Source of the DNA: a virus | Taxonomy: Duplodnaviria > Caudoviricetes | IMG/VR virus record: IMGVR_UViG_3300037311_000228 | Location: 1-54,323 of that record | Reading direction: 5' to 3' (one strand) | DNA length: 54,323 nucleotides | Shown: positions 1-54,323 of the stretch, in pieces | How positions within the stretch are numbered: position 1 is the first letter of the stretch | Layout of the letters: the number at the start of each line of letters is the position of its first letter | Made by a program: the position numbers and the translations under genes | The notes under the pieces: model-generated | What the model was told of the DNA's origin: nothing | Databases searched by the model: none | Seen by the model: the letters and a program-made list of their open reading frames with translations, nothing else

Positions 1-127
1 GGTTGTTGGTCGAAGGGGCGATCCCGCTCATTGTCGTCGGCGCGGGGATCGCGTTGTGGGAACAGACGCCATATCTCTTGTGGTACGCGGCACAAGCGAT
101 TGTCGGGAGTTGGGTGTATCCCATGCT
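1..127 (+). pseudogene. 5'-side fragment of a host fatty acid desaturase-superfamily gene, interrupted by the prophage (begins upstream of window)
   Basis: Hydrophobic LLVEGAIPLIVVGAGIALW...GSWVYPM joins in frame with the right flank; in the lysogen it runs into phage DNA and stops at 212. Confidence 0.85.
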
Positions 128-150
128 GATAAGTGAACCGCGCCCAACAA
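126..150. repeat. Left attachment site: CT core (126-127) plus 23-bp phage arm
   Basis: GATAAGTGAACCGCGCCCAACAA (128-150) is the exact reverse complement of 54177-54199. Confidence 0.95.
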
Positions 151-303
151 GGTTTTTTGTTGCGTGCATGGATGGCTCGCTGACTGCGATTCGCTACGAC
201 AGCGCGGAATAGCTTATATCAGGCGAAAGTCCTGTATGATAAAATGTAAACGTCCTCTCCTCGAGGATCAGGATGAAACTCTGGCGAGCGAAACATCCTG
301 AAC

Positions 304-337
304 AATTCGACCTCGTGCATCTGCACGAGGTCGAATT
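304..337. terminator. 16-bp perfect hairpin, probable terminator
   Basis: AATTCGACCTCGTGCA-TC-TGCACGAGGTCGAATT, downstream of the leftward DUF488 gene; short T run on the + strand. Confidence 0.65.
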
Positions 338-398
338 TTATGAGCGGCGGAGATTCTCTACGGGACGCATAGACTGTTGTGGGGCGCGGGGCATCAAT

Positions 399-1067
399 CT
401 ACTTGCTGACGTTTTTTGCTGCCAGCGCGAGCAGCGTGGCGGGCGAATGATGCGTGACCGTCACACCGAGCGCGTTCACCAGCGTGTCGCCGACAATTTT
501 TCGGTGACACCAGCGCACGTCTGGACAGACGCACATGAGCAGCGGCTTCTTGCCTTCAGCAAGCAGGCGCTTCACGATCTCGACGCCCGCATCAGCATCC
601 TTCAACACGATCTCCGCGTTGCTCGAACGGTAGTTCATATTCCCCAAAGCGGGAACATGCACGTACCGTTCTTGCAGCACTGTATGCAGACGTGCGCCGC
701 TCCACGCCTGCGCACGGCTGCGCGCGGACAGTCGGATATCGACCAGCACCATGTCCAGTTTTTGCACGGCGTCGATGATCGCCGCTGCGTCCGCACCTTG
801 GTAGCCAAACGTGACGACTTGGAATAATGGATAGGTCAGTGCCTCAGCATCGCGCCGCTCTTGCTGTTCGCGCTCCTCGTCTGTACGGGCATCGAATATC
901 TTTAGCGTCAGCGGCGCATTGAATTCCGTTGTCGCCTGTGCGAACCGCCGCAGTGCCGTTTCCTCTTCGATCCCGAACATACTCATTTGCCTTGTCGCAT
1001 ACCGTGTACGCAGCGTTTTGTCGCCGCCGAATTCGCCGCCCAAACTTAACTGCTTCTTTTGCTCCAT
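399..1067 (-). CDS. DUF488-family protein with N-terminal extension
   Basis: TFGYQG, LVDIR, YVHVPALG and LMC-x7-CHR motifs; GGAGA RBS before MEQKK. Confidence 0.8.
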   Translation of the reverse strand: MEQKKQLSLGGEFGGDKTLRTRYATRQMSMFGIEEETALRRFAQATTEFNAPLTLKIFDARTDEEREQQERRDAEALTYPLFQVVTFGYQGADAAAIIDAVQKLDMVLVDIRLSARSRAQAWSGARLHTVLQERYVHVPALGNMNYRSSNAEIVLKDADAGVEIVKRLLAEGKKPLLMCVCPDVRWCHRKIVGDTLVNALGVTVTHHSPATLLALAAKNVSK

Positions 1068-1125
1068 GAGCTTGTCTCCATGTCTCGTGTAGGTGGGGCG
1101 GCGAAGCCCGCCACCCCAAACATCA

Positions 1126-2136
1126 TTACAGGCGTTCGACGTGTGCCGCGTCTTCGGCGGTCTCATCTGTGGCGCTGATGGTTGGCAGCATCGGCAGGGA
1201 CGGGACGCTCGTCCACTTGAAGCTCACCAGCGTATTGTACAAATTGCCGAGCGCTTCAGCCTGCCCGGTATGTCCTGCCACCAGCAGATCATGAATGTGG
1301 CGGTCGAGAATGTCACCAACCGTATCCGTCATCTTCACGCGCACGGGTGGCAGCTTCTTGTTGATCGGCGCGGCGGTTTTGGCTGCCTTGCCCCAACGCA
1401 CGGTCGGCGCGCTTGCCGCCACTTCCGCGATGAGCGCCAGTTCGAACATGCCGAGTTGCGACTCGGCGATCTGTTCGTCCGCCAGTTTCTTGACGACGCT
1501 TTTCAGCACTGCGAGCGTCATCTGCGGGTTCGTATTCCAGACGCGCAGTGCGATCCGCTGGCGGTTATTGTCGAGACCCGTCAGCGCGATCGCGTGTCCG
1601 AGCGGCATCTGCTTCGCGCGGATAAGAGCTTGAATATCGTCGGCGAGCGCGATCAGCTGCAGGCGCTCTTTGACCAACTGCACACTGCGCCCTGCCACTT
1701 CGGCGGTCTTTTCGACCGTCCATCCAAACCGCTTCATCCGCGCGTCGTAACCTTCCGCCTCTTCCATCGGGTTGAGATCGGCGCGTGCGGTGTTTTCCGC
1801 CAACATCACGGCGGCGGCGGACTCGTCGTCCAACTCACGGACGACGCATGGAATTTCTGACCACTTTAGCACGTCGCGCATCGCCCGTGTTCGGCGTTCG
1901 CCCGCCACGATTTCGTACATTCCATCCGCGCGCGGGCGAACGGTGACAGGTTGGCTGAGACCGTGCTTGTCGATGCTGGCGGCGAGTGTTGCTAATTCGA
2001 CTTCATCAAACGTCTTCCGGTCGTTGTTGCCCGCAATAATTTTTTCAGCAGGCAGCTTGACGATCCGATCCGTCGGCGGGGGCGCGGCTTTTTTCGGCGC
2101 GCGCACTTTCTTGGGTTTGACGCTTACTTCGGACAT
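1126..2136 (-). CDS. ParB/RepB/Spo0J family protein
   Basis: LAASIDKHGLSQPVTVR, YEIVAGERRTRA, ENTARADLNPMEEA, then an HTH; GAGGAG RBS. Confidence 0.92.
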   Translation of the reverse strand: MSEVSVKPKKVRAPKKAAPPPTDRIVKLPAEKIIAGNNDRKTFDEVELATLAASIDKHGLSQPVTVRPRADGMYEIVAGERRTRAMRDVLKWSEIPCVVRELDDESAAAVMLAENTARADLNPMEEAEGYDARMKRFGWTVEKTAEVAGRSVQLVKERLQLIALADDIQALIRAKQMPLGHAIALTGLDNNRQRIALRVWNTNPQMTLAVLKSVVKKLADEQIAESQLGMFELALIAEVAASAPTVRWGKAAKTAAPINKKLPPVRVKMTDTVGDILDRHIHDLLVAGHTGQAEALGNLYNTLVSFKWTSVPSLPMLPTISATDETAEDAAHVERL

Positions 2137-2214
2137 TTGAACTCTCCTCGATAGGTTGTCGCCGCGCTCTGGCTTCGCGGCTTACTTCTTGATATTTTTT
2201 GTATTACATGATAC

Positions 2215-2242
2215 ATCATACCACTTAATGACCTACCGTCAA
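2215..2242 (-). promoter_or_regulatory. Sigma70-type promoter for the parB-DUF488 operon
   Basis: TTGACG-16bp-TATGAT on the minus strand, overlapped by an ACCACTT/AAGTGGT inverted repeat. Confidence 0.55.
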
Positions 2243-2493
2243 GTGGTTTTCCCCTGAGTTTTGGGAATTGGTACGGGAAATTACGCGGGAGAATGAAGGG
2301 CGGTAAAAAGAGGGTGTTGGGATAAAAGGATGAGATATAAGGAGCATGTCCGAACGAGCGAATTGGGCGCATTTATGCAAATTGTCCGCGTGTAAGCAAG
2401 CAGATGGGCTGAGGTCGTGTTGACGCCACCACCTGATGCTGATAGCGTGAAAAGCTGGATAGAACTCTCGTTCAACTTTAGAGGCATGGGGCG

Positions 2494-3906
2494 ATGTTTC
2501 GAGGCAGCATCCCACAGGATATGCGCGCGATCCTAAACGAGATGGTCGGCACATGGAACACGCCTGCGATCTATGTCGGCTGCTCCGGCAACTTCACAGT
2601 CGAGCGGGTGCTGGCGGCGCATCAGCGGTTTCGGCTGCACGCGAATGATGTAACGATTTACAGCGGATCAATTGGATCGTACCTCGCTGGACAGCCCTTT
2701 CGCCTGACGCTTCGCCCTGCTTTCGTCGAAACACTTGGATGGCTTGCGCCGTACCTCGACTCGCCTCAGCGCGTCGCGGGGACGATCATGCTGGTGGGGC
2801 GACTGCTCGAAGCCATGCGCGGCGATGGTACGTGGAAGACGAATTCATATTACGAACGTTTTATCCCTGCCTATCGTGCGCAGTGGGAAAGAATGCACGC
2901 GAAGACGTGTAGCCGGATCGACACGCTCGCCGGAATGCTGACCGAATACCATTCGGGAGATGTTGTACCGTGGGCAGCAGCGATCCCCAAAGATGCGGGC
3001 TTCATTTCGTATCCACCCTTTTTCAGCGGCGATTACGAGTCGATGTTCCGCAAGCTCGATCTGGTTTTCGACTGGGACAAGCCGACATTCAGCGACATTG
3101 GCGCGGGCAAAATGCTTGATGCGCTCCGTCCTACCCTCGAACGCGCACACTGGATTCTTGGCTTGAACCACCCACTTGATGAACTTGTGCCGTTCTTGCG
3201 CGGTATGACGCAAACCACGAATCGCGGCGTCCCGATTTATGTCTATTCATCCACTTCGGTACGGCGCGTTGTTATCCCGGCGCAGCAGCTTGATCCTGTC
3301 GCAAACACTCGTCTCGTGCCGGGTCAGGCGCTTGGCACACGTCTTCAGATTGCGCCGCTGACACAGGCGCAGTTCCAAACGCTGCGCTCTGCTTATATGA
3401 ACCCCGGTATCAAGCCCGGTCAACCGTCGGCTGCGTATGCAGTCATGGTTGACGACATTTTGATCGGCGCGTTCGCGCTCAGCGTCGCGCCCAGCAAAGC
3501 AGCAATGGATCGGCATTCGACCGTTTACCTGTTGTCCGACTTTCCTGTCGCGCCTACCGACTACCCGCGTCTGTCCAAGCTCGTGCTTTATGCTGCCCTG
3601 AGCCGCGAGGCGCAACTCCTCGCGGAGCGACTGGCGCGAAAGCGCGTGCGAAGCCTATTCACAACCGCCTTTTCGAACAACCCAGTGTCCATGAAATATC
3701 GCGGCTTATTCGACCTGCACAACCGCCGTGAAAATCCGGATTGGTCGCCGGACGCAGAGCGCGATCCAGCGGCGTATTATCGCCAGCGATACCTGATCAA
3801 TTACGTCGCATCCGTCGGCGCATGGACGCTCGCCGAAGGATTTTCATTATGGACACAAAAACACGGAAAGCGAATGACTGCCGATGTTACCAACACAGAC
3901 CATTGA
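2494..3906 (+). CDS. Putative antirestriction adenine methyltransferase-like protein with a Mom/GNAT-like C-terminal half
   Basis: YVGCSGNFT (motif I-like), SYPPF (motif IV-like); C-terminal YLLSDF...RLSKLV...TTAFS..PVSMKYRG. Confidence 0.7.
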   Translation: MFRGSIPQDMRAILNEMVGTWNTPAIYVGCSGNFTVERVLAAHQRFRLHANDVTIYSGSIGSYLAGQPFRLTLRPAFVETLGWLAPYLDSPQRVAGTIMLVGRLLEAMRGDGTWKTNSYYERFIPAYRAQWERMHAKTCSRIDTLAGMLTEYHSGDVVPWAAAIPKDAGFISYPPFFSGDYESMFRKLDLVFDWDKPTFSDIGAGKMLDALRPTLERAHWILGLNHPLDELVPFLRGMTQTTNRGVPIYVYSSTSVRRVVIPAQQLDPVANTRLVPGQALGTRLQIAPLTQAQFQTLRSAYMNPGIKPGQPSAAYAVMVDDILIGAFALSVAPSKAAMDRHSTVYLLSDFPVAPTDYPRLSKLVLYAALSREAQLLAERLARKRVRSLFTTAFSNNPVSMKYRGLFDLHNRRENPDWSPDAERDPAAYYRQRYLINYVASVGAWTLAEGFSLWTQKHGKRMTADVTNTDH

Positions 3907-4858
3907 TGTTCGGGTCGAGCGGCTCGATCCGGCAGCGATCAAGCTGCTCGACCTCAACGCGCATTTTATGCGCCATGAGACCTTCGCGCGACTGGTCGAA
4001 AATGTGCGCGATGACGGCGCGCTTACCTCGACGCCGTTCTGCTGGCAGCTTCACGATGATACGACCTGCCAACCGCAGTTCAGCGCCGACGGCAGCCCAA
4101 TCTACGAAGTGCTATCCGGCAACCATCGCGTCAAGGCAGCAGTGGCGGCGGGCTTGTCGCTCATCGACTGCCTTGTGACGAATCAATATCTACCCCCAGA
4201 CCGACGCAAAGCGATCCAACTGTCGCACAACGCCATTCACGGCGAAGATGATCCGACGCTTCTTAAGCTGCTCTACGAGGGTATTGAGGATATCGGAATG
4301 CGCCTGTACAGCGGGCTTGATGATAAAGGACTTGGCTTGATGCAGGCGGTAGACATCGCCTCGCTTGGCGAAGCACAGCTCGACTTTCAAACGGTCAGTC
4401 TCGTTTTTCTGCCTGACGAGATTGACCGCATCGATGCGGTGTGGAAAAAGGCGCGGGCGGCGGCGGAGGTGGCGAACCCTGCATGGGTCGCGCGCTGGCG
4501 CGACTATGATCGTGCGCTTGATACGCTCGAACGAACCAGCGCAGCCTACGGCGTGAAGAATACCGCGACGGCGTTGCTGGTCGTTCTCGCTATCGCAGAG
4601 CGCCATCTCGACGATCTTCAAACGGGCTATCTGGACGCGGAAGGCGAACCCGTTGACCCGAAGCGGGGCGTACCCATCGGCAGCGTGTTCAACGAGCTTT
4701 TGATCCCCGCAGCGACAGCGGCGAAGGTGATCAAGGCGATCAAACGCGCCGCACGGCGACTCGGCATTGAGGGAAACGATAGTGCCTCAATCCTCAACGC
4801 ATGGGCGGATAAAGAATTGAACGCAAAGAAGAATGAACAAGGGCACCCATGTCCATAG
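3884..4858 (+). CDS. ParB/Srx-like N-terminal domain protein
   Basis: YEVLSGNHRVKAA and QLSHNAIHGEDD; overlaps both neighbours. Confidence 0.8.
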   Translation: MLPTQTIDVRVERLDPAAIKLLDLNAHFMRHETFARLVENVRDDGALTSTPFCWQLHDDTTCQPQFSADGSPIYEVLSGNHRVKAAVAAGLSLIDCLVTNQYLPPDRRKAIQLSHNAIHGEDDPTLLKLLYEGIEDIGMRLYSGLDDKGLGLMQAVDIASLGEAQLDFQTVSLVFLPDEIDRIDAVWKKARAAAEVANPAWVARWRDYDRALDTLERTSAAYGVKNTATALLVVLAIAERHLDDLQTGYLDAEGEPVDPKRGVPIGSVFNELLIPAATAAKVIKAIKRAARRLGIEGNDSASILNAWADKELNAKKNEQGHPCP

Positions 4859-5382
4859 CAGACAAAAAAGAAGCCAAAAAGCGAAAGGACGTTGAGATCG
4901 AACAACGACGGATGAAGATAGCCGCCAACTATCTCGCCGGGATGGACTACCGCGATACAGCGGCTGCGCTCAACGTGTCCCTCGGTACGGTCGCTGGCGA
5001 CATGAAAGCGATCCTCGGTCAGTGGCAAAAACATTATGCCGCCGATCTCAACAAACGGCAGGCGCTTCAACTCAAGCGCCTTGACGTGATGCTGAATGGT
5101 ATTTGGAAGAAAGCACGCGATGGCGATCTGGCGGCGATAGATCGTGTGCTGAGCATCATGGCGCAAGAGTCGCGCATTTTGGGCTTGGACAAGATCAAAC
5201 TTGACCATACGACCGACGGGAAGCCCATGCCGGGGATCACGGTCGTCAACCCTGTGCTGGCGCTATCAGATGAGCAGGTCACGGCGGCGATGAAACTGCT
5301 GGAACACCTCACCGCGCCGCCTGCGCCCGCCATCGATCTGCCACTGAACACGAGCGGAGCGGTGGAAGGGGGGCAAGTATGA
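4849..5382 (+). CDS. Terminase small subunit
   Basis: N-terminal HTH, GDLAAIDRVL...RILGLD; directly before the large subunit. Confidence 0.8.
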   Translation: MSIADKKEAKKRKDVEIEQRRMKIAANYLAGMDYRDTAAALNVSLGTVAGDMKAILGQWQKHYAADLNKRQALQLKRLDVMLNGIWKKARDGDLAAIDRVLSIMAQESRILGLDKIKLDHTTDGKPMPGITVVNPVLALSDEQVTAAMKLLEHLTAPPAPAIDLPLNTSGAVEGGQV

Positions 5383-6770
5383 CGCTAACCCTGGACGCCG
5401 CGCTGTCTCCGGCTGCAACGCCCGCCGGATTCGGGATGCACGTCTACGGTCTGCGTCCAGCGGCGCATCATTGGCGCTGGCTGCACGCCGCGCTCGACCC
5501 ATCGATCCGCAACCTGAATATCATCGCCCCGCGTGACAGCGCGAAGACGACATGGCTGGCGGAAATTCTCACCCAGTGGGAGATCGGCACCAACCCGCTA
5601 CATCGCATCTTCATCGGCAGCGTGACCGACGATCAAGCCAGCAAGCGCCTTGATGCGATCAAGACCGTGATCGAGTCGAGTGAGCGATGGCGGGAAGTGT
5701 TCCCGCACATTGAGCCGGATTACAAGCGCGGTTGGTCTGGTGACGGTCTGCATGTTCTTGATACTCGATTCGCTTATCGAGACTGGATCGCGCGCGTCGC
5801 ACAGTTCGGCAACCTCAAAGTGCCAAACCTGATGGCGGCGGGCGTGGGCAGCAGTCGCGTGATCGGGTCGCGTTTCACGCGCGTTCGACTTGACGACTTG
5901 CACGACGATAAAAACTCGCTGACTGCGCTACAGCGGGATCGGGTAGATAGTTGGTTGATGCAGACGGTATCCAACACCGTCGAGGCGCGCGGGAAGCAGT
6001 TGATCATCGGCACGCGCTGGCATCGAGACGATGTACCCGGTCGCCTGATGAACAATGGCGAGTGGGTCACCATTGAGGTCAAAGCCATTGATGAGGCGGG
6101 GCGCTCATACTGGGCGGAGCATTGGTCTTTGGAGCGGCTCGAACAGAAAAAGCGCGAGATCGGCGCGCGGCACTTTCGCGCAAATTACATGAATGACCCC
6201 TCAGGGCTGTCTGGACAAATTTTTGACGGCAGTTGGTTTCGCCCCCTGCCGGAGACGCTACCGGAATTTCGGACGGTCGTGCTTGGCGTTGATCTTGCCA
6301 TCAGCGAAAAGCAGAACGCCGACTACACCGTGATCGCTACGCTCGGTTTCGACCATGACGGCAGCATGTACATCCTCGACATTCGCCGCGAACGGTGGTC
6401 GTTTCATCGGCAACAGCAAGCGATCATTGGCGCGGCGATGCGCGCTAAGTCTTTGTATCACCGCTTGGATCGGGTCGGCATTGAGGCGGTCGCGTACCAG
6501 TCTTCGGCGGTGCAGGAACTCATTCGCACGACAGACGATCTTCCTATTCTCGGTATTGCGGCGGATACCGACAAGCTGTCGCGCGCGCGTCTATGGGAAG
6601 TGCGCGCACAGCAAGGCTTGGTGTATGCAGACCGCTCGTCGGCTTGGTGGGGGAATTTCATCGATGAAGCGCTCGACTTCCCGCGCGGGAGCCACGACGA
6701 TCAGATCGATGCTGTTTCGGTTGGTTGGCACGCTGCGGCGCGCCCGAACAGTTTTTCGGAGATATGGTAA
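5379..6770 (+). CDS. Terminase large subunit
   Basis: APRDSAKT Walker A, LDD Walker B, IGTRWH, GVDLA and HDDQIDA nuclease motifs. Confidence 0.95.
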   Translation: MTLTLDAALSPAATPAGFGMHVYGLRPAAHHWRWLHAALDPSIRNLNIIAPRDSAKTTWLAEILTQWEIGTNPLHRIFIGSVTDDQASKRLDAIKTVIESSERWREVFPHIEPDYKRGWSGDGLHVLDTRFAYRDWIARVAQFGNLKVPNLMAAGVGSSRVIGSRFTRVRLDDLHDDKNSLTALQRDRVDSWLMQTVSNTVEARGKQLIIGTRWHRDDVPGRLMNNGEWVTIEVKAIDEAGRSYWAEHWSLERLEQKKREIGARHFRANYMNDPSGLSGQIFDGSWFRPLPETLPEFRTVVLGVDLAISEKQNADYTVIATLGFDHDGSMYILDIRRERWSFHRQQQAIIGAAMRAKSLYHRLDRVGIEAVAYQSSAVQELIRTTDDLPILGIAADTDKLSRARLWEVRAQQGLVYADRSSAWWGNFIDEALDFPRGSHDDQIDAVSVGWHAAARPNSFSEIW

Positions 6771-9700
6771 ATGACAACATTGCCCCACGATCCTCCAAGC
6801 GCGCCGAGCGTTAGTGAACGCATGATGTTTTACACCGTCGGGGATCGCCTCGTACCGTTCTCGGCGCTGCGCGCAAACATCGAATTGGATACGCGCACGA
6901 CGCTGGCATCTGCGCTTTTCGCTGGTGATCACCAGCGCATGAGTGCCTATCCAATGTCCGTGACCGCGTATGCGTGCATCGACTATCGCGCACAAACACT
7001 CGCAGGTATTCCTTGTGCAGTGAAGGACGCCGCTGGAGAAGAGGTCGATTGGCATCCACTCGGCGGCGTGCTGCGCGATCTCCCAACCCTCCTTTGGGAT
7101 GTCGAGGCGGCGCTCTGCATTTGGGGTAAGGCGTATGTGCGCAAGCTGTACAACGCGGCGGGCTATCCCACTGGGTTGCAGTGGCTCAACAACGCGCGCG
7201 TGGAGGAGCAGCAAGACCTATACCGCCAAGTCGTAACTGGCTACTGGCTCGATGGTGTCGAGTTGCTTCCGCCGTCACAGATCATTGCCCTGCGGACGTT
7301 CAACCCTGACCCTTACGCCGCTGACGGGATCAGCGCGCTTGAGGTAGCACTGCGGCGCATCTACACCGAGTCAAACCTCTTGACCTTCGCAGAGCAGTTT
7401 TTCCGCAACGCAGCGCGCCCGGACGGGATGCTGATCGCCAAGGGGCAAATGTCGCAAAGCGAGATCGATACTGCGCGACAGCAGTGGCGCGAATTCAAAG
7501 GCAGTGGGAACGCATGGAAAACTTTCGTATCCGGCGGCGAATGGGAGTGGGTCCCGATCACCCCGCCACCCGCCGATCTTGCGATGACGGAACTGACAAC
7601 GACCATTCGCCGGGACATCTGCATCGCCTTCCGCGTCAACCCTGCACTGATCGGAGCGGGGGATGTTGCCGACTCTCTGTCCGCCTCCTCAACCTTCGAC
7701 GGCATCGAGCGCAACCATCTCGAAGCCGTGACGCTTCCCCGAATGAATTACGTCTTGGGGGAAATGAACCGCCAATGGACGTGGAAAGACTTCGATCCCG
7801 CCGATCACTATACCCTTGTGCCAGATATTGCACAGGTGGCATTGCTCTCCAACACGACGGGTGAGCGCGTCGCAACCGCCGAGACGATGAGCAACCGTCT
7901 GGCGGACTACGACGAATCACGACGGGTGATCGGGTTGCCACCGCGCGGCGGGGACTATCTCAAGCGGAGTGCTGCCGAGCCTTTGGCACTCTGGGCGGCT
8001 GGCGGGATAACGCTCAACCGACTGCGCCAGCTTGTTGGCGAAACCGCTATCCCGTCAGCGGGGGAAGTCATCAATTTGGCGGGGACGCTGCTCCCCGCTG
8101 CCAAGTTGATGGACATCGCCGTCGCCAATGCGGAGCGGTTGATCGCGCCGCCTGCGCCCGCGTTCCCATCGCCCTTTGGTCTGAATGCCCCGCCATCACC
8201 CATGACGCTGCCGTCTGAGGCGGAGACAGAAGCGCGTGCGGATGAATGGACGGATACCGGACTGTGCGTCGCCTTGTCGCTGGCGGATAACCCCGATCTG
8301 ATCGCGCTGCAGGCGCGACTCAGGGCGCTGTACCCGCGCGACGTGGAATGGAACGCGCCGAGTCAATTTCATATCACGCTCGTTTACGCGCCGTCGGTAG
8401 CGGACGATGAGGCGGTGAGGTTGTTGGCGGCGCTGCGCGCGCTATCGCTGCCAGAGCTGGTACTGAATGTGGGGTCGTTGGCGGGGTTTGATACGGTGGG
8501 ACGTCACGCACTGCATTTTCGCATTCGTCAGAATGCGGACTTGTTCGACCTACAAGACGCGATCTACGGTCTGTGCGAGGGGGTTCCGACAAGCCAGCAC
8601 AGCGATCCGGCGGCATACACCCCCCACATCACCATGGGCTATAGCACGATCAAGCCCGCCCGCGTGACCTTCACGGGCAAGGTCAAGGTCAAGCCGCGCG
8701 GACTCATTGTTTGGCACGGCGATAAGGTGCTGTGGCGTTCGGAAGACGAGCCTCAGGCGGGTGAGGCGCTGTCGATGCCGACGACTCGCGCGACAATGGA
8801 CGCTTCCCCATTAGCAACCACCATCTGCCTCGCCCTTGCCGATCACCAGATGATCCGCTATGCACAGCGCGTCCTTGCCGATCAACTTGCCGACGCCGGG
8901 ATCACAGGGGAACGCTACACCGAGTCGTCGGCGTGGTCGCTTCCCCTGCTGAACATTGACGCGCCGACGCCGGGCGCTGCCGCCGGACTCTTGATCACCC
9001 TCAACCCCGATGAATGGGCAGCGGTGGAGGTGCGAACGGGGGCGTACACGCTTGCTGAAGATGGCGCGGTGCTGTTGGAGGTAGCGCCCACCCCCGCGCT
9101 CGACAGCGTGGTTGAGCGATTACGAACGCTGGTTGAAGCGGATGGGTGTTCATGTGAACCGATCTCCCCGCGCGTCAGGTTGGCAACTGGCGTGCCGTCG
9201 GGGACAGTGCTTGATTCGAGCGCCATGCCCGCTGGCGGCTATCCCATCATCGCGCGAACACTCGCGCTTCATTATGGCAGCCGTCAGCTTGGCACATGGA
9301 CGCTGCGGCGCGCCACGCCTGATATGCTCAAAGAGCTTCGACATTGGCGAAGCAAAGTCGAGAAGCGAGGCGCGGGCATCGGTTTTGAGACCTACGCGCT
9401 CGCCGGACACCCGCTCGACGCACAGATACGCGCCTGCCTTGCGCACGGCGTCACGCCCGTGCGGGTTTTCGACGCGGCAATGCGGGCGCTTGTTGACGGA
9501 GATGTCGAGCCGCTAGACGATCTGACGCCAAGCCCAGAAGCATATACAGCATGGTGGAAATCTTATGACGACCTTCAGCATAATCTGGGCGCTGCATGGC
9601 TCGACATGATGGGGCGCGCCTTTGATGCACTTCCAGATACGTTCAACGAAGAATACGATCCGCTGCGATTGCTGACCAAGATGCAGAAGCCGCTGATAGA

Positions 9701-10310
9701 ATCGTGGATCGGCACGCCAGATGAACCGGGCGATCTGACCAAACTGATCTTGGCGGGCATGGCAGCGGGGAACACGGCGCTCAAGCGTGAAAGCGCCGCG
9801 CGCCCCTCCAAACGCGCGCTGACCCTGACGCCTGACTGGGAGCTGCTCAGCACTCAAGCCCTCGCTTTCGCACAGGTGTATGGATACACGCTCATTCGCG
9901 GTATCAACGCGACCACCGCCGCGCAGGTGCAGCAGATCATCGCCGACTGGATCATGACCGGAGAATCCGTCGAGGCGCTCCGCGCTCTCTTGCTCCCTGT
10001 GTTCAAGAACCCTCACCGCGCCGAACTCATCGCTCAAACAGAAAGTATTCGCGTGTTCAACGAAGGGGCGTTCGAGCGTTGGCGTGGTGTTGGCGTGACC
10101 CAAGCGACATGGCAGACGGTCAACGATGCGCACGTCTGCCCGATCTGTCAGCCGCTGCACGGTACGGTCGGGAGCGTTGATACGGGTTGGACGCATCCGG
10201 GCGGCGCGGATGACGCGGCGCGCTTTGCGGGGAAAACATATACCGCCTCAGCACATCCCGGTTGCCGTTGTTTCCGGCGTCCGAAACTCGACTCAATTGG
10301 AGCGGACTGA
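6771..10310 (+). CDS. Portal protein fused to a 2H phosphoesterase, a probable degenerate second 2H-like domain and a MuF (gpF-like) minor head domain
   Basis: Portal: YACI..RA, FFRNAARPDG, ICIAFRVNPALIG; 2H: HITL (8370) and HITM (8625); MuF: RAELIAQTE, WQTVNDAHVCPIC, AHPGCRC. Confidence 0.88.
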   Translation: MTTLPHDPPSAPSVSERMMFYTVGDRLVPFSALRANIELDTRTTLASALFAGDHQRMSAYPMSVTAYACIDYRAQTLAGIPCAVKDAAGEEVDWHPLGGVLRDLPTLLWDVEAALCIWGKAYVRKLYNAAGYPTGLQWLNNARVEEQQDLYRQVVTGYWLDGVELLPPSQIIALRTFNPDPYAADGISALEVALRRIYTESNLLTFAEQFFRNAARPDGMLIAKGQMSQSEIDTARQQWREFKGSGNAWKTFVSGGEWEWVPITPPPADLAMTELTTTIRRDICIAFRVNPALIGAGDVADSLSASSTFDGIERNHLEAVTLPRMNYVLGEMNRQWTWKDFDPADHYTLVPDIAQVALLSNTTGERVATAETMSNRLADYDESRRVIGLPPRGGDYLKRSAAEPLALWAAGGITLNRLRQLVGETAIPSAGEVINLAGTLLPAAKLMDIAVANAERLIAPPAPAFPSPFGLNAPPSPMTLPSEAETEARADEWTDTGLCVALSLADNPDLIALQARLRALYPRDVEWNAPSQFHITLVYAPSVADDEAVRLLAALRALSLPELVLNVGSLAGFDTVGRHALHFRIRQNADLFDLQDAIYGLCEGVPTSQHSDPAAYTPHITMGYSTIKPARVTFTGKVKVKPRGLIVWHGDKVLWRSEDEPQAGEALSMPTTRATMDASPLATTICLALADHQMIRYAQRVLADQLADAGITGERYTESSAWSLPLLNIDAPTPGAAAGLLITLNPDEWAAVEVRTGAYTLAEDGAVLLEVAPTPALDSVVERLRTLVEADGCSCEPISPRVRLATGVPSGTVLDSSAMPAGGYPIIARTLALHYGSRQLGTWTLRRATPDMLKELRHWRSKVEKRGAGIGFETYALAGHPLDAQIRACLAHGVTPVRVFDAAMRALVDGDVEPLDDLTPSPEAYTAWWKSYDDLQHNLGAAWLDMMGRAFDALPDTFNEEYDPLRLLTKMQKPLIESWIGTPDEPGDLTKLILAGMAAGNTALKRESAARPSKRALTLTPDWELLSTQALAFAQVYGYTLIRGINATTAAQVQQIIADWIMTGESVEALRALLLPVFKNPHRAELIAQTESIRVFNEGAFERWRGVGVTQATWQTVNDAHVCPICQPLHGTVGSVDTGWTHPGGADDAARFAGKTYTASAHPGCRCFRRPKLDSIGAD

Positions 10311-10816
10311 TGGACATCCAAAGCTCCAAGGTTGATGCACTGCTCGATAATCTCCGCCAGCGCGCGCCTGATCGTAAGCTGGTGCTGATCGTGCTGGAGC
10401 GCGTGGCGCGCAAGATCGGGGCTGCGGCAGAAGCAAGTGTTAGCGCCTATCCGCCACCGAGCGGGAAGCCGATGCCCGCAGTCTATGATCGCATTGACGC
10501 ACAAGGCAACCCATACAAGAGCAAGTTTAAGCGCGGCGAGATACGCATCCCGTATCGCCGTACAGGGCGGTTGGGGGCATCGATCACCAGCGATATCGAG
10601 GTCAAGAGTGCCGACGCCAGTGCCAGCACTTTTGTCGGCACGAACGTGGCTTATGCCCCCTACGTGATCGGGACACCCGGCGCGATGCCGGGTCAAGCGC
10701 CGTATCACACTGGAACATGGACGCCTCTAGAAGATGACTTGCTGCGCGGACAAGCCAAAATCACCAGCGCAGCCGAACAGGAGTTGGATCGTGCCGTCAA
10801 TGCGCTTATTCCATAG
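10310..10816 (+). CDS. HK97 gp10-like / virion morphogenesis protein
   Basis: RTGRLGASI and VGTNVAYAPYV motifs; ATG overlaps the upstream stop. Confidence 0.75.
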   Translation: MDIQSSKVDALLDNLRQRAPDRKLVLIVLERVARKIGAAAEASVSAYPPPSGKPMPAVYDRIDAQGNPYKSKFKRGEIRIPYRRTGRLGASITSDIEVKSADASASTFVGTNVAYAPYVIGTPGAMPGQAPYHTGTWTPLEDDLLRGQAKITSAAEQELDRAVNALIP

Positions 10817-13049
10817 ATCGTCTTTGTCGCCGCGTCGGGCGGCGATCACCGCGCTTGATGATGTGCTGGGCGAGATCGAGGGGTATATCCACGTTTGGAA
10901 CCCGCCCGGCTCAGTCGATGAGTATGGGACGTGGTTTGATCGCGAGTCGCCACCCGAACTGGCGCTCGACTTTTTGCCCCTCCCCGTTAGCTACGAACAC
11001 GCGATGGACAAGATCGTCGCTAAAGAGATCGTCGGCAAAATTGAACGGCTCTGGTTCGATGACGTGGGGCTGCGCTTCAGCGCGCAACTCAACCGCGCAT
11101 CTCCATTCTTTCAGCGCATTGTCAATGAAATTCGCGCAGGCAAGCTGGCAACCTCCTCCGCCACAGCCGAGCATTTGTCTGAATTCGACGCCGACGGGCG
11201 CTTCGTCAAATGGTGGCTGTCCGAGTTGGCATTGACAGCCGATCCAGCCGAGAATACGATGCCTATTGTGACGCTCGTTCGTTCTATGCCACGAGGTGCG
11301 GGGAATCCGCACGGCGCTGACGATGGAGCGCGAACCGTTACGAGTACAGGACAAAGAAATATGGAGATCAACCAGATCATCGCCGACGCGATGGCAGCGG
11401 GGGCGTCCCCGCAAGAGATCATCGCCGCACTTACGGCGCAAGGGATCAGTGTCGAAGACTTGATGGCGCTGCTTCAGCAAGCCGCGCAACCCGCACCCGA
11501 AGCAGAAGCGACCTTGAGCGCGCCCGTCGCGCCGTCCGCACAACCGAACGTCGCGCAAACTGCCGCCAGCGCGCTGGCGCAGTTGATCCAAAGCGGCACG
11601 GGCGGGCAGCGCCGCGCGCCGAACACTGCATCCGATCCGATGGCGGGGCAGATCGCCGCGCTTCAGCAGCAGGTCGCCTTGATGCAAGCCTCACAGCGTC
11701 AGCAGCAAGCCGCGCCGCCCGTGTCACCGCAGAACGCCGCCACCCCGCGTGGACGCAGCGACGTGTTTGTCGTTGATCCCTATGCCCACCTGACTCCGGC
11801 ACAGATGGCAACCGCCTACGCGCTGATGATGTCGTCGCCACAGCGCGAACGCAGCGACGAGCGGAGCGGCGCGAGCGAACCGTTCATGCGCGCGATGACC
11901 TACAAAAGTGCCGTGGCGGCGGAAGCGGGCGATCCGGTCAACGGCAATTACGCTGTTCGTTCGCTCTTCCCCGGTATGTCTGGGCGCGGCGGACGACCGC
12001 TGCGCGCCAACGAAGCGATGCAGTCGAACTTGAGCGGGTTTGGGGACGAGTGGGTGTACGCCTTGCAGGGGACGTCCATTTGGGAGGCGCTGCGCGCCGA
12101 AACGCGGCTTTTCGATCTGATGCAGCAGAAGGGGATGGAAGTCCGCGAGTTGCCCATGGGGTTCGAGGGCGAGACCGTCCCGCTCGAGGGCGCAGATATG
12201 ACGTGGTACGTGGCGGGACAGGCGGCGGATGAAGATGCGAGCAGCGGGATGCTCACGCCGACCTTCAGCCCGTCCAAGGTGCCTACGCCCACCTCGAAAA
12301 CCATTTCTATCGCCAAGCTGTCCGCGCGTACACCGTGGACCGCGGAGCTGAACGAGGACAGCTTCGTCAACATGGCGGCGGAGATCGAGCGGAAGGTTCG
12401 CGTGAGCGGCGCGGAGCAGATCGAGTCCATCCTGCTCAATGGCGACACCGATCCGACCGCGAACACGAACATCAACCTGATCGATGGGACGCCCGCCGCT
12501 GCGCCCGCGCGTCCCGCTTACACACTGCTCAATGGGCTGCTCAAGTTGGCGTTGGTCACGAACACGGGTAATTCCCGCGCGTGCGGAGCGATCTTCGACG
12601 AACTCGACTTTTTGGAGACGCTCAAGATGCTCCCCGTGAAGTCCCGCACTGATCGCGCGAAGCTGCTCTACATCCTCGACCCCGACACGGCGTTGGTCGC
12701 CGCGAACATTCCGGCGGTCAAAACGCGGGACTCGTTCTCGCCTGCGACGCTCGAACAAGGCAACCTGACGAGCATCTACCGGATCGACGTGTACGAGTCG
12801 GCGTACCTCGCTCTCGCCAACACCGTCGGCAAGATCAGCGGCACAGCGGGAAATAACATGCACGGTCGTTTGACCATCGTGCGCCCAGACCAGTGGGCAT
12901 TCCGCTGGAAGCGCAAGATGAAAACCGATCTGGCGTATACGCCGCGCAGCGACTCGTATGAAGTCGTCGTCCACATGCGCTTGGGGTGGGTGTCGCGCGA
13001 CAACGAAGCCTCCGCTGTGACCTATGGCATCCCGCAGGCACTGGTCTAG
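10800..13049 (+). CDS. Prohead protease-scaffold-major capsid fusion
   Basis: Protease D..G..F, YEH, VGKI, SELALT..PA; Q/A-rich scaffold; HK97-fold ELNEDS, ILLNGD, NGLLK; in-frame internal ATG with RBS at 11361. Confidence 0.85.
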   Translation: MRLFHRSSLSPRRAAITALDDVLGEIEGYIHVWNPPGSVDEYGTWFDRESPPELALDFLPLPVSYEHAMDKIVAKEIVGKIERLWFDDVGLRFSAQLNRASPFFQRIVNEIRAGKLATSSATAEHLSEFDADGRFVKWWLSELALTADPAENTMPIVTLVRSMPRGAGNPHGADDGARTVTSTGQRNMEINQIIADAMAAGASPQEIIAALTAQGISVEDLMALLQQAAQPAPEAEATLSAPVAPSAQPNVAQTAASALAQLIQSGTGGQRRAPNTASDPMAGQIAALQQQVALMQASQRQQQAAPPVSPQNAATPRGRSDVFVVDPYAHLTPAQMATAYALMMSSPQRERSDERSGASEPFMRAMTYKSAVAAEAGDPVNGNYAVRSLFPGMSGRGGRPLRANEAMQSNLSGFGDEWVYALQGTSIWEALRAETRLFDLMQQKGMEVRELPMGFEGETVPLEGADMTWYVAGQAADEDASSGMLTPTFSPSKVPTPTSKTISIAKLSARTPWTAELNEDSFVNMAAEIERKVRVSGAEQIESILLNGDTDPTANTNINLIDGTPAAAPARPAYTLLNGLLKLALVTNTGNSRACGAIFDELDFLETLKMLPVKSRTDRAKLLYILDPDTALVAANIPAVKTRDSFSPATLEQGNLTSIYRIDVYESAYLALANTVGKISGTAGNNMHGRLTIVRPDQWAFRWKRKMKTDLAYTPRSDSYEVVVHMRLGWVSRDNEASAVTYGIPQALV

Positions 13050-13070
13050 TTTTCGACGAGGGGGTGTCAC

Positions 13071-13430
13071 ATGCCAATGAAGAATGTTCGCCGGAATGAG
13101 CCAACGCAAATCCGACAAGAAGTGCAAGAACTGACCGCGAGCGGCGCGATCTACCTTCGCTCCGGTCAAGTTCATTTGAACCATGCGAGCGTCGTGATCG
13201 CTGCGACGCTCGCCGCCCCAGTAGCGGGCGATACGCTGCACATCATCAACACGTCTGCATCCGGCACGGCGGCGCACACCGTCACGCTGCCAGCGGGCGT
13301 GACGTGGGACGGCACGAACAACACCGCGACGCTGAACGCGCCCGGAGAGGCGCTTTACGTCGTCGCGGTGAGCGCGACGCGCTGGTTCATCATGACCAAC
13401 GTTGGGTCGGTAGCATTGAGCGCGGTGTAA
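13071..13430 (+). CDS. Putative head decoration or structural protein
   Basis: Small beta-rich A/T/V protein right after capsid; GAGGGGG RBS. Confidence 0.55.
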   Translation: MPMKNVRRNEPTQIRQEVQELTASGAIYLRSGQVHLNHASVVIAATLAAPVAGDTLHIINTSASGTAAHTVTLPAGVTWDGTNNTATLNAPGEALYVVAVSATRWFIMTNVGSVALSAV

Positions 13431-13433
13431 CCC

Positions 13434-14270
13434 ATGATCGACTACATCCTGCTCTCGCAGTTGAAAGCGCGGCTCGGTACGAGCATCACAGGAGACGCGG
13501 CGGACGACAACCTGCGCACGCTCATCACGGAGTGCAGTCGTGAAGTCGAACTGTACACCTCGCGGCGCTTCGATCATCGCATCGAGACGCGCACGCACAG
13601 CGTCCGCTCAACAGAGCGAGGGGGGGATGTCGCCGGTCTGAATTTGTGGCTCAACGACGATCTGCTATCGACCATCTCCGTTACCAATGGCGATGGGACA
13701 ACCGTTCTGAGCGGCGACTACGTGCTGCTGCCGCCCAACGCAAGCTGCAAAGACACGATCAGCCTGAACCCGTTCGGTGGCTCGATCTGGGCGCACGGTA
13801 CAGGGCATCCAGATGTGGCTATCGCGGTATCGGGTATTTGGGGGTGGGGCGGGTCATGGCGTCCATCTGGTGCGACCCTCGCCGCGAACACATCCGCTGA
13901 TGCTGTCACCTTGTCCGTCAGTGGCGTTACGGGATTTGAGCGCGGACATGTGCTGCGTATTGGATCGGAGTATTTCCAGATCATCGGAGACGTGAGCGCG
14001 TCCCCCCTTTCGGTGGGGCGTGCGGTGAATGGTTCTACCGCCTCGCTGCACTCCAGCGGCGCAGCAGTGGAAATATTTATCCCCGATCCGAAAGTGACAG
14101 CATTGGTCGCTCGGCTCATCGCTTGGCGACTCGAACAGCGCAAAACACCGCTGTATGGCACGGTCACGATCGGGGACTTTCAAGCCCCTGTTGATATTTC
14201 GGCGCTGCCGAAGGATGTACAGGGCGATATTTTTAGGCTGAAGCGCAAACTTCGCATTAAGGCGGCATAG
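13434..14270 (+). CDS. Head-tail connector/adaptor
   Basis: YILLSQLKARLG...DDNLRTLITECSREVELYTSRRF (gp6-like start) and position. Confidence 0.75.
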   Translation: MIDYILLSQLKARLGTSITGDAADDNLRTLITECSREVELYTSRRFDHRIETRTHSVRSTERGGDVAGLNLWLNDDLLSTISVTNGDGTTVLSGDYVLLPPNASCKDTISLNPFGGSIWAHGTGHPDVAIAVSGIWGWGGSWRPSGATLAANTSADAVTLSVSGVTGFERGHVLRIGSEYFQIIGDVSASPLSVGRAVNGSTASLHSSGAAVEIFIPDPKVTALVARLIAWRLEQRKTPLYGTVTIGDFQAPVDISALPKDVQGDIFRLKRKLRIKAA

Positions 14271-14271
14271 C

Positions 14272-14790
14272 ATGACGACAACAACCGATGCTGACGTGAT
14301 GGCGCGCCTGCGCTTGAACATGGACGAAATTTGGAGCGAGTACGGGAGTGGGCGTGCCTTCGAGTCGCCGCCGTCGCTGCCGATCTTGACGACGGAACTC
14401 CCGATCTCGTATGGCATTCCGGGTCCGACGGTCCAAGCGCCCGAACAGGCAGCCAATCGACTGCTTATCGCGCGCGGGTATCTTCAGCGCGTGCTGGTGT
14501 TTCCGTTCAACCTCGGCATCGACGATCCGACGGAGGGCGCGGAAGCCAACCGCCGCGCGCTGCCGTTGTTCGCCCCGTTGCACGTGTATTTTGCAGAGCA
14601 TCCGCGCTTGCACGTCGGCGGTTATGCACCGTTGGGGATGCTGGCAGGCGTCCACCAAAACGTTACGATCAGCGACAGCGGACTGGTTGAGCGTCCGGGT
14701 CCGGGCGGCGGGCGCTATGCCGCCATCGATTTGCTTATCACTGTTGTATTGAGCCGTCCGGTGCGCAGGCTGCCGACGGCGTATTCCTAA
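14272..14790 (+). CDS. Putative tail completion/terminator protein
   Basis: Position between connector and major tail gene. Confidence 0.5.
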   Translation: MTTTTDADVMARLRLNMDEIWSEYGSGRAFESPPSLPILTTELPISYGIPGPTVQAPEQAANRLLIARGYLQRVLVFPFNLGIDDPTEGAEANRRALPLFAPLHVYFAEHPRLHVGGYAPLGMLAGVHQNVTISDSGLVERPGPGGGRYAAIDLLITVVLSRPVRRLPTAYS

Positions 14791-14800
14791 GGAGTTTAAT

Positions 14801-15676
14801 ATGCCAACTTCCACTTCGGCGGGCGTGGTCACGTCAGTGGAGATCGGCTGTTTGTGGCTGGTCGGGAGCGATGGGCGCAGTTACGGTACAGCAGGCGAAG
14901 GCGCAATTGCTGGTACGACGACGCACGCGCGCGTTATGCGCCATGTCCGCGCGGCACAGGTTCCCGCGCCTCAGCGTGCCATTATCCCCACTGGGTTCGG
15001 GTCTTCGTGGCGAGGGCAGGTCATGCTCGGCTTGTCCGACTTCGGCAGCTTCCCAATGACCGCCGCCGCCATTGATGATACGCTGTGGAGCGTGATCACG
15101 GGCGCTACGACCGACACCACGACCAACTCGCGCTGGCGGCGGTTCGCGGCGAACTACGGACAAACGGTGCTGCCACAGGTCGGCATGATCCTGTCGGCGA
15201 TCTACCAGTCCTACGAGGATGGCGCGGATGGACCCCTGTATTACATCAATTACGTCATCCCGCGATGCCAAGTACAGCCCTCCTTCGCACCAGCGCTGTT
15301 CCAAGCGGCAGGCGAGGTGACTTATCAAGTCGTGCCAACCAACGCGACTATCGAGCCGACTGGACGCCTGATCAGTGCGAGCAGCATGAATCAGCGGCGG
15401 AACACAGTTCCGATCTATGCTATTGTCGCCCCCAAACCTTTGTCGCTGACGACGTTCATCAGCGACGGAACTGATGTGGACTTCACGTTGGGCTACAAGC
15501 CCACCAGCAGCATTGTCACGCTCAATGCTGCGGCGAACGAGTTTGCGCGCAATGGCACGCTGGTAGCGTTGAGCAGCGTCAATACGTCCACAGGGGTCGC
15601 AACGATGGCGAATGCGGGTTCAGCCGGAAATGTCAATATCGTTCTGTATGAGACGGACTTTGAGGCAGTCGCATAA
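14801..15676 (+). CDS. Putative major tail (tube) protein
   Basis: TAAGGAG RBS, size, T/A/G-rich, position before chaperones and tape measure. Confidence 0.65.
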   Translation: MPTSTSAGVVTSVEIGCLWLVGSDGRSYGTAGEGAIAGTTTHARVMRHVRAAQVPAPQRAIIPTGFGSSWRGQVMLGLSDFGSFPMTAAAIDDTLWSVITGATTDTTTNSRWRRFAANYGQTVLPQVGMILSAIYQSYEDGADGPLYYINYVIPRCQVQPSFAPALFQAAGEVTYQVVPTNATIEPTGRLISASSMNQRRNTVPIYAIVAPKPLSLTTFISDGTDVDFTLGYKPTSSIVTLNAAANEFARNGTLVALSSVNTSTGVATMANAGSAGNVNIVLYETDFEAVA

Positions 15677-15699
15677 AAGTGACTGAGAAAGAAAGGCAG

Positions 15700-15984
15700 A
15701 TGAACAGCAACCGCATTGGCACGAAAACAATTGACGGCGTGGTGTTCCCGGAATTCGACCTGTTTGGGGGACACTACAGACGTCCCACCACGACGCTGAA
15801 GCTGGATGAGACGCGCTTCGTCGTGCTGCCAGATTCGTCGGACTGGGAGCAGGTCGCCAGCGCGCTGGCGGCGCTGCGTGCGGAACTGGAACCAAAACCG
15901 AAGGCGAAACGCAAGCGTGACGATCCGCCCACAGACACCGTTGGGCTTCCGACAACTGAGGGGGGTGGCGATGACAGCCCTTAG
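15700..15984 (+). CDS. Hypothetical protein (tail region)
   Basis: AAGG RBS; packed within the operon. Confidence 0.6.
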   Translation: MNSNRIGTKTIDGVVFPEFDLFGGHYRRPTTTLKLDETRFVVLPDSSDWEQVASALAALRAELEPKPKAKRKRDDPPTDTVGLPTTEGGGDDSP

Positions 15985-16492
15985 CGATCACAAGGGCATC
16001 GTCACGATCAGCACGGGCTTTCGCACCTCAGGGTCAGATCGGATATTTGCAGCGATCTATAATGCGGTGACTGCGTTGGATCCGGGCGCTGACCAAGCTG
16101 AGCAGAACCAGCGCGCCGAGATCGCGCTGTGGCTGTCGGTGACAAAAACCGTGACCGTGACCAGCGACGCCAGCGAGCAGTTGCGGTCGCTGGCAGCCTT
16201 CTGGACGTGGTACAGCACATCAGTGATCGATCCGCGCGGACGACCGATCACCAACGATCCGACGCTGCTGGCAGAAGCCTATGAGCGATTCGTGGAGATG
16301 GTCGCCATTGAATTTGCACGACTGTGGCGGCGTGCATTCAACGAGGCGCAAGTCATTTATCCGGCGGCAATTGAGGCGGCGCATCCGTCCACGCTGACGC
16401 CGAAGCAGTTGGAAGACCCCCAAACACGCGCTCCCGTCTTGAGTGGCGGCGACGGGAGCGCGACCGAGCCAGACGCTACGCTGCCGGTGTAG
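15971..16492 (+). CDS. Tail assembly chaperone (gpG-like)
   Basis: Upstream of tape measure; followed by an overlapping -1 frame. Confidence 0.65.
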   Translation: MTALSDHKGIVTISTGFRTSGSDRIFAAIYNAVTALDPGADQAEQNQRAEIALWLSVTKTVTVTSDASEQLRSLAAFWTWYSTSVIDPRGRPITNDPTLLAEAYERFVEMVAIEFARLWRRAFNEAQVIYPAAIEAAHPSTLTPKQLEDPQTRAPVLSGGDGSATEPDATLPV

Positions 16493-16734
16493 AACGCGCC
16501 GCGCCGCTTGAACCTAGGAACTTCGGCTATTTCCACGACGAAGAGCTGGTCAATGATGGGTGGGTATGGCTCAAGGCGACGGGACGGATGCCGACCATCG
16601 ATGAAGTAGTCGCTGTCCGAACGACGTGGCGCAGGGATATTTTGCAGCGAGAGTTGCTGCATCAACGCGCAGTCGCTGAAGCGAAGGCACAGCAGCAGTC
16701 GCCACCTGATGGGAAGGGGGTAGCCCAATCATGA
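16375..16734 (+). CDS. Frameshift extension of the tail chaperone (gpT-like part)
   Basis: -1 frame is open from 16375 to TGA at 16732-16734, which overlaps the tape-measure ATG. Confidence 0.65.
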   Translation, partial: GGASVHADAEAVGRPPNTRSRLEWRRRERDRARRYAAGVERAAPLEPRNFGYFHDEELVNDGWVWLKATGRMPTIDEVVAVRTTWRRDILQRELLHQRAVAEAKAQQQSPPDGKGVAQS

Positions 16735-19547
16735 CGCAGAAAAAATTTGGCTACTCCTTCGATCTGAAGGCGGGGGATCTGAGCGGGTTGCAGGCGCTTT
16801 CGACGCTGCAAACCGAGCTGACAGGGACAAGGACTGTCATTGATCAAATTCGCGCCAACGGGGGGATCGGCGGGGTCGCTGTTGGCGCGGATGAGGTCGA
16901 AAAGGCGGAGCTGAAGCTATCCCAATTGACCGCGCAAGCGGCACTCGCCGAGCGCGAACTTGCTAACCTTGCTGTCGAGATGCAGGCGCTCGATCCGGCG
17001 TCGCAGGCATTCGAGAAGGCACAAGCCCGCGCGACCGAACTTCAGCAGAAGTTGATCGGCATCCGTGAAGCCGCCGAGAGCATCCCCGCGAGCTTTACCG
17101 ACTACGGCTCGCGGTTCGCACAAGCCAGTGATCGCGCCAGTGTGTTTGGTGACACATCAAGCGGGATCAGCGCTGTAGGGGGGTTGGTCGGCACATTCAG
17201 CCCTGAAGCAAGCGCGGCGCTGATGGCGGGGGTCGGCATCACCGATACACTTGAAGCCCTCCCCCGCCTTCAAGAGTCCTTCCGCGAGTTGGGGGCGCGC
17301 GCGAAAGACCTGCCCGGCATTTTGGGGTCGGTGGCGTCACTTGGTGCGGCGGCGGCGGGCGGGTTGGGGGGCGCAGCGGCGGGACTGGGCGCAATTGTAG
17401 CGGTTGCCGCGCCGATCATCGCCGTCGTGGGCGGTGTAGCGTTGGCGTTGAAGTCTTTGAGTGACAATGCAGACGCTGCACGCGCAGAAGTTGAAAGACA
17501 AAATGAAGCCTTCGACCGGCAATTGGCATTGCGCCGAGAGGTGGGGTCGCTGGCGCAGGGGGATCTCGGCACGTTCGAGGCGGCGCGTGCTGATGCGCTG
17601 GCTGCGCAAGCCGATGAGCAAACACGCTTGGATCAGGCGCAAGCCGAACGCGACCGTATCACGGCGGAATATGACAACTTAGGCGCATCGCTCAATCCTG
17701 GTGAGCGAGCGCGGCTGGGCGCTGAAGGACAAGCTGCGGATGCGCGGCTCGCTGAAGTCACCGCCGCATTTGAGCAGGCAACCGAGCGTGTAGCGGAATT
17801 TGCGGAATTTACAGACGCGGCACTGTCGAACGACTCGGCAAGGCGCGCGGCGGCGGAGCAACTCGATACCCTGATGCGTCGCGCTGAGATCGAGCGTCAG
17901 CTCAACGACATCATCGCGCAGGGAAACACCGGAGCGATTCATGCACGGCGCGATGCGATCTCGCAAGAAATTCATGAGATCGAAGATCTGATCGCCTCGC
18001 TGCGCGGACTCGGCGAAGGCAATGAAGCGGCGGCGGCGCAAATTGACGCGCTTACCCAACAGCGCGACGCGCTGTTCGACGAAGACACGCTGTACCGCGA
18101 TGCTGTCGCGCGGACGGCAGACACCGCCGCGATGAATGACCAGATCGCCGCGCTGCAAGCCCGCGCGCAAGCTGAGATCGATCTGCGCACGCTGACTGAA
18201 AGCGCGACGGTGGAACAGATCGAAGCCCGTCAACACGCAATTGAGATCGAACGCGAGGCGCTGCAAACACTGCTTCCTGAACTGGAAGCCCTCAGCGGGG
18301 AAAGCGAAACTGCCGCACAAGCCCTGACCGACGCACAAGAACGCTTGCGGGCTTTAGGGGAAGAGTCGGCGAACTTGACCGCGACGGTGTTGCCCGCCGC
18401 GCGCGCGCGCCAGATCGCAGATGGCGCGGCGGCAGTGACCGCCGCCGAGTCGGATCGTGACAGCGCCATCGAGAGACTGCGCGCGCAAAGCCTTGAGCGC
18501 GTCGAAGAACTGGAAATGCAGCACGGCAAAACGCTTGAGAAGATCGCGCTCCAAGCTGAGGACGCCCTGCGAGCAGCCATTGCCAAAGCGGTTGAAGCGC
18601 GCGCGAAGATCAACACGGACTACATGAAGTCCGAAGCGAAAGCCTACGAGAACTTCTTGCGTGAAGAGCGCGAAAAGACCGATGCCGCCAATGTGGATCG
18701 TCTGCGCAAACTCGAAGACCTAAACATCACGCTCGGCAAAGCTGAAGCGGATAACAACGTCGTCGCTTTCCTCGAAGCACAGGCACAAGCCAAGCTGGCG
18801 CTCGAACGCGATCGGGAAGACTTAGAGACCGCCCAACAGCAGCGGCAAGACGCTTTTCTGCGTGAACGCGATGAAGCAAGAACGAACTACGATGCGCGGT
18901 TGGCTGAAGTCGAAGCAGTGATGCTCAAAGAGAGCGAGATGATCCGGACGCGACGGGAGCAGCAGATCGATGCGTCAAATGCAGCACTCGAAGAGCAAAC
19001 ACAAAAGCTCGACAAGTCGCTGCAAGATCAGATTAACGCCCAGAATGACGCGGCGGACGTCAAACTTGCTGCACTACGTGAACAATACCGTATTGAAGGG
19101 ACGCTGGCAACCGGGCAAGCGAAAGACATCAGCGAGGTATTCAGCGGCGTCTTGGCGTTCATCGAACTTGGCGTCCAACAATTGCGCCGTCGGGCAGCCA
19201 GCTTCGCAAGCACGCCTGTATCCAGCAGCGGTAGAGGGAGAAGCGGGCGATCTGGTGGGTTCATGTCGCAAGCGCGAGCGTTTGCCGACGGAGGCATCGT
19301 GCTTCCCGGCGAAGAAGTCGTCGGTATCTTTGAGCGCGAACGATCTTATGCAGAGGCGGTGATCCCGTTAGAGCGAGGGCTGCTCAACCGCTTTGGGCTT
19401 GGCGGGAACAGTCGCTCGGTCGTGATCAATACAGGGGGGATCAACATCACGGGCGAGGGAGTTACTATCGCAGAGGTCAATAAGGGTCTCGATCTATTGC
19501 GTGGCGAAATCTTGGAAGCCATCGATCTTGTGGAAGCAGGAACATAA
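16731..19547 (+). CDS. Tape measure protein
   Basis: 938 aa, Ala-rich helical, G/A hydrophobic segment, C-terminal AFADGGIV...EAVIPL. Confidence 0.9.
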   Translation: MTQKKFGYSFDLKAGDLSGLQALSTLQTELTGTRTVIDQIRANGGIGGVAVGADEVEKAELKLSQLTAQAALAERELANLAVEMQALDPASQAFEKAQARATELQQKLIGIREAAESIPASFTDYGSRFAQASDRASVFGDTSSGISAVGGLVGTFSPEASAALMAGVGITDTLEALPRLQESFRELGARAKDLPGILGSVASLGAAAAGGLGGAAAGLGAIVAVAAPIIAVVGGVALALKSLSDNADAARAEVERQNEAFDRQLALRREVGSLAQGDLGTFEAARADALAAQADEQTRLDQAQAERDRITAEYDNLGASLNPGERARLGAEGQAADARLAEVTAAFEQATERVAEFAEFTDAALSNDSARRAAAEQLDTLMRRAEIERQLNDIIAQGNTGAIHARRDAISQEIHEIEDLIASLRGLGEGNEAAAAQIDALTQQRDALFDEDTLYRDAVARTADTAAMNDQIAALQARAQAEIDLRTLTESATVEQIEARQHAIEIEREALQTLLPELEALSGESETAAQALTDAQERLRALGEESANLTATVLPAARARQIADGAAAVTAAESDRDSAIERLRAQSLERVEELEMQHGKTLEKIALQAEDALRAAIAKAVEARAKINTDYMKSEAKAYENFLREEREKTDAANVDRLRKLEDLNITLGKAEADNNVVAFLEAQAQAKLALERDREDLETAQQQRQDAFLRERDEARTNYDARLAEVEAVMLKESEMIRTRREQQIDASNAALEEQTQKLDKSLQDQINAQNDAADVKLAALREQYRIEGTLATGQAKDISEVFSGVLAFIELGVQQLRRRAASFASTPVSSSGRGRSGRSGGFMSQARAFADGGIVLPGEEVVGIFERERSYAEAVIPLERGLLNRFGLGGNSRSVVINTGGINITGEGVTIAEVNKGLDLLRGEILEAIDLVEAGT

Positions 19548-19548
19548 T

Positions 19549-20004
19549 ATGACCTACGGAGAACGCTTGGCACCCGGCACGCTCACCGTGTCAGCACTCA
19601 CTTCGGCATACGATATTGAGGCATTCCCGCGAGCCGCCGATCAACCTGTTGCAATAGCGTGGTCTGGGTCGCTGATCGCCCCCTACGATCCAGCCGGGGA
19701 ATTGGTTGACGCGCTCGACTTCTCACGCGGCGCGCAAGGGAACGGCGTTACTGCCCTCGTGTTTCCGTACTGCACGCCGGGCATGGTGCAGTATCTCAAC
19801 GACACCTTTTTCCCTGATGGCGCATGGTCGGCGCTCGTGACGGTGCGCGTTCTCGATCCGACAGTTTTGGATGCAGGCGAAAATTGGCGCGTCATCAACG
19901 CCACGGCGCTGCGCAACTTGCCAAGTAAAGCAGGCGAGCTGTATTTTGAGGGGCTGCGGGATTATCGGATCGACCTAGTGGACGCTAAGGATGCCGCCCC
20001 ATGA
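19549..20004 (+). CDS. Putative distal tail protein
   Basis: Immediately after tape measure. Confidence 0.55.
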   Translation: MTYGERLAPGTLTVSALTSAYDIEAFPRAADQPVAIAWSGSLIAPYDPAGELVDALDFSRGAQGNGVTALVFPYCTPGMVQYLNDTFFPDGAWSALVTVRVLDPTVLDAGENWRVINATALRNLPSKAGELYFEGLRDYRIDLVDAKDAAP

Positions 20005-23000
20005 CCCTTCGCATGACCATCGAAGATGTAGCGCGGCTACGCGCGCAGCATCATCAGCACACACTCACCCTCAACCTGACGCCCAAGATTGTGGTTGCGA
20101 CAGCGCGAATCAACCAGTCAACGTTTGACTATCCGCTGGCACAATTGACTATCGACAATGCCTTTCTCTGGGAAAACGTGCGCGTTGGGCAGATGGTGTT
20201 AATCGGAACAACCGAAGGTGGGTCGGACGTCGCCGTCGGTGTCGTGCGGAAGCCTCCCGCGCCCACGACACTCTATATTGACGCGAAGTCGAAGGGCGCT
20301 CCGGGATACCGCACGCGCGTTATCCCGGAGCTGGCAAACAACCAATACATCAGTATTCTCAGCGTTCGCCCGCCTTGGAGTCATTATTCTCGGATCGCAG
20401 ATGGGAATTTCTACAAACAATTTGACCGTGCCTACATCAACGAGGGCAGCCAGCCCGCGCCGCTCGTCCAGATGGGTCCCCATCGACAGGCATACGTCGA
20501 TGCCGACACTGGCGCAGCGGTGATGCAGCTTACAGCGACAATGCGCACATGGGGGACAGCGACGAGCGCAAGCCTGCTGTGGGACTTAGGCGGCGGCGCG
20601 ATCGCAAGCGGGGATGAGACCAGCAGTAGCATTGGAGCCGAGTTCGCGCCCGGTTTTTATGTCATCAGCTGCACAGGGACCGACACAAATGGGAAGTCGC
20701 ATACCGCTTATCGTTATGTTTTTGCCAACGACAAGGGATCAAGTGCGACTTACCCTGCTTTTGGGGATATCCATCCCTACTTGATCGTCAACGATACGAC
20801 ATCACGCGCCGGACGCGACATGCAGATCGCTCTTGAAGGCGACTATAACGAAAGTCAAATTTACCCCGGCATGGCGGCGCTGTTGACGGAAACGGCGCTG
20901 TTCAACAAGGAAGCCCTCGACGACGAGACGCAGCGGATCGGCAATTATTTCGGTTACATCGTTGATGTGGACACGAAACGCGAACAAGTCCGCCGCTCAG
21001 TCTCGCTGCGCTGTCGCTCCCCCTTCGGCGCGTCGTCCGAACTTGGCGCAGCGGCGCAGCAGATGGAGGAGACGACCAGTCCGACAAATTGGACGCAGGT
21101 CACCAGCGCCCTTTCGCACCCACCGGGCGCGCTCTATTACGTGGCGGCATACCACGCGCCATTCCTTGTCGATGCCCACGACCTCACCTTCAACGCCGCG
21201 TTGCTGACGTACCGAAAAAAGACGTTCGCGCTGCAAGGGGTCACGATAGGCGCGCAGTTGGAAGAAATCGTCAAGCTGCTGCCGGGCGGCGTCGGGTGTC
21301 GCAGCGACGGCGCATTGGTGCTTTCACGATCTCCCCTCCACATGAGCAGCGGCGACCGCAGTGGCTTAGATACACAATTTGAGTGGAATGCAGGCGATAT
21401 CGTCGCCCCACTCAACTTACAGTTGAAGGCGAAACCTGCCGTAGGATGGGTGAACGGCGGCGCATTCGCCTATAACGGCGGCGATGTACGCGGGTATCGA
21501 AGCCGTGCGCCGGGGGTGGTCAAAGGACAAGCATCCGGCACGCGCGATCTGACTGTGATCGTGCCGTCATCCGACACGGCAACCGAACAGGCGCGGTGCA
21601 ATGCCATCGCTGGACATGAGTTCGCGCTCGTCAACAGCCGTATCGAGACGCTGCGCACGACCGCTGATCGAAACATCGATATCGCCGAACCTGCTGACGG
21701 CGAGACGTGGCACACCCTGACCCTACCCGCGCGCTACAGTCCCTTGGGCGAGGCGATGAACGCTGTCCGCGCGCTACCTGTGAATGTCACACGGACGTGG
21801 GGAAAGCGCGGCGTCAAGCGCATTGAGATCGAATGGCAATTGGAGACAAGCGGGCAGCCGGGTGTGACTGTCACCGAACAAGGCGCGCAAGACGAAGCCG
21901 ATATTGTTCTTGTGGCGAAACGCACCATCACGTCGTTTCTCGCTGCGTGGGATGGCGCAGGGCGTGCCGGATGCTGCTTCAATTTCCGTGATGAAGCACC
22001 AGAATGGGGGGACTGGAGTCAGCCGGGCGAGATCGTTTGCGGCATTGCGTTTGACAATGGCTCATCGTTGGCGGGTGCAGACTGGGCGCGCGATGAGGCA
22101 GACCTAGAGCGGCTCGGCGCGTGGAAACTGACAACCGCAGGAACCGCCCTCAAAATTTACCGGACGGATGACGCGCTGGCGGAATCTGTCGTCTGGACGC
22201 TTCAACACACCTACACCGCCGATGACCCGACAGTCGTTTATTCAGCGCGCCTTGTCAGTCATGCTTCAATATCGGCGGCGGCGGTCGCATGGCACACGCA
22301 AACAGGGACGCGCACAGCTCGCTACGTGGATGGAAGCTGGCAACCTGAAACACGCGCGGGGAGCAGCAGTGCGACGGATACCGACAGTGACGATGCGAAT
22401 ATGGGTTTGTGCTTCGACGGGGACAATATCATCGTGACCGCCATGTCTGCGTCAGGGGTGTGGGCGCTTTATTGGACAGAAATGGTAAGCGGCGTCTTTT
22501 CGCTTGTCACCAGCCTACCAACCGGAAGCCTTCCACATGTCATGATCACCAGCGACCAAGAGGGGCGGGTTTATTTCTCTCGCGCGCTAGAAAGCGCATT
22601 TGCCGACACCTATAGACAGGATTTTGAACTGGGGGCGATCTCATATCTACTCACCAGCGCAGGGCGCGAGGCAGCCAACCCCAATTTAGGATTTGGACTA
22701 CTCACCGATTCCATTACCATCGGTGCCGGATATAACACCAGCGCGCCGCACGGATTTAGCACCGCCTACGAGGTCAAATACACGGAGAAATACCAAGCGG
22801 GGCAGAATTTCATTTGGCATGTCACGCGGGTTCAAGCGACCATTCAACTCGCCTCCTACGAACACAATATCGGAACAGTGTGGAACATTGAGTACGGCTA
22901 CGATCTGCTCGACATTGATGAGAATGTTCTTCATGCCGCGCGCTGGTCGGCTGCCCCAACCCGACTGACTTCAAGCGTGCTGTGGTACACGACGTACAGC

Positions 23001-23525
23001 GCAGGTGAGGCAGGGTTAGATATTGATAATGTCTGCTATGTTCGCTTCACCGTGCGGTCAACAACCGATGTACCCAAGACAGCGGCGGATCAGCAATTTT
23101 ACCTACTGATCGACAACCTTGAGATGGATGTTGACGGCATTATCAAAAACAGCGCCGTCTATCGGGTCAGCAACTACACGGGAACGCCGGCTTTTGTCAA
23201 TGTCTCGCCTGAAAACATTTATGGCTATGTTGCGCATCCTTTCGCGCTCGATGTCACTCCCGCTGCCACGCAGCGGCTTGAGGCAGTAAGCGAAATACGG
23301 ACTGTGCCTCGTCGTTACTTCTCGACGAGCCGCGGCACAACATGGACATTGCGCGGCGTTGTTGAAGATACGGGGGTGCGCTGCGCCCAAGCCGACTACT
23401 TGCTGTTCGGGGATGAACATCTTGACATTGAGGTGGAGGGCGTAAGACGCTCGCTCGTCGGGAACTGGGCATCTGTGATCGGGGGACTTGACTATTTTCG
23501 GGGTGTAGCGGGGTTTTTCGTATGA
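20001..23525 (+). CDS. Large tail tip / baseplate hub protein
   Basis: 1174 aa beta-rich ORF with ATGA overlaps in the tail operon. Confidence 0.65.
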   Translation: MTLRMTIEDVARLRAQHHQHTLTLNLTPKIVVATARINQSTFDYPLAQLTIDNAFLWENVRVGQMVLIGTTEGGSDVAVGVVRKPPAPTTLYIDAKSKGAPGYRTRVIPELANNQYISILSVRPPWSHYSRIADGNFYKQFDRAYINEGSQPAPLVQMGPHRQAYVDADTGAAVMQLTATMRTWGTATSASLLWDLGGGAIASGDETSSSIGAEFAPGFYVISCTGTDTNGKSHTAYRYVFANDKGSSATYPAFGDIHPYLIVNDTTSRAGRDMQIALEGDYNESQIYPGMAALLTETALFNKEALDDETQRIGNYFGYIVDVDTKREQVRRSVSLRCRSPFGASSELGAAAQQMEETTSPTNWTQVTSALSHPPGALYYVAAYHAPFLVDAHDLTFNAALLTYRKKTFALQGVTIGAQLEEIVKLLPGGVGCRSDGALVLSRSPLHMSSGDRSGLDTQFEWNAGDIVAPLNLQLKAKPAVGWVNGGAFAYNGGDVRGYRSRAPGVVKGQASGTRDLTVIVPSSDTATEQARCNAIAGHEFALVNSRIETLRTTADRNIDIAEPADGETWHTLTLPARYSPLGEAMNAVRALPVNVTRTWGKRGVKRIEIEWQLETSGQPGVTVTEQGAQDEADIVLVAKRTITSFLAAWDGAGRAGCCFNFRDEAPEWGDWSQPGEIVCGIAFDNGSSLAGADWARDEADLERLGAWKLTTAGTALKIYRTDDALAESVVWTLQHTYTADDPTVVYSARLVSHASISAAAVAWHTQTGTRTARYVDGSWQPETRAGSSSATDTDSDDANMGLCFDGDNIIVTAMSASGVWALYWTEMVSGVFSLVTSLPTGSLPHVMITSDQEGRVYFSRALESAFADTYRQDFELGAISYLLTSAGREAANPNLGFGLLTDSITIGAGYNTSAPHGFSTAYEVKYTEKYQAGQNFIWHVTRVQATIQLASYEHNIGTVWNIEYGYDLLDIDENVLHAARWSAAPTRLTSSVLWYTTYSAGEAGLDIDNVCYVRFTVRSTTDVPKTAADQQFYLLIDNLEMDVDGIIKNSAVYRVSNYTGTPAFVNVSPENIYGYVAHPFALDVTPAATQRLEAVSEIRTVPRRYFSTSRGTTWTLRGVVEDTGVRCAQADYLLFGDEHLDIEVEGVRRSLVGNWASVIGGLDYFRGVAGFFV

Positions 23526-24331
23526 CATCCGAATTTACCACCAAATTAGCAAGTCGTCTTGCGGGGATCGTTCAGCGTCTCATCCCCGCAAGGCTGGGCA
23601 ACCCGGTCACACGGGCGGTTGGCGTCCAGACAGACGCGGATACGATTGGCTCCGTCTGGGTGCATGACATCGTTGACGATCCTGCGGGAGTCACACTGGC
23701 GCTCAACTCTGGACGTGGACGGATCGCGGTCTCTGAATTGCGCTACGGACGCCCTGTGCTGCTGCGCCGTGTAGGACAACGATACCTTATTGATGGCGTC
23801 GACCCGGAACTCGACCCCTTGTTCATGGCAGGCGTCGCCGATTCTGCGCGCACTGCTGTTCGAGCGGCGGAAATTGATATTGGATTGATTCAAGCGACAA
23901 AACCGCCATCCATGCGCGCGTTGGTGTCCGAAGGACTGTACACGATCAACAACACGCCGTATCTTGTGGATGATATGTTGACACGCGACTTTAGCACAGA
24001 CATTCCGTCTACGAGCGGGGGTGCAGTTGCGGTACTGGTCGAGTTAGACCTGCCAAGCGTCACTTTGAGCTACAAAATAAGCGGCGAATTCAGGGCGGCG
24101 CTGACGCACAAGCAGGCATTTCGGCTGTGGTATCCCATGCCGAATATTGATCGTCTTGCAATAGGGTACATCAAGTTGATCGCTGGAATGTCTGCGATCA
24201 ACAACACAATACACATTTTCCCAGCGCAGGCACTGCTTACGATGGTCAGCATCGGCGGCATTCTTGACCGGATAATCACCGACGGGAACGCGCCACTACT
24301 GGACGATAACGGTAATATTCTGTGGGGGTAA
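23522..24331 (+). CDS. Minor tail protein
   Basis: Position and ATGA overlap. Confidence 0.55.
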   Translation: MTSEFTTKLASRLAGIVQRLIPARLGNPVTRAVGVQTDADTIGSVWVHDIVDDPAGVTLALNSGRGRIAVSELRYGRPVLLRRVGQRYLIDGVDPELDPLFMAGVADSARTAVRAAEIDIGLIQATKPPSMRALVSEGLYTINNTPYLVDDMLTRDFSTDIPSTSGGAVAVLVELDLPSVTLSYKISGEFRAALTHKQAFRLWYPMPNIDRLAIGYIKLIAGMSAINNTIHIFPAQALLTMVSIGGILDRIITDGNAPLLDDNGNILWG

Positions 24332-24339
24332 AAGTTTCA

Positions 24340-25404
24340 ATGCCCAATATTGCGAAAGGCGACGCCTCTAGCGCCGTTCGACTCAAGGAAGGGGCAGCGC
24401 CAGCAACGCCCCCGTCTGGTTACGCCGACCTGTACGTTGATAGTACAGGGAAACCACACGCAAAAACAGACGGCGGGATCGTCTACGACTTGACAGGAAC
24501 GGGGAGCGCCCCCTCGACGCCGGAGTACGTGATCCGCGTGGCAAGTGCCTCGCTCGCCAACGCGCAAGTGCTTTCGACACTGCCGACAGGGGCAATGCAG
24601 GTTGCGACGGGAAGCGGCGCAGTCTCTTCCCTGAAGTCAAATTTGCTCGCATCAACCGATCCGGGTCCCGGCGACGACTCCGCAGACGGCTATGGACCCG
24701 GATCGGTATGGGTCAATTTGACGGGAGACCGCGCCTTTATGTGCGCTGACAATACGGCGGGCGCTGCGATCTGGAAACAGGTAGGGGTTGGCGCGCCTAA
24801 TGGTACGCCGGATATGGCTGCCTGCGTTGCGCCGCCCACAACGGGGTGGTCGTGGCTGAATCAGGGCGGTCTGACTATTGATGAACGCTCGACCCATTTG
24901 CACCTTTACGCGCCAAGCGGCGCGAACCGCGCAACCGATATTCGGGGTCGAGTTCGTACCGCGGGGGTCTCTGAACCGTGGACATTGACGGCGGCGGTGC
25001 GTATTTGGAGTCATGGATCAGACGAGGGGCGCTCCTTTGTACTATTCATTCGTAGCAGCACCTCAGGGCGGATCGACGCCTTTCAGCTCAATATTGAAAG
25101 CGCAAGCACCTCGATCCACGAGTGGATCGACGAAACAACAGTAGGGACTACAGAAGCAAGCTTTCCGGTTCCAATTCTCAATCCTCAGCATCCTCACGCC
25201 ATCTACATGCGGTTGCGCTGTGTCAGCGGAGAATTGTTTGGGGCGTACAGCTACGATGGAATAGATTGGGGGGACGAAACCCCCGCCTATCCCATCCTTG
25301 CCACGGGGTACAACCAATTTGGCTTTGGATATCTCGAAGACGGGAGCGGTGAGACTATTGACGGGCGGACGGATATCAATTTAATTTCGTGGAGCGTCAC
25401 ATGA
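24340..25404 (+). CDS. Tail fibre-like protein with a possible lectin-like C-terminus
   Basis: EGAAPATPPSGYADLY, DDSADGYGPGSVWVN...CADNTAGAAIW and YSYDGIDW segments. Confidence 0.6.
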   Translation: MPNIAKGDASSAVRLKEGAAPATPPSGYADLYVDSTGKPHAKTDGGIVYDLTGTGSAPSTPEYVIRVASASLANAQVLSTLPTGAMQVATGSGAVSSLKSNLLASTDPGPGDDSADGYGPGSVWVNLTGDRAFMCADNTAGAAIWKQVGVGAPNGTPDMAACVAPPTTGWSWLNQGGLTIDERSTHLHLYAPSGANRATDIRGRVRTAGVSEPWTLTAAVRIWSHGSDEGRSFVLFIRSSTSGRIDAFQLNIESASTSIHEWIDETTVGTTEASFPVPILNPQHPHAIYMRLRCVSGELFGAYSYDGIDWGDETPAYPILATGYNQFGFGYLEDGSGETIDGRTDINLISWSVT

Positions 25405-25832
25405 GCAATGAAAGTCTATCCCTGCCAGGCTATCGGCAACAGGTCATTATTGCAAACGGCGCATCTGTCAGTTCTGTAGTCGATCTGCGCGGAATCAGTC
25501 CGCGCGGGCTGCGCGTTACACTGCCAGAGGCGTGGACAGCCGCCGATATCGGCATACAGGTCAGCGAATACGTCCTCGCCGCAAATGAAGACACGGGAGA
25601 TATCCCGGAAGAGTCTTGGGAACTGGTGTGTACCAGTGACGCAAGCGTGCGGGCGCTGATCACCAATATCCCGACCAGCATGATCGTGTTGCAAACCTGT
25701 CTTGTCCCTGCGGCGGGATGGGTTGCGGCAAATTACTATTGGCTGCGCTTGGAATCGGTCAGCACAGTTGACTCGTTTGATGGCGTCAACCAAGGCGCGC
25801 CGCGCCTGCTGACTGTGGGGTTGCTGCGGTGA
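25401..25832 (+). CDS. Hypothetical structural protein
   Basis: IANGASVSSVVDL...LPEAWTAADI; coupled start and stop. Confidence 0.6.
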   Translation: MSNESLSLPGYRQQVIIANGASVSSVVDLRGISPRGLRVTLPEAWTAADIGIQVSEYVLAANEDTGDIPEESWELVCTSDASVRALITNIPTSMIVLQTCLVPAAGWVAANYYWLRLESVSTVDSFDGVNQGAPRLLTVGLLR

Positions 25833-27742
25833 GTGGGTACGGGCTTCTGTTGGATATTCCCGCGTTGTTTGCGGAAGACGAACCCGATCTCTTCCTTTTC
25901 CGTGACAGGTTCACGCCGGACGCCGATCCGCTGGCGACGGGGGATGGGCGCACGGTCACGGGGACATGGTACAGCGAGGACGGGGCGCTGCGCGGTGGCG
26001 CAACCAGTTTGTTCGGCGGCGGGTCGGCAGCGTGGGGCGATGCGCGGGTGCTGTGGGAGACGGCGATCACCCGCAGCGCCGGACGGACGCTGATGGCGCG
26101 CGTGACGCCGATTGATCCGGGCGCGCCGCTGTGGTTCGGGCTGCTGCCGAATACCAGCACCAGCGACCCGCGCGCGGCGGCGAATGCGCACGGCTGGCTG
26201 TTCGGGCAAGATACGGGCATTCACATCACCGAGCCGGGCAACACCGTACAGATCGCGGTGTCGAGCCAGTCGGCGCGCCCGACGCAATACCTCGTCGCCC
26301 ATGTTTTGCGGGCGGCGGGCTGTATCACGCTGGTATCGGGCATTGGCGAGGCGGGCGCGTTCGCGGGCAACGCCGATCCGGTTGGCATCCCGACGTATCC
26401 ACAGGCGAAAGTGTTGTGGGCGACGCAAACTGGTTCAGTTTCAACGCTGTATGCGGGGGTGTATGCGACGACCATGCCGGACGCCTATCCGGGCGGACAC
26501 TGCATCGAGGATGTGCGCGTCCTCGACGCCGACGCCTACGCCGGGGCGGACGCGCTGACGACGGCGTATGACGACTTCGCCCGCGCGGACAGCGCCACGA
26601 CGTTGGGCAGCGGTTGGAACGTCGATGCAGGGACATGGGGCATCACGGGCGGCGCGGCGTATGTGCCGAGCGGGAGCGGCTTTGTGCGCGCGTGGCGGGC
26701 GGGGAGCGCGGACGGGATGCTGATCTGTGACCTGACCGTCCCGACGACGCCAAGCAATGGGTTCGGCGTGATTGTGCGGCGGCAGGACGCGGATAACTAC
26801 GTGCGTATTTGGAACGACGGCGACGCCAACAAAATTCAGATCGCTACGTGGGTTGGCGGATCGTTTGGCGCAAACATCTATACGACGGGCGCGGGGATCA
26901 ACTGGGTCGCCGGGCAGACGTATCGGCTGGTGGTGAAGTATCACGGCAACCGCTATCGGCTGTGGATCGACGGCGTGGCGAAAAGCGACTGGGAGACCGA
27001 CGCGAACAGCCGCTTCTTGACCGCGACGGGGGTGGGGCTGTTGGGCTTGGAAACGCCAACGGGCGCGCGTTGGGACAACTTCGCGTGTTATCCGTCGGTG
27101 GTGACGCTGGCGGCGGCGCTGCAACGCGGGAGCGTCCCGGATGTATGGGCGGGCGGCGCTGTGATCGGACAGGACACGTTCACGGACACGGACGGCACGG
27201 CGCTGACGGCACACACGGCGGAAAGCGGCGGAGCGTGGACGGTACACGGGGCGGGAACGTGGGCGATCAGCGGGAACGCCGCCGAACCGACGGGGACAAC
27301 CAGCGCCACGCAGGCGTACAGCACGGCAGCCGTCGAGGTCGAGGGGACGCTGCGCACGGCGGCATTCAACGCGGCGTTGGACAGCATCTTCGCGGGGGTT
27401 CTGGCGCTGCACAACGCGGACGGGACGGCGTTCTATGGCATACGGGCGTACATGGACCCGACGCAGCTTTTCAGCGATGAACTGGAACTGACGATTGAGT
27501 CGCCGTCACTTGCGCGGATCGTGAAGAAGGTGAACATCGGGAATTACTGGCAGCCGTCGAGCGACTATGTGCTGCGGATGCAGGCGCGCGGGCGCTGGCT
27601 GCACGTCTTTTTGAACGGCGGCGGCTGTCTGCTGTCGTATCGGCAGACGGGGACGGTGATGGCAGGGACGCACGCGGGCATGTACGCCGAAGCGTTGGAT
27701 GACGGCACGCGAATGAGCGGCATAACGGTCAAAGTGTTGTAG
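25829..27742 (+). CDS. Putative receptor-binding protein with repeated beta-sandwich domains
   Basis: Repeated DxF...W....GTW.I.G.AA units; Trp/Gly/Thr rich. Confidence 0.6.
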   Translation: MSGYGLLLDIPALFAEDEPDLFLFRDRFTPDADPLATGDGRTVTGTWYSEDGALRGGATSLFGGGSAAWGDARVLWETAITRSAGRTLMARVTPIDPGAPLWFGLLPNTSTSDPRAAANAHGWLFGQDTGIHITEPGNTVQIAVSSQSARPTQYLVAHVLRAAGCITLVSGIGEAGAFAGNADPVGIPTYPQAKVLWATQTGSVSTLYAGVYATTMPDAYPGGHCIEDVRVLDADAYAGADALTTAYDDFARADSATTLGSGWNVDAGTWGITGGAAYVPSGSGFVRAWRAGSADGMLICDLTVPTTPSNGFGVIVRRQDADNYVRIWNDGDANKIQIATWVGGSFGANIYTTGAGINWVAGQTYRLVVKYHGNRYRLWIDGVAKSDWETDANSRFLTATGVGLLGLETPTGARWDNFACYPSVVTLAAALQRGSVPDVWAGGAVIGQDTFTDTDGTALTAHTAESGGAWTVHGAGTWAISGNAAEPTGTTSATQAYSTAAVEVEGTLRTAAFNAALDSIFAGVLALHNADGTAFYGIRAYMDPTQLFSDELELTIESPSLARIVKKVNIGNYWQPSSDYVLRMQARGRWLHVFLNGGGCLLSYRQTGTVMAGTHAGMYAEALDDGTRMSGITVKVL

Positions 27743-27753
27743 GGGGAAACGCG

Positions 27754-28215
27754 ATGAAGCGATGGATGGGCGTTGGGGTAATTGTCATCGCGCTTGTGAT
27801 GACGTGGGTGATCTTAGCGGCGGCGGACGTGCGTCTGCCGGAAGGGGACGCCTATTGGGATCGGCTCGTCACGCCAACGCGCGAACACGCCCCTACCCTA
27901 CCGCCGCTGACAGCGTTTGAGAATGCGAGCGCAGCGGCGGCATACTGCGCGGCGCGTTGGCACAGCATAGGAGTGGAGTTCAACGGCGCGCCACGAGAAC
28001 GCGCGTTGACTCTGTGCGCGATGGTCATAGTGAGTGGATCACCGCGCGAAGACATTGAAGCAATGCTGAGCGCGCTTGGCGTGACGTGGCGGCGTGTTGT
28101 TGGCGCGGTCTACGCCGTGCGCGTAGACGAGCAGGATGAGACATTTGACTTTGCGCGCGGCGTGTGGTGCGACGCAGGCGGCGAGACGTGCCGACGATAT
28201 AGCGGGGGAAGGTGA
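27754..28215 (+). CDS. Hypothetical protein with signal peptide or N-terminal TM
   Basis: MKRW followed by a hydrophobic stretch. Confidence 0.6.
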   Translation: MKRWMGVGVIVIALVMTWVILAAADVRLPEGDAYWDRLVTPTREHAPTLPPLTAFENASAAAAYCAARWHSIGVEFNGAPRERALTLCAMVIVSGSPREDIEAMLSALGVTWRRVVGAVYAVRVDEQDETFDFARGVWCDAGGETCRRYSGGR

Positions 28216-28218
28216 ACA

Positions 28219-28566
28219 ATGAAGCTGCAACAATGGACTGCGATTGGCATGTTCGCCGTTGCGATTGCGGTGCTGATCCGACCTGAAGCGGGCGTGTCGG
28301 GCGCGCTGGCATCAGCGTTGGGTGTTGCGCCGCTGGTTGTTGGCGTGTCAATTATGGCGCTGTTTGCGTCAGCGGCGGCAGTGCTGGTGTTCGTGCCGCT
28401 CACGGGGTCACAGTACGGCTATATGCTGTTTCCGATGTACCTGTATGCGGTCACGGCGTTGTTTGTTGGGCTGACTTCGCCAACGGGAACGCCTGTTCCC
28501 GCAGTGATGTATGCGTGGTTGGCGATGGTGCTGCGCGTGCTGGCGGATCGTGAGGCGCGCGCATGA
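28219..28566 (+). CDS. Multi-pass membrane protein, holin candidate
   Basis: About four hydrophobic segments; end of late operon. Confidence 0.5.
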   Translation: MKLQQWTAIGMFAVAIAVLIRPEAGVSGALASALGVAPLVVGVSIMALFASAAAVLVFVPLTGSQYGYMLFPMYLYAVTALFVGLTSPTGTPVPAVMYAWLAMVLRVLADREARA

Positions 28567-29195
28567 CGCTTGACGCCTTTGTATCGCAGTATGGCGGCGT
28601 GGTTGGCGTGATCGTGTTTGGCGCGGTGATGTTTTTGGTCAATCAGATCAGCGCAAACAAAAGTCAAGTGCGCATGAACGAGCTGACGGCGACGATCACC
28701 GCCGACCGAATCCGTGAAACGAGCCGTAATACGCAAGAGCGACAAGCGTGGGAGTTGCAGCAGGAAAAGGAACAGGCGACGCGCACGAAAGAACTGATGA
28801 CGCAGCTTTTGAAGTCAACTGAAATTATTGGCGATCTGCGCACTCAACTTGCCACGATGAATGGTGAACTAGCACGAGCGGCGGAAACGACGCGGCGCAT
28901 CCCCGATCTTGAGGCGCGCATTGTTGCGATGCAAAAGCAGCTCGACGAAGATGTGTTGAAACTCGCAGAGCGCCAGCGCGAAATCGAGTCGCTGAAAACG
29001 CAAGCCGAGCGTGTCCCGGTCTTGCAAACTCAATTGGACGACGCAAAAGACGAAATTGCGCGTTTGCGTGTTGATCTCGACGCCGAGAAAAAGGAGTCGG
29101 CGGGCTTGCGAGAGCGCGTGCGACAACTTGAGGCGCTCTCGCAAGCGCCGCCGACTGAACCCGTGACGATTGCCTCTCCTGTGCCTGCCGGGTGA
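28563..29195 (+). CDS. Single-TM coiled-coil protein (lysis-associated?)
   Basis: N-terminal TM then a long heptad-rich region. Confidence 0.6.
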   Translation: MTLDAFVSQYGGVVGVIVFGAVMFLVNQISANKSQVRMNELTATITADRIRETSRNTQERQAWELQQEKEQATRTKELMTQLLKSTEIIGDLRTQLATMNGELARAAETTRRIPDLEARIVAMQKQLDEDVLKLAERQREIESLKTQAERVPVLQTQLDDAKDEIARLRVDLDAEKKESAGLRERVRQLEALSQAPPTEPVTIASPVPAG

Positions 29196-29269
29196 CGAAA
29201 TCTGTCACATCGAAAATGTAATGTCACATTCCAAATTTGCCCGATCCGTTCACGAAAGCGAGAAATGAA

Positions 29270-29824
29270 ATGTCGAAAGTCATTCGTCTGTTTGCCGTGT
29301 TGTTCATCGTCATGTTCGCATTCACCGCCCTGCCCGCCTATGCGCAAGACGCGACGCCAACCATCGTGCCGACGGAAGCGCCGCCCGATGGGGTGTTGCC
29401 GCCGAACAACGACTCGGTGTTAGTACTCGCGCTGTCCTTAGAGGAGATCATCATCCTTTTGATCGCGGCGAGCGGATTGGGATGGTCAGTTATTCAGTCG
29501 CGCAACATTAAAAAGCTGAAAGACTTCCCCCGCGAGAACCCCGCCGCTATGCGGCAGCTTGAACGCGCTTACCAAACTACGTCCCCGCGCAATCGAATGT
29601 TCGTTGACGCGGCGGGGACGGTTTTTAACGCCGTTGATGACTTCATCCCCGTTCTCAAGCCTGTGACTGACTTTATCAAGGACGTGCAGATGCCGGGTGA
29701 AGCCGTTGACATGATCGTGACTGACATTGACGGCAAGGCGCGACGACTGGTCGGTGTTGCGTATCCGATGACGCAAAATCCCTCACATGCCGCGCCCTCA
29801 AACGCGCGATCTGACGGACAGTAG
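29270..29824 (+). CDS. Membrane protein with signal peptide
   Basis: AYA-QD cleavage motif, PT-rich linker, second TM. Confidence 0.65.
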   Translation: MSKVIRLFAVLFIVMFAFTALPAYAQDATPTIVPTEAPPDGVLPPNNDSVLVLALSLEEIIILLIAASGLGWSVIQSRNIKKLKDFPRENPAAMRQLERAYQTTSPRNRMFVDAAGTVFNAVDDFIPVLKPVTDFIKDVQMPGEAVDMIVTDIDGKARRLVGVAYPMTQNPSHAAPSNARSDGQ

Positions 29825-29828
29825 CACC

Positions 29829-30521
29829 ATGCAGCGCCAATCCTCATACGAGGCGCTCTCAAACGTGCTGAATCTCGCGTATTACGGGCGCGAGATTCGG
29901 CTGATGCGCATCGAACGCGGCGCGAACCCGGAGACGTATAGCGTGGTTCACGACGACGTGTGGAAAGTCATTGAGGAAATGAATGTTGGACGGCGGATCG
30001 CTTACACCTACCAACATGGCGCGGGGTCGTTTCCCGACTTGGAAAACGGCGCGCCGCCCGCTTGGACATGGCGCATTGACTTTGGGCGTGCTGCGAGGGA
30101 CGCCGAGCAAATTGCCGTGCCGCTGGTGGAATTCGCTGTTGCGCCAAAATTTGTCTATGGCATGGCGTTCGCACATCGACGGGCTGGTGCAGACGGCAAC
30201 CCTCACCCCATTCGCGCATTTCGCCTACAACGCGGCTATTTTGACACGATCTTGGACAGCATCTTCGCGGCATTAAACCTGAAGGCACTGCCAGCGAGTC
30301 GTCCGTTCAACGAGTTCGAGAAACGCGCAGTACGAGGCGACGCGCCGATCCGCTGTATCCCCTCTACCATTGGCAATGCGCCAATTGCGTTTACGACCTG
30401 CAACGGTAGCGAAGAATGGGTTTCGGCTGTGCTGCTGAAGAATGCCGATGGCGGGTGGCGGCAGCTTGTCCGCAACGGCGCTCAATATTGGATCAACGAC
30501 GCGATGCTGGTCAAGTTGTAG
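29829..30521 (+). CDS. Hypothetical protein with an SH3b-like C-terminus
   Basis: APIRCIPS...DGGWRQL..NGAQYWI...LV pattern. Confidence 0.5.
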   Translation: MQRQSSYEALSNVLNLAYYGREIRLMRIERGANPETYSVVHDDVWKVIEEMNVGRRIAYTYQHGAGSFPDLENGAPPAWTWRIDFGRAARDAEQIAVPLVEFAVAPKFVYGMAFAHRRAGADGNPHPIRAFRLQRGYFDTILDSIFAALNLKALPASRPFNEFEKRAVRGDAPIRCIPSTIGNAPIAFTTCNGSEEWVSAVLLKNADGGWRQLVRNGAQYWINDAMLVKL

Positions 30522-30537
30522 TGCGCGAGGGGGGGAT

Positions 30538-30744
30538 ATGCAAAAAACGCAAAGTCCCTTACATTTTCATCGCGGCGCGCCGCGCGTTCGCTGTGCGATC
30601 TGCGGCTGCGCGATCTACACGCGCGCGGGGGTCTGGCGCACGGTGAACGTGTTTGGCGCACAGATGCGCGAATGGAAGTGCGAGCAGTGCTGCGAAAAAC
30701 GACAAAGCGCCGCGCGTCACTTAAAGCCCTCTCGAATGCGCTGA
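30538..30744 (+). CDS. Small zinc-finger protein
   Basis: CAIC...CEQC; GAGGGGG RBS. Confidence 0.55.
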   Translation: MQKTQSPLHFHRGAPRVRCAICGCAIYTRAGVWRTVNVFGAQMREWKCEQCCEKRQSAARHLKPSRMR

Positions 30745-30760
30745 TGCGTCTTCCCTTCCC

Positions 30761-30811
30761 GATCAAAAAGCGCCGCCCCGATCATCGTGATCGGGGCGGC
30801 GCTTTTTGATC
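30761..30811. terminator. Bidirectional intrinsic terminator
   Basis: 24-bp perfect arms including A5/T5 tracts, between convergent operons. Confidence 0.9.
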
Positions 30812-30817
30812 CTACTT

Positions 30818-31198
30818 CTACCTTTTTGACTTGCGCTTTTCGTAATTTCGCTTGTTCTCAGCGCGAGTCTTGCAGACATCCGAACAATATTTCGCCTCAA
30901 ACTTGTCGTTGCGAAACGCTCGCCCGCAAAACGGACAGATGCGCGGAAACGTTCCGCCCGGCTGGTCATTGGTCATTTCTGGCAGCGGCGCTTTTGGTCG
31001 TCCGCCGCGCGGGTTGGCGGAACGAGAAAACCGTTTGATCGGCGACGGCGGCGTTGGCGGGATCGTGACCCCATACGTCGCCGCCACCACCGTGATCGCG
31101 CGGATGATGAATTCGTCTTCCGCGATATTTGCGCGGCGCGCCGCCTCGCGTAAACTGGCGCGCTGGTCATCCGTGAGCGAGACGCGAAACTCACCCAT
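30818..31198 (-). CDS. Ribbon-helix-helix-like protein with C-terminal zinc finger
   Basis: FRVSLTDDQRASLREAA; CPFC...YCSDVC. Confidence 0.65.
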   Translation of the reverse strand: MGEFRVSLTDDQRASLREAARRANIAEDEFIIRAITVVAATYGVTIPPTPPSPIKRFSRSANPRGGRPKAPLPEMTNDQPGGTFPRICPFCGRAFRNDKFEAKYCSDVCKTRAENKRNYEKRKSKR

Positions 31199-31688
31199 TT
31201 GGCACGTCCCCGAAAAAGTCTGCCGCCCACATGAACGGCACCCCTGCATCAGCGGCGGCGGCTTGATCCTCTGGGCGATCCCCGACATAAAACACGCCTT
31301 TCGCCGCTGCATCGGGGAACGCCGCCATGATCTCGCGCAGCATTGCGCCTGACGGCTTGCGACGCGCAACGTCTTCGGGCTTGTTATAGCGCGCATCTTT
31401 GGAGCGCGCGTCGCTGAAGCAGAATGCGATGTGCGTATTGTCGGGTAAGCCGAGCGCCTCCAACGCGCGCGCGAACTTGGCACGCACGTCCTTTTCCGAA
31501 TTGTAGCCGAACGCCACGCCGCCCTGATTCGTAGCAATAGCGATAATGTGTCCGTCCGCGCGCAGTGCCGCCAGTTTCGCGGCGCGTTGCGGCAGTGGCT
31601 CGACGCGCTCAAAGGGCTGAGGCGGGTTGATGTAGCCTTCGATGAGCGTGCCGTCGAGGTCGAAAATGTAGAGAAATGCCTTACTCAT
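31191..31688 (-). CDS. HAD-IIIA family phosphatase
   Basis: FDLDGT, ATNQGG, RKP, VGDRPED motifs. Confidence 0.9.
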   Translation of the reverse strand: MSKAFLYIFDLDGTLIEGYINPPQPFERVEPLPQRAAKLAALRADGHIIAIATNQGGVAFGYNSEKDVRAKFARALEALGLPDNTHIAFCFSDARSKDARYNKPEDVARRKPSGAMLREIMAAFPDAAAKGVFYVGDRPEDQAAAADAGVPFMWAADFFGDVPNG

Positions 31689-32109
31689 TCTGCTTCTCTT
31701 TTCCCTTCGTCGCGTCTGCATATGCTTCTACAAACGCGCTCATTGCTTGACGGCGCGCATATTCCGACAATCTTTCGCCGTTGGCAGGTGACGTATTGTT
31801 TTTCCGCCACCATCGTCGCCATCCCGCTTTCACTTCAGCAAGCGATGCGTTCGGGTCAACCGTCGCATAGGCGCGTCCAGCGATGGCGGCGGCAGATAAG
31901 ACCACCACGATAGTCATCTCTTGCGGGCGACCCCGCTTAGGGGGCTGATATCTTTCGAGAGCGGACTCTGGGATCAGCCAGACCCCGCTATCAACCTGCT
32001 GTATCGCCCCCATTTGCCTTAGCAAGGCGGGATTCGCCCGAACTGTTGAGCGGCTTACCCCTGCCCGTCGCGCGAATTCAGCGACGGACAGGTATCGTTC
32101 ATTGGTCAT
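31681..32109 (-). CDS. HTH DNA-binding protein
   Basis: YLSVAEFARRAGVSRSTV...WLIPESAL. Confidence 0.75.
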   Translation of the reverse strand: MTNERYLSVAEFARRAGVSRSTVRANPALLRQMGAIQQVDSGVWLIPESALERYQPPKRGRPQEMTIVVVLSAAAIAGRAYATVDPNASLAEVKAGWRRWWRKNNTSPANGERLSEYARRQAMSAFVEAYADATKGKEKQNE

Positions 32110-32837
32110 TCAGAATACCCCTCTGGCACGGGCGCGGCGGCGAGCAGTCTATCTCCGATATGGGGGAACATCGTTTTCACGATGTCCAACTGTGCCCTTC
32201 TCAGGGCTATCCGCAAGTCATAGTATTTGCCCGCGCCGCTGGGATCGGCGTAGGCGTAGGCGGCGGCGCGGGCAGCGGCGTTGCTGGCGTTGATGGCGAT
32301 GCCGTTGGCGGCGCCGCCGGCGTATTCGTCGGCGCTGGCGGCGGCGTCGAGGGCAGTGCGGGCAACGCCGTAAACGGCCAGAACCGCGTGAGCTTGAGCG
32401 TGAGCGCGGGCGTCGGCGTGGAAGAGGGCGCGGGCGACGGCGCTGAAGAGGGCGCGGGCGAGGGTCTCGCCCTCGGCGCGGGCGTCGGCGCGGGCGGCGG
32501 AGGCGGCGGCGGCGGCGTCAACAACCTCCTTCTCAATCGGCGTCCCATCGTCAACAAACCGCCGCGCGGCGTCAATCGCCGCAAGGCTGCGCGGATCGGT
32601 GACAAGATCGATCACAAACCGCCCGTCGTGCAGGGGGGTCTGGTCGATGAACGCCAGCGACAGTGCCGCCATCTCACGACCTGTCGCTACCCTGTAAAAG
32701 ACCCAAAGTGCCCAGTTGATGTCTGGGTTGGCTTCCCACGCCGCTTGGGGCGTCGGGAAGTCATTTTCAACCAGCCACTCGGTTGCCGCTTCACACGGCT
32801 TATACCGATTTATGAACTGCTCAATCCAATTGTTCAT
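32106..32837 (-). CDS. Ala-rich hypothetical phage protein
   Basis: RBS; PCEAATEW...W...WALW start and poly-Ala helices. Confidence 0.7.
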   Translation of the reverse strand: MNNWIEQFINRYKPCEAATEWLVENDFPTPQAAWEANPDINWALWVFYRVATGREMAALSLAFIDQTPLHDGRFVIDLVTDPRSLAAIDAARRFVDDGTPIEKEVVDAAAAASAARADARAEGETLARALFSAVARALFHADARAHAQAHAVLAVYGVARTALDAAASADEYAGGAANGIAINASNAAARAAAYAYADPSGAGKYYDLRIALRRAQLDIVKTMFPHIGDRLLAAAPVPEGYSE

Positions 32838-32969
32838 AATCGTCTTTCCTCTGCCTCATATGAGGCGAACAGTGTCCCCAAATGGGACACTTAAGCCCCC
32901 GCCGCCCATCGATGGGCGGAACACGCCGCGCCGTAGCGTTCGTGCGGGGGAATGACTGCACCTATTCGA

Positions 32970-33860
32970 TCAAGCCCGCTCATCGATGTACGCGGCGGCG
33001 ATGACTTGAATGAACCGCGCCGCGATGATTCGCCGCGCCGCCGCTTCTACCTTGTCCGCGCCCGCCCACATGTTGGCGCGCGCTTCCGCCGTCGGGGCCG
33101 GTACGCCCGATGCGTGCATCGCGGCGCGCATACGCGCCTGTGCCGCGTACATCGAAGCGCGCGCCCCCTCTATCGCGGCATTCACCGCCTCTGCCATCGC
33201 CCACGCCAGCGACGCTGGACTGGGCTTACCCGTCAGCAACGCCAGCGACGCTTCCGCCGCCAGCGACGCCGCTAACGCCGCCGCGCGCGGTGCCGGTAGA
33301 TAGAACGGCGGCGGAAGCGTCGCCGCCCACGCCGCGCGCGCCTCCTCCGCCGCCGCCGCCCATTCTTCGACGGGCGGCATGACGCCCGTTTCGCCGCATC
33401 GGGCGAACAGACATTGGACGCCCGCTACCGCGTCGCGCACGCGGCGCGGCGCGGCATCCGTGGTGAGCGCCTGACGCATCACGCCGTCGGGGGACAGCAG
33501 CCACGCCATGAATTTGTGTGTGGCGCGCCACAAGTCCCCGCCGACGGGGATCGTCTCAAAGAAGGCGACGGCGAAGTCCGCCGCTTCTTTGGCGGGCAAG
33601 CGCTCGAAGATGCGATCTTGAGCCTGCGCCAGAGGCTCTGGGATGCCCAAAAACTCTTGGGCTAAGTTGTAGTCGGATGCCTCAATCGCGCATCCGATGG
33701 CGCTCCCGCGCCATTCTCCGCTTTCCTCGTCCATATCCCAGTACTCATACTGGGATATGCGACCTGCCGCGCGATGCGCGTTCATGCGCGCGACCAGTTC
33801 CGCCTTGACAGCGGGAGATCCGTGATATGCGCGCATCGACGCGCCGTTCGATTCAGTCAT
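32970..33860 (-). CDS. Ala-rich hypothetical phage protein
   Basis: AYHGSPAVK...AHRAAG...GC...GIP...DRIFERLP; AGGAG RBS. Confidence 0.7.
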   Translation of the reverse strand: MTESNGASMRAYHGSPAVKAELVARMNAHRAAGRISQYEYWDMDEESGEWRGSAIGCAIEASDYNLAQEFLGIPEPLAQAQDRIFERLPAKEAADFAVAFFETIPVGGDLWRATHKFMAWLLSPDGVMRQALTTDAAPRRVRDAVAGVQCLFARCGETGVMPPVEEWAAAAEEARAAWAATLPPPFYLPAPRAAALAASLAAEASLALLTGKPSPASLAWAMAEAVNAAIEGARASMYAAQARMRAAMHASGVPAPTAEARANMWAGADKVEAAARRIIAARFIQVIAAAYIDERA

Positions 33861-33973
33861 GATCTTCTCTCCTGCGCGTATCCATGCGCGCCCCGGATTC
33901 GTTGACGAGAGCCCGTTGCCGATGCCGATCCCGCTCTGCATACGCGGGCGACGGCACGAACGGGAACTTGCAA

Positions 33974-34046
33974 TGCCCCTAGCAGGACTCGAACCCGCGA
34001 CGCGCTGCTTAGAAGGCAGCCGCTCTATCCGCTGAGCTACAGGGGC
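33974..34046 (-). tRNA. tRNA-Arg (anticodon UCU); CCA not encoded
   Basis: Cloverleaf: GCCCCTG/TAGGGGC acceptor, GCTGC-CTTCTAA-GCAGC anticodon arm, GGTTCGAGTCC T arm. Confidence 0.93.
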
Positions 34047-34152
34047 GGATGCTCCGGCGGGTTGTCCGCCGGAGGGTGATGCTATTCGGCGGCGGGATAT
34101 TGCGCGTCCCCCGCCGTCGGACTCGAATCGCGGCAGGCGCCATCCGCGCGAT

Positions 34153-34467
34153 TTATTTGCCTGGCAGATGCTTCGGGAACCGCGCGCGGGCATAGGCGCG
34201 CAATATCTCCAGCGGGCAGCCTTCATAGACGACAGTTGCCCCATCAATCTCATTCGGGAGATTGATGGGGTCGATCATCACTTCCCCGTATCCGGTCCAC
34301 TCGTCGCCCGAATACGGTGGCTTGACCGGAAATGCTCGAATATCCCCCTCCCGGTACTCGACGAAGTAGAACGGGACCTCTTCTACTTCCGACGAAACTA
34401 CCCGCCCCGATAAGTACGTCCCCATCGTGGAGACGTGGCATTTGACCATCTTCATCCTGATATCCAT
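34153..34467 (-). CDS. Hypothetical protein
   Basis: AAGGA RBS; 104 aa ORF. Confidence 0.65.
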   Translation of the reverse strand: MDIRMKMVKCHVSTMGTYLSGRVVSSEVEEVPFYFVEYREGDIRAFPVKPPYSGDEWTGYGEVMIDPINLPNEIDGATVVYEGCPLEILRAYARARFPKHLPGK

Positions 34468-34686
34468 GATATTTCCTTCTGCCCCAACTGGGGCGATATG
34501 CCTCAATTCGCGTGTCCCTGTTTTTATGCGGAACAGGGAAACCGTCTAGCGTTGGCGGGCGCGGAGGTGCCGGCGCGCCTGCCTGTCCATCTTCCCGCTA
34601 TCAACGATAGCGGATCAGCCGTTCGCCACCGTACACCCCGCAGCGACGTACCGCGTCAGTTTAACGTCATGCTCAGGACGGGACGA

Positions 34687-35052
34687 CTATTCTGCCGTTA
34701 GTTCGGCGAGATACTCCTCGCCGACTGGCGAGGCGAGATACTCCTCGCCGGAAAATACATCCTTGTCGTCGTCGTAATACGCCTCTTCCCATAGGGAGAG
34801 GCAGAAGTCCACGCGATCCCCCTCCTCGACGGGGCGATCAAGAACATCGCCCAAAATCTCTTGCCATTCCTCGTCCTGCATCTGCGTGGCGGATACTACC
34901 GCCACGCCGCGCGAACGCAATTGCTCTTCCACGCTCTGGAAGAGCAGCCAGTTATGTCCCATCAGGGCATCAAACCCCTCTGGGGTCGCGGGGGCATCCG
35001 AGCAATGGAATTCCTTTCCGTTAACGTTCATGTCCAGTCGCAAGATCTTCAT
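34687..35052 (-). CDS. Small highly acidic protein
   Basis: First gene after a consensus promoter; about 29 D/E versus 8 K/R by hand count. Confidence 0.75.
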   Translation of the reverse strand: MKILRLDMNVNGKEFHCSDAPATPEGFDALMGHNWLLFQSVEEQLRSRGVAVVSATQMQDEEWQEILGDVLDRPVEEGDRVDFCLSLWEEAYYDDDKDVFSGEEYLASPVGEEYLAELTAE

Positions 35053-35107
35053 TTTTGGTTTCTTTCTGCGGCGGAAACCGCCGCGCTTGTTTTTCTACAC
35101 TTTTCTC

Positions 35108-35136
35108 AGTATACCGTAGATAAATGGTATTGTCAA
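35108..35136 (-). promoter_or_regulatory. Near-consensus sigma70 promoter
   Basis: TTGACA-17bp-TATACT on the minus strand. Confidence 0.88.
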
Positions 35137-35254
35137 TACCATTTATCTACGGTTTTCTCGATGAACATGTGCAAATTTTGCACATGTTCATCGAGAAGTT
35201 GGAAAACGTTCCAAACACTTGGAAATTTCTCCAAACGTTTGGAACACCTTCCAA
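35113..35254. repeat. Palindrome cluster: 41-bp and 43-bp perfect palindromes plus three 16-bp TTGGAA-N4-(T/C)TCCAA units
   Basis: 35113-35153, 35155-35197; units at 35199, 35219 and 35239. Confidence 0.9.
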
Positions 35255-35260
35255 GCGGGA

Positions 35261-35961
35261 CTACTTTGTCCCGTCATCACCCAGTGCGGTGCGCCCGCCT
35301 ACCGCCGCGCGTGGTGGGAAGGCGCGCGCAATAGGATCATCGGCGCGAACGGCGGGCGTTCGCGCCCACGCTGATGCCGCCGCATCGCCTTCGGCGTCGG
35401 CGATGCTGGATCGCCCTTGCGCGAAGGCTTTTCCGGCGGCGCGAGCATCGGAGACGCGCTCGCCATATTTGTTGGCGGCGCGCCGCCAGAGGCTCAGCGC
35501 CTCCTCGATGCTCGCCTCGAATTCCGTGTCGAGGGCGACAGTCCGCAGGAAGGACTCCGCCTTCTTCCATTCCCCGCCCTGTTCGGGCGGCAAGACGCCC
35601 TTGCGCGCCATCGCCGCCCAACACGCGGCAACCAACGCCGCCGCCCAACCACCGACGCCGCGCGCGTCAGGATCGTGCGCGAGTCGGTGTTGGGGATGAG
35701 GACGGTCTCGCCGCCGTCCTCAAGCCGGACGATGGCGTAGCCGCCGCCAAAGTCCGACGTTCCAACGCGGATCACGCGCCCCCAACAGGGCGGCGGCGGC
35801 GGCTTGGGCGGCTTGCTCAACAGCGCCGCCTTCTTTTTCGCGGCGCTGTCACCGCTGATGCTCGCGCGCCACAGGACGCGCTCGCCCGCATCGAACAACA
35901 TGCAGACGTGGTCAAAGTCAAAGTTAGGGGGAACACCCCCCTGACTAGAGGCGAGGCTCAC
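35261..35961 (-). pseudogene. Hypothetical gene apparently split by a frameshift near 35640-35655
   Basis: Protein-like sequence switches from the 35494-35961 frame to the 35261-35635 frame. Confidence 0.45.
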
Positions 35962-36311
35962 AGTGCCACCTCGTCCACATCGGCGAAGCGGTGTTCGCCG
36001 CATTCGTCAATGACCTCTATAATTTGTCCTAGACGCGCCACGAGGCTTGTCTCGCCCGCCGCCGCGCGCGGCGTGTCGCGCGGGGCAATGCGCGCGGGCG
36101 ACACAAGCTCGACGCGCGTCTCGTAGAACCCGCCACGCACAGGGCGGGCGACTTCCACGACCATGCGCCCGCCCTGTGCGTGGCATCGCTGAGCGATACC
36201 CCGCAGCCAGTGACCGGGCGACCAGTAGTCACCCGGCTGCCACACCCACACGGGTTGGGTTTCAAGCGGGGTGCGAAGCGTCTTTTTGACAAACGGGAAG
36301 CTGAGTGCCAT
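35958..36311 (-). CDS. Hypothetical protein
   Basis: AGGAG RBS; promoter upstream. Confidence 0.7.
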   Translation of the reverse strand: MALSFPFVKKTLRTPLETQPVWVWQPGDYWSPGHWLRGIAQRCHAQGGRMVVEVARPVRGGFYETRVELVSPARIAPRDTPRAAAGETSLVARLGQIIEVIDECGEHRFADVDEVAL

Positions 36312-36357
36312 AATGTGTACTCCTACTTGTTCTTGATCGGACGGGTAAGGTGTTTCA

Positions 36358-36395
36358 CGCGCGCGAGTGTTCTCAGCACTCGCGCGCTTTTTTTT
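36358..36395 (+). terminator. Hairpin followed by a T8 tract
   Basis: GCGCGAGTG-ttctcag-CACTCGCGC then a T run. Confidence 0.55.
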
Positions 36396-36407
36396 GTTGA
36401 TGTAAAT

Positions 36408-36436
36408 ATGGTATCATAGTGCATGTACTTTGTCAA
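36408..36436 (-). promoter_or_regulatory. Sigma70-type promoter
   Basis: TTGACA-17bp-TACCAT on the minus strand. Confidence 0.65.
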
Positions 36437-36455
36437 GTGTTTTGGAGAGGGAAAA

Positions 36456-36704
36456 ATGCCTATTCGCCGTGACAAACACTGCCGCATCGAGACGCACATC
36501 GTTCGTCAGGACGCCGTGAAGCTGAAGGCGTATGCTGCGCAAAGCGGGATGTCTCAAGCTGAGCTGCTTCGAGCAGCGTTGGTGTCTTATACAGGGATCG
36601 CGTTAGAGCCGCTGCCGCACGGGGTGCCGCGCAAGCCAGCCGACCAGTCGGTTTCTTCCCCGCGTCGTCCCGGTCGTCCTAAAAAGTCCCCTGCTCAAGA
36701 ATAA
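36456..36704 (+). CDS. CopG/RHH-like regulator
   Basis: KLKAYAAQSGMSQAELLRAAL; GGAGAGG RBS; divergent orientation. Confidence 0.7.
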   Translation: MPIRRDKHCRIETHIVRQDAVKLKAYAAQSGMSQAELLRAALVSYTGIALEPLPHGVPRKPADQSVSSPRRPGRPKKSPAQE

Positions 36705-36744
36705 AAAACGTGCGACTGTCAGTCGTTGACAGTCGCACGTTTTT
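36704..36744. terminator. Bidirectional intrinsic terminator
   Basis: AAAAACGTGCGACTGTCA-N5-TGACAGTCGCACGTTTTT between convergent genes. Confidence 0.88.
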
Positions 36745-37276
36745 ACAATGTCTGTATCTGCCGGCGCGACACAAGCAGATCGCGCCGCCGCTCCGCGAGT
36801 AACAAGTCGTGCCGGCGCTTCGCCTCGTCAAGCCATCTGTCCAGATAGCCGATAAGCGCGGCTTGCTGCTGACGCTCGGTCTTTGTCAAAGAGAGCGCGT
36901 GTTGCACTTTTGCCTCATTGATCCGCTTAGAGACATGCAATATCTCGGCGTTCCGCCAAGCAAGCCGTTCGTCGATGGGTAGTAGGTCGTAACGCGCCCA
37001 CGCGACGAAATAATAGCCCTCGCGGGCGACACCAAATGTTGCGATGGGCGCGGGGGTGCAATAATTCCCCGACGGCGCGCTAAAGACCATCTGAGCGCCC
37101 GCTTGCCAGACGCCGACAGCGCTGATCGTGCGTGTGATGCCATTGCGTGGGTTGACCCACGTCGTCCCGATCAGGGCGTCGAAGATCATGCCGAGATCGA
37201 TCAATTCAGAAGATGGCGCTGCACCCGCGAAAATGCCTGACGCGGGGAAATGGCTTTTGAGTGGTATGCCGATCAT
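36743..37276 (-). CDS. Hypothetical protein
   Basis: AAGGA RBS; ends at the terminator. Confidence 0.65.
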   Translation of the reverse strand: MIGIPLKSHFPASGIFAGAAPSSELIDLGMIFDALIGTTWVNPRNGITRTISAVGVWQAGAQMVFSAPSGNYCTPAPIATFGVAREGYYFVAWARYDLLPIDERLAWRNAEILHVSKRINEAKVQHALSLTKTERQQQAALIGYLDRWLDEAKRRHDLLLAERRRDLLVSRRQIQTL

Positions 37277-37338
37277 AGTTCATCCTTCCAGATATCTTTT
37301 AGCGGATGCGCACACAAGGGCTGGCAAATGTACGACGG

Positions 37339-38244
37339 TCATTTCGGCGTTCCGCTGCCGTTTTCCACGACAGCTTGACGCGCCGCCTGCTCGCGGAGAT
37401 CACCGATCACTGCATAGACGGTAGACTTTCCAACCTCCAACCGAGCCGCCAATTCCAGCGGTTTCACAGTATCCAATTCGTCAGGGTGGGCGGCGAAATA
37501 GGCTTCGACCTTCGCGCGCGCGTCCGCCGACTTTCGATGACCTAAGCTTGGAATGGAAGCCGCGCCGAGAAATTCCGTTCCGTTTCCATTGGAATTTCCA
37601 TTGGAAGGGGAATGGAATGGAATGGAATTGGGTAGTTGTGGAACAGCTTGGGTTGCCAACTTGCGCTCAACGCGCTGTTGGTGCTTGACCCATTCTGTGT
37701 TTACGCGCTCGTCCCATGCGATCTGCTCATCCCGATAGCGGGAAGCCGCCTCAACGCCTTCATTCCGACCACTGGCTGACATGTGGACAAACATCTCGCC
37801 TGATGCCAGTGCGATGAGTGGAACGCCGATGCCCAAAATGAAGGCGACGACCCCTGCACCGCCGTCGCCTGTACTTGCGAGCGCGCGGCTGGTCGAGACG
37901 ACATTCGCCACCAGTGCTACGACAAACGTCACGCCCATGATGATGTACGCCAAGCCGGGCGAGCGGCGACGCAACGATGCGCTGACGAAGATCGCCAATT
38001 CGATGGCGAAAAACCCACCGACGGCGATCACGTCGCCCACGAGCGGTGCAACATCTTCTTCCAGTCCCCGTCGGATCGTAGGGACGGTGTGTGCGCCTGA
38101 GAGCAGCGCGGCGCACACAAACATGATCAGCACTCCGGCTCGGAGCAATACGGGATATTCACTCGCGTGCTTGATCTTGCGCGGCACGGAGGCAGGGTGC
38201 TGGCGCTCGTATTCGCGCCGAAATTGCTCATACGTCATATTCAC
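37339..38244 (-). CDS. Four-TM membrane protein with C-terminal HTH
   Basis: Four hydrophobic segments; PLELAARLEVGKSTVY. Confidence 0.75.
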   Translation of the reverse strand: MNMTYEQFRREYERQHPASVPRKIKHASEYPVLLRAGVLIMFVCAALLSGAHTVPTIRRGLEEDVAPLVGDVIAVGGFFAIELAIFVSASLRRRSPGLAYIIMGVTFVVALVANVVSTSRALASTGDGGAGVVAFILGIGVPLIALASGEMFVHMSASGRNEGVEAASRYRDEQIAWDERVNTEWVKHQQRVERKLATQAVPQLPNSIPFHSPSNGNSNGNGTEFLGAASIPSLGHRKSADARAKVEAYFAAHPDELDTVKPLELAARLEVGKSTVYAVIGDLREQAARQAVVENGSGTPK

Positions 38245-39392
38245 GCGCTCTCCTCCTTAGGCGCGGGCAGTCCGCGCACAATGTTGTCGTCGGCATCGCG
38301 GATGATCCAAGCGCGGGCGAGATTGCGCGCCGACATGCGCATGGCATCTTCGTATGTCGGACCAACTTGCGGCGAGAATGTCCGCAAGTTGGTCCGACAC
38401 CATTTGCCCTGCGTCCACACCGTCTTGTATTGCGCGGCGCGCTGCTGCGTGTTTGCGTCCGCAGATCGCACAATCCCGCCTGATCCGGCAACCTTGCGCT
38501 GTGCGTCTAAAATGACACTTGGCGAGCCACCCAAGAGGTGAATGCTGCGACCTGCCAAATCCCGCATCGGCGGCATATAGCCCGCGTAGCCTGACGGGAC
38601 GCTAATGGCGACGGTGCAATCGATTGGGATGTCACCGATTGCGCTGTCGAATTTTGGACACACCATGATGCGCAAGACGCCTTCGGCGCGCAGATCGGCG
38701 ACTTGTTGCAGCATAAGATCGCGCTGATCGGGGCGCTCGTAATCTGCGACCATTGCCGCGACGGGTCGCCATCGGCGGATTTTGTCCATGTAATTCATCC
38801 AATCGTACTTGTCCCACCGGATGTCAACCATAAACGGATGATCGCGCGGTAGCATGTCGTGGCGCGTGCCATACGCCACGCCGATTTGCTTGGCAATCAG
38901 CGGGATTTGGCGGTTGTTGCCTTGCACCCAGATCATTAGGACACGACGGCTAAACACCGTAAGTTGACGACCAGTCTTCGAGACCGCCTGCGCGATCTCC
39001 CGAAACCCCGCCGCGCGGTAGAACGCGCACGACGCACGGTTGTCTGTCAAGCATTTCAGCTTGATTGGACACGGGACCGCGTATAGCAATTGGCGTCCAA
39101 TACCAATGCCCTGCCAGCCTCGTGCTGTCGCCAGATGGTATACAACGCTGTAGCCTGCGTTTTCGCCCCGTGATGGCGTGCCGTATTCGACGAATGCGCG
39201 CACCACGCCGTCGATAGCGGCGACCAGCAGCGTTCCGCCTGCTAACGCGCGCTCAAGGCTGTCGCGGCGTACCCATCCAAGCGCGTCGGGATGCTGGCGC
39301 GCAATTTGGTCGCATACGCCAATGTCGTCGCGGGTTGCGCGGCGAATATGGAGGCGTCCAAGCAACGCCGTCACGGGCGGAAGCAACTTCAT
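38241..39392 (-). CDS. GNAT acetyltransferase fused to a DUF6610-like / TGT-like TIM-barrel domain
   Basis: IRRAT..D, QGIGIGRQLL, N.ASCAFYRAAGF; then VDIRW, ADYE, VCPK, IHLLGGSP, SADAN. Confidence 0.72.
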   Translation of the reverse strand: MKLLPPVTALLGRLHIRRATRDDIGVCDQIARQHPDALGWVRRDSLERALAGGTLLVAAIDGVVRAFVEYGTPSRGENAGYSVVYHLATARGWQGIGIGRQLLYAVPCPIKLKCLTDNRASCAFYRAAGFREIAQAVSKTGRQLTVFSRRVLMIWVQGNNRQIPLIAKQIGVAYGTRHDMLPRDHPFMVDIRWDKYDWMNYMDKIRRWRPVAAMVADYERPDQRDLMLQQVADLRAEGVLRIMVCPKFDSAIGDIPIDCTVAISVPSGYAGYMPPMRDLAGRSIHLLGGSPSVILDAQRKVAGSGGIVRSADANTQQRAAQYKTVWTQGKWCRTNLRTFSPQVGPTYEDAMRMSARNLARAWIIRDADDNIVRGLPAPKEESA

Positions 39393-39548
39393 GGCTGTTC
39401 ATCTTCTTGCGCAAGCTTCTCCATGTCCGCCAGTCGCGCCGCGCGGATCTTTTGTCCAATGGTCGTCATGATTCAGTCTCCTTTGCCGCCGCCAGCATTT
39501 TAAACGCAGCAGCGTCAGTCGGCGCGGCGGCGCAGACGATGGTGTCGA

Positions 39549-40661
39549 TCATGACGCGATCTCGTGATCAAATTTAACAATACGTTCACCGATCCATTTT
39601 GCGACTGGCACGCATACTGCATTGCCAAGCATTTGATACCGCGCGCTGTCTGACACCAATTTCCCGTTTTCACAGAACGCCGTCCACCCATCGGGGAAGC
39701 CTTGCAGGCGCTCACACTCTATTGGCGTCAGTCGTCGAACGCCGATAAGCGATCCGCTGATAACGATTTCGCCGCCACCATCACCTCTTACTAAGGTGGG
39801 GGTGATGTTTTTGCCAATCGGCATATGATGTGACACGCTGGCATTGCGCTTGAAAGCCACCAGATCGGAACTTCGTGTCAATGTTGGCGCGTAATGTCGC
39901 GGCACACTGCCGTTGGCGATACTCGTCACCTGCTGCAAGTCCACAATGAGGAAATCCGCCTCGTTTGCTTGCCCCGCCGGACGTGCTGTTCCCGCGCCTG
40001 ATCCCGCCAGCGTTCCGGCGATCACAGGGGTGGATCGTTCGAGTCGTCTAGGATGATTTTCTCCAGAGCCTCTATAAGCGGATAGGGCAGCGTCTTCCCC
40101 CTTTTGTCGGCGCGACGGAGAATGCCCGCCGCTGCTTTCGCGCTCAAAAAGTACTTCAGCGGCACGCCCGCCTCCAAGATGTCCGACAATGAACAGGCGG
40201 CGGCGGCGCTGTGGGACTCCCCAATGTTGAGCGTCCAACACGCGCCAAGCGACGCGATACCCGATGTTCCCCAGCCCGCGAAGGACAACGGCAAAGTCCC
40301 GTCCTCCATTAGAGGATAGTAGACCGGGGACGTTTTCGATAACGACCCATCGAGGTAGAAGCTCCATAAGAACGCGCTCGAACTCAAACCAGAGCCCAGA
40401 TCGCGCTCCAGCCAACCCCGCGCGGCGTCCGGCAACGCTGAGGTCTTGACAGGGGAATCCGCCGCAAATAAGGTCAACTGGCGGAAGGTTGGTTTTTCCG
40501 ACATGGCACACATCCTTGAATTGAAGGACGGAAGGGTAATGACGACGGAGGACGCGCCGCTTTTTGGCGTTCGACTCGACCTGCGCGGCGCAAGTCATAC
40601 CCGCGCGCTCAAAGCCCAAGTCGAAGCCGCCAATGCCTGCAAAAAGGCTGATGAAACGCAT
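39549..40661 (-). CDS. DNA cytosine-5 methyltransferase (alpha chain)
   Basis: FAGIGG, GGFPCQ, ENV, QRRRR and LGNAV motifs. Confidence 0.95.
   Translation of the reverse strand: MRFISLFAGIGGFDLGFERAGMTCAAQVESNAKKRRVLRRHYPSVLQFKDVCHVGKTNLPPVDLICGGFPCQDLSVAGRRAGLAGARSGLWFEFERVLMELLPRWVVIENVPGLLSSNGGRDFAVVLRGLGNIGYRVAWRVLDAQHWGVPQRRRRLFIVGHLGGGRAAEVLFERESSGGHSPSRRQKGEDAALSAYRGSGENHPRRLERSTPVIAGTLAGSGAGTARPAGQANEADFLIVDLQQVTSIANGSVPRHYAPTLTRSSDLVAFKRNASVSHHMPIGKNITPTLVRGDGGGEIVISGSLIGVRRLTPIECERLQGFPDGWTAFCENGKLVSDSARYQMLGNAVCVPVAKWIGERIVKFDHEIAS
40022..40504 (-). CDS. Nested alternative-frame methyltransferase beta polypeptide
   Basis: SLSDILE..VPLKYFLS.KAAAGILRRA..RGKTLP..L.EAL, resembling the M.EcoHK31I-type beta chain. 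Confidence 0.75.
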   Translation of the reverse strand: MSEKPTFRQLTLFAADSPVKTSALPDAARGWLERDLGSGLSSSAFLWSFYLDGSLSKTSPVYYPLMEDGTLPLSFAGWGTSGIASLGACWTLNIGESHSAAAACSLSDILEAGVPLKYFLSAKAAAGILRRADKRGKTLPYPLIEALEKIILDDSNDPPL

Positions 40662-41848
40662 CACGCAGCACCTCCCACTGACTTGGCGCGTGCCGCTTTC
40701 GCGCGCTGGCGATACCGCGCCGCCTGTACGCGCGCAAAACGGCGATAGTCGATCTGCAAATGCAGCACCCCCCATTGCTGCACGTCCCATTGGCTGCCAC
40801 CCTCGCTCAGCTCTGTCGCTTCGCGTTCTTTCGCCGCCGCCATCGCGTTGAGCGCGGCGACGTGTTCGCGCATCGATACGGGGGCTTCTGCGCCATTGGC
40901 GAAATAACGCGCCTTCGCCAACAGATAGTCGCGGTCTGCGCCGTCGGGCAGCGACTCGGCTTCACGGCAATATCCGTTGGCGATGGACTGGCTGTCCGCC
41001 AACATCGCTTGTGCATAGCGCGCGCGATCTTTGTCCGTCCAGACCACGCCGTCGATCCGCGCAGACAGTGGGACGGCGAGCCTATCTGTAGAGCTGTTCA
41101 TCGGTACGGCGGGCGCATCGAACAACGAGTGCGGCGGCGTTTCAACGCCGATGGCATCTACATAGGTTGGCGTTCCCCATGCGTGCGATCCGGCGCGCCG
41201 GGCGGTATTCCACGCCGTCCGATACAACGCCTCATCATGTCGCTGCTCTGGGTTGATGAAGGGCAAGCCGAACAGCGCGTAGAAGGCGGCTTCGTCGGGG
41301 ACGCTGATCCGCTTGTCGCTGTGCCAAACGCTGCCTTCACGGATGGTGTACGGGCAGTCCATGAATTTGAGCTCGGCAGCGAGACTCTGCGCGCGTGCTG
41401 CCGCCTCTTCACGGATGGTGTACGGGCAGTCCATGAATTTGAGCGCCTTCATGAACCATTTATTCTTGTCGGCGCTGCCCGTGCGCAGCCAATAGATGTA
41501 GCCCCACGAGTGCGCGTTCGTCACCCACAGCTCGATCTTCATGCCGTCCATGACGACGCCGCGCAGCTTGTCACCCCATTGATGCTGAGGCTTCATATTG
41601 CCGATCTTGTCACGCGACTCGCCGTACACCGCCTTCGCCAGCGTGCCGTCAGCGACCATACGATCTAGCGCATCAAGATAGCCGACGGACGGGATCAGCA
41701 CGATCTCGCCGTCGCCCACATCGGGCTTGCATCGCCGGATCGATCCGGCGATCTCGGCGCGCTCTACATACGGCGCGATGAGGGTCAATAGGCGCTCGAC
41801 CCGTTGTCGGGCGTCACTGAGGGGGTAGCGCGCGCCGCTAGACATCAT
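40661..41848 (-). CDS. PolX / DNA polymerase beta-like nucleotidyltransferase
   Basis: IAGSIRR.K.DVGDGE, RTGS, E..FY..FGLPFINPEQR. Confidence 0.85.
   Translation of the reverse strand: MMSSGARYPLSDARQRVERLLTLIAPYVERAEIAGSIRRCKPDVGDGEIVLIPSVGYLDALDRMVADGTLAKAVYGESRDKIGNMKPQHQWGDKLRGVVMDGMKIELWVTNAHSWGYIYWLRTGSADKNKWFMKALKFMDCPYTIREEAAARAQSLAAELKFMDCPYTIREGSVWHSDKRISVPDEAAFYALFGLPFINPEQRHDEALYRTAWNTARRAGSHAWGTPTYVDAIGVETPPHSLFDAPAVPMNSSTDRLAVPLSARIDGVVWTDKDRARYAQAMLADSQSIANGYCREAESLPDGADRDYLLAKARYFANGAEAPVSMREHVAALNAMAAAKEREATELSEGGSQWDVQQWGVLHLQIDYRRFARVQAARYRQRAKAARAKSVGGAA
41335..41444. repeat. 38-bp exact direct repeat flanking a 34-bp insert inside polX
   Basis: 41335-41372 equals 41407-41444. 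Confidence 0.95.
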
Positions 41849-43181
41849 CTACCCACAAATTATCGAATCGGGTGAATTCGGGGCGGAACACCAGCGGGAT
41901 CGTCCCTGTCGCTCCGTGTCGGTTTTTTGCGATGATCAAGTCCGTCTCCCACGACGCGGCGAACGGATCGCTGTCCATCTTGCGAAAGGGAAATAGGACG
42001 CTATCCGCCGCTTGTTCGATCTCGCCGCTGTCGCGTAGATCGTTCATTTGGGGACGCTTGTCAGCGCGGGATGCCACGCTGCGCGAGAGTTGCGCCGCGC
42101 ACAGCACCGGCACGCTCATCTCCGAACTGATATGCTTCAACGCGCGCGCGAAATAGCTGGTCTTGGCGTAAGCATTGTCTTTGAAGTTGATGTCACTCCC
42201 CATCAACCCCAAGTAGTCGATGACCACGAGATCGACGCCGCCCAGCCGCGCTTGCGTGCGTTGAATATCGGCGCGCAGAGCGGGCGGCGTGATCGCGGCG
42301 TGGTCATTGATCACGATCTTCCATGTGCCGATCTCGGCGGCGGCGCGCAGCACTTCGCTGTGCTGCTGGTCGTCCAACCCGTGCGGGCGAAGTTGACGAC
42401 GAACGCGGGACGAGTCCACCCGCGCAACCCCCGCGATGAGCCGATTCGTGATCTGCGCAGCGGGCATTTCGCCCGACCACAAATAAACGCGCTTGCCGCG
42501 TGCTGCCACATTCGCAACCATAGAGGCAAGCAGGGCGCTCTTGCCGCCGCCAGGTCGCGCGCCAACGACGCACAACCCCATCAACCCATCAAGCATATGG
42601 TCGAGATCGGGGTAGCCCGTCACCAGCCCCGAATACCCGCTCGCTGCTTCCTGAGACACGTCTTCTAATTCGTTCAAATAGATGCCTACGGCGTCGCGGA
42701 TCGGGATGGATTCGCCAGACGTGGAATGCCCCAGAAGCACATCGTTGATAGCCGCCGCCGCCGCCGCCAACACCGCATCAGTCTCTTTTTCTCCATCCAA
42801 TGCGAGTGCCGTGACGGTCTCTGTCGCTTGCAGCAGCGCACGGCGGGCGGCTGCTCGCTCGACCAGCCGGGCGTAGACTTCGGCATTGACCGACGTGGGG
42901 GTGTCGGTGATCAACTGCATCAGGTAGCCCATGCCGCCGATCTCCGCGAGTCGCCCCGTCGCGTTGAGGCGAACCGAAACTGCCACCACGTCAGGCGGCA
43001 AGCCCTCACCGTGAAGCGCAAGGATCGCTTCCCAGATCAATCGATGGCGAACAAGGAAAAACATCCCCGACGCGCCCAATACCCCCTTTGCCACCGTCAA
43101 CACGGCGGGGTCGAGCAACACAGCGCCAAGCACCGCGCGCTCGGCTTCTTCCACATACGGGATAGCCGTCGTCTGTGTCAT
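41838..43181 (-). CDS. dnaB: Replicative DNA helicase
   Basis: EAERAVLGAVL, GARPGGGKS, IDYLGL, AQLSR, LRDSGEIEQAAD, AKNRHG. Confidence 0.95.
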   Translation of the reverse strand: MTQTTAIPYVEEAERAVLGAVLLDPAVLTVAKGVLGASGMFFLVRHRLIWEAILALHGEGLPPDVVAVSVRLNATGRLAEIGGMGYLMQLITDTPTSVNAEVYARLVERAAARRALLQATETVTALALDGEKETDAVLAAAAAAINDVLLGHSTSGESIPIRDAVGIYLNELEDVSQEAASGYSGLVTGYPDLDHMLDGLMGLCVVGARPGGGKSALLASMVANVAARGKRVYLWSGEMPAAQITNRLIAGVARVDSSRVRRQLRPHGLDDQQHSEVLRAAAEIGTWKIVINDHAAITPPALRADIQRTQARLGGVDLVVIDYLGLMGSDINFKDNAYAKTSYFARALKHISSEMSVPVLCAAQLSRSVASRADKRPQMNDLRDSGEIEQAADSVLFPFRKMDSDPFAASWETDLIIAKNRHGATGTIPLVFRPEFTRFDNLWVDDV

Positions 43182-44119
43182 TTGTCGTTCCCCCCATTGC
43201 CAATCTCGCTGCCCGCGTCCTTTCCGCCCATTCCCATTGCCAATCTCGCTACCCGCGTCCTTTCCGCCATCATTTGCCGCTCCGCGAGCGGAATTGGCGG
43301 CGGGATAACTATGCGTGGGGTTGGTGACGATGGTGGCGCGGAAGGCGTCGTTGGCGGCGGCGCGCCGTTTGCGGGGGCGGGACGCCGCGGACTATCAATT
43401 TCATCGCGTGCCATCCGCTTGAGGATCGCGTGGATGTATGTCCAACGGCGGACGTTCGACGCTGCCGCCTCGCGGATCGCCGTTTCGAGGGCATGGGAGG
43501 CGCGATCTTCCCCCGTTGTCTTGAATTGGGGTTCCGCAAGCCACATGTTGATCGCATCGACGATGAGCGGGGTCAGCGCGCCGATGTTTTGTTCGTACAG
43601 CGTGAAGACCGCCCCCCGCTTGGGATCAGTATCACGATCAGCAGCAGCAGCAAGCGCGTCTTCTTCTATTGGTTCTTCTTCTTTCTTCTTTGGTTCACCA
43701 CATGAACGCTGCACGGGAAGATCAGCGTTCATGTGGTGAACGCTCCGTTCGTGTGGTGAACGCTCCGTTCGTGTGGTGAACGCGGGCTTGGCGTACCGCT
43801 GGCAATTCTCAGCCATACGGTCAACAAGGCGCACGATCAGAGTCGCCTGCGCGCATCGCTTTTCGATGGTGATGTATCCCATCTTCTCAAGCTGGCGGCG
43901 GGCAGCGACCACTTTCCCTACCGACATGCGCGTGATCGCGGCGGTCGTGGTCGTTGCCTCAAAGCACTCACCGCCATCCCCGCAGACGCGGCGGTAATGC
44001 CCCAAAAGGCGGTATTGGTATGGGTCGAGATCGTCATCCGCCATGTTGAGGATGATGTGGAAGTATTTCGACGGCGATCCCTGATCCGAGATGCGTTGAG
44101 TCATTTTGGGTTTTGACAT
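43178..44119 (-). CDS. Replication initiator (wHTH plus DnaD-like domain)
   Basis: VFTLYEQNIGALTPLI...AIREA...WTYIHAILKR; internal repeats. Confidence 0.85.
   Translation of the reverse strand: MSKPKMTQRISDQGSPSKYFHIILNMADDDLDPYQYRLLGHYRRVCGDGGECFEATTTTAAITRMSVGKVVAARRQLEKMGYITIEKRCAQATLIVRLVDRMAENCQRYAKPAFTTRTERSPHERSVHHMNADLPVQRSCGEPKKKEEEPIEEDALAAAADRDTDPKRGAVFTLYEQNIGALTPLIVDAINMWLAEPQFKTTGEDRASHALETAIREAAASNVRRWTYIHAILKRMARDEIDSPRRPAPANGAPPPTTPSAPPSSPTPRIVIPPPIPLAERQMMAERTRVARLAMGMGGKDAGSEIGNGGNDK
43693..43783. repeat. Iteron-like repeats, probable replication origin
   Basis: CGTTCRTGTGGTGAACGC three times at a 20-bp period (43726, 43746, 43766) plus an inverted 19-bp copy at 43693-43711. 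Confidence 0.75.
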
Positions 44120-44433
44120 CACTCCCATCCGTTCCCGTCGCTAAATGCGCGTGCAAGATTCGATACCCACGACACGGCTTCATCCGCGCCGCGCAAAACA
44201 ACTACGTCCATGCCGTTCCAGCGGTTTTGGAAGGCGCCTTGTTCGGCGCTTAGCTTGCCAGTAGCGGACTTGACCTCTGCCAAAAAGGTCATGCCGCCGT
44301 ACCCAACCAGCAGATCGGGTACCCCCTTTTGGGATAAGCGAACGACGGTCGCGCCGCAGCGGGTCAACGCCTCTACGATCTCAGCTTCATTCGCGTCACG
44401 CTTTGCCGCGCGGCGCGGAATACCCTTTGTCAT
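44119..44433 (-). CDS. VRR-NUC-like nuclease
   Basis: GVPDLLV...AEVKS..GKLSAEQ. Confidence 0.8.
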   Translation of the reverse strand: MTKGIPRRAAKRDANEAEIVEALTRCGATVVRLSQKGVPDLLVGYGGMTFLAEVKSATGKLSAEQGAFQNRWNGMDVVVLRGADEAVSWVSNLARAFSDGNGWE

Positions 44434-44478
44434 GACGCTCTCCTTTGTCGGGGCGGACAGCACCGCCCCGAAATTTTC

Positions 44479-45360
44479 TTATTCTGTTGATGCGAGTTGT
44501 TCGCGCGTCTTGCGAACGGCTTCATCGGCGGCGGCGCGCCCGCCCGTCCACTCGCTCCAGCGCGCGACTCCGAGTGCCGCGCGCAAGGCTTCTTGGGAAA
44601 CGCCCTGAGCTGCCCATGACGCTATCCATGCGTTCACAGCGTCTGGCGTCCACTCGTCCGCTAGGGAGTCCGCTGCCGCGATCTCGTCTTGTTGCTGCAC
44701 CCGCTCACCATCGGCATAGGCGCGCGCGAAAGGCTCAAAGACAGACCAATTGACGCTTGGCAAGTGCGCGGGCAGGTTTTGTCCGCGCGACTTGATCACC
44801 GTCCCCGAATGATCGGGCAGCAGCCGAACAACAAAATCCATGGCGTAGGACAGCGACTTATCCGCATCGGGTTTGATGCCCGTGCGCGTAAGCTGTCCAT
44901 TGGTTGTTTCATATTCGTAAGACTCCCGCGCGATCAAGATGGTATGCACGGGCAGATTCGTCAGTTGGGTATACAGCGACTTCATCCGCGTGTTGACCTT
45001 CGACCACTCGCGGAACCCCAGTTCGTTGTTTTTCGCCGTCTTCGCCATGCCTTCTTTCAGCACGTCGTAAAAGACGGTGATCGGGTCGATCACCAGCGTG
45101 TCGAAGGTCTTGCCTTTGTCGTCGCGGATGAACGCAACGGCGTGTTCAAGGTCAGCCACCGTTTTGGTGCGCATCACTTGAAAAGGTGCGACCCCGGATC
45201 GTCCGGTGTACAGGTCTGCGCCCGACTCAGCGTCCACAAGTGCGACGCGCGGAAAGGAAAGGGCAGCGAGAGTTTTCCCCGATCCGGGCGCGCCGAAGAA
45301 CAACAGCTTGAGTTTCTTGGCAACGAGCGCGGCGTTGCTGAACGGGTTTTGTAATGCCAT
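44479..45360 (-). CDS. AAA ATPase, Sak4-like recombinase
   Basis: GAPGSGKT, VDAESG, TLVIDPIT. Confidence 0.85.
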   Translation of the reverse strand: MALQNPFSNAALVAKKLKLLFFGAPGSGKTLAALSFPRVALVDAESGADLYTGRSGVAPFQVMRTKTVADLEHAVAFIRDDKGKTFDTLVIDPITVFYDVLKEGMAKTAKNNELGFREWSKVNTRMKSLYTQLTNLPVHTILIARESYEYETTNGQLTRTGIKPDADKSLSYAMDFVVRLLPDHSGTVIKSRGQNLPAHLPSVNWSVFEPFARAYADGERVQQQDEIAAADSLADEWTPDAVNAWIASWAAQGVSQEALRAALGVARWSEWTGGRAAADEAVRKTREQLASTE

Positions 45361-45471
45361 GCGATACTCCTTTGTGCTATACTCATGCACGGACGCCTCC
45401 ACCTGAGCATGTGCGTCCGTGCTGTACGGTTAGCGGCTTTCGACAGCCGCTTTTTGATTCGCCACCTTGCT

Positions 45472-45681
45472 TCAATTGCGCAGCATGGCGATCCACGCTC
45501 GACAGCACTGCCCACGCTGCCAAACATCCTCGCACCAGCGCAGTTCATCGTCGAAGTCTTTCATGACCATCGTGACGAACGCATCACGATGGCGACGCGG
45601 CGCATCGGCGCAGTCGGCGCGGATCAACGCCCGAACGCACAGCATCAGATCGGCAACCATGTCGTTCGTCGGGCGCTTCAT
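45472..45681 (-). CDS. Hypothetical protein
   Basis: ATGA-coupled small ORF. Confidence 0.5.
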   Translation of the reverse strand: MKRPTNDMVADLMLCVRALIRADCADAPRRHRDAFVTMVMKDFDDELRWCEDVWQRGQCCRAWIAMLRN

Positions 45682-45890
45682 CGCTTGTCTGCCTTGCGGT
45701 TCACGGTGCGCACCCATTCGAGCGCCGCTGCCATGTTGGGGATCCCTTCGACATGCGCGACCACCGTCTGGTCGGCTGCGTAAACGGTCACTTTGATCGT
45801 CCCGTCGGCGGCGGTCTGGTAGACTTCGCGTCGTCCATTTGCGAAAACGACGCGATCTACCGAGCCTTGTAATGCGTCAAGTGGCACCAT
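45678..45890 (-). CDS. Hypothetical protein
   Basis: GAGGAG RBS; coupled. Confidence 0.6.
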   Translation of the reverse strand: MVPLDALQGSVDRVVFANGRREVYQTAADGTIKVTVYAADQTVVAHVEGIPNMAAALEWVRTVNRKADKR

Positions 45891-46140
45891 GAGACTCCTC
45901 CACCTGCTTCCATTTTTTCAATGCCCACGTTTGCGCCTCTGCAAAGGTGGGGGCGCGATCTTGGCACAGCATCACGCCCGACGGCGCGTGCAAGCTGACG
46001 ACCCATGCGCCGTCAGGGGTGGGCGTATAGCGCGTGTCGTGGCGCACGCTGCCCGCCGAAACGCCCGCCGCCGTCAAGACTCTTTGGACGCCGCGTTCGA
46101 TCCTCTGGTACTCTTTCGTGGGGGTCGCTTTGGCTTTCAT
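45877..46140 (-). CDS. Hypothetical protein
   Basis: ATGA-coupled. Confidence 0.55.
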   Translation of the reverse strand: MKAKATPTKEYQRIERGVQRVLTAAGVSAGSVRHDTRYTPTPDGAWVVSLHAPSGVMLCQDRAPTFAEAQTWALKKWKQVEESHGAT

Positions 46141-46379
46141 CGTCCCCCCGCCTTGCGCGCGGCGTACTTGCGCTTGTGTCGCGCCGAAAGACACTCGCGG
46201 CATTCGGACTGATACCCATTCGAGCGCCAACTGTTCGCGTGCCAAAACAGCGGCGTGAGCGGCATGGTGCGCCCGCAGCCGCTGCACATCCGCTCGCCAC
46301 GCTTGGCAAGCTGCGCGTTGTGGCACATGAGCCACGAGCGGCTGCCGAACCGACGAGACGCCGTTTTTTCGCTCATCAC
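46137..46379 (-). CDS. Small zinc-finger protein
   Basis: CSGC...F...G...CREC. Confidence 0.65.
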   Translation of the reverse strand: MMSEKTASRRFGSRSWLMCHNAQLAKRGERMCSGCGRTMPLTPLFWHANSWRSNGYQSECRECLSARHKRKYAARKAGGR

Positions 46380-46606
46380 GCTTCCCCTATCTCAAAGGGT
46401 CGGATGACGACCATTGCTATCGCGCCGTCTTCGCGCGCAAGCACCCGTCTGTACTCAGCGGGATCGGCGACGAGGCTTTCGATGTAGCCGACTTCCTCAA
46501 GCGTGCGGACGCACGCATCGGCGTACAACAGCGCCGTGTCCAAGGTCTGGGCGAGGCGATACAACGCGGGATCGTTCGCCTCGTCCTGCACCCACACTTC
46601 AAACAT
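46376..46606 (-). CDS. Hypothetical protein
   Basis: AAGGAG RBS; TGATG coupling. Confidence 0.6.
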   Translation of the reverse strand: MFEVWVQDEANDPALYRLAQTLDTALLYADACVRTLEEVGYIESLVADPAEYRRVLAREDGAIAMVVIRPFEIGEA

Positions 46607-47130
46607 CAGTAGCTCCTTTCGTGGTTGCGTTCCGCAACTTGGATAAACAAATTCCCTGTCCCCCCGTGCGCCCGATCCCCGCCCGCGAAGTCGCATTTGA
46701 CTTGGAGGCGCACTGACGCGCGCAAAAGGAGGTCTGTCCCCGCGATCTGCATTTCTAGATCGCGGACAACTTCCTGCGACAGTGGCAGCGCGATCAACCC
46801 CGCCGCGATCCCCGCCTGCACCAGCTTGAGGGCAAGCAGTCCCTTTTCTGAGGGGCGCATGTCCGCGCGGATCGGGTACGCGCGCCACATGCTAAGAGTG
46901 AGCGCAAAACTTTGACACCCGGGGATGTCATCTGGCGGGACGAGATATCCCTCTGCTGTCAGGCGTCCGTTGATGTAGACCGGGACGCGGCGATAGCGCG
47001 TCAGCGGCATCGCCTGCGCCGCCGTCGTCGCGTAGACATACACGCGGCGCGCCATGGGACAGACGTGCGCACGCACATCGCTTTGCTCGGCGATGATCCC
47101 GTAGGGGATCAGACCTTCGTGAGCGATCAT
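46606..47130 (-). CDS. Hypothetical protein, possible PD-(D/E)xK nuclease fold
   Basis: QIAGTDL...QVKCD...TGNLFIQ. Confidence 0.5.
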   Translation of the reverse strand: MIAHEGLIPYGIIAEQSDVRAHVCPMARRVYVYATTAAQAMPLTRYRRVPVYINGRLTAEGYLVPPDDIPGCQSFALTLSMWRAYPIRADMRPSEKGLLALKLVQAGIAAGLIALPLSQEVVRDLEMQIAGTDLLLRASVRLQVKCDFAGGDRAHGGTGNLFIQVAERNHERSY

Positions 47131-49829
47131 GATGCCGCCTCCTTTTGATCGATCTCGTTGCCGAATGTCGCCCAACCGGGACGGCTGCGGCGCGCGAACA
47201 ATTCGAGATAGCTACAGCCGGGATACAGCGTTTCGAGCATCGTGTGTACGCTGTCCGGCTTGCGGCTGTGTTCCTGCACAGCCGCGCTGATCACGCTGCT
47301 CAGTGGCGGGGAAGGGTTGACGAGTGGCGTCATGCTGCCCCGCGTCGCCACGAGCAGGTGTTCGTGATGAATGCGCGTGTACCACCCGTTGCCGGGCTTC
47401 TGCAGATCGGTTTTCACCCAGACGATATTCGTCTTGTAGGTGAAGTCCCACGCATCGATCACCGCAAACGCATCTCGCAAAAATGGCGCAGTTGTCCAGA
47501 GGAACAGCACCGCGTTGGGTGCCACCCTGAACGAGTAGTTGTTGAGCAAGGCGCAAATGTCCGGCAGCGGCATGGGATCGTAGTGATTCGCCGCCGCCCC
47601 ATTGACCCCCTTGTTGTCGTATTCCCACGGGGGATCGGCGAGGATCACGTTGTAGGTTTTGGCAGCGAGACTCTGCGCGCGCGACGCCGCCTCCGCCCTG
47701 CGCGCTTCAACCGCGATCTGACGGTGCAAGCGCGCCTTCAGATCAATCGCCTCGCGCAATGCCTTGTAGCCCGCTGATCCTGCTACCGCGTCGGTCTCGT
47801 CCGTCAGTTGGATGAAGCCCGACGCCGCGATGTCCTCCCACCAGCCGGCGTTATTGCGCGCGCCGTCGGCGAACAGATCGATCACGTCGGGGTCGTCCAC
47901 CCCGAGATTCCGCGCGACTATCTGCACTTGCTCAGGGGCGCGTCGCAGCGACGCGCTGACCAATGCCGCGCGTCGCTCGGCGGCGATCTCAAGCGCCGTC
48001 TTGCGCGGTTGGGCGGGCGGCTGCACAGCGGGCAGCGGGGGGACTGACGGCGGCACATTACGGATGTGGACGCCGTTCCCATTGCCGTGAGAGTCGGGGA
48101 CAAGCAGCGGCGTCGGTGACTTCGCATCGCGCGCGGCGACCCGCTCGATCTCCGCCGCGCCCCGCGCGCGCAGTTCGGGCAGCAGTGGATGAGCCGCTTC
48201 GCAGAACCACACCATCAGCGTGGTCGTGCTGACCCCGCCCAAGCCCGCACTTGCGCCGGGTTCAATGTCTGCGCCCGCCGCCAAGACAATGTAGCCGAGC
48301 GACTCGATCTTGGCACGAGCGTTGTCCAGCGCGTCGGTCACGCGCTCCGGGATGATGCCCGCCGCGTAGGGCGTGTTCAGCGCGACGCTGAACGTCCCCG
48401 CGTTGCCATTGCGCTCGTGACGGACGACGCGCGTCATATCAACGCCGGCGTTCATGAGTCTGATGCTCATGTCGCGCACGGTCAGCGCGCCCGGCTCTGG
48501 CGCGGGCAGGTTGGCGAGCGCCTGCGGTGCCTGCTTGCCGAGCAGCAGCCAGCCGCTCGGTTGCAGTTGCAGCGCGCCCGCCGCATCTTCAGCCACGTAT
48601 CCTGCCTCCACCAACGTGTTCAGGCGCGCCCGATCATTTTGGAAGATGCGCGCCTCTAAAGACGTGAGCCACGGCTTGCGGCTGTAGCGGTGAGCATCCC
48701 AGAGCTTTTCGAGGATGCTCCGCTTGTGCGATGAGATCGGTTCGCCATCGGCAACGCGGACGCGCGCGAATGGCACATGGCGCGCGTCCGTCGTATCGCT
48801 ATCGACGATCACGCCGTCCTCGTCAACCGCAACGACTTCGTACAACCCGCCCCCGAGGTTGATGATGCTGCCGATGTCCACGTTCGGCGCGAGTGCGGGT
48901 GCAGGTGCAGGGGCGGCGTCGCCGTCGTCTGCGGCGGTGGTCGTCGTGGTTTCACCCGCGCGCAGAACATCACGGGCGAAAAAGCGGTGCGTCGAGCGGC
49001 TTTCGTTGATGTACACCTCATACGGGGCAAACAAAGCGCGTGGGTTGATATAGCGCAGGACGCCCGCACGTCCGCGCGCCAATACGCGCTCTCCGATCCG
49101 GATGTCGAGCGAGGCGGGGATCGGCACGGCGTGGCTGTGCGGGATGTGTGCCTGCCCGCCCTCATCTACATCGACGGTCACATCGCGGTCTCCGATCTCG
49201 ACGACCACGCCCGCGATACGCCGATTCGTGCGGTCAACGACCCGCGCACCGAGTACGATGCTCGGATGCAGGTTCGCACGCGGCGGCAGTGCCTCGGACG
49301 ACTCATTGGCGCGGGTGCCGATGTTGGCGGTGTTCTGGGTGTAGGTCGCGCCGCCGCGCTGTACAACGCGCGCGTCTATCTTCGGAATTTCCGAAGATGC
49401 TTCGAGTGCTGCCCGCACAGCACCAACGGTTTTATCGCTGACCGCAACGTGCTTGGCGATATCATTATTGGACTTACCCGCACCCTGTGGGTGCAGCAGA
49501 GCGGCGCGGATGGCGCGCCGCTTGTCCTCGTTGGTACGCGGCAAGCCGTGCGTGGCATTGACGGCGTAGCTGCGCCACTGCGCGTCTTCCAGCGTTCCGG
49601 TTTCGACGATGAAGTCGAATTCCTTCCAGTTGGCGCGCTTGGCGGCTTCGATCCGGTGAAAGCCGTCGATGAGCCAGTAGCTCGACCCGTCGTAGACCAC
49701 GCGGGCAGGCGGGAACTGGTCGCCGCGCTCCAGTGCCTCAGTGTAGACGGTGACTGTTTCTTCGTGCAGCCCGCCGCGCGGCTGTGTGCCGCCATCGAGC
49801 CGAACATCCGCAACTTTCAACGTTGTCAT
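47127..49829 (-). CDS. Multidomain ParB-like N-terminus / MT-A70 adenine methyltransferase
   Basis: LIDGFHRIEAA and NATHG; C-terminal ADPPW, LFLW, EHSRKP, ELFAR. Confidence 0.9.
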   Translation of the reverse strand: MTTLKVADVRLDGGTQPRGGLHEETVTVYTEALERGDQFPPARVVYDGSSYWLIDGFHRIEAAKRANWKEFDFIVETGTLEDAQWRSYAVNATHGLPRTNEDKRRAIRAALLHPQGAGKSNNDIAKHVAVSDKTVGAVRAALEASSEIPKIDARVVQRGGATYTQNTANIGTRANESSEALPPRANLHPSIVLGARVVDRTNRRIAGVVVEIGDRDVTVDVDEGGQAHIPHSHAVPIPASLDIRIGERVLARGRAGVLRYINPRALFAPYEVYINESRSTHRFFARDVLRAGETTTTTAADDGDAAPAPAPALAPNVDIGSIINLGGGLYEVVAVDEDGVIVDSDTTDARHVPFARVRVADGEPISSHKRSILEKLWDAHRYSRKPWLTSLEARIFQNDRARLNTLVEAGYVAEDAAGALQLQPSGWLLLGKQAPQALANLPAPEPGALTVRDMSIRLMNAGVDMTRVVRHERNGNAGTFSVALNTPYAAGIIPERVTDALDNARAKIESLGYIVLAAGADIEPGASAGLGGVSTTTLMVWFCEAAHPLLPELRARGAAEIERVAARDAKSPTPLLVPDSHGNGNGVHIRNVPPSVPPLPAVQPPAQPRKTALEIAAERRAALVSASLRRAPEQVQIVARNLGVDDPDVIDLFADGARNNAGWWEDIAASGFIQLTDETDAVAGSAGYKALREAIDLKARLHRQIAVEARRAEAASRAQSLAAKTYNVILADPPWEYDNKGVNGAAANHYDPMPLPDICALLNNYSFRVAPNAVLFLWTTAPFLRDAFAVIDAWDFTYKTNIVWVKTDLQKPGNGWYTRIHHEHLLVATRGSMTPLVNPSPPLSSVISAAVQEHSRKPDSVHTMLETLYPGCSYLELFARRSRPGWATFGNEIDQKEAAS

Positions 49830-50005
49830 GCAGCGTCCTCCGGCGCTTGCTCGTTCATCTGCTGCTCGATCCGGGCTGCCAGCGACGGCAGCACCGCCGC
49901 CAAGCCGGGAAACATCGCTCGGAGGGCGGCGGCGTCCAGCACGTCCGACGCCGCGCACGGGATGAAGCCGGGCTGCTGGGACAGGGGGAGTTTGAGATCG
50001 CTCAT
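49826..50005 (-). CDS. Hypothetical protein (59 aa, below the ORF-track cutoff)
   Basis: GGAGG RBS, MSDLKLP...; stop overlaps the next ATG. Confidence 0.5.
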   Translation of the reverse strand: MSDLKLPLSQQPGFIPCAASDVLDAAALRAMFPGLAAVLPSLAARIEQQMNEQAPEDAA

Positions 50006-50007
50006 GA

Positions 50008-50322
50008 CTATCTACCTCCCTGTGCGCGGGGGAGGACGTACATCTCTGCCTCGCGCTGCGCATCTTCCACGCTGGCAGAGTCTAGGAGCGCGATCACCCC
50101 AACCTCTTTCAGATGACTGATCTGGGCTTGAGTCGCCAGCATCATCACTTTGCGCGTGGTCGGGGCGGAAAGCACCCCATTTTCGACATACTCACGGTTC
50201 ATCGTCTCGACGAGAGCATCGAGGTCGGCTTGCGTCCCGCGCGACATAGCGCGGAGCGACTCTGCCGGCGTGTTCAGTCCGTAGGGGCGCCGTTCGCGCG
50301 GCATGTCATTGTCTCCTTTCAT
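50008..50322 (-). CDS. Hypothetical protein
   Basis: AAGGAG RBS before MPRERR; start uncertain. Confidence 0.6.
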   Translation of the reverse strand: MKGDNDMPRERRPYGLNTPAESLRAMSRGTQADLDALVETMNREYVENGVLSAPTTRKVMMLATQAQISHLKEVGVIALLDSASVEDAQREAEMYVLPRAQGGR

Positions 50323-50475
50323 CTACATGACGAGCCGCGTCACGGCGGATGGTCTCGACTTCACGGGCGCGGGCGATCTTGCGCGCCTTCAAGTCGTGTG
50401 CGGCAGCCCACGTCGCCGCTGCGATCCCGCCGCCGACCAGCAGCAACACGACGGGAGCGATATTCCGTCTTGAGT

Positions 50476-50736
50476 TCATTGCGCTTTCGCTCCGCTTTCA
50501 TCAGGAGCGGCATCGTCGGGTGTACGATCAGAGAGGTTATTTACCGGAATATTGTTGTGTTGACCAGAATCAACACGCGACGAAAAAAAAGAGGAGTAGC
50601 GGGAAATTTCTTCACCGTACTTCGCAATAAGCGCCTCGTATACCAGATCGCCGACTCGTGCATTGCGATCGCGCGCGATGTTCATCATGATGCGCGGCAT
50701 ATCTTCACCGCGCACGCTGATTGATACGATGAGCAT
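50476..50736 (-). CDS. Cro-position small regulator (RHH-like)
   Basis: First gene divergent from the repressor; GGAG RBS. Confidence 0.55.
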   Translation of the reverse strand: MLIVSISVRGEDMPRIMMNIARDRNARVGDLVYEALIAKYGEEISRYSSFFSSRVDSGQHNNIPVNNLSDRTPDDAAPDESGAKAQ

Positions 50737-50755
50737 GGTTACTCCAATTAACAAA

Positions 50756-50805
50756 ATTGACTACTGTCAATATTTTACCTTGAAGCTTGAAAAAGTCAAT
50801 ATACT
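50756..50805. promoter_or_regulatory. Genetic switch region: divergent promoters and operators
   Basis: ATTGAC-N4-GTCAAT, repeated GTCAATAT, leftward TTGACT-16bp-TAAAAT, rightward TATACT. Confidence 0.65.
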
Positions 50806-50825
50806 AAACAGGAGTGAGGATGTGT

Positions 50826-51185
50826 ATGGCAACGAGCGCATTCAAGAAATTCGTACTGGATCGACTTGAAGCAAGTGGTATAAGCGCTCGGCAATTGGCT
50901 GAGATGGCGGAGATCAGTCCTGCAACATTAAGCAAGCTGCTCTCATACAAGAAAGACACGCAGCCTGACACTGACACAATTGTGAAGTTGGCACGCGCAA
51001 TGGAAGTTGAGCCGATCGAGCTATTTGAGCTAACCGTTGCGGACGCGGGATCGCGTCGGGAATTGGATGCTGAGGCAGCGATGCTCGCGTTTGAGTACAG
51101 CCGCCTTCCAGCGAAGGAGCGCGAGATGATCAGCGATCTCATCACGACGATGCGCAACCGCCGCACGGCGAATGGCGGCGCGTAA
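50826..51185 (+). CDS. XRE-family HTH repressor
   Basis: GISARQLAEMAEISPATLSKLL...P..DTIVKLARAMEV. Confidence 0.9.
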   Translation: MATSAFKKFVLDRLEASGISARQLAEMAEISPATLSKLLSYKKDTQPDTDTIVKLARAMEVEPIELFELTVADAGSRRELDAEAAMLAFEYSRLPAKEREMISDLITTMRNRRTANGGA

Positions 51186-51404
51186 CTCATCGCGTTCATC
51201 GTCCGAGAGGTGATGGATCGTTTCGTAGGCGTCTTCAAAGCTGTGCATGACAATGCTCCAACATACATCATCAGCATATTGCGAACGGGCGTTGCGCACA
51301 AGGGACATATGTTCGCAGTACAGGGGAAGCAGCAGTATGAATGTTCTAACGTGTCTAGAAAAGTGCGAACAGCGACGTGGGTTGGGGAAGGGGGGCTTCG
51401 GTCA

Positions 51405-52019
51405 ATGAGTGGGCAGCCCAAGGACGAGTCGCTTTTGAAATATTTCGAGCGTATCAACGACGCGGATCACGTTTTGACCTACGCCGATGTAGCGCGCGAC
51501 TTCACCGAACCGACATACCGCGATGCGATCCGCCGACTGTACAGCGCGGAACTGTTGGAGCGCCCTCCGCTGGCGGCGCAAATGGGCAAGCTCTTTTCAG
51601 CCGATGAATTGAAGTTATGGGTGACTCGGTTGGGGCTTCCACCGAAGGGCAAAAAAGCTGATCTGATCGACGCGATCATCAAAGCAGATGCGACAGCCGC
51701 CCAGAGCGCCATCAAAAAAACATTTTTGGTTGTGACCGACGCGGGGCTAAAACGCTCAGAAAAATTTCAGTCTGCACTCGTCCTCGCCGAGCGCGCACAG
51801 CGTGAACGTGAGCGTGCGAAATATTGGAAAGAGCGGCTTGCGGAATATCGCGCATTAGATATTCAATCGGTTCGCATTGTCACGTTGAACGATGACCACG
51901 TCTGCGCGGTATGCCGTGAAGCCAGCGAGCGTATTCACACGCTCGACGAGGCGGAGGCGCATCGAAGTCGCTGCGTGAGCGAAGATGGTTGCCGTTGTAT
52001 GATTCGGATGGTTCAATAA
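51405..52019 (+). CDS. SAP-like domain protein with a MuF-like Cys motif (start uncertain, 51210 or 51405)
   Basis: ADELK.....LGLPPKGKKADLIDAI; TLNDDHVCAVC...GCRC. Confidence 0.65.
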   Translation: MSGQPKDESLLKYFERINDADHVLTYADVARDFTEPTYRDAIRRLYSAELLERPPLAAQMGKLFSADELKLWVTRLGLPPKGKKADLIDAIIKADATAAQSAIKKTFLVVTDAGLKRSEKFQSALVLAERAQRERERAKYWKERLAEYRALDIQSVRIVTLNDDHVCAVCREASERIHTLDEAEAHRSRCVSEDGCRCMIRMVQ

Positions 52020-52020
52020 C

Positions 52021-52578
52021 ATGAAAACGATCCTCTATCGCTTAGGGACGGGGATATATTGGCTCGCGTTGGTCGGCGGCGCGTTGGGTCTGATCACCGG
52101 CGTGATCACGCTGTTCCAGCCCAACACAGGGGGAACGCAGGGCTTCGCCATCATCATCAGCGTTTTGATCTCGACGCTGTTTCTCGCGGCGTTTGGCAAG
52201 GTGCTTCAAGCTATTGCCAGTATCAACGAGCGCCAGATCGATCTGGTCGATCTACTCGACGAATTGGTGACCGTGCAAAAACAGCAGGGTTCGATCCTTA
52301 AGCGCATTGAGGCGGAAACACCTAAGTCATCCCCCGTCGAAGATGTGTTCTCGGAAGTCCGCCAGTTGATCGAACTTGAAGACCTGCAAGCTGCGCGCGA
52401 ACGACTTGTCGTCTTGCAGCGCGAGCGCGCGAACGATCCCAACCTCTGGTATTACATCTCGCTTGTTGCGACAAACACAGACCGTCGTATCGCGGCTGCG
52501 CGTCAGGCGCTTTCACTTCAGCCCGATCATGCGAAGGCGCGCCAGCGGTTGAATGCGTTGACGCGCCAACAAAACTGA
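52021..52578 (+). CDS. Two-TM membrane protein with C-terminal TPR-like region
   Basis: Two TM segments; LWYYIS...ALSLQPDHAKARQRL. Confidence 0.75.
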   Translation: MKTILYRLGTGIYWLALVGGALGLITGVITLFQPNTGGTQGFAIIISVLISTLFLAAFGKVLQAIASINERQIDLVDLLDELVTVQKQQGSILKRIEAETPKSSPVEDVFSEVRQLIELEDLQAARERLVVLQRERANDPNLWYYISLVATNTDRRIAAARQALSLQPDHAKARQRLNALTRQQN

Positions 52579-52580
52579 TT

Positions 52581-54176
52581 ATGCCTAAACCCCTCCGTGC
52601 CATCCTTTGGGTTGCCGTATCAAGCCGCGTGCAAGCAGACGAAACAGAGAAAGAAAGCCTCCCTGATCAGGAGCGCCGTCTGCGCGCCATTGCCACAGCA
52701 AAGAGCTGGCAGGTGGTCGATCTTCTCAAAGTACCGGGACATAGCCGCGTTTACTACAATTTCGACCAGTTCACAGAAGCGGCACTGTTGGACGGCATTG
52801 ATGCGGGAGCGCGATTGACCACGCACTGGGAGCGCCAAGACTTTGATGTGTTCGTTTTCACCGACGGCGACCGTTTTGGACGCGAACAGTCCATCTTCAG
52901 CGAGGTGGTCGCACGAACCATTGATGCCGGCGCGTTTTTATACAGCGCCAAAGAGGGCGAAATTATGCGCGGAAACCATCGCATGTACGCGGCGATGGCA
53001 GGCTACCGGGCGGCGTCGGAAATTGATGAGATGAAGCGGCGCTATCAAATGGGCATGGATAAGTTGGCAGAACGCGGGGCGTACACGGGTTCTTATGGGA
53101 CGATCTGGTCTCATCGTCTTGTTCGGGACGAACTTGGAAAGGTGCAACGCATCGAAGTCGATCCCGACAAGCTGCTGATCTTTCAGGACGCAGCGACGAT
53201 TATTCTGGAACACGTTGCTTGGAGTCACATCGAGCGCGAATTGTTCACCCGCTTCGGTCACGGTGAAGACGGCAGACCGTTTCCGCCGAAACGAATTTAC
53301 TACACCATCATGCACCCTGTGTTCTGGGGACACAGCGCGCGCAAATTTCGCAGTCACGATCTCAAATACCGCCAAATCGGACATTGGGTATTTGATGAGT
53401 CGATCACTCCGAATCCGCCCGCGCAAGTCTGGCGCAACACGCACCAACCCATGTGGACGGGTGAACTCGCTGAACGGATCAAAGCGGAGATTCGTTGGCG
53501 TTCGGAGACGGCACAAGCGCGCGCGGCTCGTGTACAGACGCATTTGTTCACGGGTCTGCTGATCTGCGACCAATGCGGCAAACGATTGTCATACTATATT
53601 CATCAGGGTGGGCGTTATTCGTATTTATCATGCGATTCGCGCGACGAAAACAACCGTAAGAACTGTCCAAATTCGGTTGGTATCCGCGAGTCGGACGTAG
53701 AAGCCTTTTTTCGCCAGAGCATTCACACTGCTCTACAAAGCCAAGACTGGTCACTGCTGCTCGGACAAGCCAGCGCCCCAGAACCCGTGCCGCTGGACGC
53801 ATTGGAGGCGCGTGTGAAGGCGCTGGCGACGCGACTGGACGCGCTGATCGATAAACAGGTGAGCGCACCAACGGCGGCACATGATCGCTACCGTCTTAAA
53901 ATTGAAGAAACCGCCAACGACCTTCAGCGCCTTCAAGCTCGCCTTGATGCTGAACGCGCTCAACACATGCAGCGCGCCCGTCATACGACGATCCAGACGA
54001 GCGCCATCAAAGACGTGGTAGCGCTCGGCGAAACGGTGTTTTGGAGTCAATCCCCTGACGACATCAACAAAATGCTGCGCGCCATGCTCGGTGTCAATGC
54101 GCTGGTCGTGCGCGCCGGAAAAATCATCGGCGCAGCGCCATTCATCAAAAAGAAACCCCACTTTCGCAAAAACTAA
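52581..54176 (+). CDS. Large serine recombinase (integrase)
   Basis: AVSS..Q, SLPDQ, DRFGR, recombinase domain, GLLICDQCG zinc ribbon, coiled coil; stop abuts the att arm. Confidence 0.95.
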   Translation: MPKPLRAILWVAVSSRVQADETEKESLPDQERRLRAIATAKSWQVVDLLKVPGHSRVYYNFDQFTEAALLDGIDAGARLTTHWERQDFDVFVFTDGDRFGREQSIFSEVVARTIDAGAFLYSAKEGEIMRGNHRMYAAMAGYRAASEIDEMKRRYQMGMDKLAERGAYTGSYGTIWSHRLVRDELGKVQRIEVDPDKLLIFQDAATIILEHVAWSHIERELFTRFGHGEDGRPFPPKRIYYTIMHPVFWGHSARKFRSHDLKYRQIGHWVFDESITPNPPAQVWRNTHQPMWTGELAERIKAEIRWRSETAQARAARVQTHLFTGLLICDQCGKRLSYYIHQGGRYSYLSCDSRDENNRKNCPNSVGIRESDVEAFFRQSIHTALQSQDWSLLLGQASAPEPVPLDALEARVKALATRLDALIDKQVSAPTAAHDRYRLKIEETANDLQRLQARLDAERAQHMQRARHTTIQTSAIKDVVALGETVFWSQSPDDINKMLRAMLGVNALVVRAGKIIGAAPFIKKKPHFRKN

Positions 54177-54201
54177 TTGTTGGGCGCGGTTCACTTATCC
54201 T
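54177..54201. repeat. Right attachment site: 23-bp phage arm plus CT core (54200-54201)
   Basis: TTGTTGGGCGCGGTTCACTTATC followed by CT. Confidence 0.95.
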
Positions 54202-54323
54202 CACCGTCTATCTGCCCCACAAAGATTTTGGCGATACGCCGCTCACCCAAACGCATACCCTGCGTGGGCGGATCATCCCGGCGCTGTTCTTGGAACTGAC
54301 GTATCATCTCGAACATCATTTGT
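54200..54323 (+). pseudogene. 3'-side fragment of the host desaturase-superfamily gene (continues beyond window)
   Basis: LTVYLPHKDFGDTPLTQTHTLRGRIIPALFLELTYHLEHHL contains the HxxHH third histidine box. Confidence 0.88.

Follow-up and report, generated by a model that had tools for sequence, protein, structure and literature searches.

Serine-integrase phages usually have their attB inside a gene: Bxb1 is found in groEL1, A118 in comK and phiC31 in a gene of pirin-like type. Excision by serine integrases requires a directionality factor. SPbeta in spsM (PMC4191935) and the Listeria comK prophage (PMC7397523) are further examples of intragenic attB sites. Here we describe a locus of the same general kind, in which a phage genome from a freshwater metagenome splits a desaturase-family gene. 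The whole stretch of DNA analysed, 54,323 nt in length, is referred to as the window.

Attachment sites and the interrupted gene

The phage genome is of the tailed-phage type, occupies positions 128-54199 of the window (54.07 kb) and is bordered by 127 nt of host sequence on the left and 124 nt on the right (Table 1). The left flank terminates with TAT CCC ATG CT (117-127), and the right flank begins at 54200 with CT C ACC GTC TAT CTG CCC CAC. Each junction has CT once, and beside it at the ends of the element stand the arms of a 23-nt inverted repeat that is 100% complementary, which is the architecture of serine-integrase attachment sites. As this perfect repeat directly abuts the shared CT, we reject a junction by chance. 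Integration would have occurred by recombination of attP with attB by a large serine recombinase, attP being nearly palindromic with 23-nt arms around CT.

The two flanks are pieces of a single gene of the PF00487 desaturase family, cut after residue 208 of 280, between the second and the third His box. The left frame reads ...WVYPM and the right frame (54203-54322) reads TVYLPHKDF...YHLEHHL. The right flank matches PF00487 with 21 bits (E 3.2e-4, profile positions 181-222 of 253) and is identical to residues 210-249 of the intact protein P0006 (280 aa, full length). Both flanks are identical to the corresponding parts of P0006 and of a second protein, P0003 (112 aa), in which the left-flank peptide is joined directly to the right-flank peptide. 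P0006 matches PF00487 with 91 bits, where the cut-off is 29.7, and covers profile positions 3-251 of 253; its His boxes are HDVVH at 75, HHRHH at 111 and HLEHH at 244, with the junction after M208. A single HSP covers residues 190-250 in 158 of 160 related loci. The attB site would lie within a strongly conserved stretch, GSWVYPxLTVxLPH, of a gene of the small membrane diiron desaturase/hydroxylase family. The 16 residues centred on the junction rank 21 of 265 in conservation (136 homologues), and the CT core is found in 117 of 135 homologues.

The product made in the lysogen retains the first two His boxes only. It would comprise 236 residues at most, lacking the third box, and is presumably inactive. 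No P0006-like sequence was detected within the phage by tblastn of P0006 against the window (E < 1). Excision at CT would rebuild the gene exactly, as for any serine-integrase prophage.

The first-pass annotation of this DNA had claimed that a serine-recombinase prophage splits a desaturase-superfamily gene, that the lysogen reading frame stops at 212 without the third His box, that no replacement 3′ half is supplied and that precise joining gives an in-frame YPMLTVYLPH...YHLEHHL. These claims are confirmed by the PF00487 and integrase domain matches, the TAG codon, the empty tblastn search and the contiguous alignment of P0006 to the desaturase profile, and the joint itself can be read in both intact proteins. 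The annotation had also remarked that it did not recognise a desaturase as a phage target. Full-text literature searches likewise found no such case: a PF00487 target with a probable Chloroflexota host was unreported, supplements of large serine-integrase att-site catalogues aside. The host is probably a member of the Chloroflexota, a phylum call made only from the nearest named homologues (~70% identity).

Table 1. Features of the window, with coordinates, strand and the matches on which the assignments are based.
Feature	Position	Strand	Remarks
Host left flank	1..127	+	Residues 168-208 of the desaturase-family gene (frame 3..125) and CT of codon 209; 100% identity to P0006 residues 168-209
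Crossover dinucleotide CT in attL	126..127	.	Repeated in attR at 54200-54201; empty-site contig of run X1 jumps from 127 to 54202
Read-through tail of truncated lysogen ORF	126..212	+	L209 and 27 phage-encoded residues; TAG at 210-212
P′ arm of phage attachment site (left arm of inverted repeat)	128..150	.	100% complementary to 54177-54199
DUF488 protein	399-1166	-	PF04343, 35 bits
ParB_N/HTH_ParB protein	1126-2136	-	PF02195, 74 bits; PF17762, 59 bits
Phage DAM-like methylase domain fused to GNAT-like domain	2494..3906	+	PF22555, 251.6 bits; PF22559, 176.9 bits
Terminase large subunit	5379..6770	+	phrog_38, E 2e-88
Portal and Mu-F-like head morphogenesis domain fusion, 1179 aa	6771..10310	+	phrog_2662, E 1.2e-57 (residues 65-347); phrog_3517, E 7e-17 (1082-1176)
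Probable major head protein	10734..13049	+	Weak match, phrog_10, E 5.5e-8
Possible head-tail adaptor	13434..14270	+	Weak match, phrog_442, E 7e-5
Same-strand ORF run including 938, 1174 and 637 aa	14272..30521	+	Putative tail/lysis genes, from position only
Phage-borne tRNA-Arg (anticodon TCT)	33974..34046	-	ARAGORN; RF00005, 63.4 bits
Replication and modification module, four genes	39549..45402	-	phrog_116, E 2e-94; phrog_19, E 3e-82; phrog_186, E 7.5e-15; PF13479, 83 bits; phrog_124
DNA methyltransferase (module)	39549-40790	-	
DnaB-like helicase (module)	41838-43181	-	
DnaD/O-like initiator (module)	43178-44128	-	
AAA_24/Sak4-like protein (module)	44479-45402	-	
978-aa protein with C-terminal MT-A70 methyltransferase domain	47127..50063	-	PF05063, 84.4 bits, residues 804-970
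Large serine recombinase (integrase), 531 aa	52581..54176	+	Stop codon one base before P arm; PF00239, PF13408
P arm of phage attachment site (right arm of inverted repeat)	54177..54199	.	Inverted-repeat match to 128-150
Host right flank	54200..54323	+	CT core, third base of codon 209, codons 210-249 with third His box (HLEHH)

A divergent large serine integrase

The integrase contains the catalytic Resolvase domain (PF00239, 34.1 bits, cut-off 23.3) and the zinc ribbon Zn_ribbon_recom (PF13408, 45 bits, cut-off 25.3). Its N-terminus reads AILWVAVSS, and in an alignment of 22 sequences A12, V13 and S14 were invariant, as were C329, C332, C351 and C362. The C-terminal recombinase domain PF07508 gave no match in this integrase at E <= 1; the family is precomputed for several relatives of 39-40% identity, and the region is of the right length. 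The best NCBIfam match was XisF, the heterocyst excisase, with 48.9 bits vs a cut-off of 375. Relatives of the integrase were found in metagenomes (32 sequences, 27-41% identity), and the sole match among 50,697 phage records was a Streptococcus phage integrase with 21% identity. The one related integrase locus examined held no desaturase fragment, and no directionality factor was recognisable by homology. For this large serine integrase, which is very divergent, an exact attP/attB pair is now given together with the host gene; new orthogonal pairs of integrases and att sites are useful tools.

Gene content of the element

The terminase large subunit is at most 29.9% identical to any of the 50,697 phage records. 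The ORFs tested at 14.3-30.5 kb matched no informative Pfam or PHROG family, the one at 24322-25404 matching a single PHROG of unknown function. As searches with Pfam and PHROG recognised no tail or lysis gene in the element, it is possible that it is defective and domesticated; viability of the phage is something that we infer. If the host assignment is right, a novel phage is now connected with a phylum for which few phages are known.

A partner of the interrupted gene

A gene for a CrtD-like flavoenzyme precedes the desaturase gene in 105 of 113 related loci. This neighbour hints at a carotenoid or isoprenoid substrate for the desaturase-family enzyme. P0006 stays far under the curated cut-offs of the equivalog models for the hydroxylase CrtR and the ketolase CrtW, reaching 31.6 bits with NF045688 (CrtR, cut-off 475) and 21 bits with NF045690 (CrtW, cut-off 350). 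Many relatives carry the automatic JGI name beta-carotene hydroxylase. In the nearest locus (L081) the gene pair is neighboured by rpoC-like, release-factor and SRP54-GTPase-domain (FtsY/Ffh-type) genes, and no further carotenoid genes were seen beside it. We flag the pair of CrtD-like and desaturase-family genes as widespread and uncharacterised.

Empty and occupied sites in a metagenome

Only one public run, X1, contains the window and is probably its source, and we used its Logan contigs (k=31 assembly). One contig passes from window 98-127 directly into 30 letters equal to window 54202-54231 and represents the empty site. Three database contigs encode the intact-gene proteins, one of them P0003 and the other two P0006. 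The empty attB that the first-pass annotation had suggested looking for is therefore present in nature, whereas no attP branch was seen among the X1 contigs, which drop rare variants, so that low-level attP or excision would be invisible in them.

The word depths, which are rough per-contig means at the attL junction of one run and not copy numbers, were 51.3 for the left-flank contig ending at 127, 54.9 for the empty-site contig and 12.8 for the contig spanning attL and the phage (98-2000); the comparison does not separate strains. The depth of the phage contig is not above that of attL, and the empty site is ~4 times deeper than either. An empty site of so much greater depth indicates that most of the population is without the phage. 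As the phage contig does not exceed attL, most attB copies appear to lie in phage-free cells and not in cells where the phage has been excised and retained. The attB site is common because the population is mixed, and the rough figures of this one sample (54.9 vs 12.8) speak against stable upkeep of the element in the host population. These observations fit a polymorphic lysogeny with plain insertional inactivation, in which lysogens are a minority beside cells with the intact gene, and we infer the absence of regulated excision.

Discussion

We conclude that the window most probably represents a temperate tailed phage that has not been seen before, integrated in a bacterial chromosome in plain lysogeny, and that the split of the gene is a side effect of the choice of attB (rough probability 0.8). 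Phages would choose conserved, dispensable genes as landing sites, and the split would not be a regulatory device. The first-pass annotation had set simple insertional inactivation, with attB arising only upon lytic induction, against its own proposal of a phage-controlled lipid switch. A milder form of that case is found here, with attB common in a mixed population.

The lipid switch itself is unlikely. A regulatory switch, or active lysogeny, would mean that some cue, for instance cold, differentiation or growth phase, leads to precise excision and so to renewed activity of the desaturase operon, with the phage kept as an episome, re-integrated, or excised in terminal cells only, in the manner of SPbeta/spsM, skin/sigK and the Listeria comK prophage. 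Excision would restore the frame exactly, and X1 contains the intact allele beside the lysogen, but the phage has the same depth as attL, roughly one quarter of the depth of the empty site, so that cells with attB are mostly without any phage DNA, and an attP branch is missing from the X1 contigs. SprA, SpoIVCA and the integrase of the comK phage share a broad class with the present integrase, the best NCBIfam match of the latter is an excisase, though far below the cut-off, and some Chloroflexota are filamentous or differentiating; against this, the element has full packaging, head and replication modules, as in an ordinary temperate phage, and the base rate is low, since many serine-integrase prophages lie in genes and few are known switches. 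Slimmer still is the prospect of a reversible on/off element, excised upon a cue, for a cross-phyla conserved CrtD-like/desaturase lipid or carotenoid unit in an uncultured Chloroflexota host. If true, this would take phage regulatory switches beyond the Firmicutes-type models for the first time, and no earlier one would have acted on the chemistry of membrane lipids or pigments.

It is also quite improbable that the target was selected for its phenotype and not for sequence conservation alone, in an adaptive lysogenic conversion where loss of the desaturase alters membrane lipid or pigment and helps the lysogen or the phage, for example by changing how readily other phages infect. The interrupted gene comes second in a pair that is conserved across phyla, so that its loss would remove one defined pathway step with no polar effect on the gene upstream, and its PF00487 match predicts an enzyme embedded in the membrane. 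The scores with the CrtR and CrtW equivalog models count against such a role, and the related integrase locus offers no conserved link between phage and target.

An assembly artefact, with the flanks mis-assembled onto a free phage genome that was never integrated, is extremely unlikely: the window is a whole metagenome contig ending 127 and 124 nt past the att sites, as at a graph branch, but the independent k=31 assembly also passes from the left flank into the phage (98-2000) without a difference, and a chimera would not yield flanks that fit a known intact gene exactly at CT beside a perfect inverted repeat and a serine integrase.

Comparison with known systems

The interrupted gene family resembles CrtW and CrtR in its length of ~280 aa, its three His boxes (HxxxH, HxxHH, HxxHH), its CrtD-like flavoenzyme neighbour and a weak full-length similarity to the CrtR model, but P0006 scores far under the cut-offs of both equivalogs. 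The plain lysogeny that we favour has close counterparts in phages of the Bxb1, phiC31 and A118 type. In these as in the present element, the integrase gene lies at one end of the prophage, the core is a non-palindromic 2-bp sequence, attP is an inverted repeat, and attB lies in a conserved coding gene that is split without duplication and would be restored by exact excision. Unlike in those phages, the target is a PF00487 gene, and the integrase is distant from all of theirs.

Like SPbeta/spsM, skin/sigK and the Listeria comK prophage (PMC4191935, PMC5499854, PMC7397523), the element has a serine recombinase and lies in a functional gene that precise excision can rebuild. In those systems excision is under developmental or environmental control and the element is kept in the lineage, whereas most of the population studied here is without the element. 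Were excision to prove regulated, phage regulatory switches would reach into membrane chemistry as well; the present data favour an ordinary polymorphic lysogeny.

The prophage interrupts a desaturase-family gene that rejoins in frame

The window is complete at 54,323 nt and is classed as a virus record; its integrase protein is catalogued on a contig of just that length, which makes the window a whole metagenome contig. GC content is 55–66% all along its length. The left flank (1–127) closes on ...TAT CCC ATG CT; the right flank opens at 54200 with CT C ACC GTC.... Translation of the left-flank frame (3–125) gives ...AIVGSWVYPM and that of the right-flank frame (54203–54322) gives TVYLPHKDFGDTPL...YHLEHHL. 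The right piece on its own matched PF00487 with an E value of 3.2e-4, covering profile positions 181–222 of 253.

A search with the 41-residue left piece returned three longer proteins among 9 candidates. In the database protein P0003 (112 aa) the left-flank peptide is followed by the right-flank peptide with no gap, and P0004 (277 aa) and P0005 (278 aa), two relatives of full length, likewise run unbroken over the junction point. The full-length protein P0006 (280 aa) belongs to the 90% cluster of P0003 and comes from two contigs of up to 103 kb. When P0006 was compared with the window by tblastn, residues 168–209 aligned with the left flank at 100% identity and residues 210–249 matched all 40 residues of the right flank. 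With 91 bits P0006 ranks as a full member of PF00487; its His boxes begin at residues 75, 111 and 244, with the junction after M208. The first-pass annotation had joined the flanks on paper and proposed that the prophage splits a desaturase gene. This observation was right and now rests on natural sequence, as P0003 and P0006 are contiguous and identical over the flanks and the joined ORF is a desaturase-family member on profile search.

In the lysogen the frame retains L209, continues through 27 phage-encoded residues and stops at nt 210–212, which yields a product of 236 residues without the third His box. Enzymes of the desaturase superfamily require all of their His boxes. No desaturase-like 3′ substitute was detected inside the phage by tblastn of P0006 against the window, and the original reading that the lysogen lacks both the third box and a replacement 3′ half is thus borne out. 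An exact 37-nt left-flank pattern had no match in metagenome and viral contigs, a set from which the window's own records may be absent, and P0006 matched only relatives of 74% identity or less in metagenome contigs.

Attachment sites

Immediately inside the junctions lie two 23-nt arms that are 100% complementary. CT is present in one copy per junction, which is the signature of crossover by a serine recombinase. Because the complementary arms sit directly inside the junctions, the excised element is predicted to bear an attP in which two perfect 23-nt inverted arms would flank a non-palindromic CT. The attB half-sites are non-palindromic (8/25 positions) and are similar to the attP arms at only 9/25 positions. 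The motif ATTGTYGGG recurs in the B arm (host) and the P arm (phage), and it makes the right-flank tblastn alignment run on into phage DNA. As a meaningful likeness between B and P we rejected it, since its distance from the CT core differs by 3 nt between the two arms and the match is probably due to chance.

The junction falls within the conserved motif GSWVYPxLTVxLPH. Across 136 aligned homologues, the 16-residue window centred on the junction ranks 21 of 265 in conservation. The CT core is present in 117/135 homologues, and the best relative has 41/48 DNA positions in common with the attB halves of the window. Integrases commonly follow this logic and land in conserved segments of dispensable genes.

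The window ends, 127 and 124 nt past the junctions, would be explained if the original assembly graph had branched between the two alleles; the P0003 contig, too, starts only a few bases from where the window does. Overlap in a de Bruijn graph (127 nt, left) is a plausible origin of these ends, but the right flank measures 124 nt, and we retain this explanation only tentatively.

An empty site is found alongside the occupied site

The stretch is contained in a single public run, X1, a freshwater metagenome searched as Logan contigs, in which all sampled words were present and from which the window possibly derives. We compared the X1 contigs with window positions 1–2000, on the attL side. The first record (4,112 nt, depth 51.3) matches positions 1–127 and ends there. 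The second (24,397 nt, depth 12.8) matches 98–2000 throughout with zero differences and is therefore attL running into the phage. The third (1,712 nt, depth 54.9) matches 98–127 and continues with 30 letters equal to 54202–54231. It joins position 127 to 54202 and is therefore an empty attB, the rejoined site that had been proposed from the flanks. No attP-type branch was seen in the X1 contigs over 1–2000, contigs being assemblies that drop rare variants.

Read literally, the depths, which are per-contig means and not copy numbers, put the empty site at ∼4 times the abundance of the occupied one, with the phage no commoner than attL. On this reading most cells whose gene is intact would carry no phage DNA. 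Such depths are expected if lysogens and non-lysogens are mixed in the population, and are not expected if the element is excised but retained.

The integrase is a divergent large serine recombinase

The integrase gene encodes 531 aa, and its ORF terminates one base short of the P arm. The product scored 34.1 bits against Resolvase (cut-off 23.3) and 45 bits against Zn_ribbon_recom (cut-off 25.3). PF07508 was not detected in it by Pfam search and is present in its relatives. The N-terminus contains AILWVAVSS, and in an alignment with 21 metagenomic relatives (30–40% identity) A12, V13, S14 and four cysteines are invariant. The top NCBIfam match was XisF, with 48.9 bits far under the 375-bit cut-off, and a single match with 21% identity was found among 50,697 phage records. 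Thus, the protein is a divergent large serine recombinase.

As a single query the integrase found no relatives among viral contigs, and its alignment found one locus, L161, a 43%-complete fragment in which a desaturase match is absent. In L161 the integrase gene is followed by a small ORF whose sequence, by eye, has a helix-turn-helix and is excisionase-like; the window lacks an equivalent there, as its integrase gene lies directly against the att site. The integrase had no matches in the three genomes reached via the desaturase loci L001, L003 and L005, and none at E ≤ 1e-15 in 401 genomes of the phylum reached via these loci. The two genes beside the integrase matched no informative Pfam or PHROG family.

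Gene content of the phage

The element is a tailed phage. Its terminase large subunit is at most 29.9% identical to that of any deposited phage, and the head and packaging set also includes a portal fused to a Mu-F-like domain, a probable major head protein and a possible adaptor. Replication and modification genes encode a DnaB-like helicase, a DnaD/O-like initiator, a DNA methyltransferase and an AAA_24/Sak4-like protein, and to the same group belong proteins of the DAM-like/GNAT, ParB-like, DUF488 and MT-A70 kinds. Three separate genes are of DNA-methyltransferase type, which suggests heavy investment against host restriction. The phage also carries a tRNA-Arg, located within a long spurious ORF (32970–34253) whose translation includes the typical tRNA-derived peptide.

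As the tested ORFs of the same-strand run at 14.3–30.5 kb matched no informative Pfam or PHROG family, tail and lysis functions are assigned to this run by position only. Two palindromes in the intergenic region 35053–35373 are candidate operators of a putative lysogeny switch, and the ORFs adjoining this region matched no informative Pfam or PHROG family. The DnaD/O-like gene contains direct and tandem repeats in an arrangement like the origin iterons of a lambda O-type gene. An exact direct repeat is also found inside an ORF on the minus strand (40661–41848).

Features of the window and of related loci
Feature	Sequence	Position	Strand	Remarks
Motif ATTGTYGGG	Window	99–107; 54176–54184		B arm; P arm
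Inverted arms	Window	128–150; 54177–54199		23 nt each
DAM-like domain fused to GNAT-like domain	Window	2494–3906		Methyltransferase-type
Terminase large subunit	Window	5379–6770		phrog_38, E 2e-88
Portal fused to Mu-F-like head morphogenesis domain	Window	6771–10310	+	Single 1179-aa ORF
tRNA-Arg	Window	33974–34046	−	Anticodon TCT
Palindrome	Window	35108–35158		25-nt arms, 92% complementary
Second palindrome	Window	∼35160–35195		Read by eye; directly after the first
Methyltransferase	Window	39549–40790		phrog_116
Direct repeat	Window	41335–41372; 41407–41444		38 nt, exact, 72 nt apart
Repeats in DnaD/O-like gene	Window	43193–43268; 43726–43785		Direct, 2 × 36 nt; tandem, 3 × 20 nt
Protein with MT-A70 at its end	Window	47127–50063		978 aa; methyltransferase-type
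Large serine recombinase	Window	52581–54176	+	Resolvase and Zn_ribbon_recom matches
Small ORF after integrase gene	L161	∼11620–11830	+
CrtD-like gene upstream of desaturase match	L081	8390–9910
CrtD-like gene upstream of desaturase match	L003	6365–7996
Second PF00487 paralogue	L001	8816–9628	+	74.8 bits

Homologues of the interrupted gene lie in a conserved two-gene unit

The gene's family is a large one: among 8,000 candidates scored, 1,128 proteins matched at E ≤ 1e-40, and 423 loci were confirmed in the genome scan and 420 in the metagenome scan. The nearest named relatives, with ∼70% identity, are from Anaerolineae, Chloroflexota and Ktedonobacteria MAGs, and for this reason the host is probably a Chloroflexota bacterium. 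The family was found in Actinomycetota, Planctomycetota and Polyangia as well. The protein fell short of the CrtR model (31.6 of 475 bits) and of the CrtW model (21 of 350 bits). A PDB sequence search with P0005 gave no match, and in the ESM Atlas the protein falls with clusters of the fatty acid desaturase family.

Of the 113 loci whose upstream sequence reached 1.5 kb or more, 105 had a gene for an FAD oxidoreductase of ∼510–540 aa immediately before the desaturase-family gene and in the same orientation; these loci span Chloroflexota, Actinomycetota, Planctomycetota and others. The oxidoreductase matches Amino_oxidase and aligns end to end with the CrtD C-3′,4′-desaturase model (236–270 bits, cut-off 549.7), scoring under all curated carotenoid-enzyme cut-offs. 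We conclude that the CrtD-like and desaturase-family genes form a conserved unit of two genes that is as yet uncharacterised. In L081, the nearest locus, they lie amid housekeeping genes with no other carotenoid genes nearby. The pair, known from related loci, therefore resembles a self-contained pathway of two steps that would modify a carotenoid-like, isoprenoid or other lipid substrate.

Twelve loci were compared; in the three from Actinomycetota an ORF of ∼200 aa follows the pair, and the one scanned, from L004, has a TetR N-terminal domain. In an Anaerolineae MAG (L001) a second PF00487 paralogue lies directly downstream of the desaturase homologue.

Lysogeny and comparison with known systems

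Taken together, we favour plain lysogeny by a serine-integrase phage, with the desaturase-family gene inactivated in the smaller part of a mixed population, and assign this a probability of about 0.8. Full-text searches of article text turned up no account of a prophage located in a desaturase gene. Among the matches listed, only an unrelated review mentioned desaturase together with prophage or integration site, and PMC5311408 and PMC10654092 yielded nothing useful on intragenic targets or desaturases. With this prophage, a divergent integrase gains a defined att pair, a poorly sampled phylum gains a probable link between phage and host, and attention is drawn to the CrtD-like and desaturase-family gene pair.

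The first-pass annotation had further suggested that excision could serve as a phage-controlled lipid switch. A split gene and its exact restoration are indeed common to this prophage and the known phage regulatory switches. Those systems are defined by controlled excision and retention (PMC4191935, PMC5499854, PMC7397523, PMC6597384), and the X1 population data speak against stable retention of the element. A regulated excision switch is unsupported, and we consider it improbable. The anatomy of the window is that of serine-integrase temperate phages with intragenic attB sites.

Follow-up and report, generated by a model that had tools for sequence, protein, structure and literature searches.

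Acb1, from phage T4 and Erwinia phage FBB1, belongs to the 2H enzymes and has an HxT/HxT catalytic tetrad; it cleaves 3'3'-cGAMP and cyclic trinucleotides, and is described as a free protein of ~ 150 aa whose C-terminal lid shuts over the ligand (Hobbs et al. 2022, PMC9117128). Fusions of 2H domains to MuF or portal proteins have already been proposed to be packaged and injected against defence nucleotides (Iyer et al. 2017, PMC5512222; 2022, PMC9503650); the earlier of these texts favoured an RNase role, with 2H taking the place of PBECR RNase domains in portal/MuF fusions (PMC5512222). No experimental test of any portal-2H fusion was found in the literature. MuF proteins are described as binding the portal (gp7) and lying in the capsid, their genes normally following portal genes, and in MuF toxins a variable domain comes after MuF (Jamet et al. 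2017, PMC5576092). In the cultured Microbacterium phages EA3/EA5/EA8 and EB, portal and MuF-like protein are encoded as one gene, and the account of these fusions (Jacobs-Sera et al. 2020, PMC7302621) mentions no intervening enzyme.

The locus described here belongs to a complete, uncultivated temperate phage (IMGVR_UViG_3300037311_000228), of which the window, i.e. the whole stretch of DNA that was analysed, comprises 54,323 nucleotides. A single open reading frame (6771..10310, + strand, as are all features given below) encodes 1179 aa followed by a TGA stop, and comprises a portal, 2H domain 1, a degenerate 2H domain and MuF. The sequence-only reading had placed a portal, a Pro-rich linker, a 2H domain, an extra domain and MuF in this one frame; Pfam and the sequence bore this out, and all four of its domain calls agreed with Pfam, PHROG and fold comparisons. 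As in the fusions described by Iyer et al., 2H, portal and MuF share one chain with a terminase gene beside it and no linked RNA ligase, and the protein, an enzyme carried on portal/MuF within the packaging module, falls into their polyvalent-protein class (Iyer et al. 2017). Their account of such fusions mentions no tandem dead 2H. Unlike the MuF toxins, the enzyme lies between portal and MuF, and unlike the Microbacterium fusions as described, a pair of 2H domains separates the two parts. The fusion is a genuine addition to an uncharacterised kind already on record; new from the analysis are the 2H fold of the second, dead domain and the full MuF/gp7-like head protein formed by the C-terminal 330 aa.

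The HK97/GTA-type portal module (6771..8144, aa 1-458) contains a Pfam Phage_portal core (PF04860, aa 65-383; E 4.7e-33, 115.2 bits against a cut-off of 39.1) and also matched PHROG portal families. The single sequence retrieved the RcGTA portal structure 6tba from the PDB at E 1.2e-8, the family profile did so at 1.8e-41, and the NCBIfam model TIGR01537 scored 66.3 bits, under its equivalog cut-off of 112. As expected of a portal gene, the frame is adjacent to that of the large terminase subunit (5379..6770; phrog_38 E 2e-88, Terminase_6C), which lies directly upstream and whose TAA stop is abutted by the ATG of the fusion. The module is followed by a Pro/Ala-rich linker (8145..8255, aa 459-495) with nine Pro among the 24 residues of aa 459-482; its C-terminal end is predicted to be disordered (AF2 pLDDT < 50 at model residues 1-5 and 9-12), and among aligned relatives the linker between portal and 2H varies in both length and sequence. 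A second disordered linker (8745..8804, aa 659-678; pLDDT < 50 at model residues 188-199) separates the two 2H domains and carries T-R-A (aa 672-674), which in relatives takes the form [TQ]-R-[AS] just ahead of domain 2. Readings of this motif as a lid of the Acb1 kind or as a target for a protease were set aside, the motif being present in just 61/173 tails (shuffled mean 41, maximum 52); where domain 2 exists, it marks the N-terminal edge of that domain (among the rows listed), and no role is claimed for it.

2H phosphoesterase domain 1 (8256..8744, aa 496-658) has its catalytic tetrad present. The motifs HITL (aa 534-537) and HITM (aa 619-622) were found exactly where the sequence-only reading had put them. 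H534-I-T536 (8370..8378) corresponds to HxT in 176/183 aligned relatives and H619-I-T621 (8625..8633) to HxT or HxS in 177/183. With the whole protein as query, Pfam reported 2_5_RNA_ligase2 at aa 532-628 (E 1.2e-10) and LigT_PEase at aa 508-570 (E 2.1e-5); on aa 480-670, PF13563 reached 49.1 bits (cut-off 27) and PF02834 30.5 bits (cut-off 23.3), both above threshold. The AF2 model of the 2H region had a pLDDT of 88.3, mostly > 90 in the domain 1 block, and its domain 1 superimposed on 4qak_A with Z 17.8 (rmsd 2.3, 155 residues), on 5h7f_A with Z 17.0 and on Usb1 with Z 16.6. A Foldseek search of the PDB returned 42 matches at E ≤ 1e-3, almost all of 2H fold among the matches listed, including LigT 5ldo at E 1.3e-5. 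Both H-x-T/S motifs were kept in 173 of the 183 aligned relatives, the ten exceptions being four fragments and six substituted copies, which leaves the tetrad intact in 173/179 full copies, in relatives with identity as low as 24-55%. This conservation indicates that the active site is under selection, and domain 1 is assigned by sequence and fold to the 2H superfamily as an apparently active phosphoesterase.

The sequence-only reading had further leaned towards Acb1 and an anti-CBASS role. Of this assignment, the compact 2H fold and the HxT/HxT tetrad stood, whereas Pfam scores and the profile search went against it: PF23474 (Acb1) gave 12.5 bits on domain 1 (E 0.13, under the cut-off of 27), and a PDB search with the family profile brought up the D. 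radiodurans RNA 2',3'-cyclic phosphodiesterase 5h7e (E 6.3e-4) but, up to E 10, none of the Acb1 chains. Among relatives, P0003 scored 17.3 bits to PF23474, and P0159 has a precomputed match to this family. TIGR02258 (ThpR, NCBIfam) scored 40.6 bits (E 2.4e-10), under its equivalog cut-off of 65.7, and domain 1 is best regarded as a relative of ThpR, not an ortholog. Comparison of the predicted structure with Acb1 and LigT, suggested by the same reading as a check, again returned a 2H fold, closer to LigT (Z 17.8) than to Acb1 (7t27_A; Z 11.7, rmsd 3.5, 137 residues); identity was highest to Acb1 (23%), yet Z was higher to LigT/CPDase/Usb1 (16.6-17.8). LigT/ThpR and D. radiodurans CPDase resemble domain 1 in fold (Z 17.8 and 17.0, respectively) and in the HxT/HxT tetrad, and of the solved structures and NCBIfam models they are the closest to it in sequence, but their identity to it is just 14-19%, and here the domain sits within a virion protein. 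Likewise, in contrast to the free-standing Acb1, domain 1 is located inside a portal fusion. By sequence, then, domain 1 appears nearer to LigT/ThpR cyclic phosphodiesterases than to Acb1. Viral phosphodiesterases acting on immune signals were nevertheless present among the fold matches (Acb1, MHV ns2, rotavirus VP3 and penguinpox cGAMP PDE). For the phage BCSR5 phosphodiesterase structures 9q2y/9q2g, a literature search on the phage gave nothing on the enzyme among the titles and abstracts listed.

The following domain 2 (8805..9317, aa 679-849) is a catalytically degenerate copy, with W722/L724 in place of the first H/T pair and R801/R803 in place of the second; the stretches WSLPLL (aa 722-727) and PRVRLA (aa 800-805), singled out earlier as belonging to a similar-sized, His-less domain, are located as reported. 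The domain itself proved real and of 2H fold according to the AF2 model, fold comparison (Z 15.9 to 1vgj_A, 15.5 to AKAP18, 13.7 to MHV ns2) and hhalign against domain 1 (98.0%, E 1.8e-12, 157 columns), with no Pfam family at E ≤ 10. The catalytic tetrad was found in 0/48 copies of domain 2, the first-motif His being absent from all 48. Relative placement of the two 2H domains was predicted without confidence (pTM 0.53).

The C-terminal module (9318..10307, aa 850-1179) corresponds to a full-length MuF/SPP1 gp7-like minor head protein, with a Pfam core at aa 1052-1167 (Phage_Mu_F, PF04233; E 1.3e-10, 42.4 bits against a cut-off of 29.6) and a C-terminal Cys cluster. These 330 aa resemble MuF/SPP1 gp7 by Pfam, PHROG (head morphogenesis families), NCBIfam (TIGR01641, 37.4 bits, just under 39.65) and fold. 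The AF2 model of the module (pLDDT 88.2) had 95 matches in BFVD at E ≤ 1e-3, of which those with names were for the most part head morphogenesis or minor capsid proteins, ~ 250-300 aa long and aligned over ~ 265-290 columns; the PDB fold search returned helical bundles only (Z ≤ 9.3) and was uninformative. The toxin tail that defines MuF polymorphic toxins is absent, the protein stopping ~ 12 aa past the MuF core.

Downstream, the ATG of a small ORF (10310..10816), for which Pfam and PHROG profiles found no family, overlaps the stop codon of the portal fusion (TGATG). It is followed by an ORF (10734..13049) that may combine a prohead serine protease (S78), a scaffold-like region and an HK97-type major capsid protein, with weak matches only (PF04586 E 0.0019 at aa 45-144; PF05065 E 6.8e-4; phrog_10 E 5.5e-8), and whose product is a candidate cutter of the portal fusion. 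Searches across the complete phage record found no RNA ligase, RtcB or KptA. As the fusion gene is part of the late packaging module, newly made protein is expected to appear late.

A scan of 1.84 billion proteins identified 341 representatives of 50%-identity clusters matching the middle region at E ≤ 1e-3; among the matches listed, proteins were mostly 640-1628 aa long, and the match usually lay beyond ~ aa 400-600. In a separate domain-1 search, 51/51 matches had a portal Pfam domain, and a shared-word search of 5917 candidates of 90-289 aa, which distant relatives may escape, detected no free-standing relatives of domain 1 at E ≤ 1e-3. The portal-2H arrangement is therefore common in metagenomes, far beyond chance. 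On two independent contigs of IMG/VR (L002 and L003) the one-ORF fusion lies with a terminase gene on one side and a capsid gene on the other, in identical gene order, and eight close relatives from other assemblies have the same single-ORF architecture. The chance that separate portal, 2H and MuF genes were merged into the long ORF by misassembly or a frameshift, an artefact named by the sequence-only reading as what could undo its claim, is next to nil: with the fusion recurring on independent contigs, in other assemblies and across hundreds of cluster representatives, it is already refuted.

Relatives vary in the modules they carry. An ADP-ribosyltransferase module was seen in P0009 (as a tail), P0175 and P0190, and an HExxH module C-terminal to MuF in P0003, P0004, P0005, P0007 and P0008; P0009 and a few other relatives do without domain 1. 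Ten further relatives have portal and 2H without a Pfam MuF; in-house HMMs built from nine sequences were too insensitive for a MuF tally over the family. Cultured-phage relatives were sought by whole-protein tblastn against 50,697 phage records, and the 111 records returned were rejected, all being of < 60% identity and matching the portal part only (≤ 32% of the query, none reaching 80% coverage); with domain 1 as query, nothing was found at E ≤ 0.01 in 50,697 GenBank phage records. Prophage relatives were likewise discarded as a basis for host assignment: 13 loci in genome contigs (Patescibacteria, Omnitrophota and Gammaproteobacteria MAGs and one Arthrobacter) gave short matches of ~ 550-2100 nt, and those reaching the MuF end (1400-2100 nt) are, judged by match length, candidate direct portal-MuF fusions without a 2H insert.

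In known portals the C-terminus faces the capsid interior, and portal stoichiometry gives 12 copies per head. Our best explanation, to which we assign a probability of roughly 0.4, is that a virion-borne 2H enzyme is released, ejected and hydrolyses a second messenger of host defence. The architecture, the folds, the conserved active site and the recurrence of the fusion show a portal C-terminus extended by an apparently active LigT/ThpR-like 2H, its dead duplicate and a complete MuF/gp7-type protein; packaging, cleavage, ejection and substrate are inferred. Because the 2H is fused to the portal, each procapsid would hold the enzyme at portal stoichiometry (12 copies if all are full length). 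The Pro-rich or the inter-domain linker would most likely be cut during head maturation, possibly by the S78 prohead protease of the neighbouring gene, and the freed 2H-2H'-MuF piece would leave with the DNA, as is thought for MuF-linked effectors. Late in the producing cell, and again on entry to the next, the 2H would then break down a nucleotide second messenger by hydrolysis; candidate substrates are CBASS cyclic di- and trinucleotides, type III CRISPR cyclic oligoadenylates, and 2'-5'-linked or 2',3'-cyclic species. Delivery to the next host requires proteolytic release, since uncut enzyme stays on the portal. In favour of such a packaged enzyme are the constant association of domain 1 with head proteins, as in the 51/51 matches above, the effector modules (ADP-ribosyltransferase, HExxH) of relatives, a phage without RNA-repair partners and, on the side of predicted structure, the viral 2H precedents among the fold matches. 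Against it, Acb1 membership fails by sequence, and the nearest relatives appear to be RNA 2',3'-cyclic phosphodiesterases. The most elaborate version, in which 12 active 2H domains and their dead partners are cut by the prohead protease, ejected with MuF and destroy alarm signals from the start of infection, before phage expression, with the aromatic residue at the former His of the dead copy possibly holding a nucleotide or RNA ligand, is unlikely in full.

The same relatives would fit a packaged 2H acting on RNA, either as a 2',3'-cyclic phosphodiesterase processing ends from metal-independent host nucleases or as a Usb1-like RNase effector directed, at an early stage of infection, against RNAs of the host or of a defence, which is possible if doubtful. 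Nearest in sequence are RNA 2',3'-cyclic phosphodiesterases (5h7e, TIGR02258), LigT, drCPDase and Usb1 rank highest in fold, the dead second 2H could hold RNA, and the position otherwise taken by PBECR RNases led Iyer et al. to favour this role (PMC5512222). However, the phage has no RNA ligase, RtcB or KptA to finish a repair, a lone cyclic phosphodiesterase would be of unclear benefit to it, and the ThpR model stays at 40.6 against 65.7 bits.

Sensors of CBASS or of the Avs type can be set off by head proteins, and the enzyme might act in the producing cell only, the portal fusion timing its synthesis to head-protein build-up and packaged copies being tethered and inert. The ORF runs on unbroken, without signs of a separate product, and the gene is part of the late packaging module, both of which are consistent with this, but we consider it distinctly unlikely: once the shell forms round the portal it encloses the C-terminal extension, so that only unassembled protein could act, MuF and the ADP-ribosyltransferase or HExxH modules of relatives belong to a class thought to be ejected, and the phage has a prohead protease, albeit recognised by weak profile matches. 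Very improbable, finally, is a purely structural function of the 2H domains, as spacers or internal head scaffold round the portal with catalysis irrelevant. Retention of the second 2H despite lost catalytic residues and the tetrad substitutions in 6/179 full-length domain-1 copies would agree with it, while the remaining 173 keep both H-x-T/S motifs despite their divergence; moreover, as P0009 and a few others manage without domain 1, this domain is dispensable for assembly and kept for something else.

Acb1 and Apyc1, which destroy defence signals, are described as free proteins made once infection is under way. As part of the portal, an enzyme would already be in place on entry and exactly as head proteins accumulate; if the packaged anti-signalling reading is true, no earlier virion-borne enzyme against nucleotide immune signalling is on record, as far as the literature was searched. 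The active and dead 2H tandem offers a defined construct for biochemistry, and should the enzyme instead process RNA ends or remain tethered, it would still inform what portal extensions do. With 341 representatives and BLAST-absent from 50,697 GenBank phage records, this large family may represent a common phage strategy, one that may lack tests because no model phage has the fusion.

The portal fusion is encoded by a single 1179-aa ORF (6771–10310, + strand) in which four Pfam families were recognised, namely Phage_portal (aa 65–383, 115 bits), LigT_PEase (aa 508–570), 2_5_RNA_ligase2 (aa 532–628) and Phage_Mu_F (aa 1052–1167), in agreement with the portal and head-morphogenesis families assigned by PHROGs. 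The two H-x-T/S motifs were found at exactly the residues named in the sequence-only reading (H534/T536 and H619/T621), and its description of a portal–2H–MuF polyprotein was therefore correct as written. At 54,323 bases, the window spans an entire IMG/VR virus record, which has a CheckV completeness of 100% and linear ends. Within it, the large terminase gene (5379–6770, +; phrog_38, E = 2e-88) ends in a TAA directly followed by the ATG of the fusion, while the fusion stop overlaps the ATG (TGATG) of a small ORF (10310–10816, +) with no Pfam or PHROG family match; on L003, an independent IMG/VR contig with the same architecture, no ORF of at least 150 aa occupied this place. A 771-aa ORF follows (10734–13049, +; 725 aa at the equivalent position of L003), with weak matches to S78 prohead protease (aa 45–144) and HK97-type capsid families on either side of an Ala/Gln-rich stretch, and looks like a protease-scaffold-capsid fusion. 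Upstream, a small terminase-like HTH protein (4849–5382, +) matched phrog_645 (E = 1.2e-19), the 'Rnase E' label of which looks misleading given the position of the gene.

Structure prediction for aa 480–880, aligned with 50 relatives (mean pLDDT 88.3), produced two distinct α/β domains with a disordered stretch between them, their relative placement being predicted with low reliability (pTM 0.53). In an all-against-representatives structural comparison, domain 1 (aa 496–658) matched 4qak_A 'phosphoesterase' (Z = 17.8, rmsd 2.3, 155 residues), D. radiodurans CPDase 5h7f (Z = 17.0), human Usb1 (Z = 16.6), phage BCSR5 phosphodiesterase (Z = 12.0) and Acb1 7t27 (Z = 11.7, with the highest identity, 23%). 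Domain 2 (aa 679–849) matched P. horikoshii 2'-5' RNA ligase 1vgj (Z = 15.9), AKAP18 (Z = 15.5), a 2H-like mitoribosomal protein (Z = 15.0) and MHV ns2 (Z = 13.7). Folds other than 2H did not exceed Z = 4.8, and almost all of the listed matches among the 42 obtained by Foldseek against PDB (E ≤ 1e-3) were 2H-fold.

Domain 2, for which no Pfam match was seen at E ≤ 10, aligned to domain 1 in a profile-profile comparison (98.0% probability, E = 1.8e-12, 157 columns; both cut from the same alignment, global mode), placing W722/L724 opposite H534/T536 and R801/R803 opposite H619/T621. Across 48 near-full copies the first former His position was occupied by W (38), F (5), Y (3) or L (2) and never by His, and the second by G (29), H (7) or other residues; since neither His nor T/S occurred in the first motif of any copy, none held the full tetrad. 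Taken together, the 2H fold, the homology to domain 1 and the missing tetrad identify what had been noted as a similar-sized domain lacking His as a diverged, catalytically dead duplicate of domain 1. Given that an aromatic residue takes the place of the first His in 46 of the 48 copies, this domain could bind a ligand or RNA, or could just as well be no more than a spacer.

The C-terminal part (aa 850–1179), folded with 35 relatives (pLDDT 88.2, pTM 0.75), gave 95 matches at E ≤ 1e-3 to predicted viral structures; most of the named ones were labelled 'head morphogenesis' or 'minor capsid', were about 250–300 aa long and aligned over ~265–290 columns. A fold search of PDB returned helical-bundle noise only. 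This extent of alignment to head proteins leads us to regard the last 330 aa as a complete MuF/gp7-type protein, reaching beyond the 110-aa Pfam core. Portal–MuF fusions are reported in PMC7302621 from cultured Microbacterium phages, and in effect the tandem 2H cassette lies at the junction of such a fusion.

The architecture proved recurrent. A word-index search of 5.8 billion clusters produced eight close relatives (33–43% identity), all with portal and MuF and seven with 2H. Five long forms (P0003, P0004, P0005, P0007 and P0008) carry after MuF, within their C-terminal ~300–400 aa, an HExxH module with a conserved HE[IV]GH motif; P0009 is without domain 1, retains domain 2 and has an ADP-ribosyltransferase after MuF, an exoenzyme domain likewise added in P0175 and P0190. 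The portal–2H–MuF chain thus doubles as a carrier of variable C-terminal effector modules. With aa 480–880 as the query, HMMER was run exhaustively against 1.84 billion representatives and recovered 341 proteins at E ≤ 1e-3 (157 at ≤ 1e-10, 81 at ≤ 1e-30); the best 150 of the 341 were mostly 640–1628 aa long with matches usually starting beyond about aa 400–600, a shorter minority being probably fragments. With domain 1 alone as the query, each of 51 matches had a precomputed portal domain, 15 had MuF and two had ADP-ribosyltransferase, and some were named 'HK97 family phage portal protein/2'-5' RNA ligase' by JGI. Among 191 collected proteins, 184 matched the domain-1 profile (53 of them domain 2 as well) and six domain 2 only. 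Many shorter relatives (880–1000 aa; e.g. P0020, P0022, P0028 and P0030) consist of portal and 2H followed by about 250–350 aa with no Pfam MuF match, sharing only a short helix segment with the C-terminal part of the window's protein (hhalign 86%, 45 columns). BLAST detected no relative in cultured phages; the fold search pointed to Microbacterium and Gordonia phages as candidate culturable carriers of large head proteins containing 2H. An assembly artefact was excluded, as two other IMG/VR contigs likewise have one long ORF (1484 and 1189 aa) between the terminase and the gene for the capsid.

A large serine recombinase (52581–54176, +; Resolvase plus Zn_ribbon_recom) is encoded where the record ends and points to a temperate, tailed phage; DnaB is encoded elsewhere. 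Just upstream of the terminase genes, a 470-aa protein (2494–3906, +) matching PF22555 'DAM-like-phage1' (E = 1.1e-74) and PF22559 'GNAT-phage-like' (E = 3.6e-52) is followed by a ParB-like/phrog_7405 protein (3884–4858, +), and the two may form a DNA-modification module. Together with a 978-aa protein carrying an MT-A70 methyltransferase at its C-terminus (47127–50063, −), a C5 cytosine methylase (39549–40790, −) and a GNAT plus DUF6610 protein (38241–39392, −), the Dam-like gene amounts to a heavy DNA-modification load for a 54-kb phage. A tRNA-Arg(TCT) gene (33974–34046, −) lies within a mechanically listed ORF (32970–34253, −) which has no Pfam family and may not be a gene across its full length.

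Portals are dodecamers with a C-terminal crown directed towards the inside of the capsid, so the extension should lie within the head in up to 12 copies. At ~80 kDa each these would total about 1 MDa, by a rough estimate 1% of the interior of an assumed T=7 head, and space is therefore no obstacle. A linker would be cut by the nearby-encoded prohead protease, or in long relatives by the HExxH module; the freed 2H–2H'–MuF would exit with the DNA and the enzyme would remove a nucleotide signal. We give signal degradation a probability of about 0.4. An RNA-directed role ranks second but is doubtful, and some probability is reserved for substrates beyond those considered. Activity restricted to the producing cell is unlikely, and a purely structural role of the 2H domains very improbable; both motifs are present in 173 of 183 aligned copies of domain 1 (the exceptions being four fragments and six substituted copies).

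The family profile found, among solved structures, D. radiodurans RNA 2',3'-cyclic phosphodiesterase (E = 6.3e-4), weakly penguinpox cGAMP phosphodiesterase (E = 0.049) and no Acb1 chain at E ≤ 10. As NCBIfam ThpR (TIGR02258; 40.6 bits, cut-off 65.7) and the Pfam Acb1 model (12.5 bits, cut-off 27) fell short, domain 1 is a distinct LigT-like clade that, by sequence, belongs neither with the ThpR orthologs nor in the Acb1 family. No RNA ligase, RtcB or KptA was found in this phage (record rated 100% complete), which fits a remark by Iyer et al. (PMC5512222) that 2H domains of this kind never accompany RNA ligases. The proposed anti-defence function is a reasonable reading but not one specific to Acb1 or CBASS. 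These sequence results make it less likely that the enzyme is an Acb1, not that it works like one.

The virion-borne anti-signalling interpretation is already in print as a prediction. [quoted passage not shown] Automatic annotation already leans to Acb1: in BFVD, one uncultured-phage protein of 1134 aa bears the name 'Anti-CBASS protein Acb1'. Portal–2H fusions are a known kind, for which literature searches, mostly at listing level, found no experiment that tests a 2H enzyme carried by the portal or the virion. To these predictions the present analysis adds the tandem of active and dead 2H domains, the full MuF module, the family size, the confinement to portal fusions and the conservation figures, and virion delivery is a reasonable interpretation, conditional on a putative cleavage step.

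Follow-up and report, generated by a model that had tools for sequence, protein, structure and literature searches.

A recent in-frame target-filler-target insertion in a phage Pol X-like gene, with a filler copied from the phage's own MT-A70 gene or a close allele

We describe a phage whose Pol X-like gene carries a recent, derived and in-frame 72-bp insertion of the target-filler-target kind, templated by the phage's own genome, a reading to which we assign a probability above 0.9. The filler was copied from a stretch of the phage's own MT-A70 gene, located 6.3 kb away in the same genome and in the same orientation, or from a close allele of that stretch. Both genes lie in the window, i.e. 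the whole stretch of phage DNA analysed here (54,323 nucleotides), and the features of interest are collected in Table 1.

Structure and source of the insertion

An exact 38-bp duplication flanking a 34-bp insert had been noticed in a first-pass annotation of this DNA, and we recovered it with the same coordinates and sequences. The duplicated unit, A (CTTCACGG...TTTGAGC), is present in two copies that are identical at 38 of 38 positions and spaced 72 nt from start to start, with the 34-nt filler, B, between them. The resemblance of B to the MT-A70 gene was reproduced too: positions 41375-41407 equal 47661-47693 at 30 of 33 positions, the initial 21 being identical, on the same strand and in the same reading frame, and two more bases extend the homology to the donor-like tract of Table 1. 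Base 41407 fits A and the donor tract equally, and the structure can alternatively be read as 37 + 35 (+ 37) instead of 38 + 34 + 38. Both junctions are blunt, with a donor/target overlap of at most 1 nt at either of them, short of the microhomology of at least 2 nt at switch points that characterises FoSTeS/MMBIR-type events.

Table 1. Features of the insertion, of its recipient gene and of its donor (positions in the window)
Feature	Position	Strand	Description
Recipient gene	40661..41848	-	Predicted 395-aa mini Pol X-family protein (Pol beta-like palm and thumb) plus C-terminal extension; from ORF and translation
A copy 1	41335..41372	-	Second LKFMDCPYTIRE, residues 160-171; takes the native thumb position in the AF2 model
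Filler B	41373..41406	-	Encodes EAAARAQSLAAE, residues 148-159; perfect 7-bp inverted repeat
A copy 2	41407..41444	-	First LKFMDCPYTIRE, residues 136-147; first base, 41407, also matches the donor
Donor-like tract in MT-A70 gene	47659..47693	-	31/35 to 41373-41407, same orientation and codon phase; imperfect inverted repeat (quasi-palindrome)
Donor gene	47127..50063	-	Long ORF with C-terminal MT-A70 methyltransferase domain, residues 804-970

The net gain of 72 bp preserves the frame of the recipient, as had also been proposed: it reads LKFMDCPYTIRE-EAAARAQSLAAE-LKFMDCPYTIRE, and the donor tract reads EAASRAQSLAAK, which by coordinate arithmetic corresponds to residues 791-802 of the 978-aa product, just ahead of the MT-A70 domain. 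The first 78 or so residues of the donor ORF are rich in Arg and Pro and may not be translated. As for the phage itself, it is a freshwater, temperate one, with a serine integrase at 52581-54176.

The homology of this spacer-like filler to the phage's own MT-A70 gene, as put forward in the first-pass annotation, is beyond chance in both tests that we applied. Allowing up to three mismatches, the 33-mer occurs twice in the window, at its own position and in the donor, against a mean of 0.00 in 100 dinucleotide-preserving shuffles. In a background set of 1358 33-mers, one per 40 nt of the window, the best non-self matches ranged from 18 to 28 of 33, none of them reaching the 30/33 of B; the five sampled 33-mers with 26 or more all fall in other repeats of the genome (the terminal inverted repeat, the repeat region at 32.2-32.5 kb, A itself and a 40-bp tandem duplication). 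A third template of at least 12 nt for the junctions or for the mismatched part was found nowhere in the genome, any matches being 11 nt at most. Scanning the genome at periods of 40-120 gave no second structure of the A-B-A kind; apart from A-B-A itself, it picked up the 40-bp tandem duplication and, at 7853, a weak match with a 65-nt period that proved on reading to be a repeat of about 16 nt. The tandem duplication (40 bp x 1.9, 43193-43268, 97% matches) is another recent short duplication of the phage, and it sits in the replication module. An old 72-bp tandem duplication, in which B would be the diverged 34 nt flanking A, was rejected: the left flank is only ~8/34 identical, by eye.

Of the 34 positions of B, four (2, 24, 26 and 27) differ from the donor. 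Three of these differences are compensatory and turn the imperfect inverted repeat of the donor into a perfect one, i.e. they raise inverted-repeat complementarity as expected of quasi-palindrome mutation. The result in B is CGGCAGC/GCTGCCG at B positions 2-8 and 25-31, forming a stem that spans the filler. The perfect stem measures 4 bp in the donor and 7 bp in B, with an MFE of -5.6 and -8.1 kcal/mol, respectively; among random four-fold mutants of the donor, 2.5% attain such a stem and 8.7% its folding energy, figures of limited weight since the pattern was spotted post hoc. The fourth difference, at B position 24, weakens the stem (G-C to G-T). Unit A, for its part, folds no better than its shuffles (z -0.63). 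DGR-type mutagenesis was rejected as a source of these differences, which are not adenine-specific.

The 38/38 identity of the A copies marks a recent event, and their 0 differences in 38 positions compared with the 4 in 34 between B and donor give a Fisher p of 0.045. The mismatches had been interpreted in the first-pass annotation as signs of an older event or of a donor from a related phage. The intact A copies weaken the idea of an older event; since three of the four differences are compensatory, they are better accounted for by one template-switch event, or by another allele of the donor, than by gradual drift.

The recipient protein and the evidence from its sample

Profile and structure comparisons predict that the recipient is a member of the DNA polymerase X family. 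A profile of 36 family members matched PolX of T. thermophilus (3b0y, E 2.3e-10) and also Pol lambda, and a Foldseek search with the AF2 model retrieved 3au2 (E 6.5e-10, prob 1.00). Pfam gave for this protein a sub-threshold thumb match alone (21.4 bits, cut-off 25), and there was no PHROG match. The GS..RR..D.D/E palm motif is present and followed by the thumb, and G35, S36, R38, R39, D46, E48 and E106 are invariant or nearly so among 36 aligned sequences (the recipient protein and 35 homologues).

None of 149 homologues has a residue in the columns of the insert (0/35 in a smaller alignment), and none of the 149 repeats any 8-aa word exactly within 80 aa. This is what the first-pass annotation had anticipated, namely homologues with one copy and no insert, and by these alignments the insertion is derived and lineage-specific. 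The thumb segment encoded by A aligns with the 149 homologues and with T. thermophilus PolX. In the AF2 model the extra 24 residues loop out of the thumb, between its last helix and its beta-hairpin, which may be why the insertion is tolerated. The model places strands at residues 167-170 and 173-176, i.e. with the second copy in the native strands, and the mean pLDDT of the corresponding 10-residue blocks is 78 (161-170) and 93 (171-180). Confidence is low over residues 140-162, with pLDDT below 50 at 140-146, and a low-confidence helix at 147-160 covers the stretch encoded by the filler. Whichever mechanism holds, a mini Pol X thumb can carry a 24-residue loop without loss of the gene.

The presence of the structure in the underlying data was checked in Logan contigs and unitigs of run X1, an independent k-mer assembly (k=31); the run is probably the source sample, so the assembly is independent and the sample is not. 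The Logan assembly breaks exactly at repeat A. The left contig extends up to 41364 with a depth of 12.4 and the right contig starts at 41415 with a depth of 14.1, while A is a 38-nt unitig of its own (depth 20.9) and a 94-nt unitig (41343-41436, depth 12.1) crosses both junctions and carries B with its own letters. Support for the insertion, which the first-pass annotation had wanted to see in reads, thus comes from a unitig that spans both junctions at flank-like depth. Judged by the depth of A alone, an insert-free minority allele could reach about 40%; the B unitig puts its likely share at about 10% at most, and by these unitig depths the insertion is close to fixed in the phage population.

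The A-B-A-bearing sequence is known from one sample only. Searches of phage records with DNA and protein gave no match, the terminase reaching at most 29.9% identity there, and a word-indexed protein search returned the query itself alone among 8000 scored candidates. Viral contigs searched with the protein and two DNA patterns gave no match either; in genome contigs, searched with the large terminase, there were 16 pattern matches, of which 0 were confirmed. The B/donor pattern had 0 matches in metagenome contigs and 0 in genome contigs, and the exact B allele was absent from the viral, metagenome and genome contigs searched. The 21-mer core had five metagenome matches, all of them with unrelated flanks. 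No close relative of the phage, with a pre-insertion or a donor allele to compare, came out of these collections.

Candidate mechanisms

The first-pass annotation offered two origins for the insertion, ectopic acquisition by Cas1-Cas2 or templated break repair. Neither could be proved, and the choice between them is not settled. Off-target integration by Cas1-Cas2 into phage or prophage DNA is the leading single mechanism, which we hold tentatively and at less than even odds, because the Cas1-Cas2 spacer integrase is, to our knowledge, the sole enzyme making such a stagger with an insert of such a size. A spacer-sized double-stranded fragment would have been joined to both target strands, 37-38 bp apart, and the filling in of two single-stranded gaps would have duplicated the target, A-B-A being the product expected of one staggered strand-transfer reaction. 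The prespacer would come from this phage or a co-resident relative, and the CRISPR of the host would combine repeats some 36-38 nt long with spacers of some 34-35 nt. The cluster of mismatches between B and donor would probably reflect one later quasi-palindrome template-switch event, or have pre-existed in the donor allele, and the A-B-A unit would be a scar and not a working CRISPR array.

The lengths support this proposal, as do the blunt junctions and a filler of phage origin. The insert of 34 bp (35 with the ambiguous base) falls in the range of spacers, about 30-40 bp. According to PMC7913763, the repeat lengths of bacterial CRISPR arrays have peaks near 28 and 36 nt and the spacer lengths one at 30-35 nt; against these values, the 37-38/34-35 geometry adjoins the 36-nt repeat peak and lies within the spacer peak. 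Arrays of type I-G, as described in part of PMC12915315, have 36-bp repeats and 35-36-bp spacers. Integration by Cas1-Cas2 elsewhere in the genome is documented for E. coli in portions of PMC7054753, PMC6698737 and bioRxiv 10.1101/148544. Blunt junctions and the absence of a third template in the genome fit fragment ligation or strand transfer better than microhomology-primed copying, and because the phage is temperate, as its serine integrase indicates, its DNA can sit in the host chromosome, exposed to the adaptation machinery. Weak support comes from the 20 nt beside A copy 2, which are 65% A+T, at the 97th percentile of the genome; the percentiles at 15, 30 and 40 nt are only 68-89. The two donor flanks, where a PAM would be looked for, read GTT/TTT and CCG.

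Several observations count against Cas1-Cas2. At 38 nt, A is 1-2 nt above the common 36-nt repeat peak. B is inexact, whereas a fresh spacer is expected to be exact, and its hairpin signature points to polymerase template switching, which the integrase model does not need. Cas1 was absent from the phage in a search that found it in 7 of 14 control genomes; A has no Rfam CRISPR-DR match at E <= 10, in a collection with few repeat families. Lastly, this is a single case.

The more specific version, a natural fossil of Cas1-Cas2 mis-integration in which a 37-38-bp polX stretch of a prophage was used as a pseudo-repeat, is a little more speculative than off-target integration as such. The integrase would have carried a piece of DNA from this phage or from a superinfecting relative, and the outcome would be a one-unit 'neo-CRISPR' that is carried, packaged and expressed as 24 extra amino acids. 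If Cas1-Cas2 is indeed responsible, this would be the first natural CRISPR-integrase spacer in a phage gene within the literature searched. Adaptation would then be a source of phage mutation, and scars of this sort could help to predict host CRISPR types. Were such events general, CRISPR adaptation would act as a mutagen on phage genomes at large, and the scars would keep a record of the repeat and spacer lengths of otherwise unknown hosts.

Repair or template switching, taking both of their forms together, comes near to an even chance without reaching it. The first form, replicative or repair template switching of a FoSTeS/MMBIR-like type with a quasi-palindrome, is unlikely on its own. In such a scenario a nascent 3' end would leave polX after A, switch to the MT-A70 gene of its own phage molecule or of a sister one, copy about 33 nt there and be dislodged when the new quasi-palindrome folds; resumption on polX 38 nt behind the point of departure would make A be copied twice, and fold-back copying in the hairpin would introduce the compensatory changes in the same event. 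A donor in cis, at 6.3 kb and in the same orientation, suits this course of events, as do a copied tract that coincides with a quasi-palindrome within about 3 nt, three of four differences that perfect the stem and the recent duplication in the replication module of the same phage. Template switching that perfects quasi-palindromes is moreover established in E. coli and phage T4, according to part of PMC7202029. The two junctions, with 1 nt of overlap or less, offer no usable microhomology, however, and every microhomology-guided return that we modelled by hand gives a product 2 nt shorter than the observed one. The stem is weakened by the fourth difference, and since B position 2 and positions 26/27 are on opposite arms, a single fold-back cannot explain all the changes. 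CRISPR-like lengths are also left without a reason. If repair is the true origin, the insertion would be complex and templated, with the signature of a quasi-palindrome, and a case both clean and rare among bacterial viruses.

Somewhat less likely still is end-joining repair with fragment capture, in which two nicks 38 nt apart, or offset breaks in sister copies, would be filled in at their ends and ligated, by a host Ku/LigD-type or alternative pathway, around a stray ~34-bp phage fragment. It would account for the blunt junctions (overlap of 1 nt or less), for a filler drawn from the most abundant DNA of an infected cell and, through selection alone, for the in-frame length; error-prone fill-in could also yield the clustered differences. 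On the other hand, two offset breaks, two fill-ins and the ligation of three pieces would be needed as independent steps, and the proposal explains neither the 38/34 lengths nor a tract bounded by a palindrome. Ku was not found in the phage, and we know of no documented phage example of such capture, nor did the literature searched provide one.

A functional mini-CRISPR array borne by the virus, processed by host Cas proteins and directed against the MT-A70 gene of competing relatives, with the mismatches sparing the phage itself, is very improbable. B does resemble a spacer that matches the phage's own gene imperfectly; phage mini-arrays targeting related viruses and not the carrier are described in an excerpt of PMC6858448, and solitary repeats in phages exist according to part of PMC10651486. 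A is, nevertheless, native coding sequence for a conserved Pol X thumb segment, shared with the 149 homologues and T. thermophilus PolX, and matches no CRISPR-DR family; the unit lies in frame inside a gene and without a leader. With in-frame coding sequence where a non-coding CRISPR repeat should be, the proposal is close to refuted.

An assembly or amplification artefact without any biological insertion, to which the single sample and the exact 21-nt core common to B and donor (21 being a frequent assembler k-mer size) might point, has almost no chance of being correct in view of the preserved reading frame and of a dedicated 94-nt junction unitig in the k=31 assembly at 12.1, with flanks at 12.4 and 14.1 and the repeat at 20.9; nor is B a mis-threaded donor copy, given its differences from the donor.

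Under Cas1-Cas2 and repair alike, the structure provides a simple search image, a target-filler-target unit whose filler comes from the same genome, that is testable at scale.

Comparison with known systems

The repeat-spacer-repeat layout in a viral genome is shared with the mini-arrays and solitary repeat units described in parts of PMC6858448 and PMC10651486. In the mini-arrays, as excerpted from PMC6858448, the 'spacer' likewise corresponds to a gene of the carrier's own virus group, with an imperfect match to the carrier itself, yet their repeats are non-coding host CRISPR repeats, whereas here the repeat is phage Pol X coding sequence. An insert between direct target duplications, with 7-bp terminal inverted repeats, also recalls the products of transposases and casposases. 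Target duplications of that class are much shorter, of 2-15 bp, and our 34-bp insert encodes nothing, its sequence being that of the phage's own gene.

Templated insertions of eukaryotes (FoSTeS/MMBIR, polymerase-theta end joining and internal tandem duplications bearing a filler) usually show microhomology at their junctions and have donors near the break. X-filler-X duplications of this sort resemble A-B-A in taking the filler from the same genome and in the survival, through selection, of products that stay in frame. In A-B-A, by comparison, no more than 1 nt overlaps and the donor is 6.3 kb distant. Quasi-palindrome-associated template-switch mutation, reportedly described by Ripley in 1982 and by Dutra and Lovett in 2006, produces clustered simultaneous changes that perfect an inverted repeat, as three of the four differences do here. 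Classical events alter a few bases in place, and they involve neither the move of 34 nt to another gene nor a 38-nt target duplication.

Off-target ('neo-CRISPR') spacer integration by Cas1-Cas2 in E. coli, which Nivala, Shipman and Church are said to have reported in 2018, shares with A-B-A a spacer-sized insert between copies of a duplicated non-CRISPR target of repeat-like length, blunt junctions and an insert originating from DNA present in the cell. The duplication is about 28 bp in the E. coli system and 37-38 bp here, and our insert departs from its donor at some positions. Unlike those of E. coli, the insertion described here is a natural one that keeps the frame of a phage coding gene and is close to fixed.

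A duplicated target around a copied insert in polX

The Pol X-like gene carries two copies of a 38-nt unit (A; 41335-41372 and 41407-41444) with 0 differences between them, separated by a 34-nt filler (B). The first-pass annotation had described an exact 38-bp duplication around a 34-bp insert, and its coordinates hold exactly. We also reproduced the donor match that it reported: positions 41375-41407, B into the first base of the second A, align with 47661-47693 in the MT-A70 gene at 30/33 on the same strand, the first 21 being identical, and the homology grows to 31/35 with two further bases. Both genes lie on the minus strand and the frame is kept, as had been claimed: in translation the recipient gives LKFMDCPYTIRE-EAAARAQSLAAE-LKFMDCPYTIRE, while the donor tract, which is two residues upstream of the MT-A70 domain, gives EAASRAQSLAAK in the same codon phase. 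At one junction only base 41407 is common to donor and target, and at the other the match stops after a single T; judged from this alignment, both junctions are blunt. Searching the whole phage genome gave no third template of at least 12 nt for any part of B or the junctions, and no second structure of the A-B-A type.

Chance is no explanation of the match between B and its donor. The 33-mer of B with up to three mismatches had 0 matches in 100 dinucleotide-preserving shuffles, and the best non-self matches of 1358 33-mers sampled from this genome scored 18-28/33, below the score of B, all five that reached at least 26 belonging to other repeats. The 21-mer core occurs five times in the metagenome collection, always with unrelated flanks, the background to be expected of a 21-mer given the size of the collection.

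The insertion is also found in the Logan contigs of sequencing run X1 (k = 31), built independently from the reads, though probably from the same sample. A 13.7-kb contig (depth 12.4) stops 30 nt into copy 1, A forms its own 38-nt unitig (20.9), a 94-nt unitig covering 41343-41436 holds B with its own letters (12.1) and a 2.3-kb contig (14.1) begins 30 nt short of the end of copy 2; the donor, with the three other letters, lies on a separate contig. These breaks are exactly those of a genuine 38-nt repeat at k = 31. Contigs and depths thus place A-B-A in the reads at near-flank depth and about the abundance of the phage, while leaving room for a minority insert-less allele. These unitigs and contigs all but rule out an assembly artefact.

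Derived state and protein context

An HMMER scan of 1.84 billion representatives (E ≤ 0.001) returned 2022 homologues, the best only 40% identical to the 395-aa recipient protein. One copy and no insert had been expected among homologues, and the insert is indeed absent from all 35 best homologues chosen by hand. A second alignment took in all 149 listed homologues: the 12 insert columns were empty in every one, the 36 columns of copy-insert-copy held at most 15 residues in any of them, and 0/149 repeated an 8-residue string exactly within 80 residues. At the insertion site one homologue (P0057) has LKFMDAPLRFEGG, indicating that A is native coding sequence and that the ancestral gene had a single copy of it. 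The polX insertion is real and well delimited: recent, lineage-specific, self-templated and accompanied by target duplication.

The recipient family is mini Pol X. Its alignment profile matches Thermus thermophilus PolX (3b0y, E 2.3e-10) and Pol lambda over palm and thumb, and an AlphaFold model (mean pLDDT 78.5) matches 3au2 at E 6.5e-10; Pfam alone gives a sub-threshold match to the thumb. In the model, helix 126-137 ends in LK of the first copy, the insert forms helix 147-160 within a low-confidence stretch (140-162), and the second copy provides the native strands 167-170 and 173-176. About 24 residues would accordingly loop out of the thumb in this prediction, and they are probably tolerated, as the model and the near-fixation of the allele suggest. 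The C-terminal extension (residues ~230-395), helical and 170 residues long, matches no family and varies in length and sequence among homologues, most of which are ~200-330 aa long. In the donor gene, the 978-aa ORF opens with 78 Arg/Pro/Gly-rich residues that look untranslated, and Met79 (MTTLKVADV...) is the more likely start; no Pfam family matches the long N-terminal part of the ORF at E ≤ 0.01.

The phage and its repeats

The 54,323-bp record, classed as linear, is 100% complete by CheckV estimate, has 60% G+C and is present in one freshwater metagenome run. PHROG matches show a phage that is, by gene content, tailed and temperate. In 50,697 phage records its terminase finds no match above 29.9% identity and, on such sequence comparison, the phage is remote from everything so far known.

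Genes and repeat features of the phage record
Feature	Position	Strand	Basis
Large terminase	5379-6770		PHROG
Portal/head-morphogenesis fusion	6771-10310		PHROG
Serine integrase	52581-54176		PHROG
Replication module: Sak4-like annealing protein	44479-45402	minus	
Replication module: DnaD/O-like initiator	43178-44128	minus	
Replication module: DnaB-like helicase	41838-43181	minus	
Replication module: Pol X-like recipient gene	40661-41848	minus	
Replication module: DNA methyltransferase	39549-40790	minus	
MT-A70 (donor) gene	47127-50063	minus	
Iteron-like units	43693-43785		
40-bp tandem duplication	43193-43268		
23-nt inverted repeat	128-150 / 54177-54199		
Palindrome cluster	35108-35255		
21-nt inverted match	11695-11715 / 36856-36876		
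C-terminal extension of Pol X-like protein	40661-41160		
Arg/Pro/Gly-rich start of MT-A70 ORF	49829-50063		

Several other repeats were observed. Three tandem 20-nt units (CGTTCRTGTGGTGAACGCTC) within the initiator gene, with an inverted copy 11 nt upstream, look like replication-origin iterons by analogy with the lambda O gene. At the 3' end of the same ORF, just upstream of the DnaB start, lies a second recent short duplication, ~1.8 kb from the polX insertion: a 40-bp tandem unit (1.9 copies, 97% matches) delimited by the short repeat CCCATT which, not being a multiple of three, altered the C-terminus of the initiator. A perfect 23-nt inverted repeat near both record ends, its right arm directly after the serine integrase gene, would have its arms ~250 nt apart if the genome were circular, and may be part of an attachment or regulatory region. 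The dense palindrome cluster between divergent gene blocks (25-nt and 21-nt arms, 92-100% complementary), which also has 20-nt TTGGAAA...TTCCAA repeats, resembles an operator or switch region. A perfect inverted match, equal in length to the exact core of the donor match, links sites 25 kb apart and shows exact 21-mers to be recurrent in this genome.

Candidate origins of the insertion

Staggered strand-transfer enzymes classically leave an insert of this kind, bluntly joined between direct duplications of its target, and to our knowledge only Cas1-Cas2 combines a stagger of ~36-38 bp with an insert of ~35 bp. A single Cas1-Cas2 reaction would account at once for the target duplication, an insert of phage origin and its blunt junctions. 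Citing papers document that, in vivo in E. coli, it also acts off-target, on non-CRISPR DNA. Passages of PMC7913763 place the peaks of bacterial arrays at 36 nt for repeats and 30-35 nt for spacers, and passages of PMC12915315 give type I-G arrays 36-bp repeats and 35-36-bp spacers; our 37-38 bp adjoins the repeat peak and our 34-35 bp falls inside the spacer peak. The first-pass annotation had proposed a Cas1-Cas2 or a templated-repair origin; the CRISPR-like lengths and blunt junctions favour Cas1-Cas2, whereas the insert is not an exact donor copy, A, which has no special fold, has no similarity to Rfam CRISPR repeat families, and the phage has no Cas1. The literature searched contained no natural case of Cas1-Cas2 integration into a phage gene, 'ectopic' acquisition in the papers found being integration inside an array. 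Cas1-Cas2 mis-integration is the most economical single mechanism, yet the case remains circumstantial, and we give it a probability of roughly 40%.

One-step polymerase template switching is a less likely origin, to which the differences between B and its donor nevertheless point. B departs from the donor at 4/34 positions (2, 24, 26 and 27, three of them within 4 nt), against none between the A copies (Fisher p = 0.045). The donor tract is a quasi-palindrome, and the changes at 2, 26 and 27 turn one wobble and two mismatches into Watson-Crick pairs, giving a perfect 7-bp stem, CGGCAGC/GCTGCCG, that covers positions 2-31 of 34 and lowers the folding energy to -8.1 kcal/mol, against -5.6 for the donor. 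Among random 4-mutants of the donor, 2.5% of trials reached the stem and 8.7% the energy; the pattern, noticed after others were tried, is suggestive only. PMC7202029 presents template switching as a well-established source of clustered, complementarity-increasing changes. Palindrome-linked switching may have acted in the same event, favouring a replicative origin of the whole structure; alternatively, it may have altered B at a later time, and then any origin would fit. Against it, hand-modelled returns guided by microhomology near the junctions (GCCT, CGCCT, GCTGCC) each gave a product 2 nt shorter than observed.

End joining with capture of a fragment we consider less likely again; the phage has no Ku. 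Other or unknown mechanisms take up the remaining probability.

Since A is conserved coding sequence, a functional mini-CRISPR array is all but excluded. In the virus-borne mini-arrays described in passages of PMC6858448 the repeats are those of the host, whereas here the repeated unit is the phage's own coding sequence.
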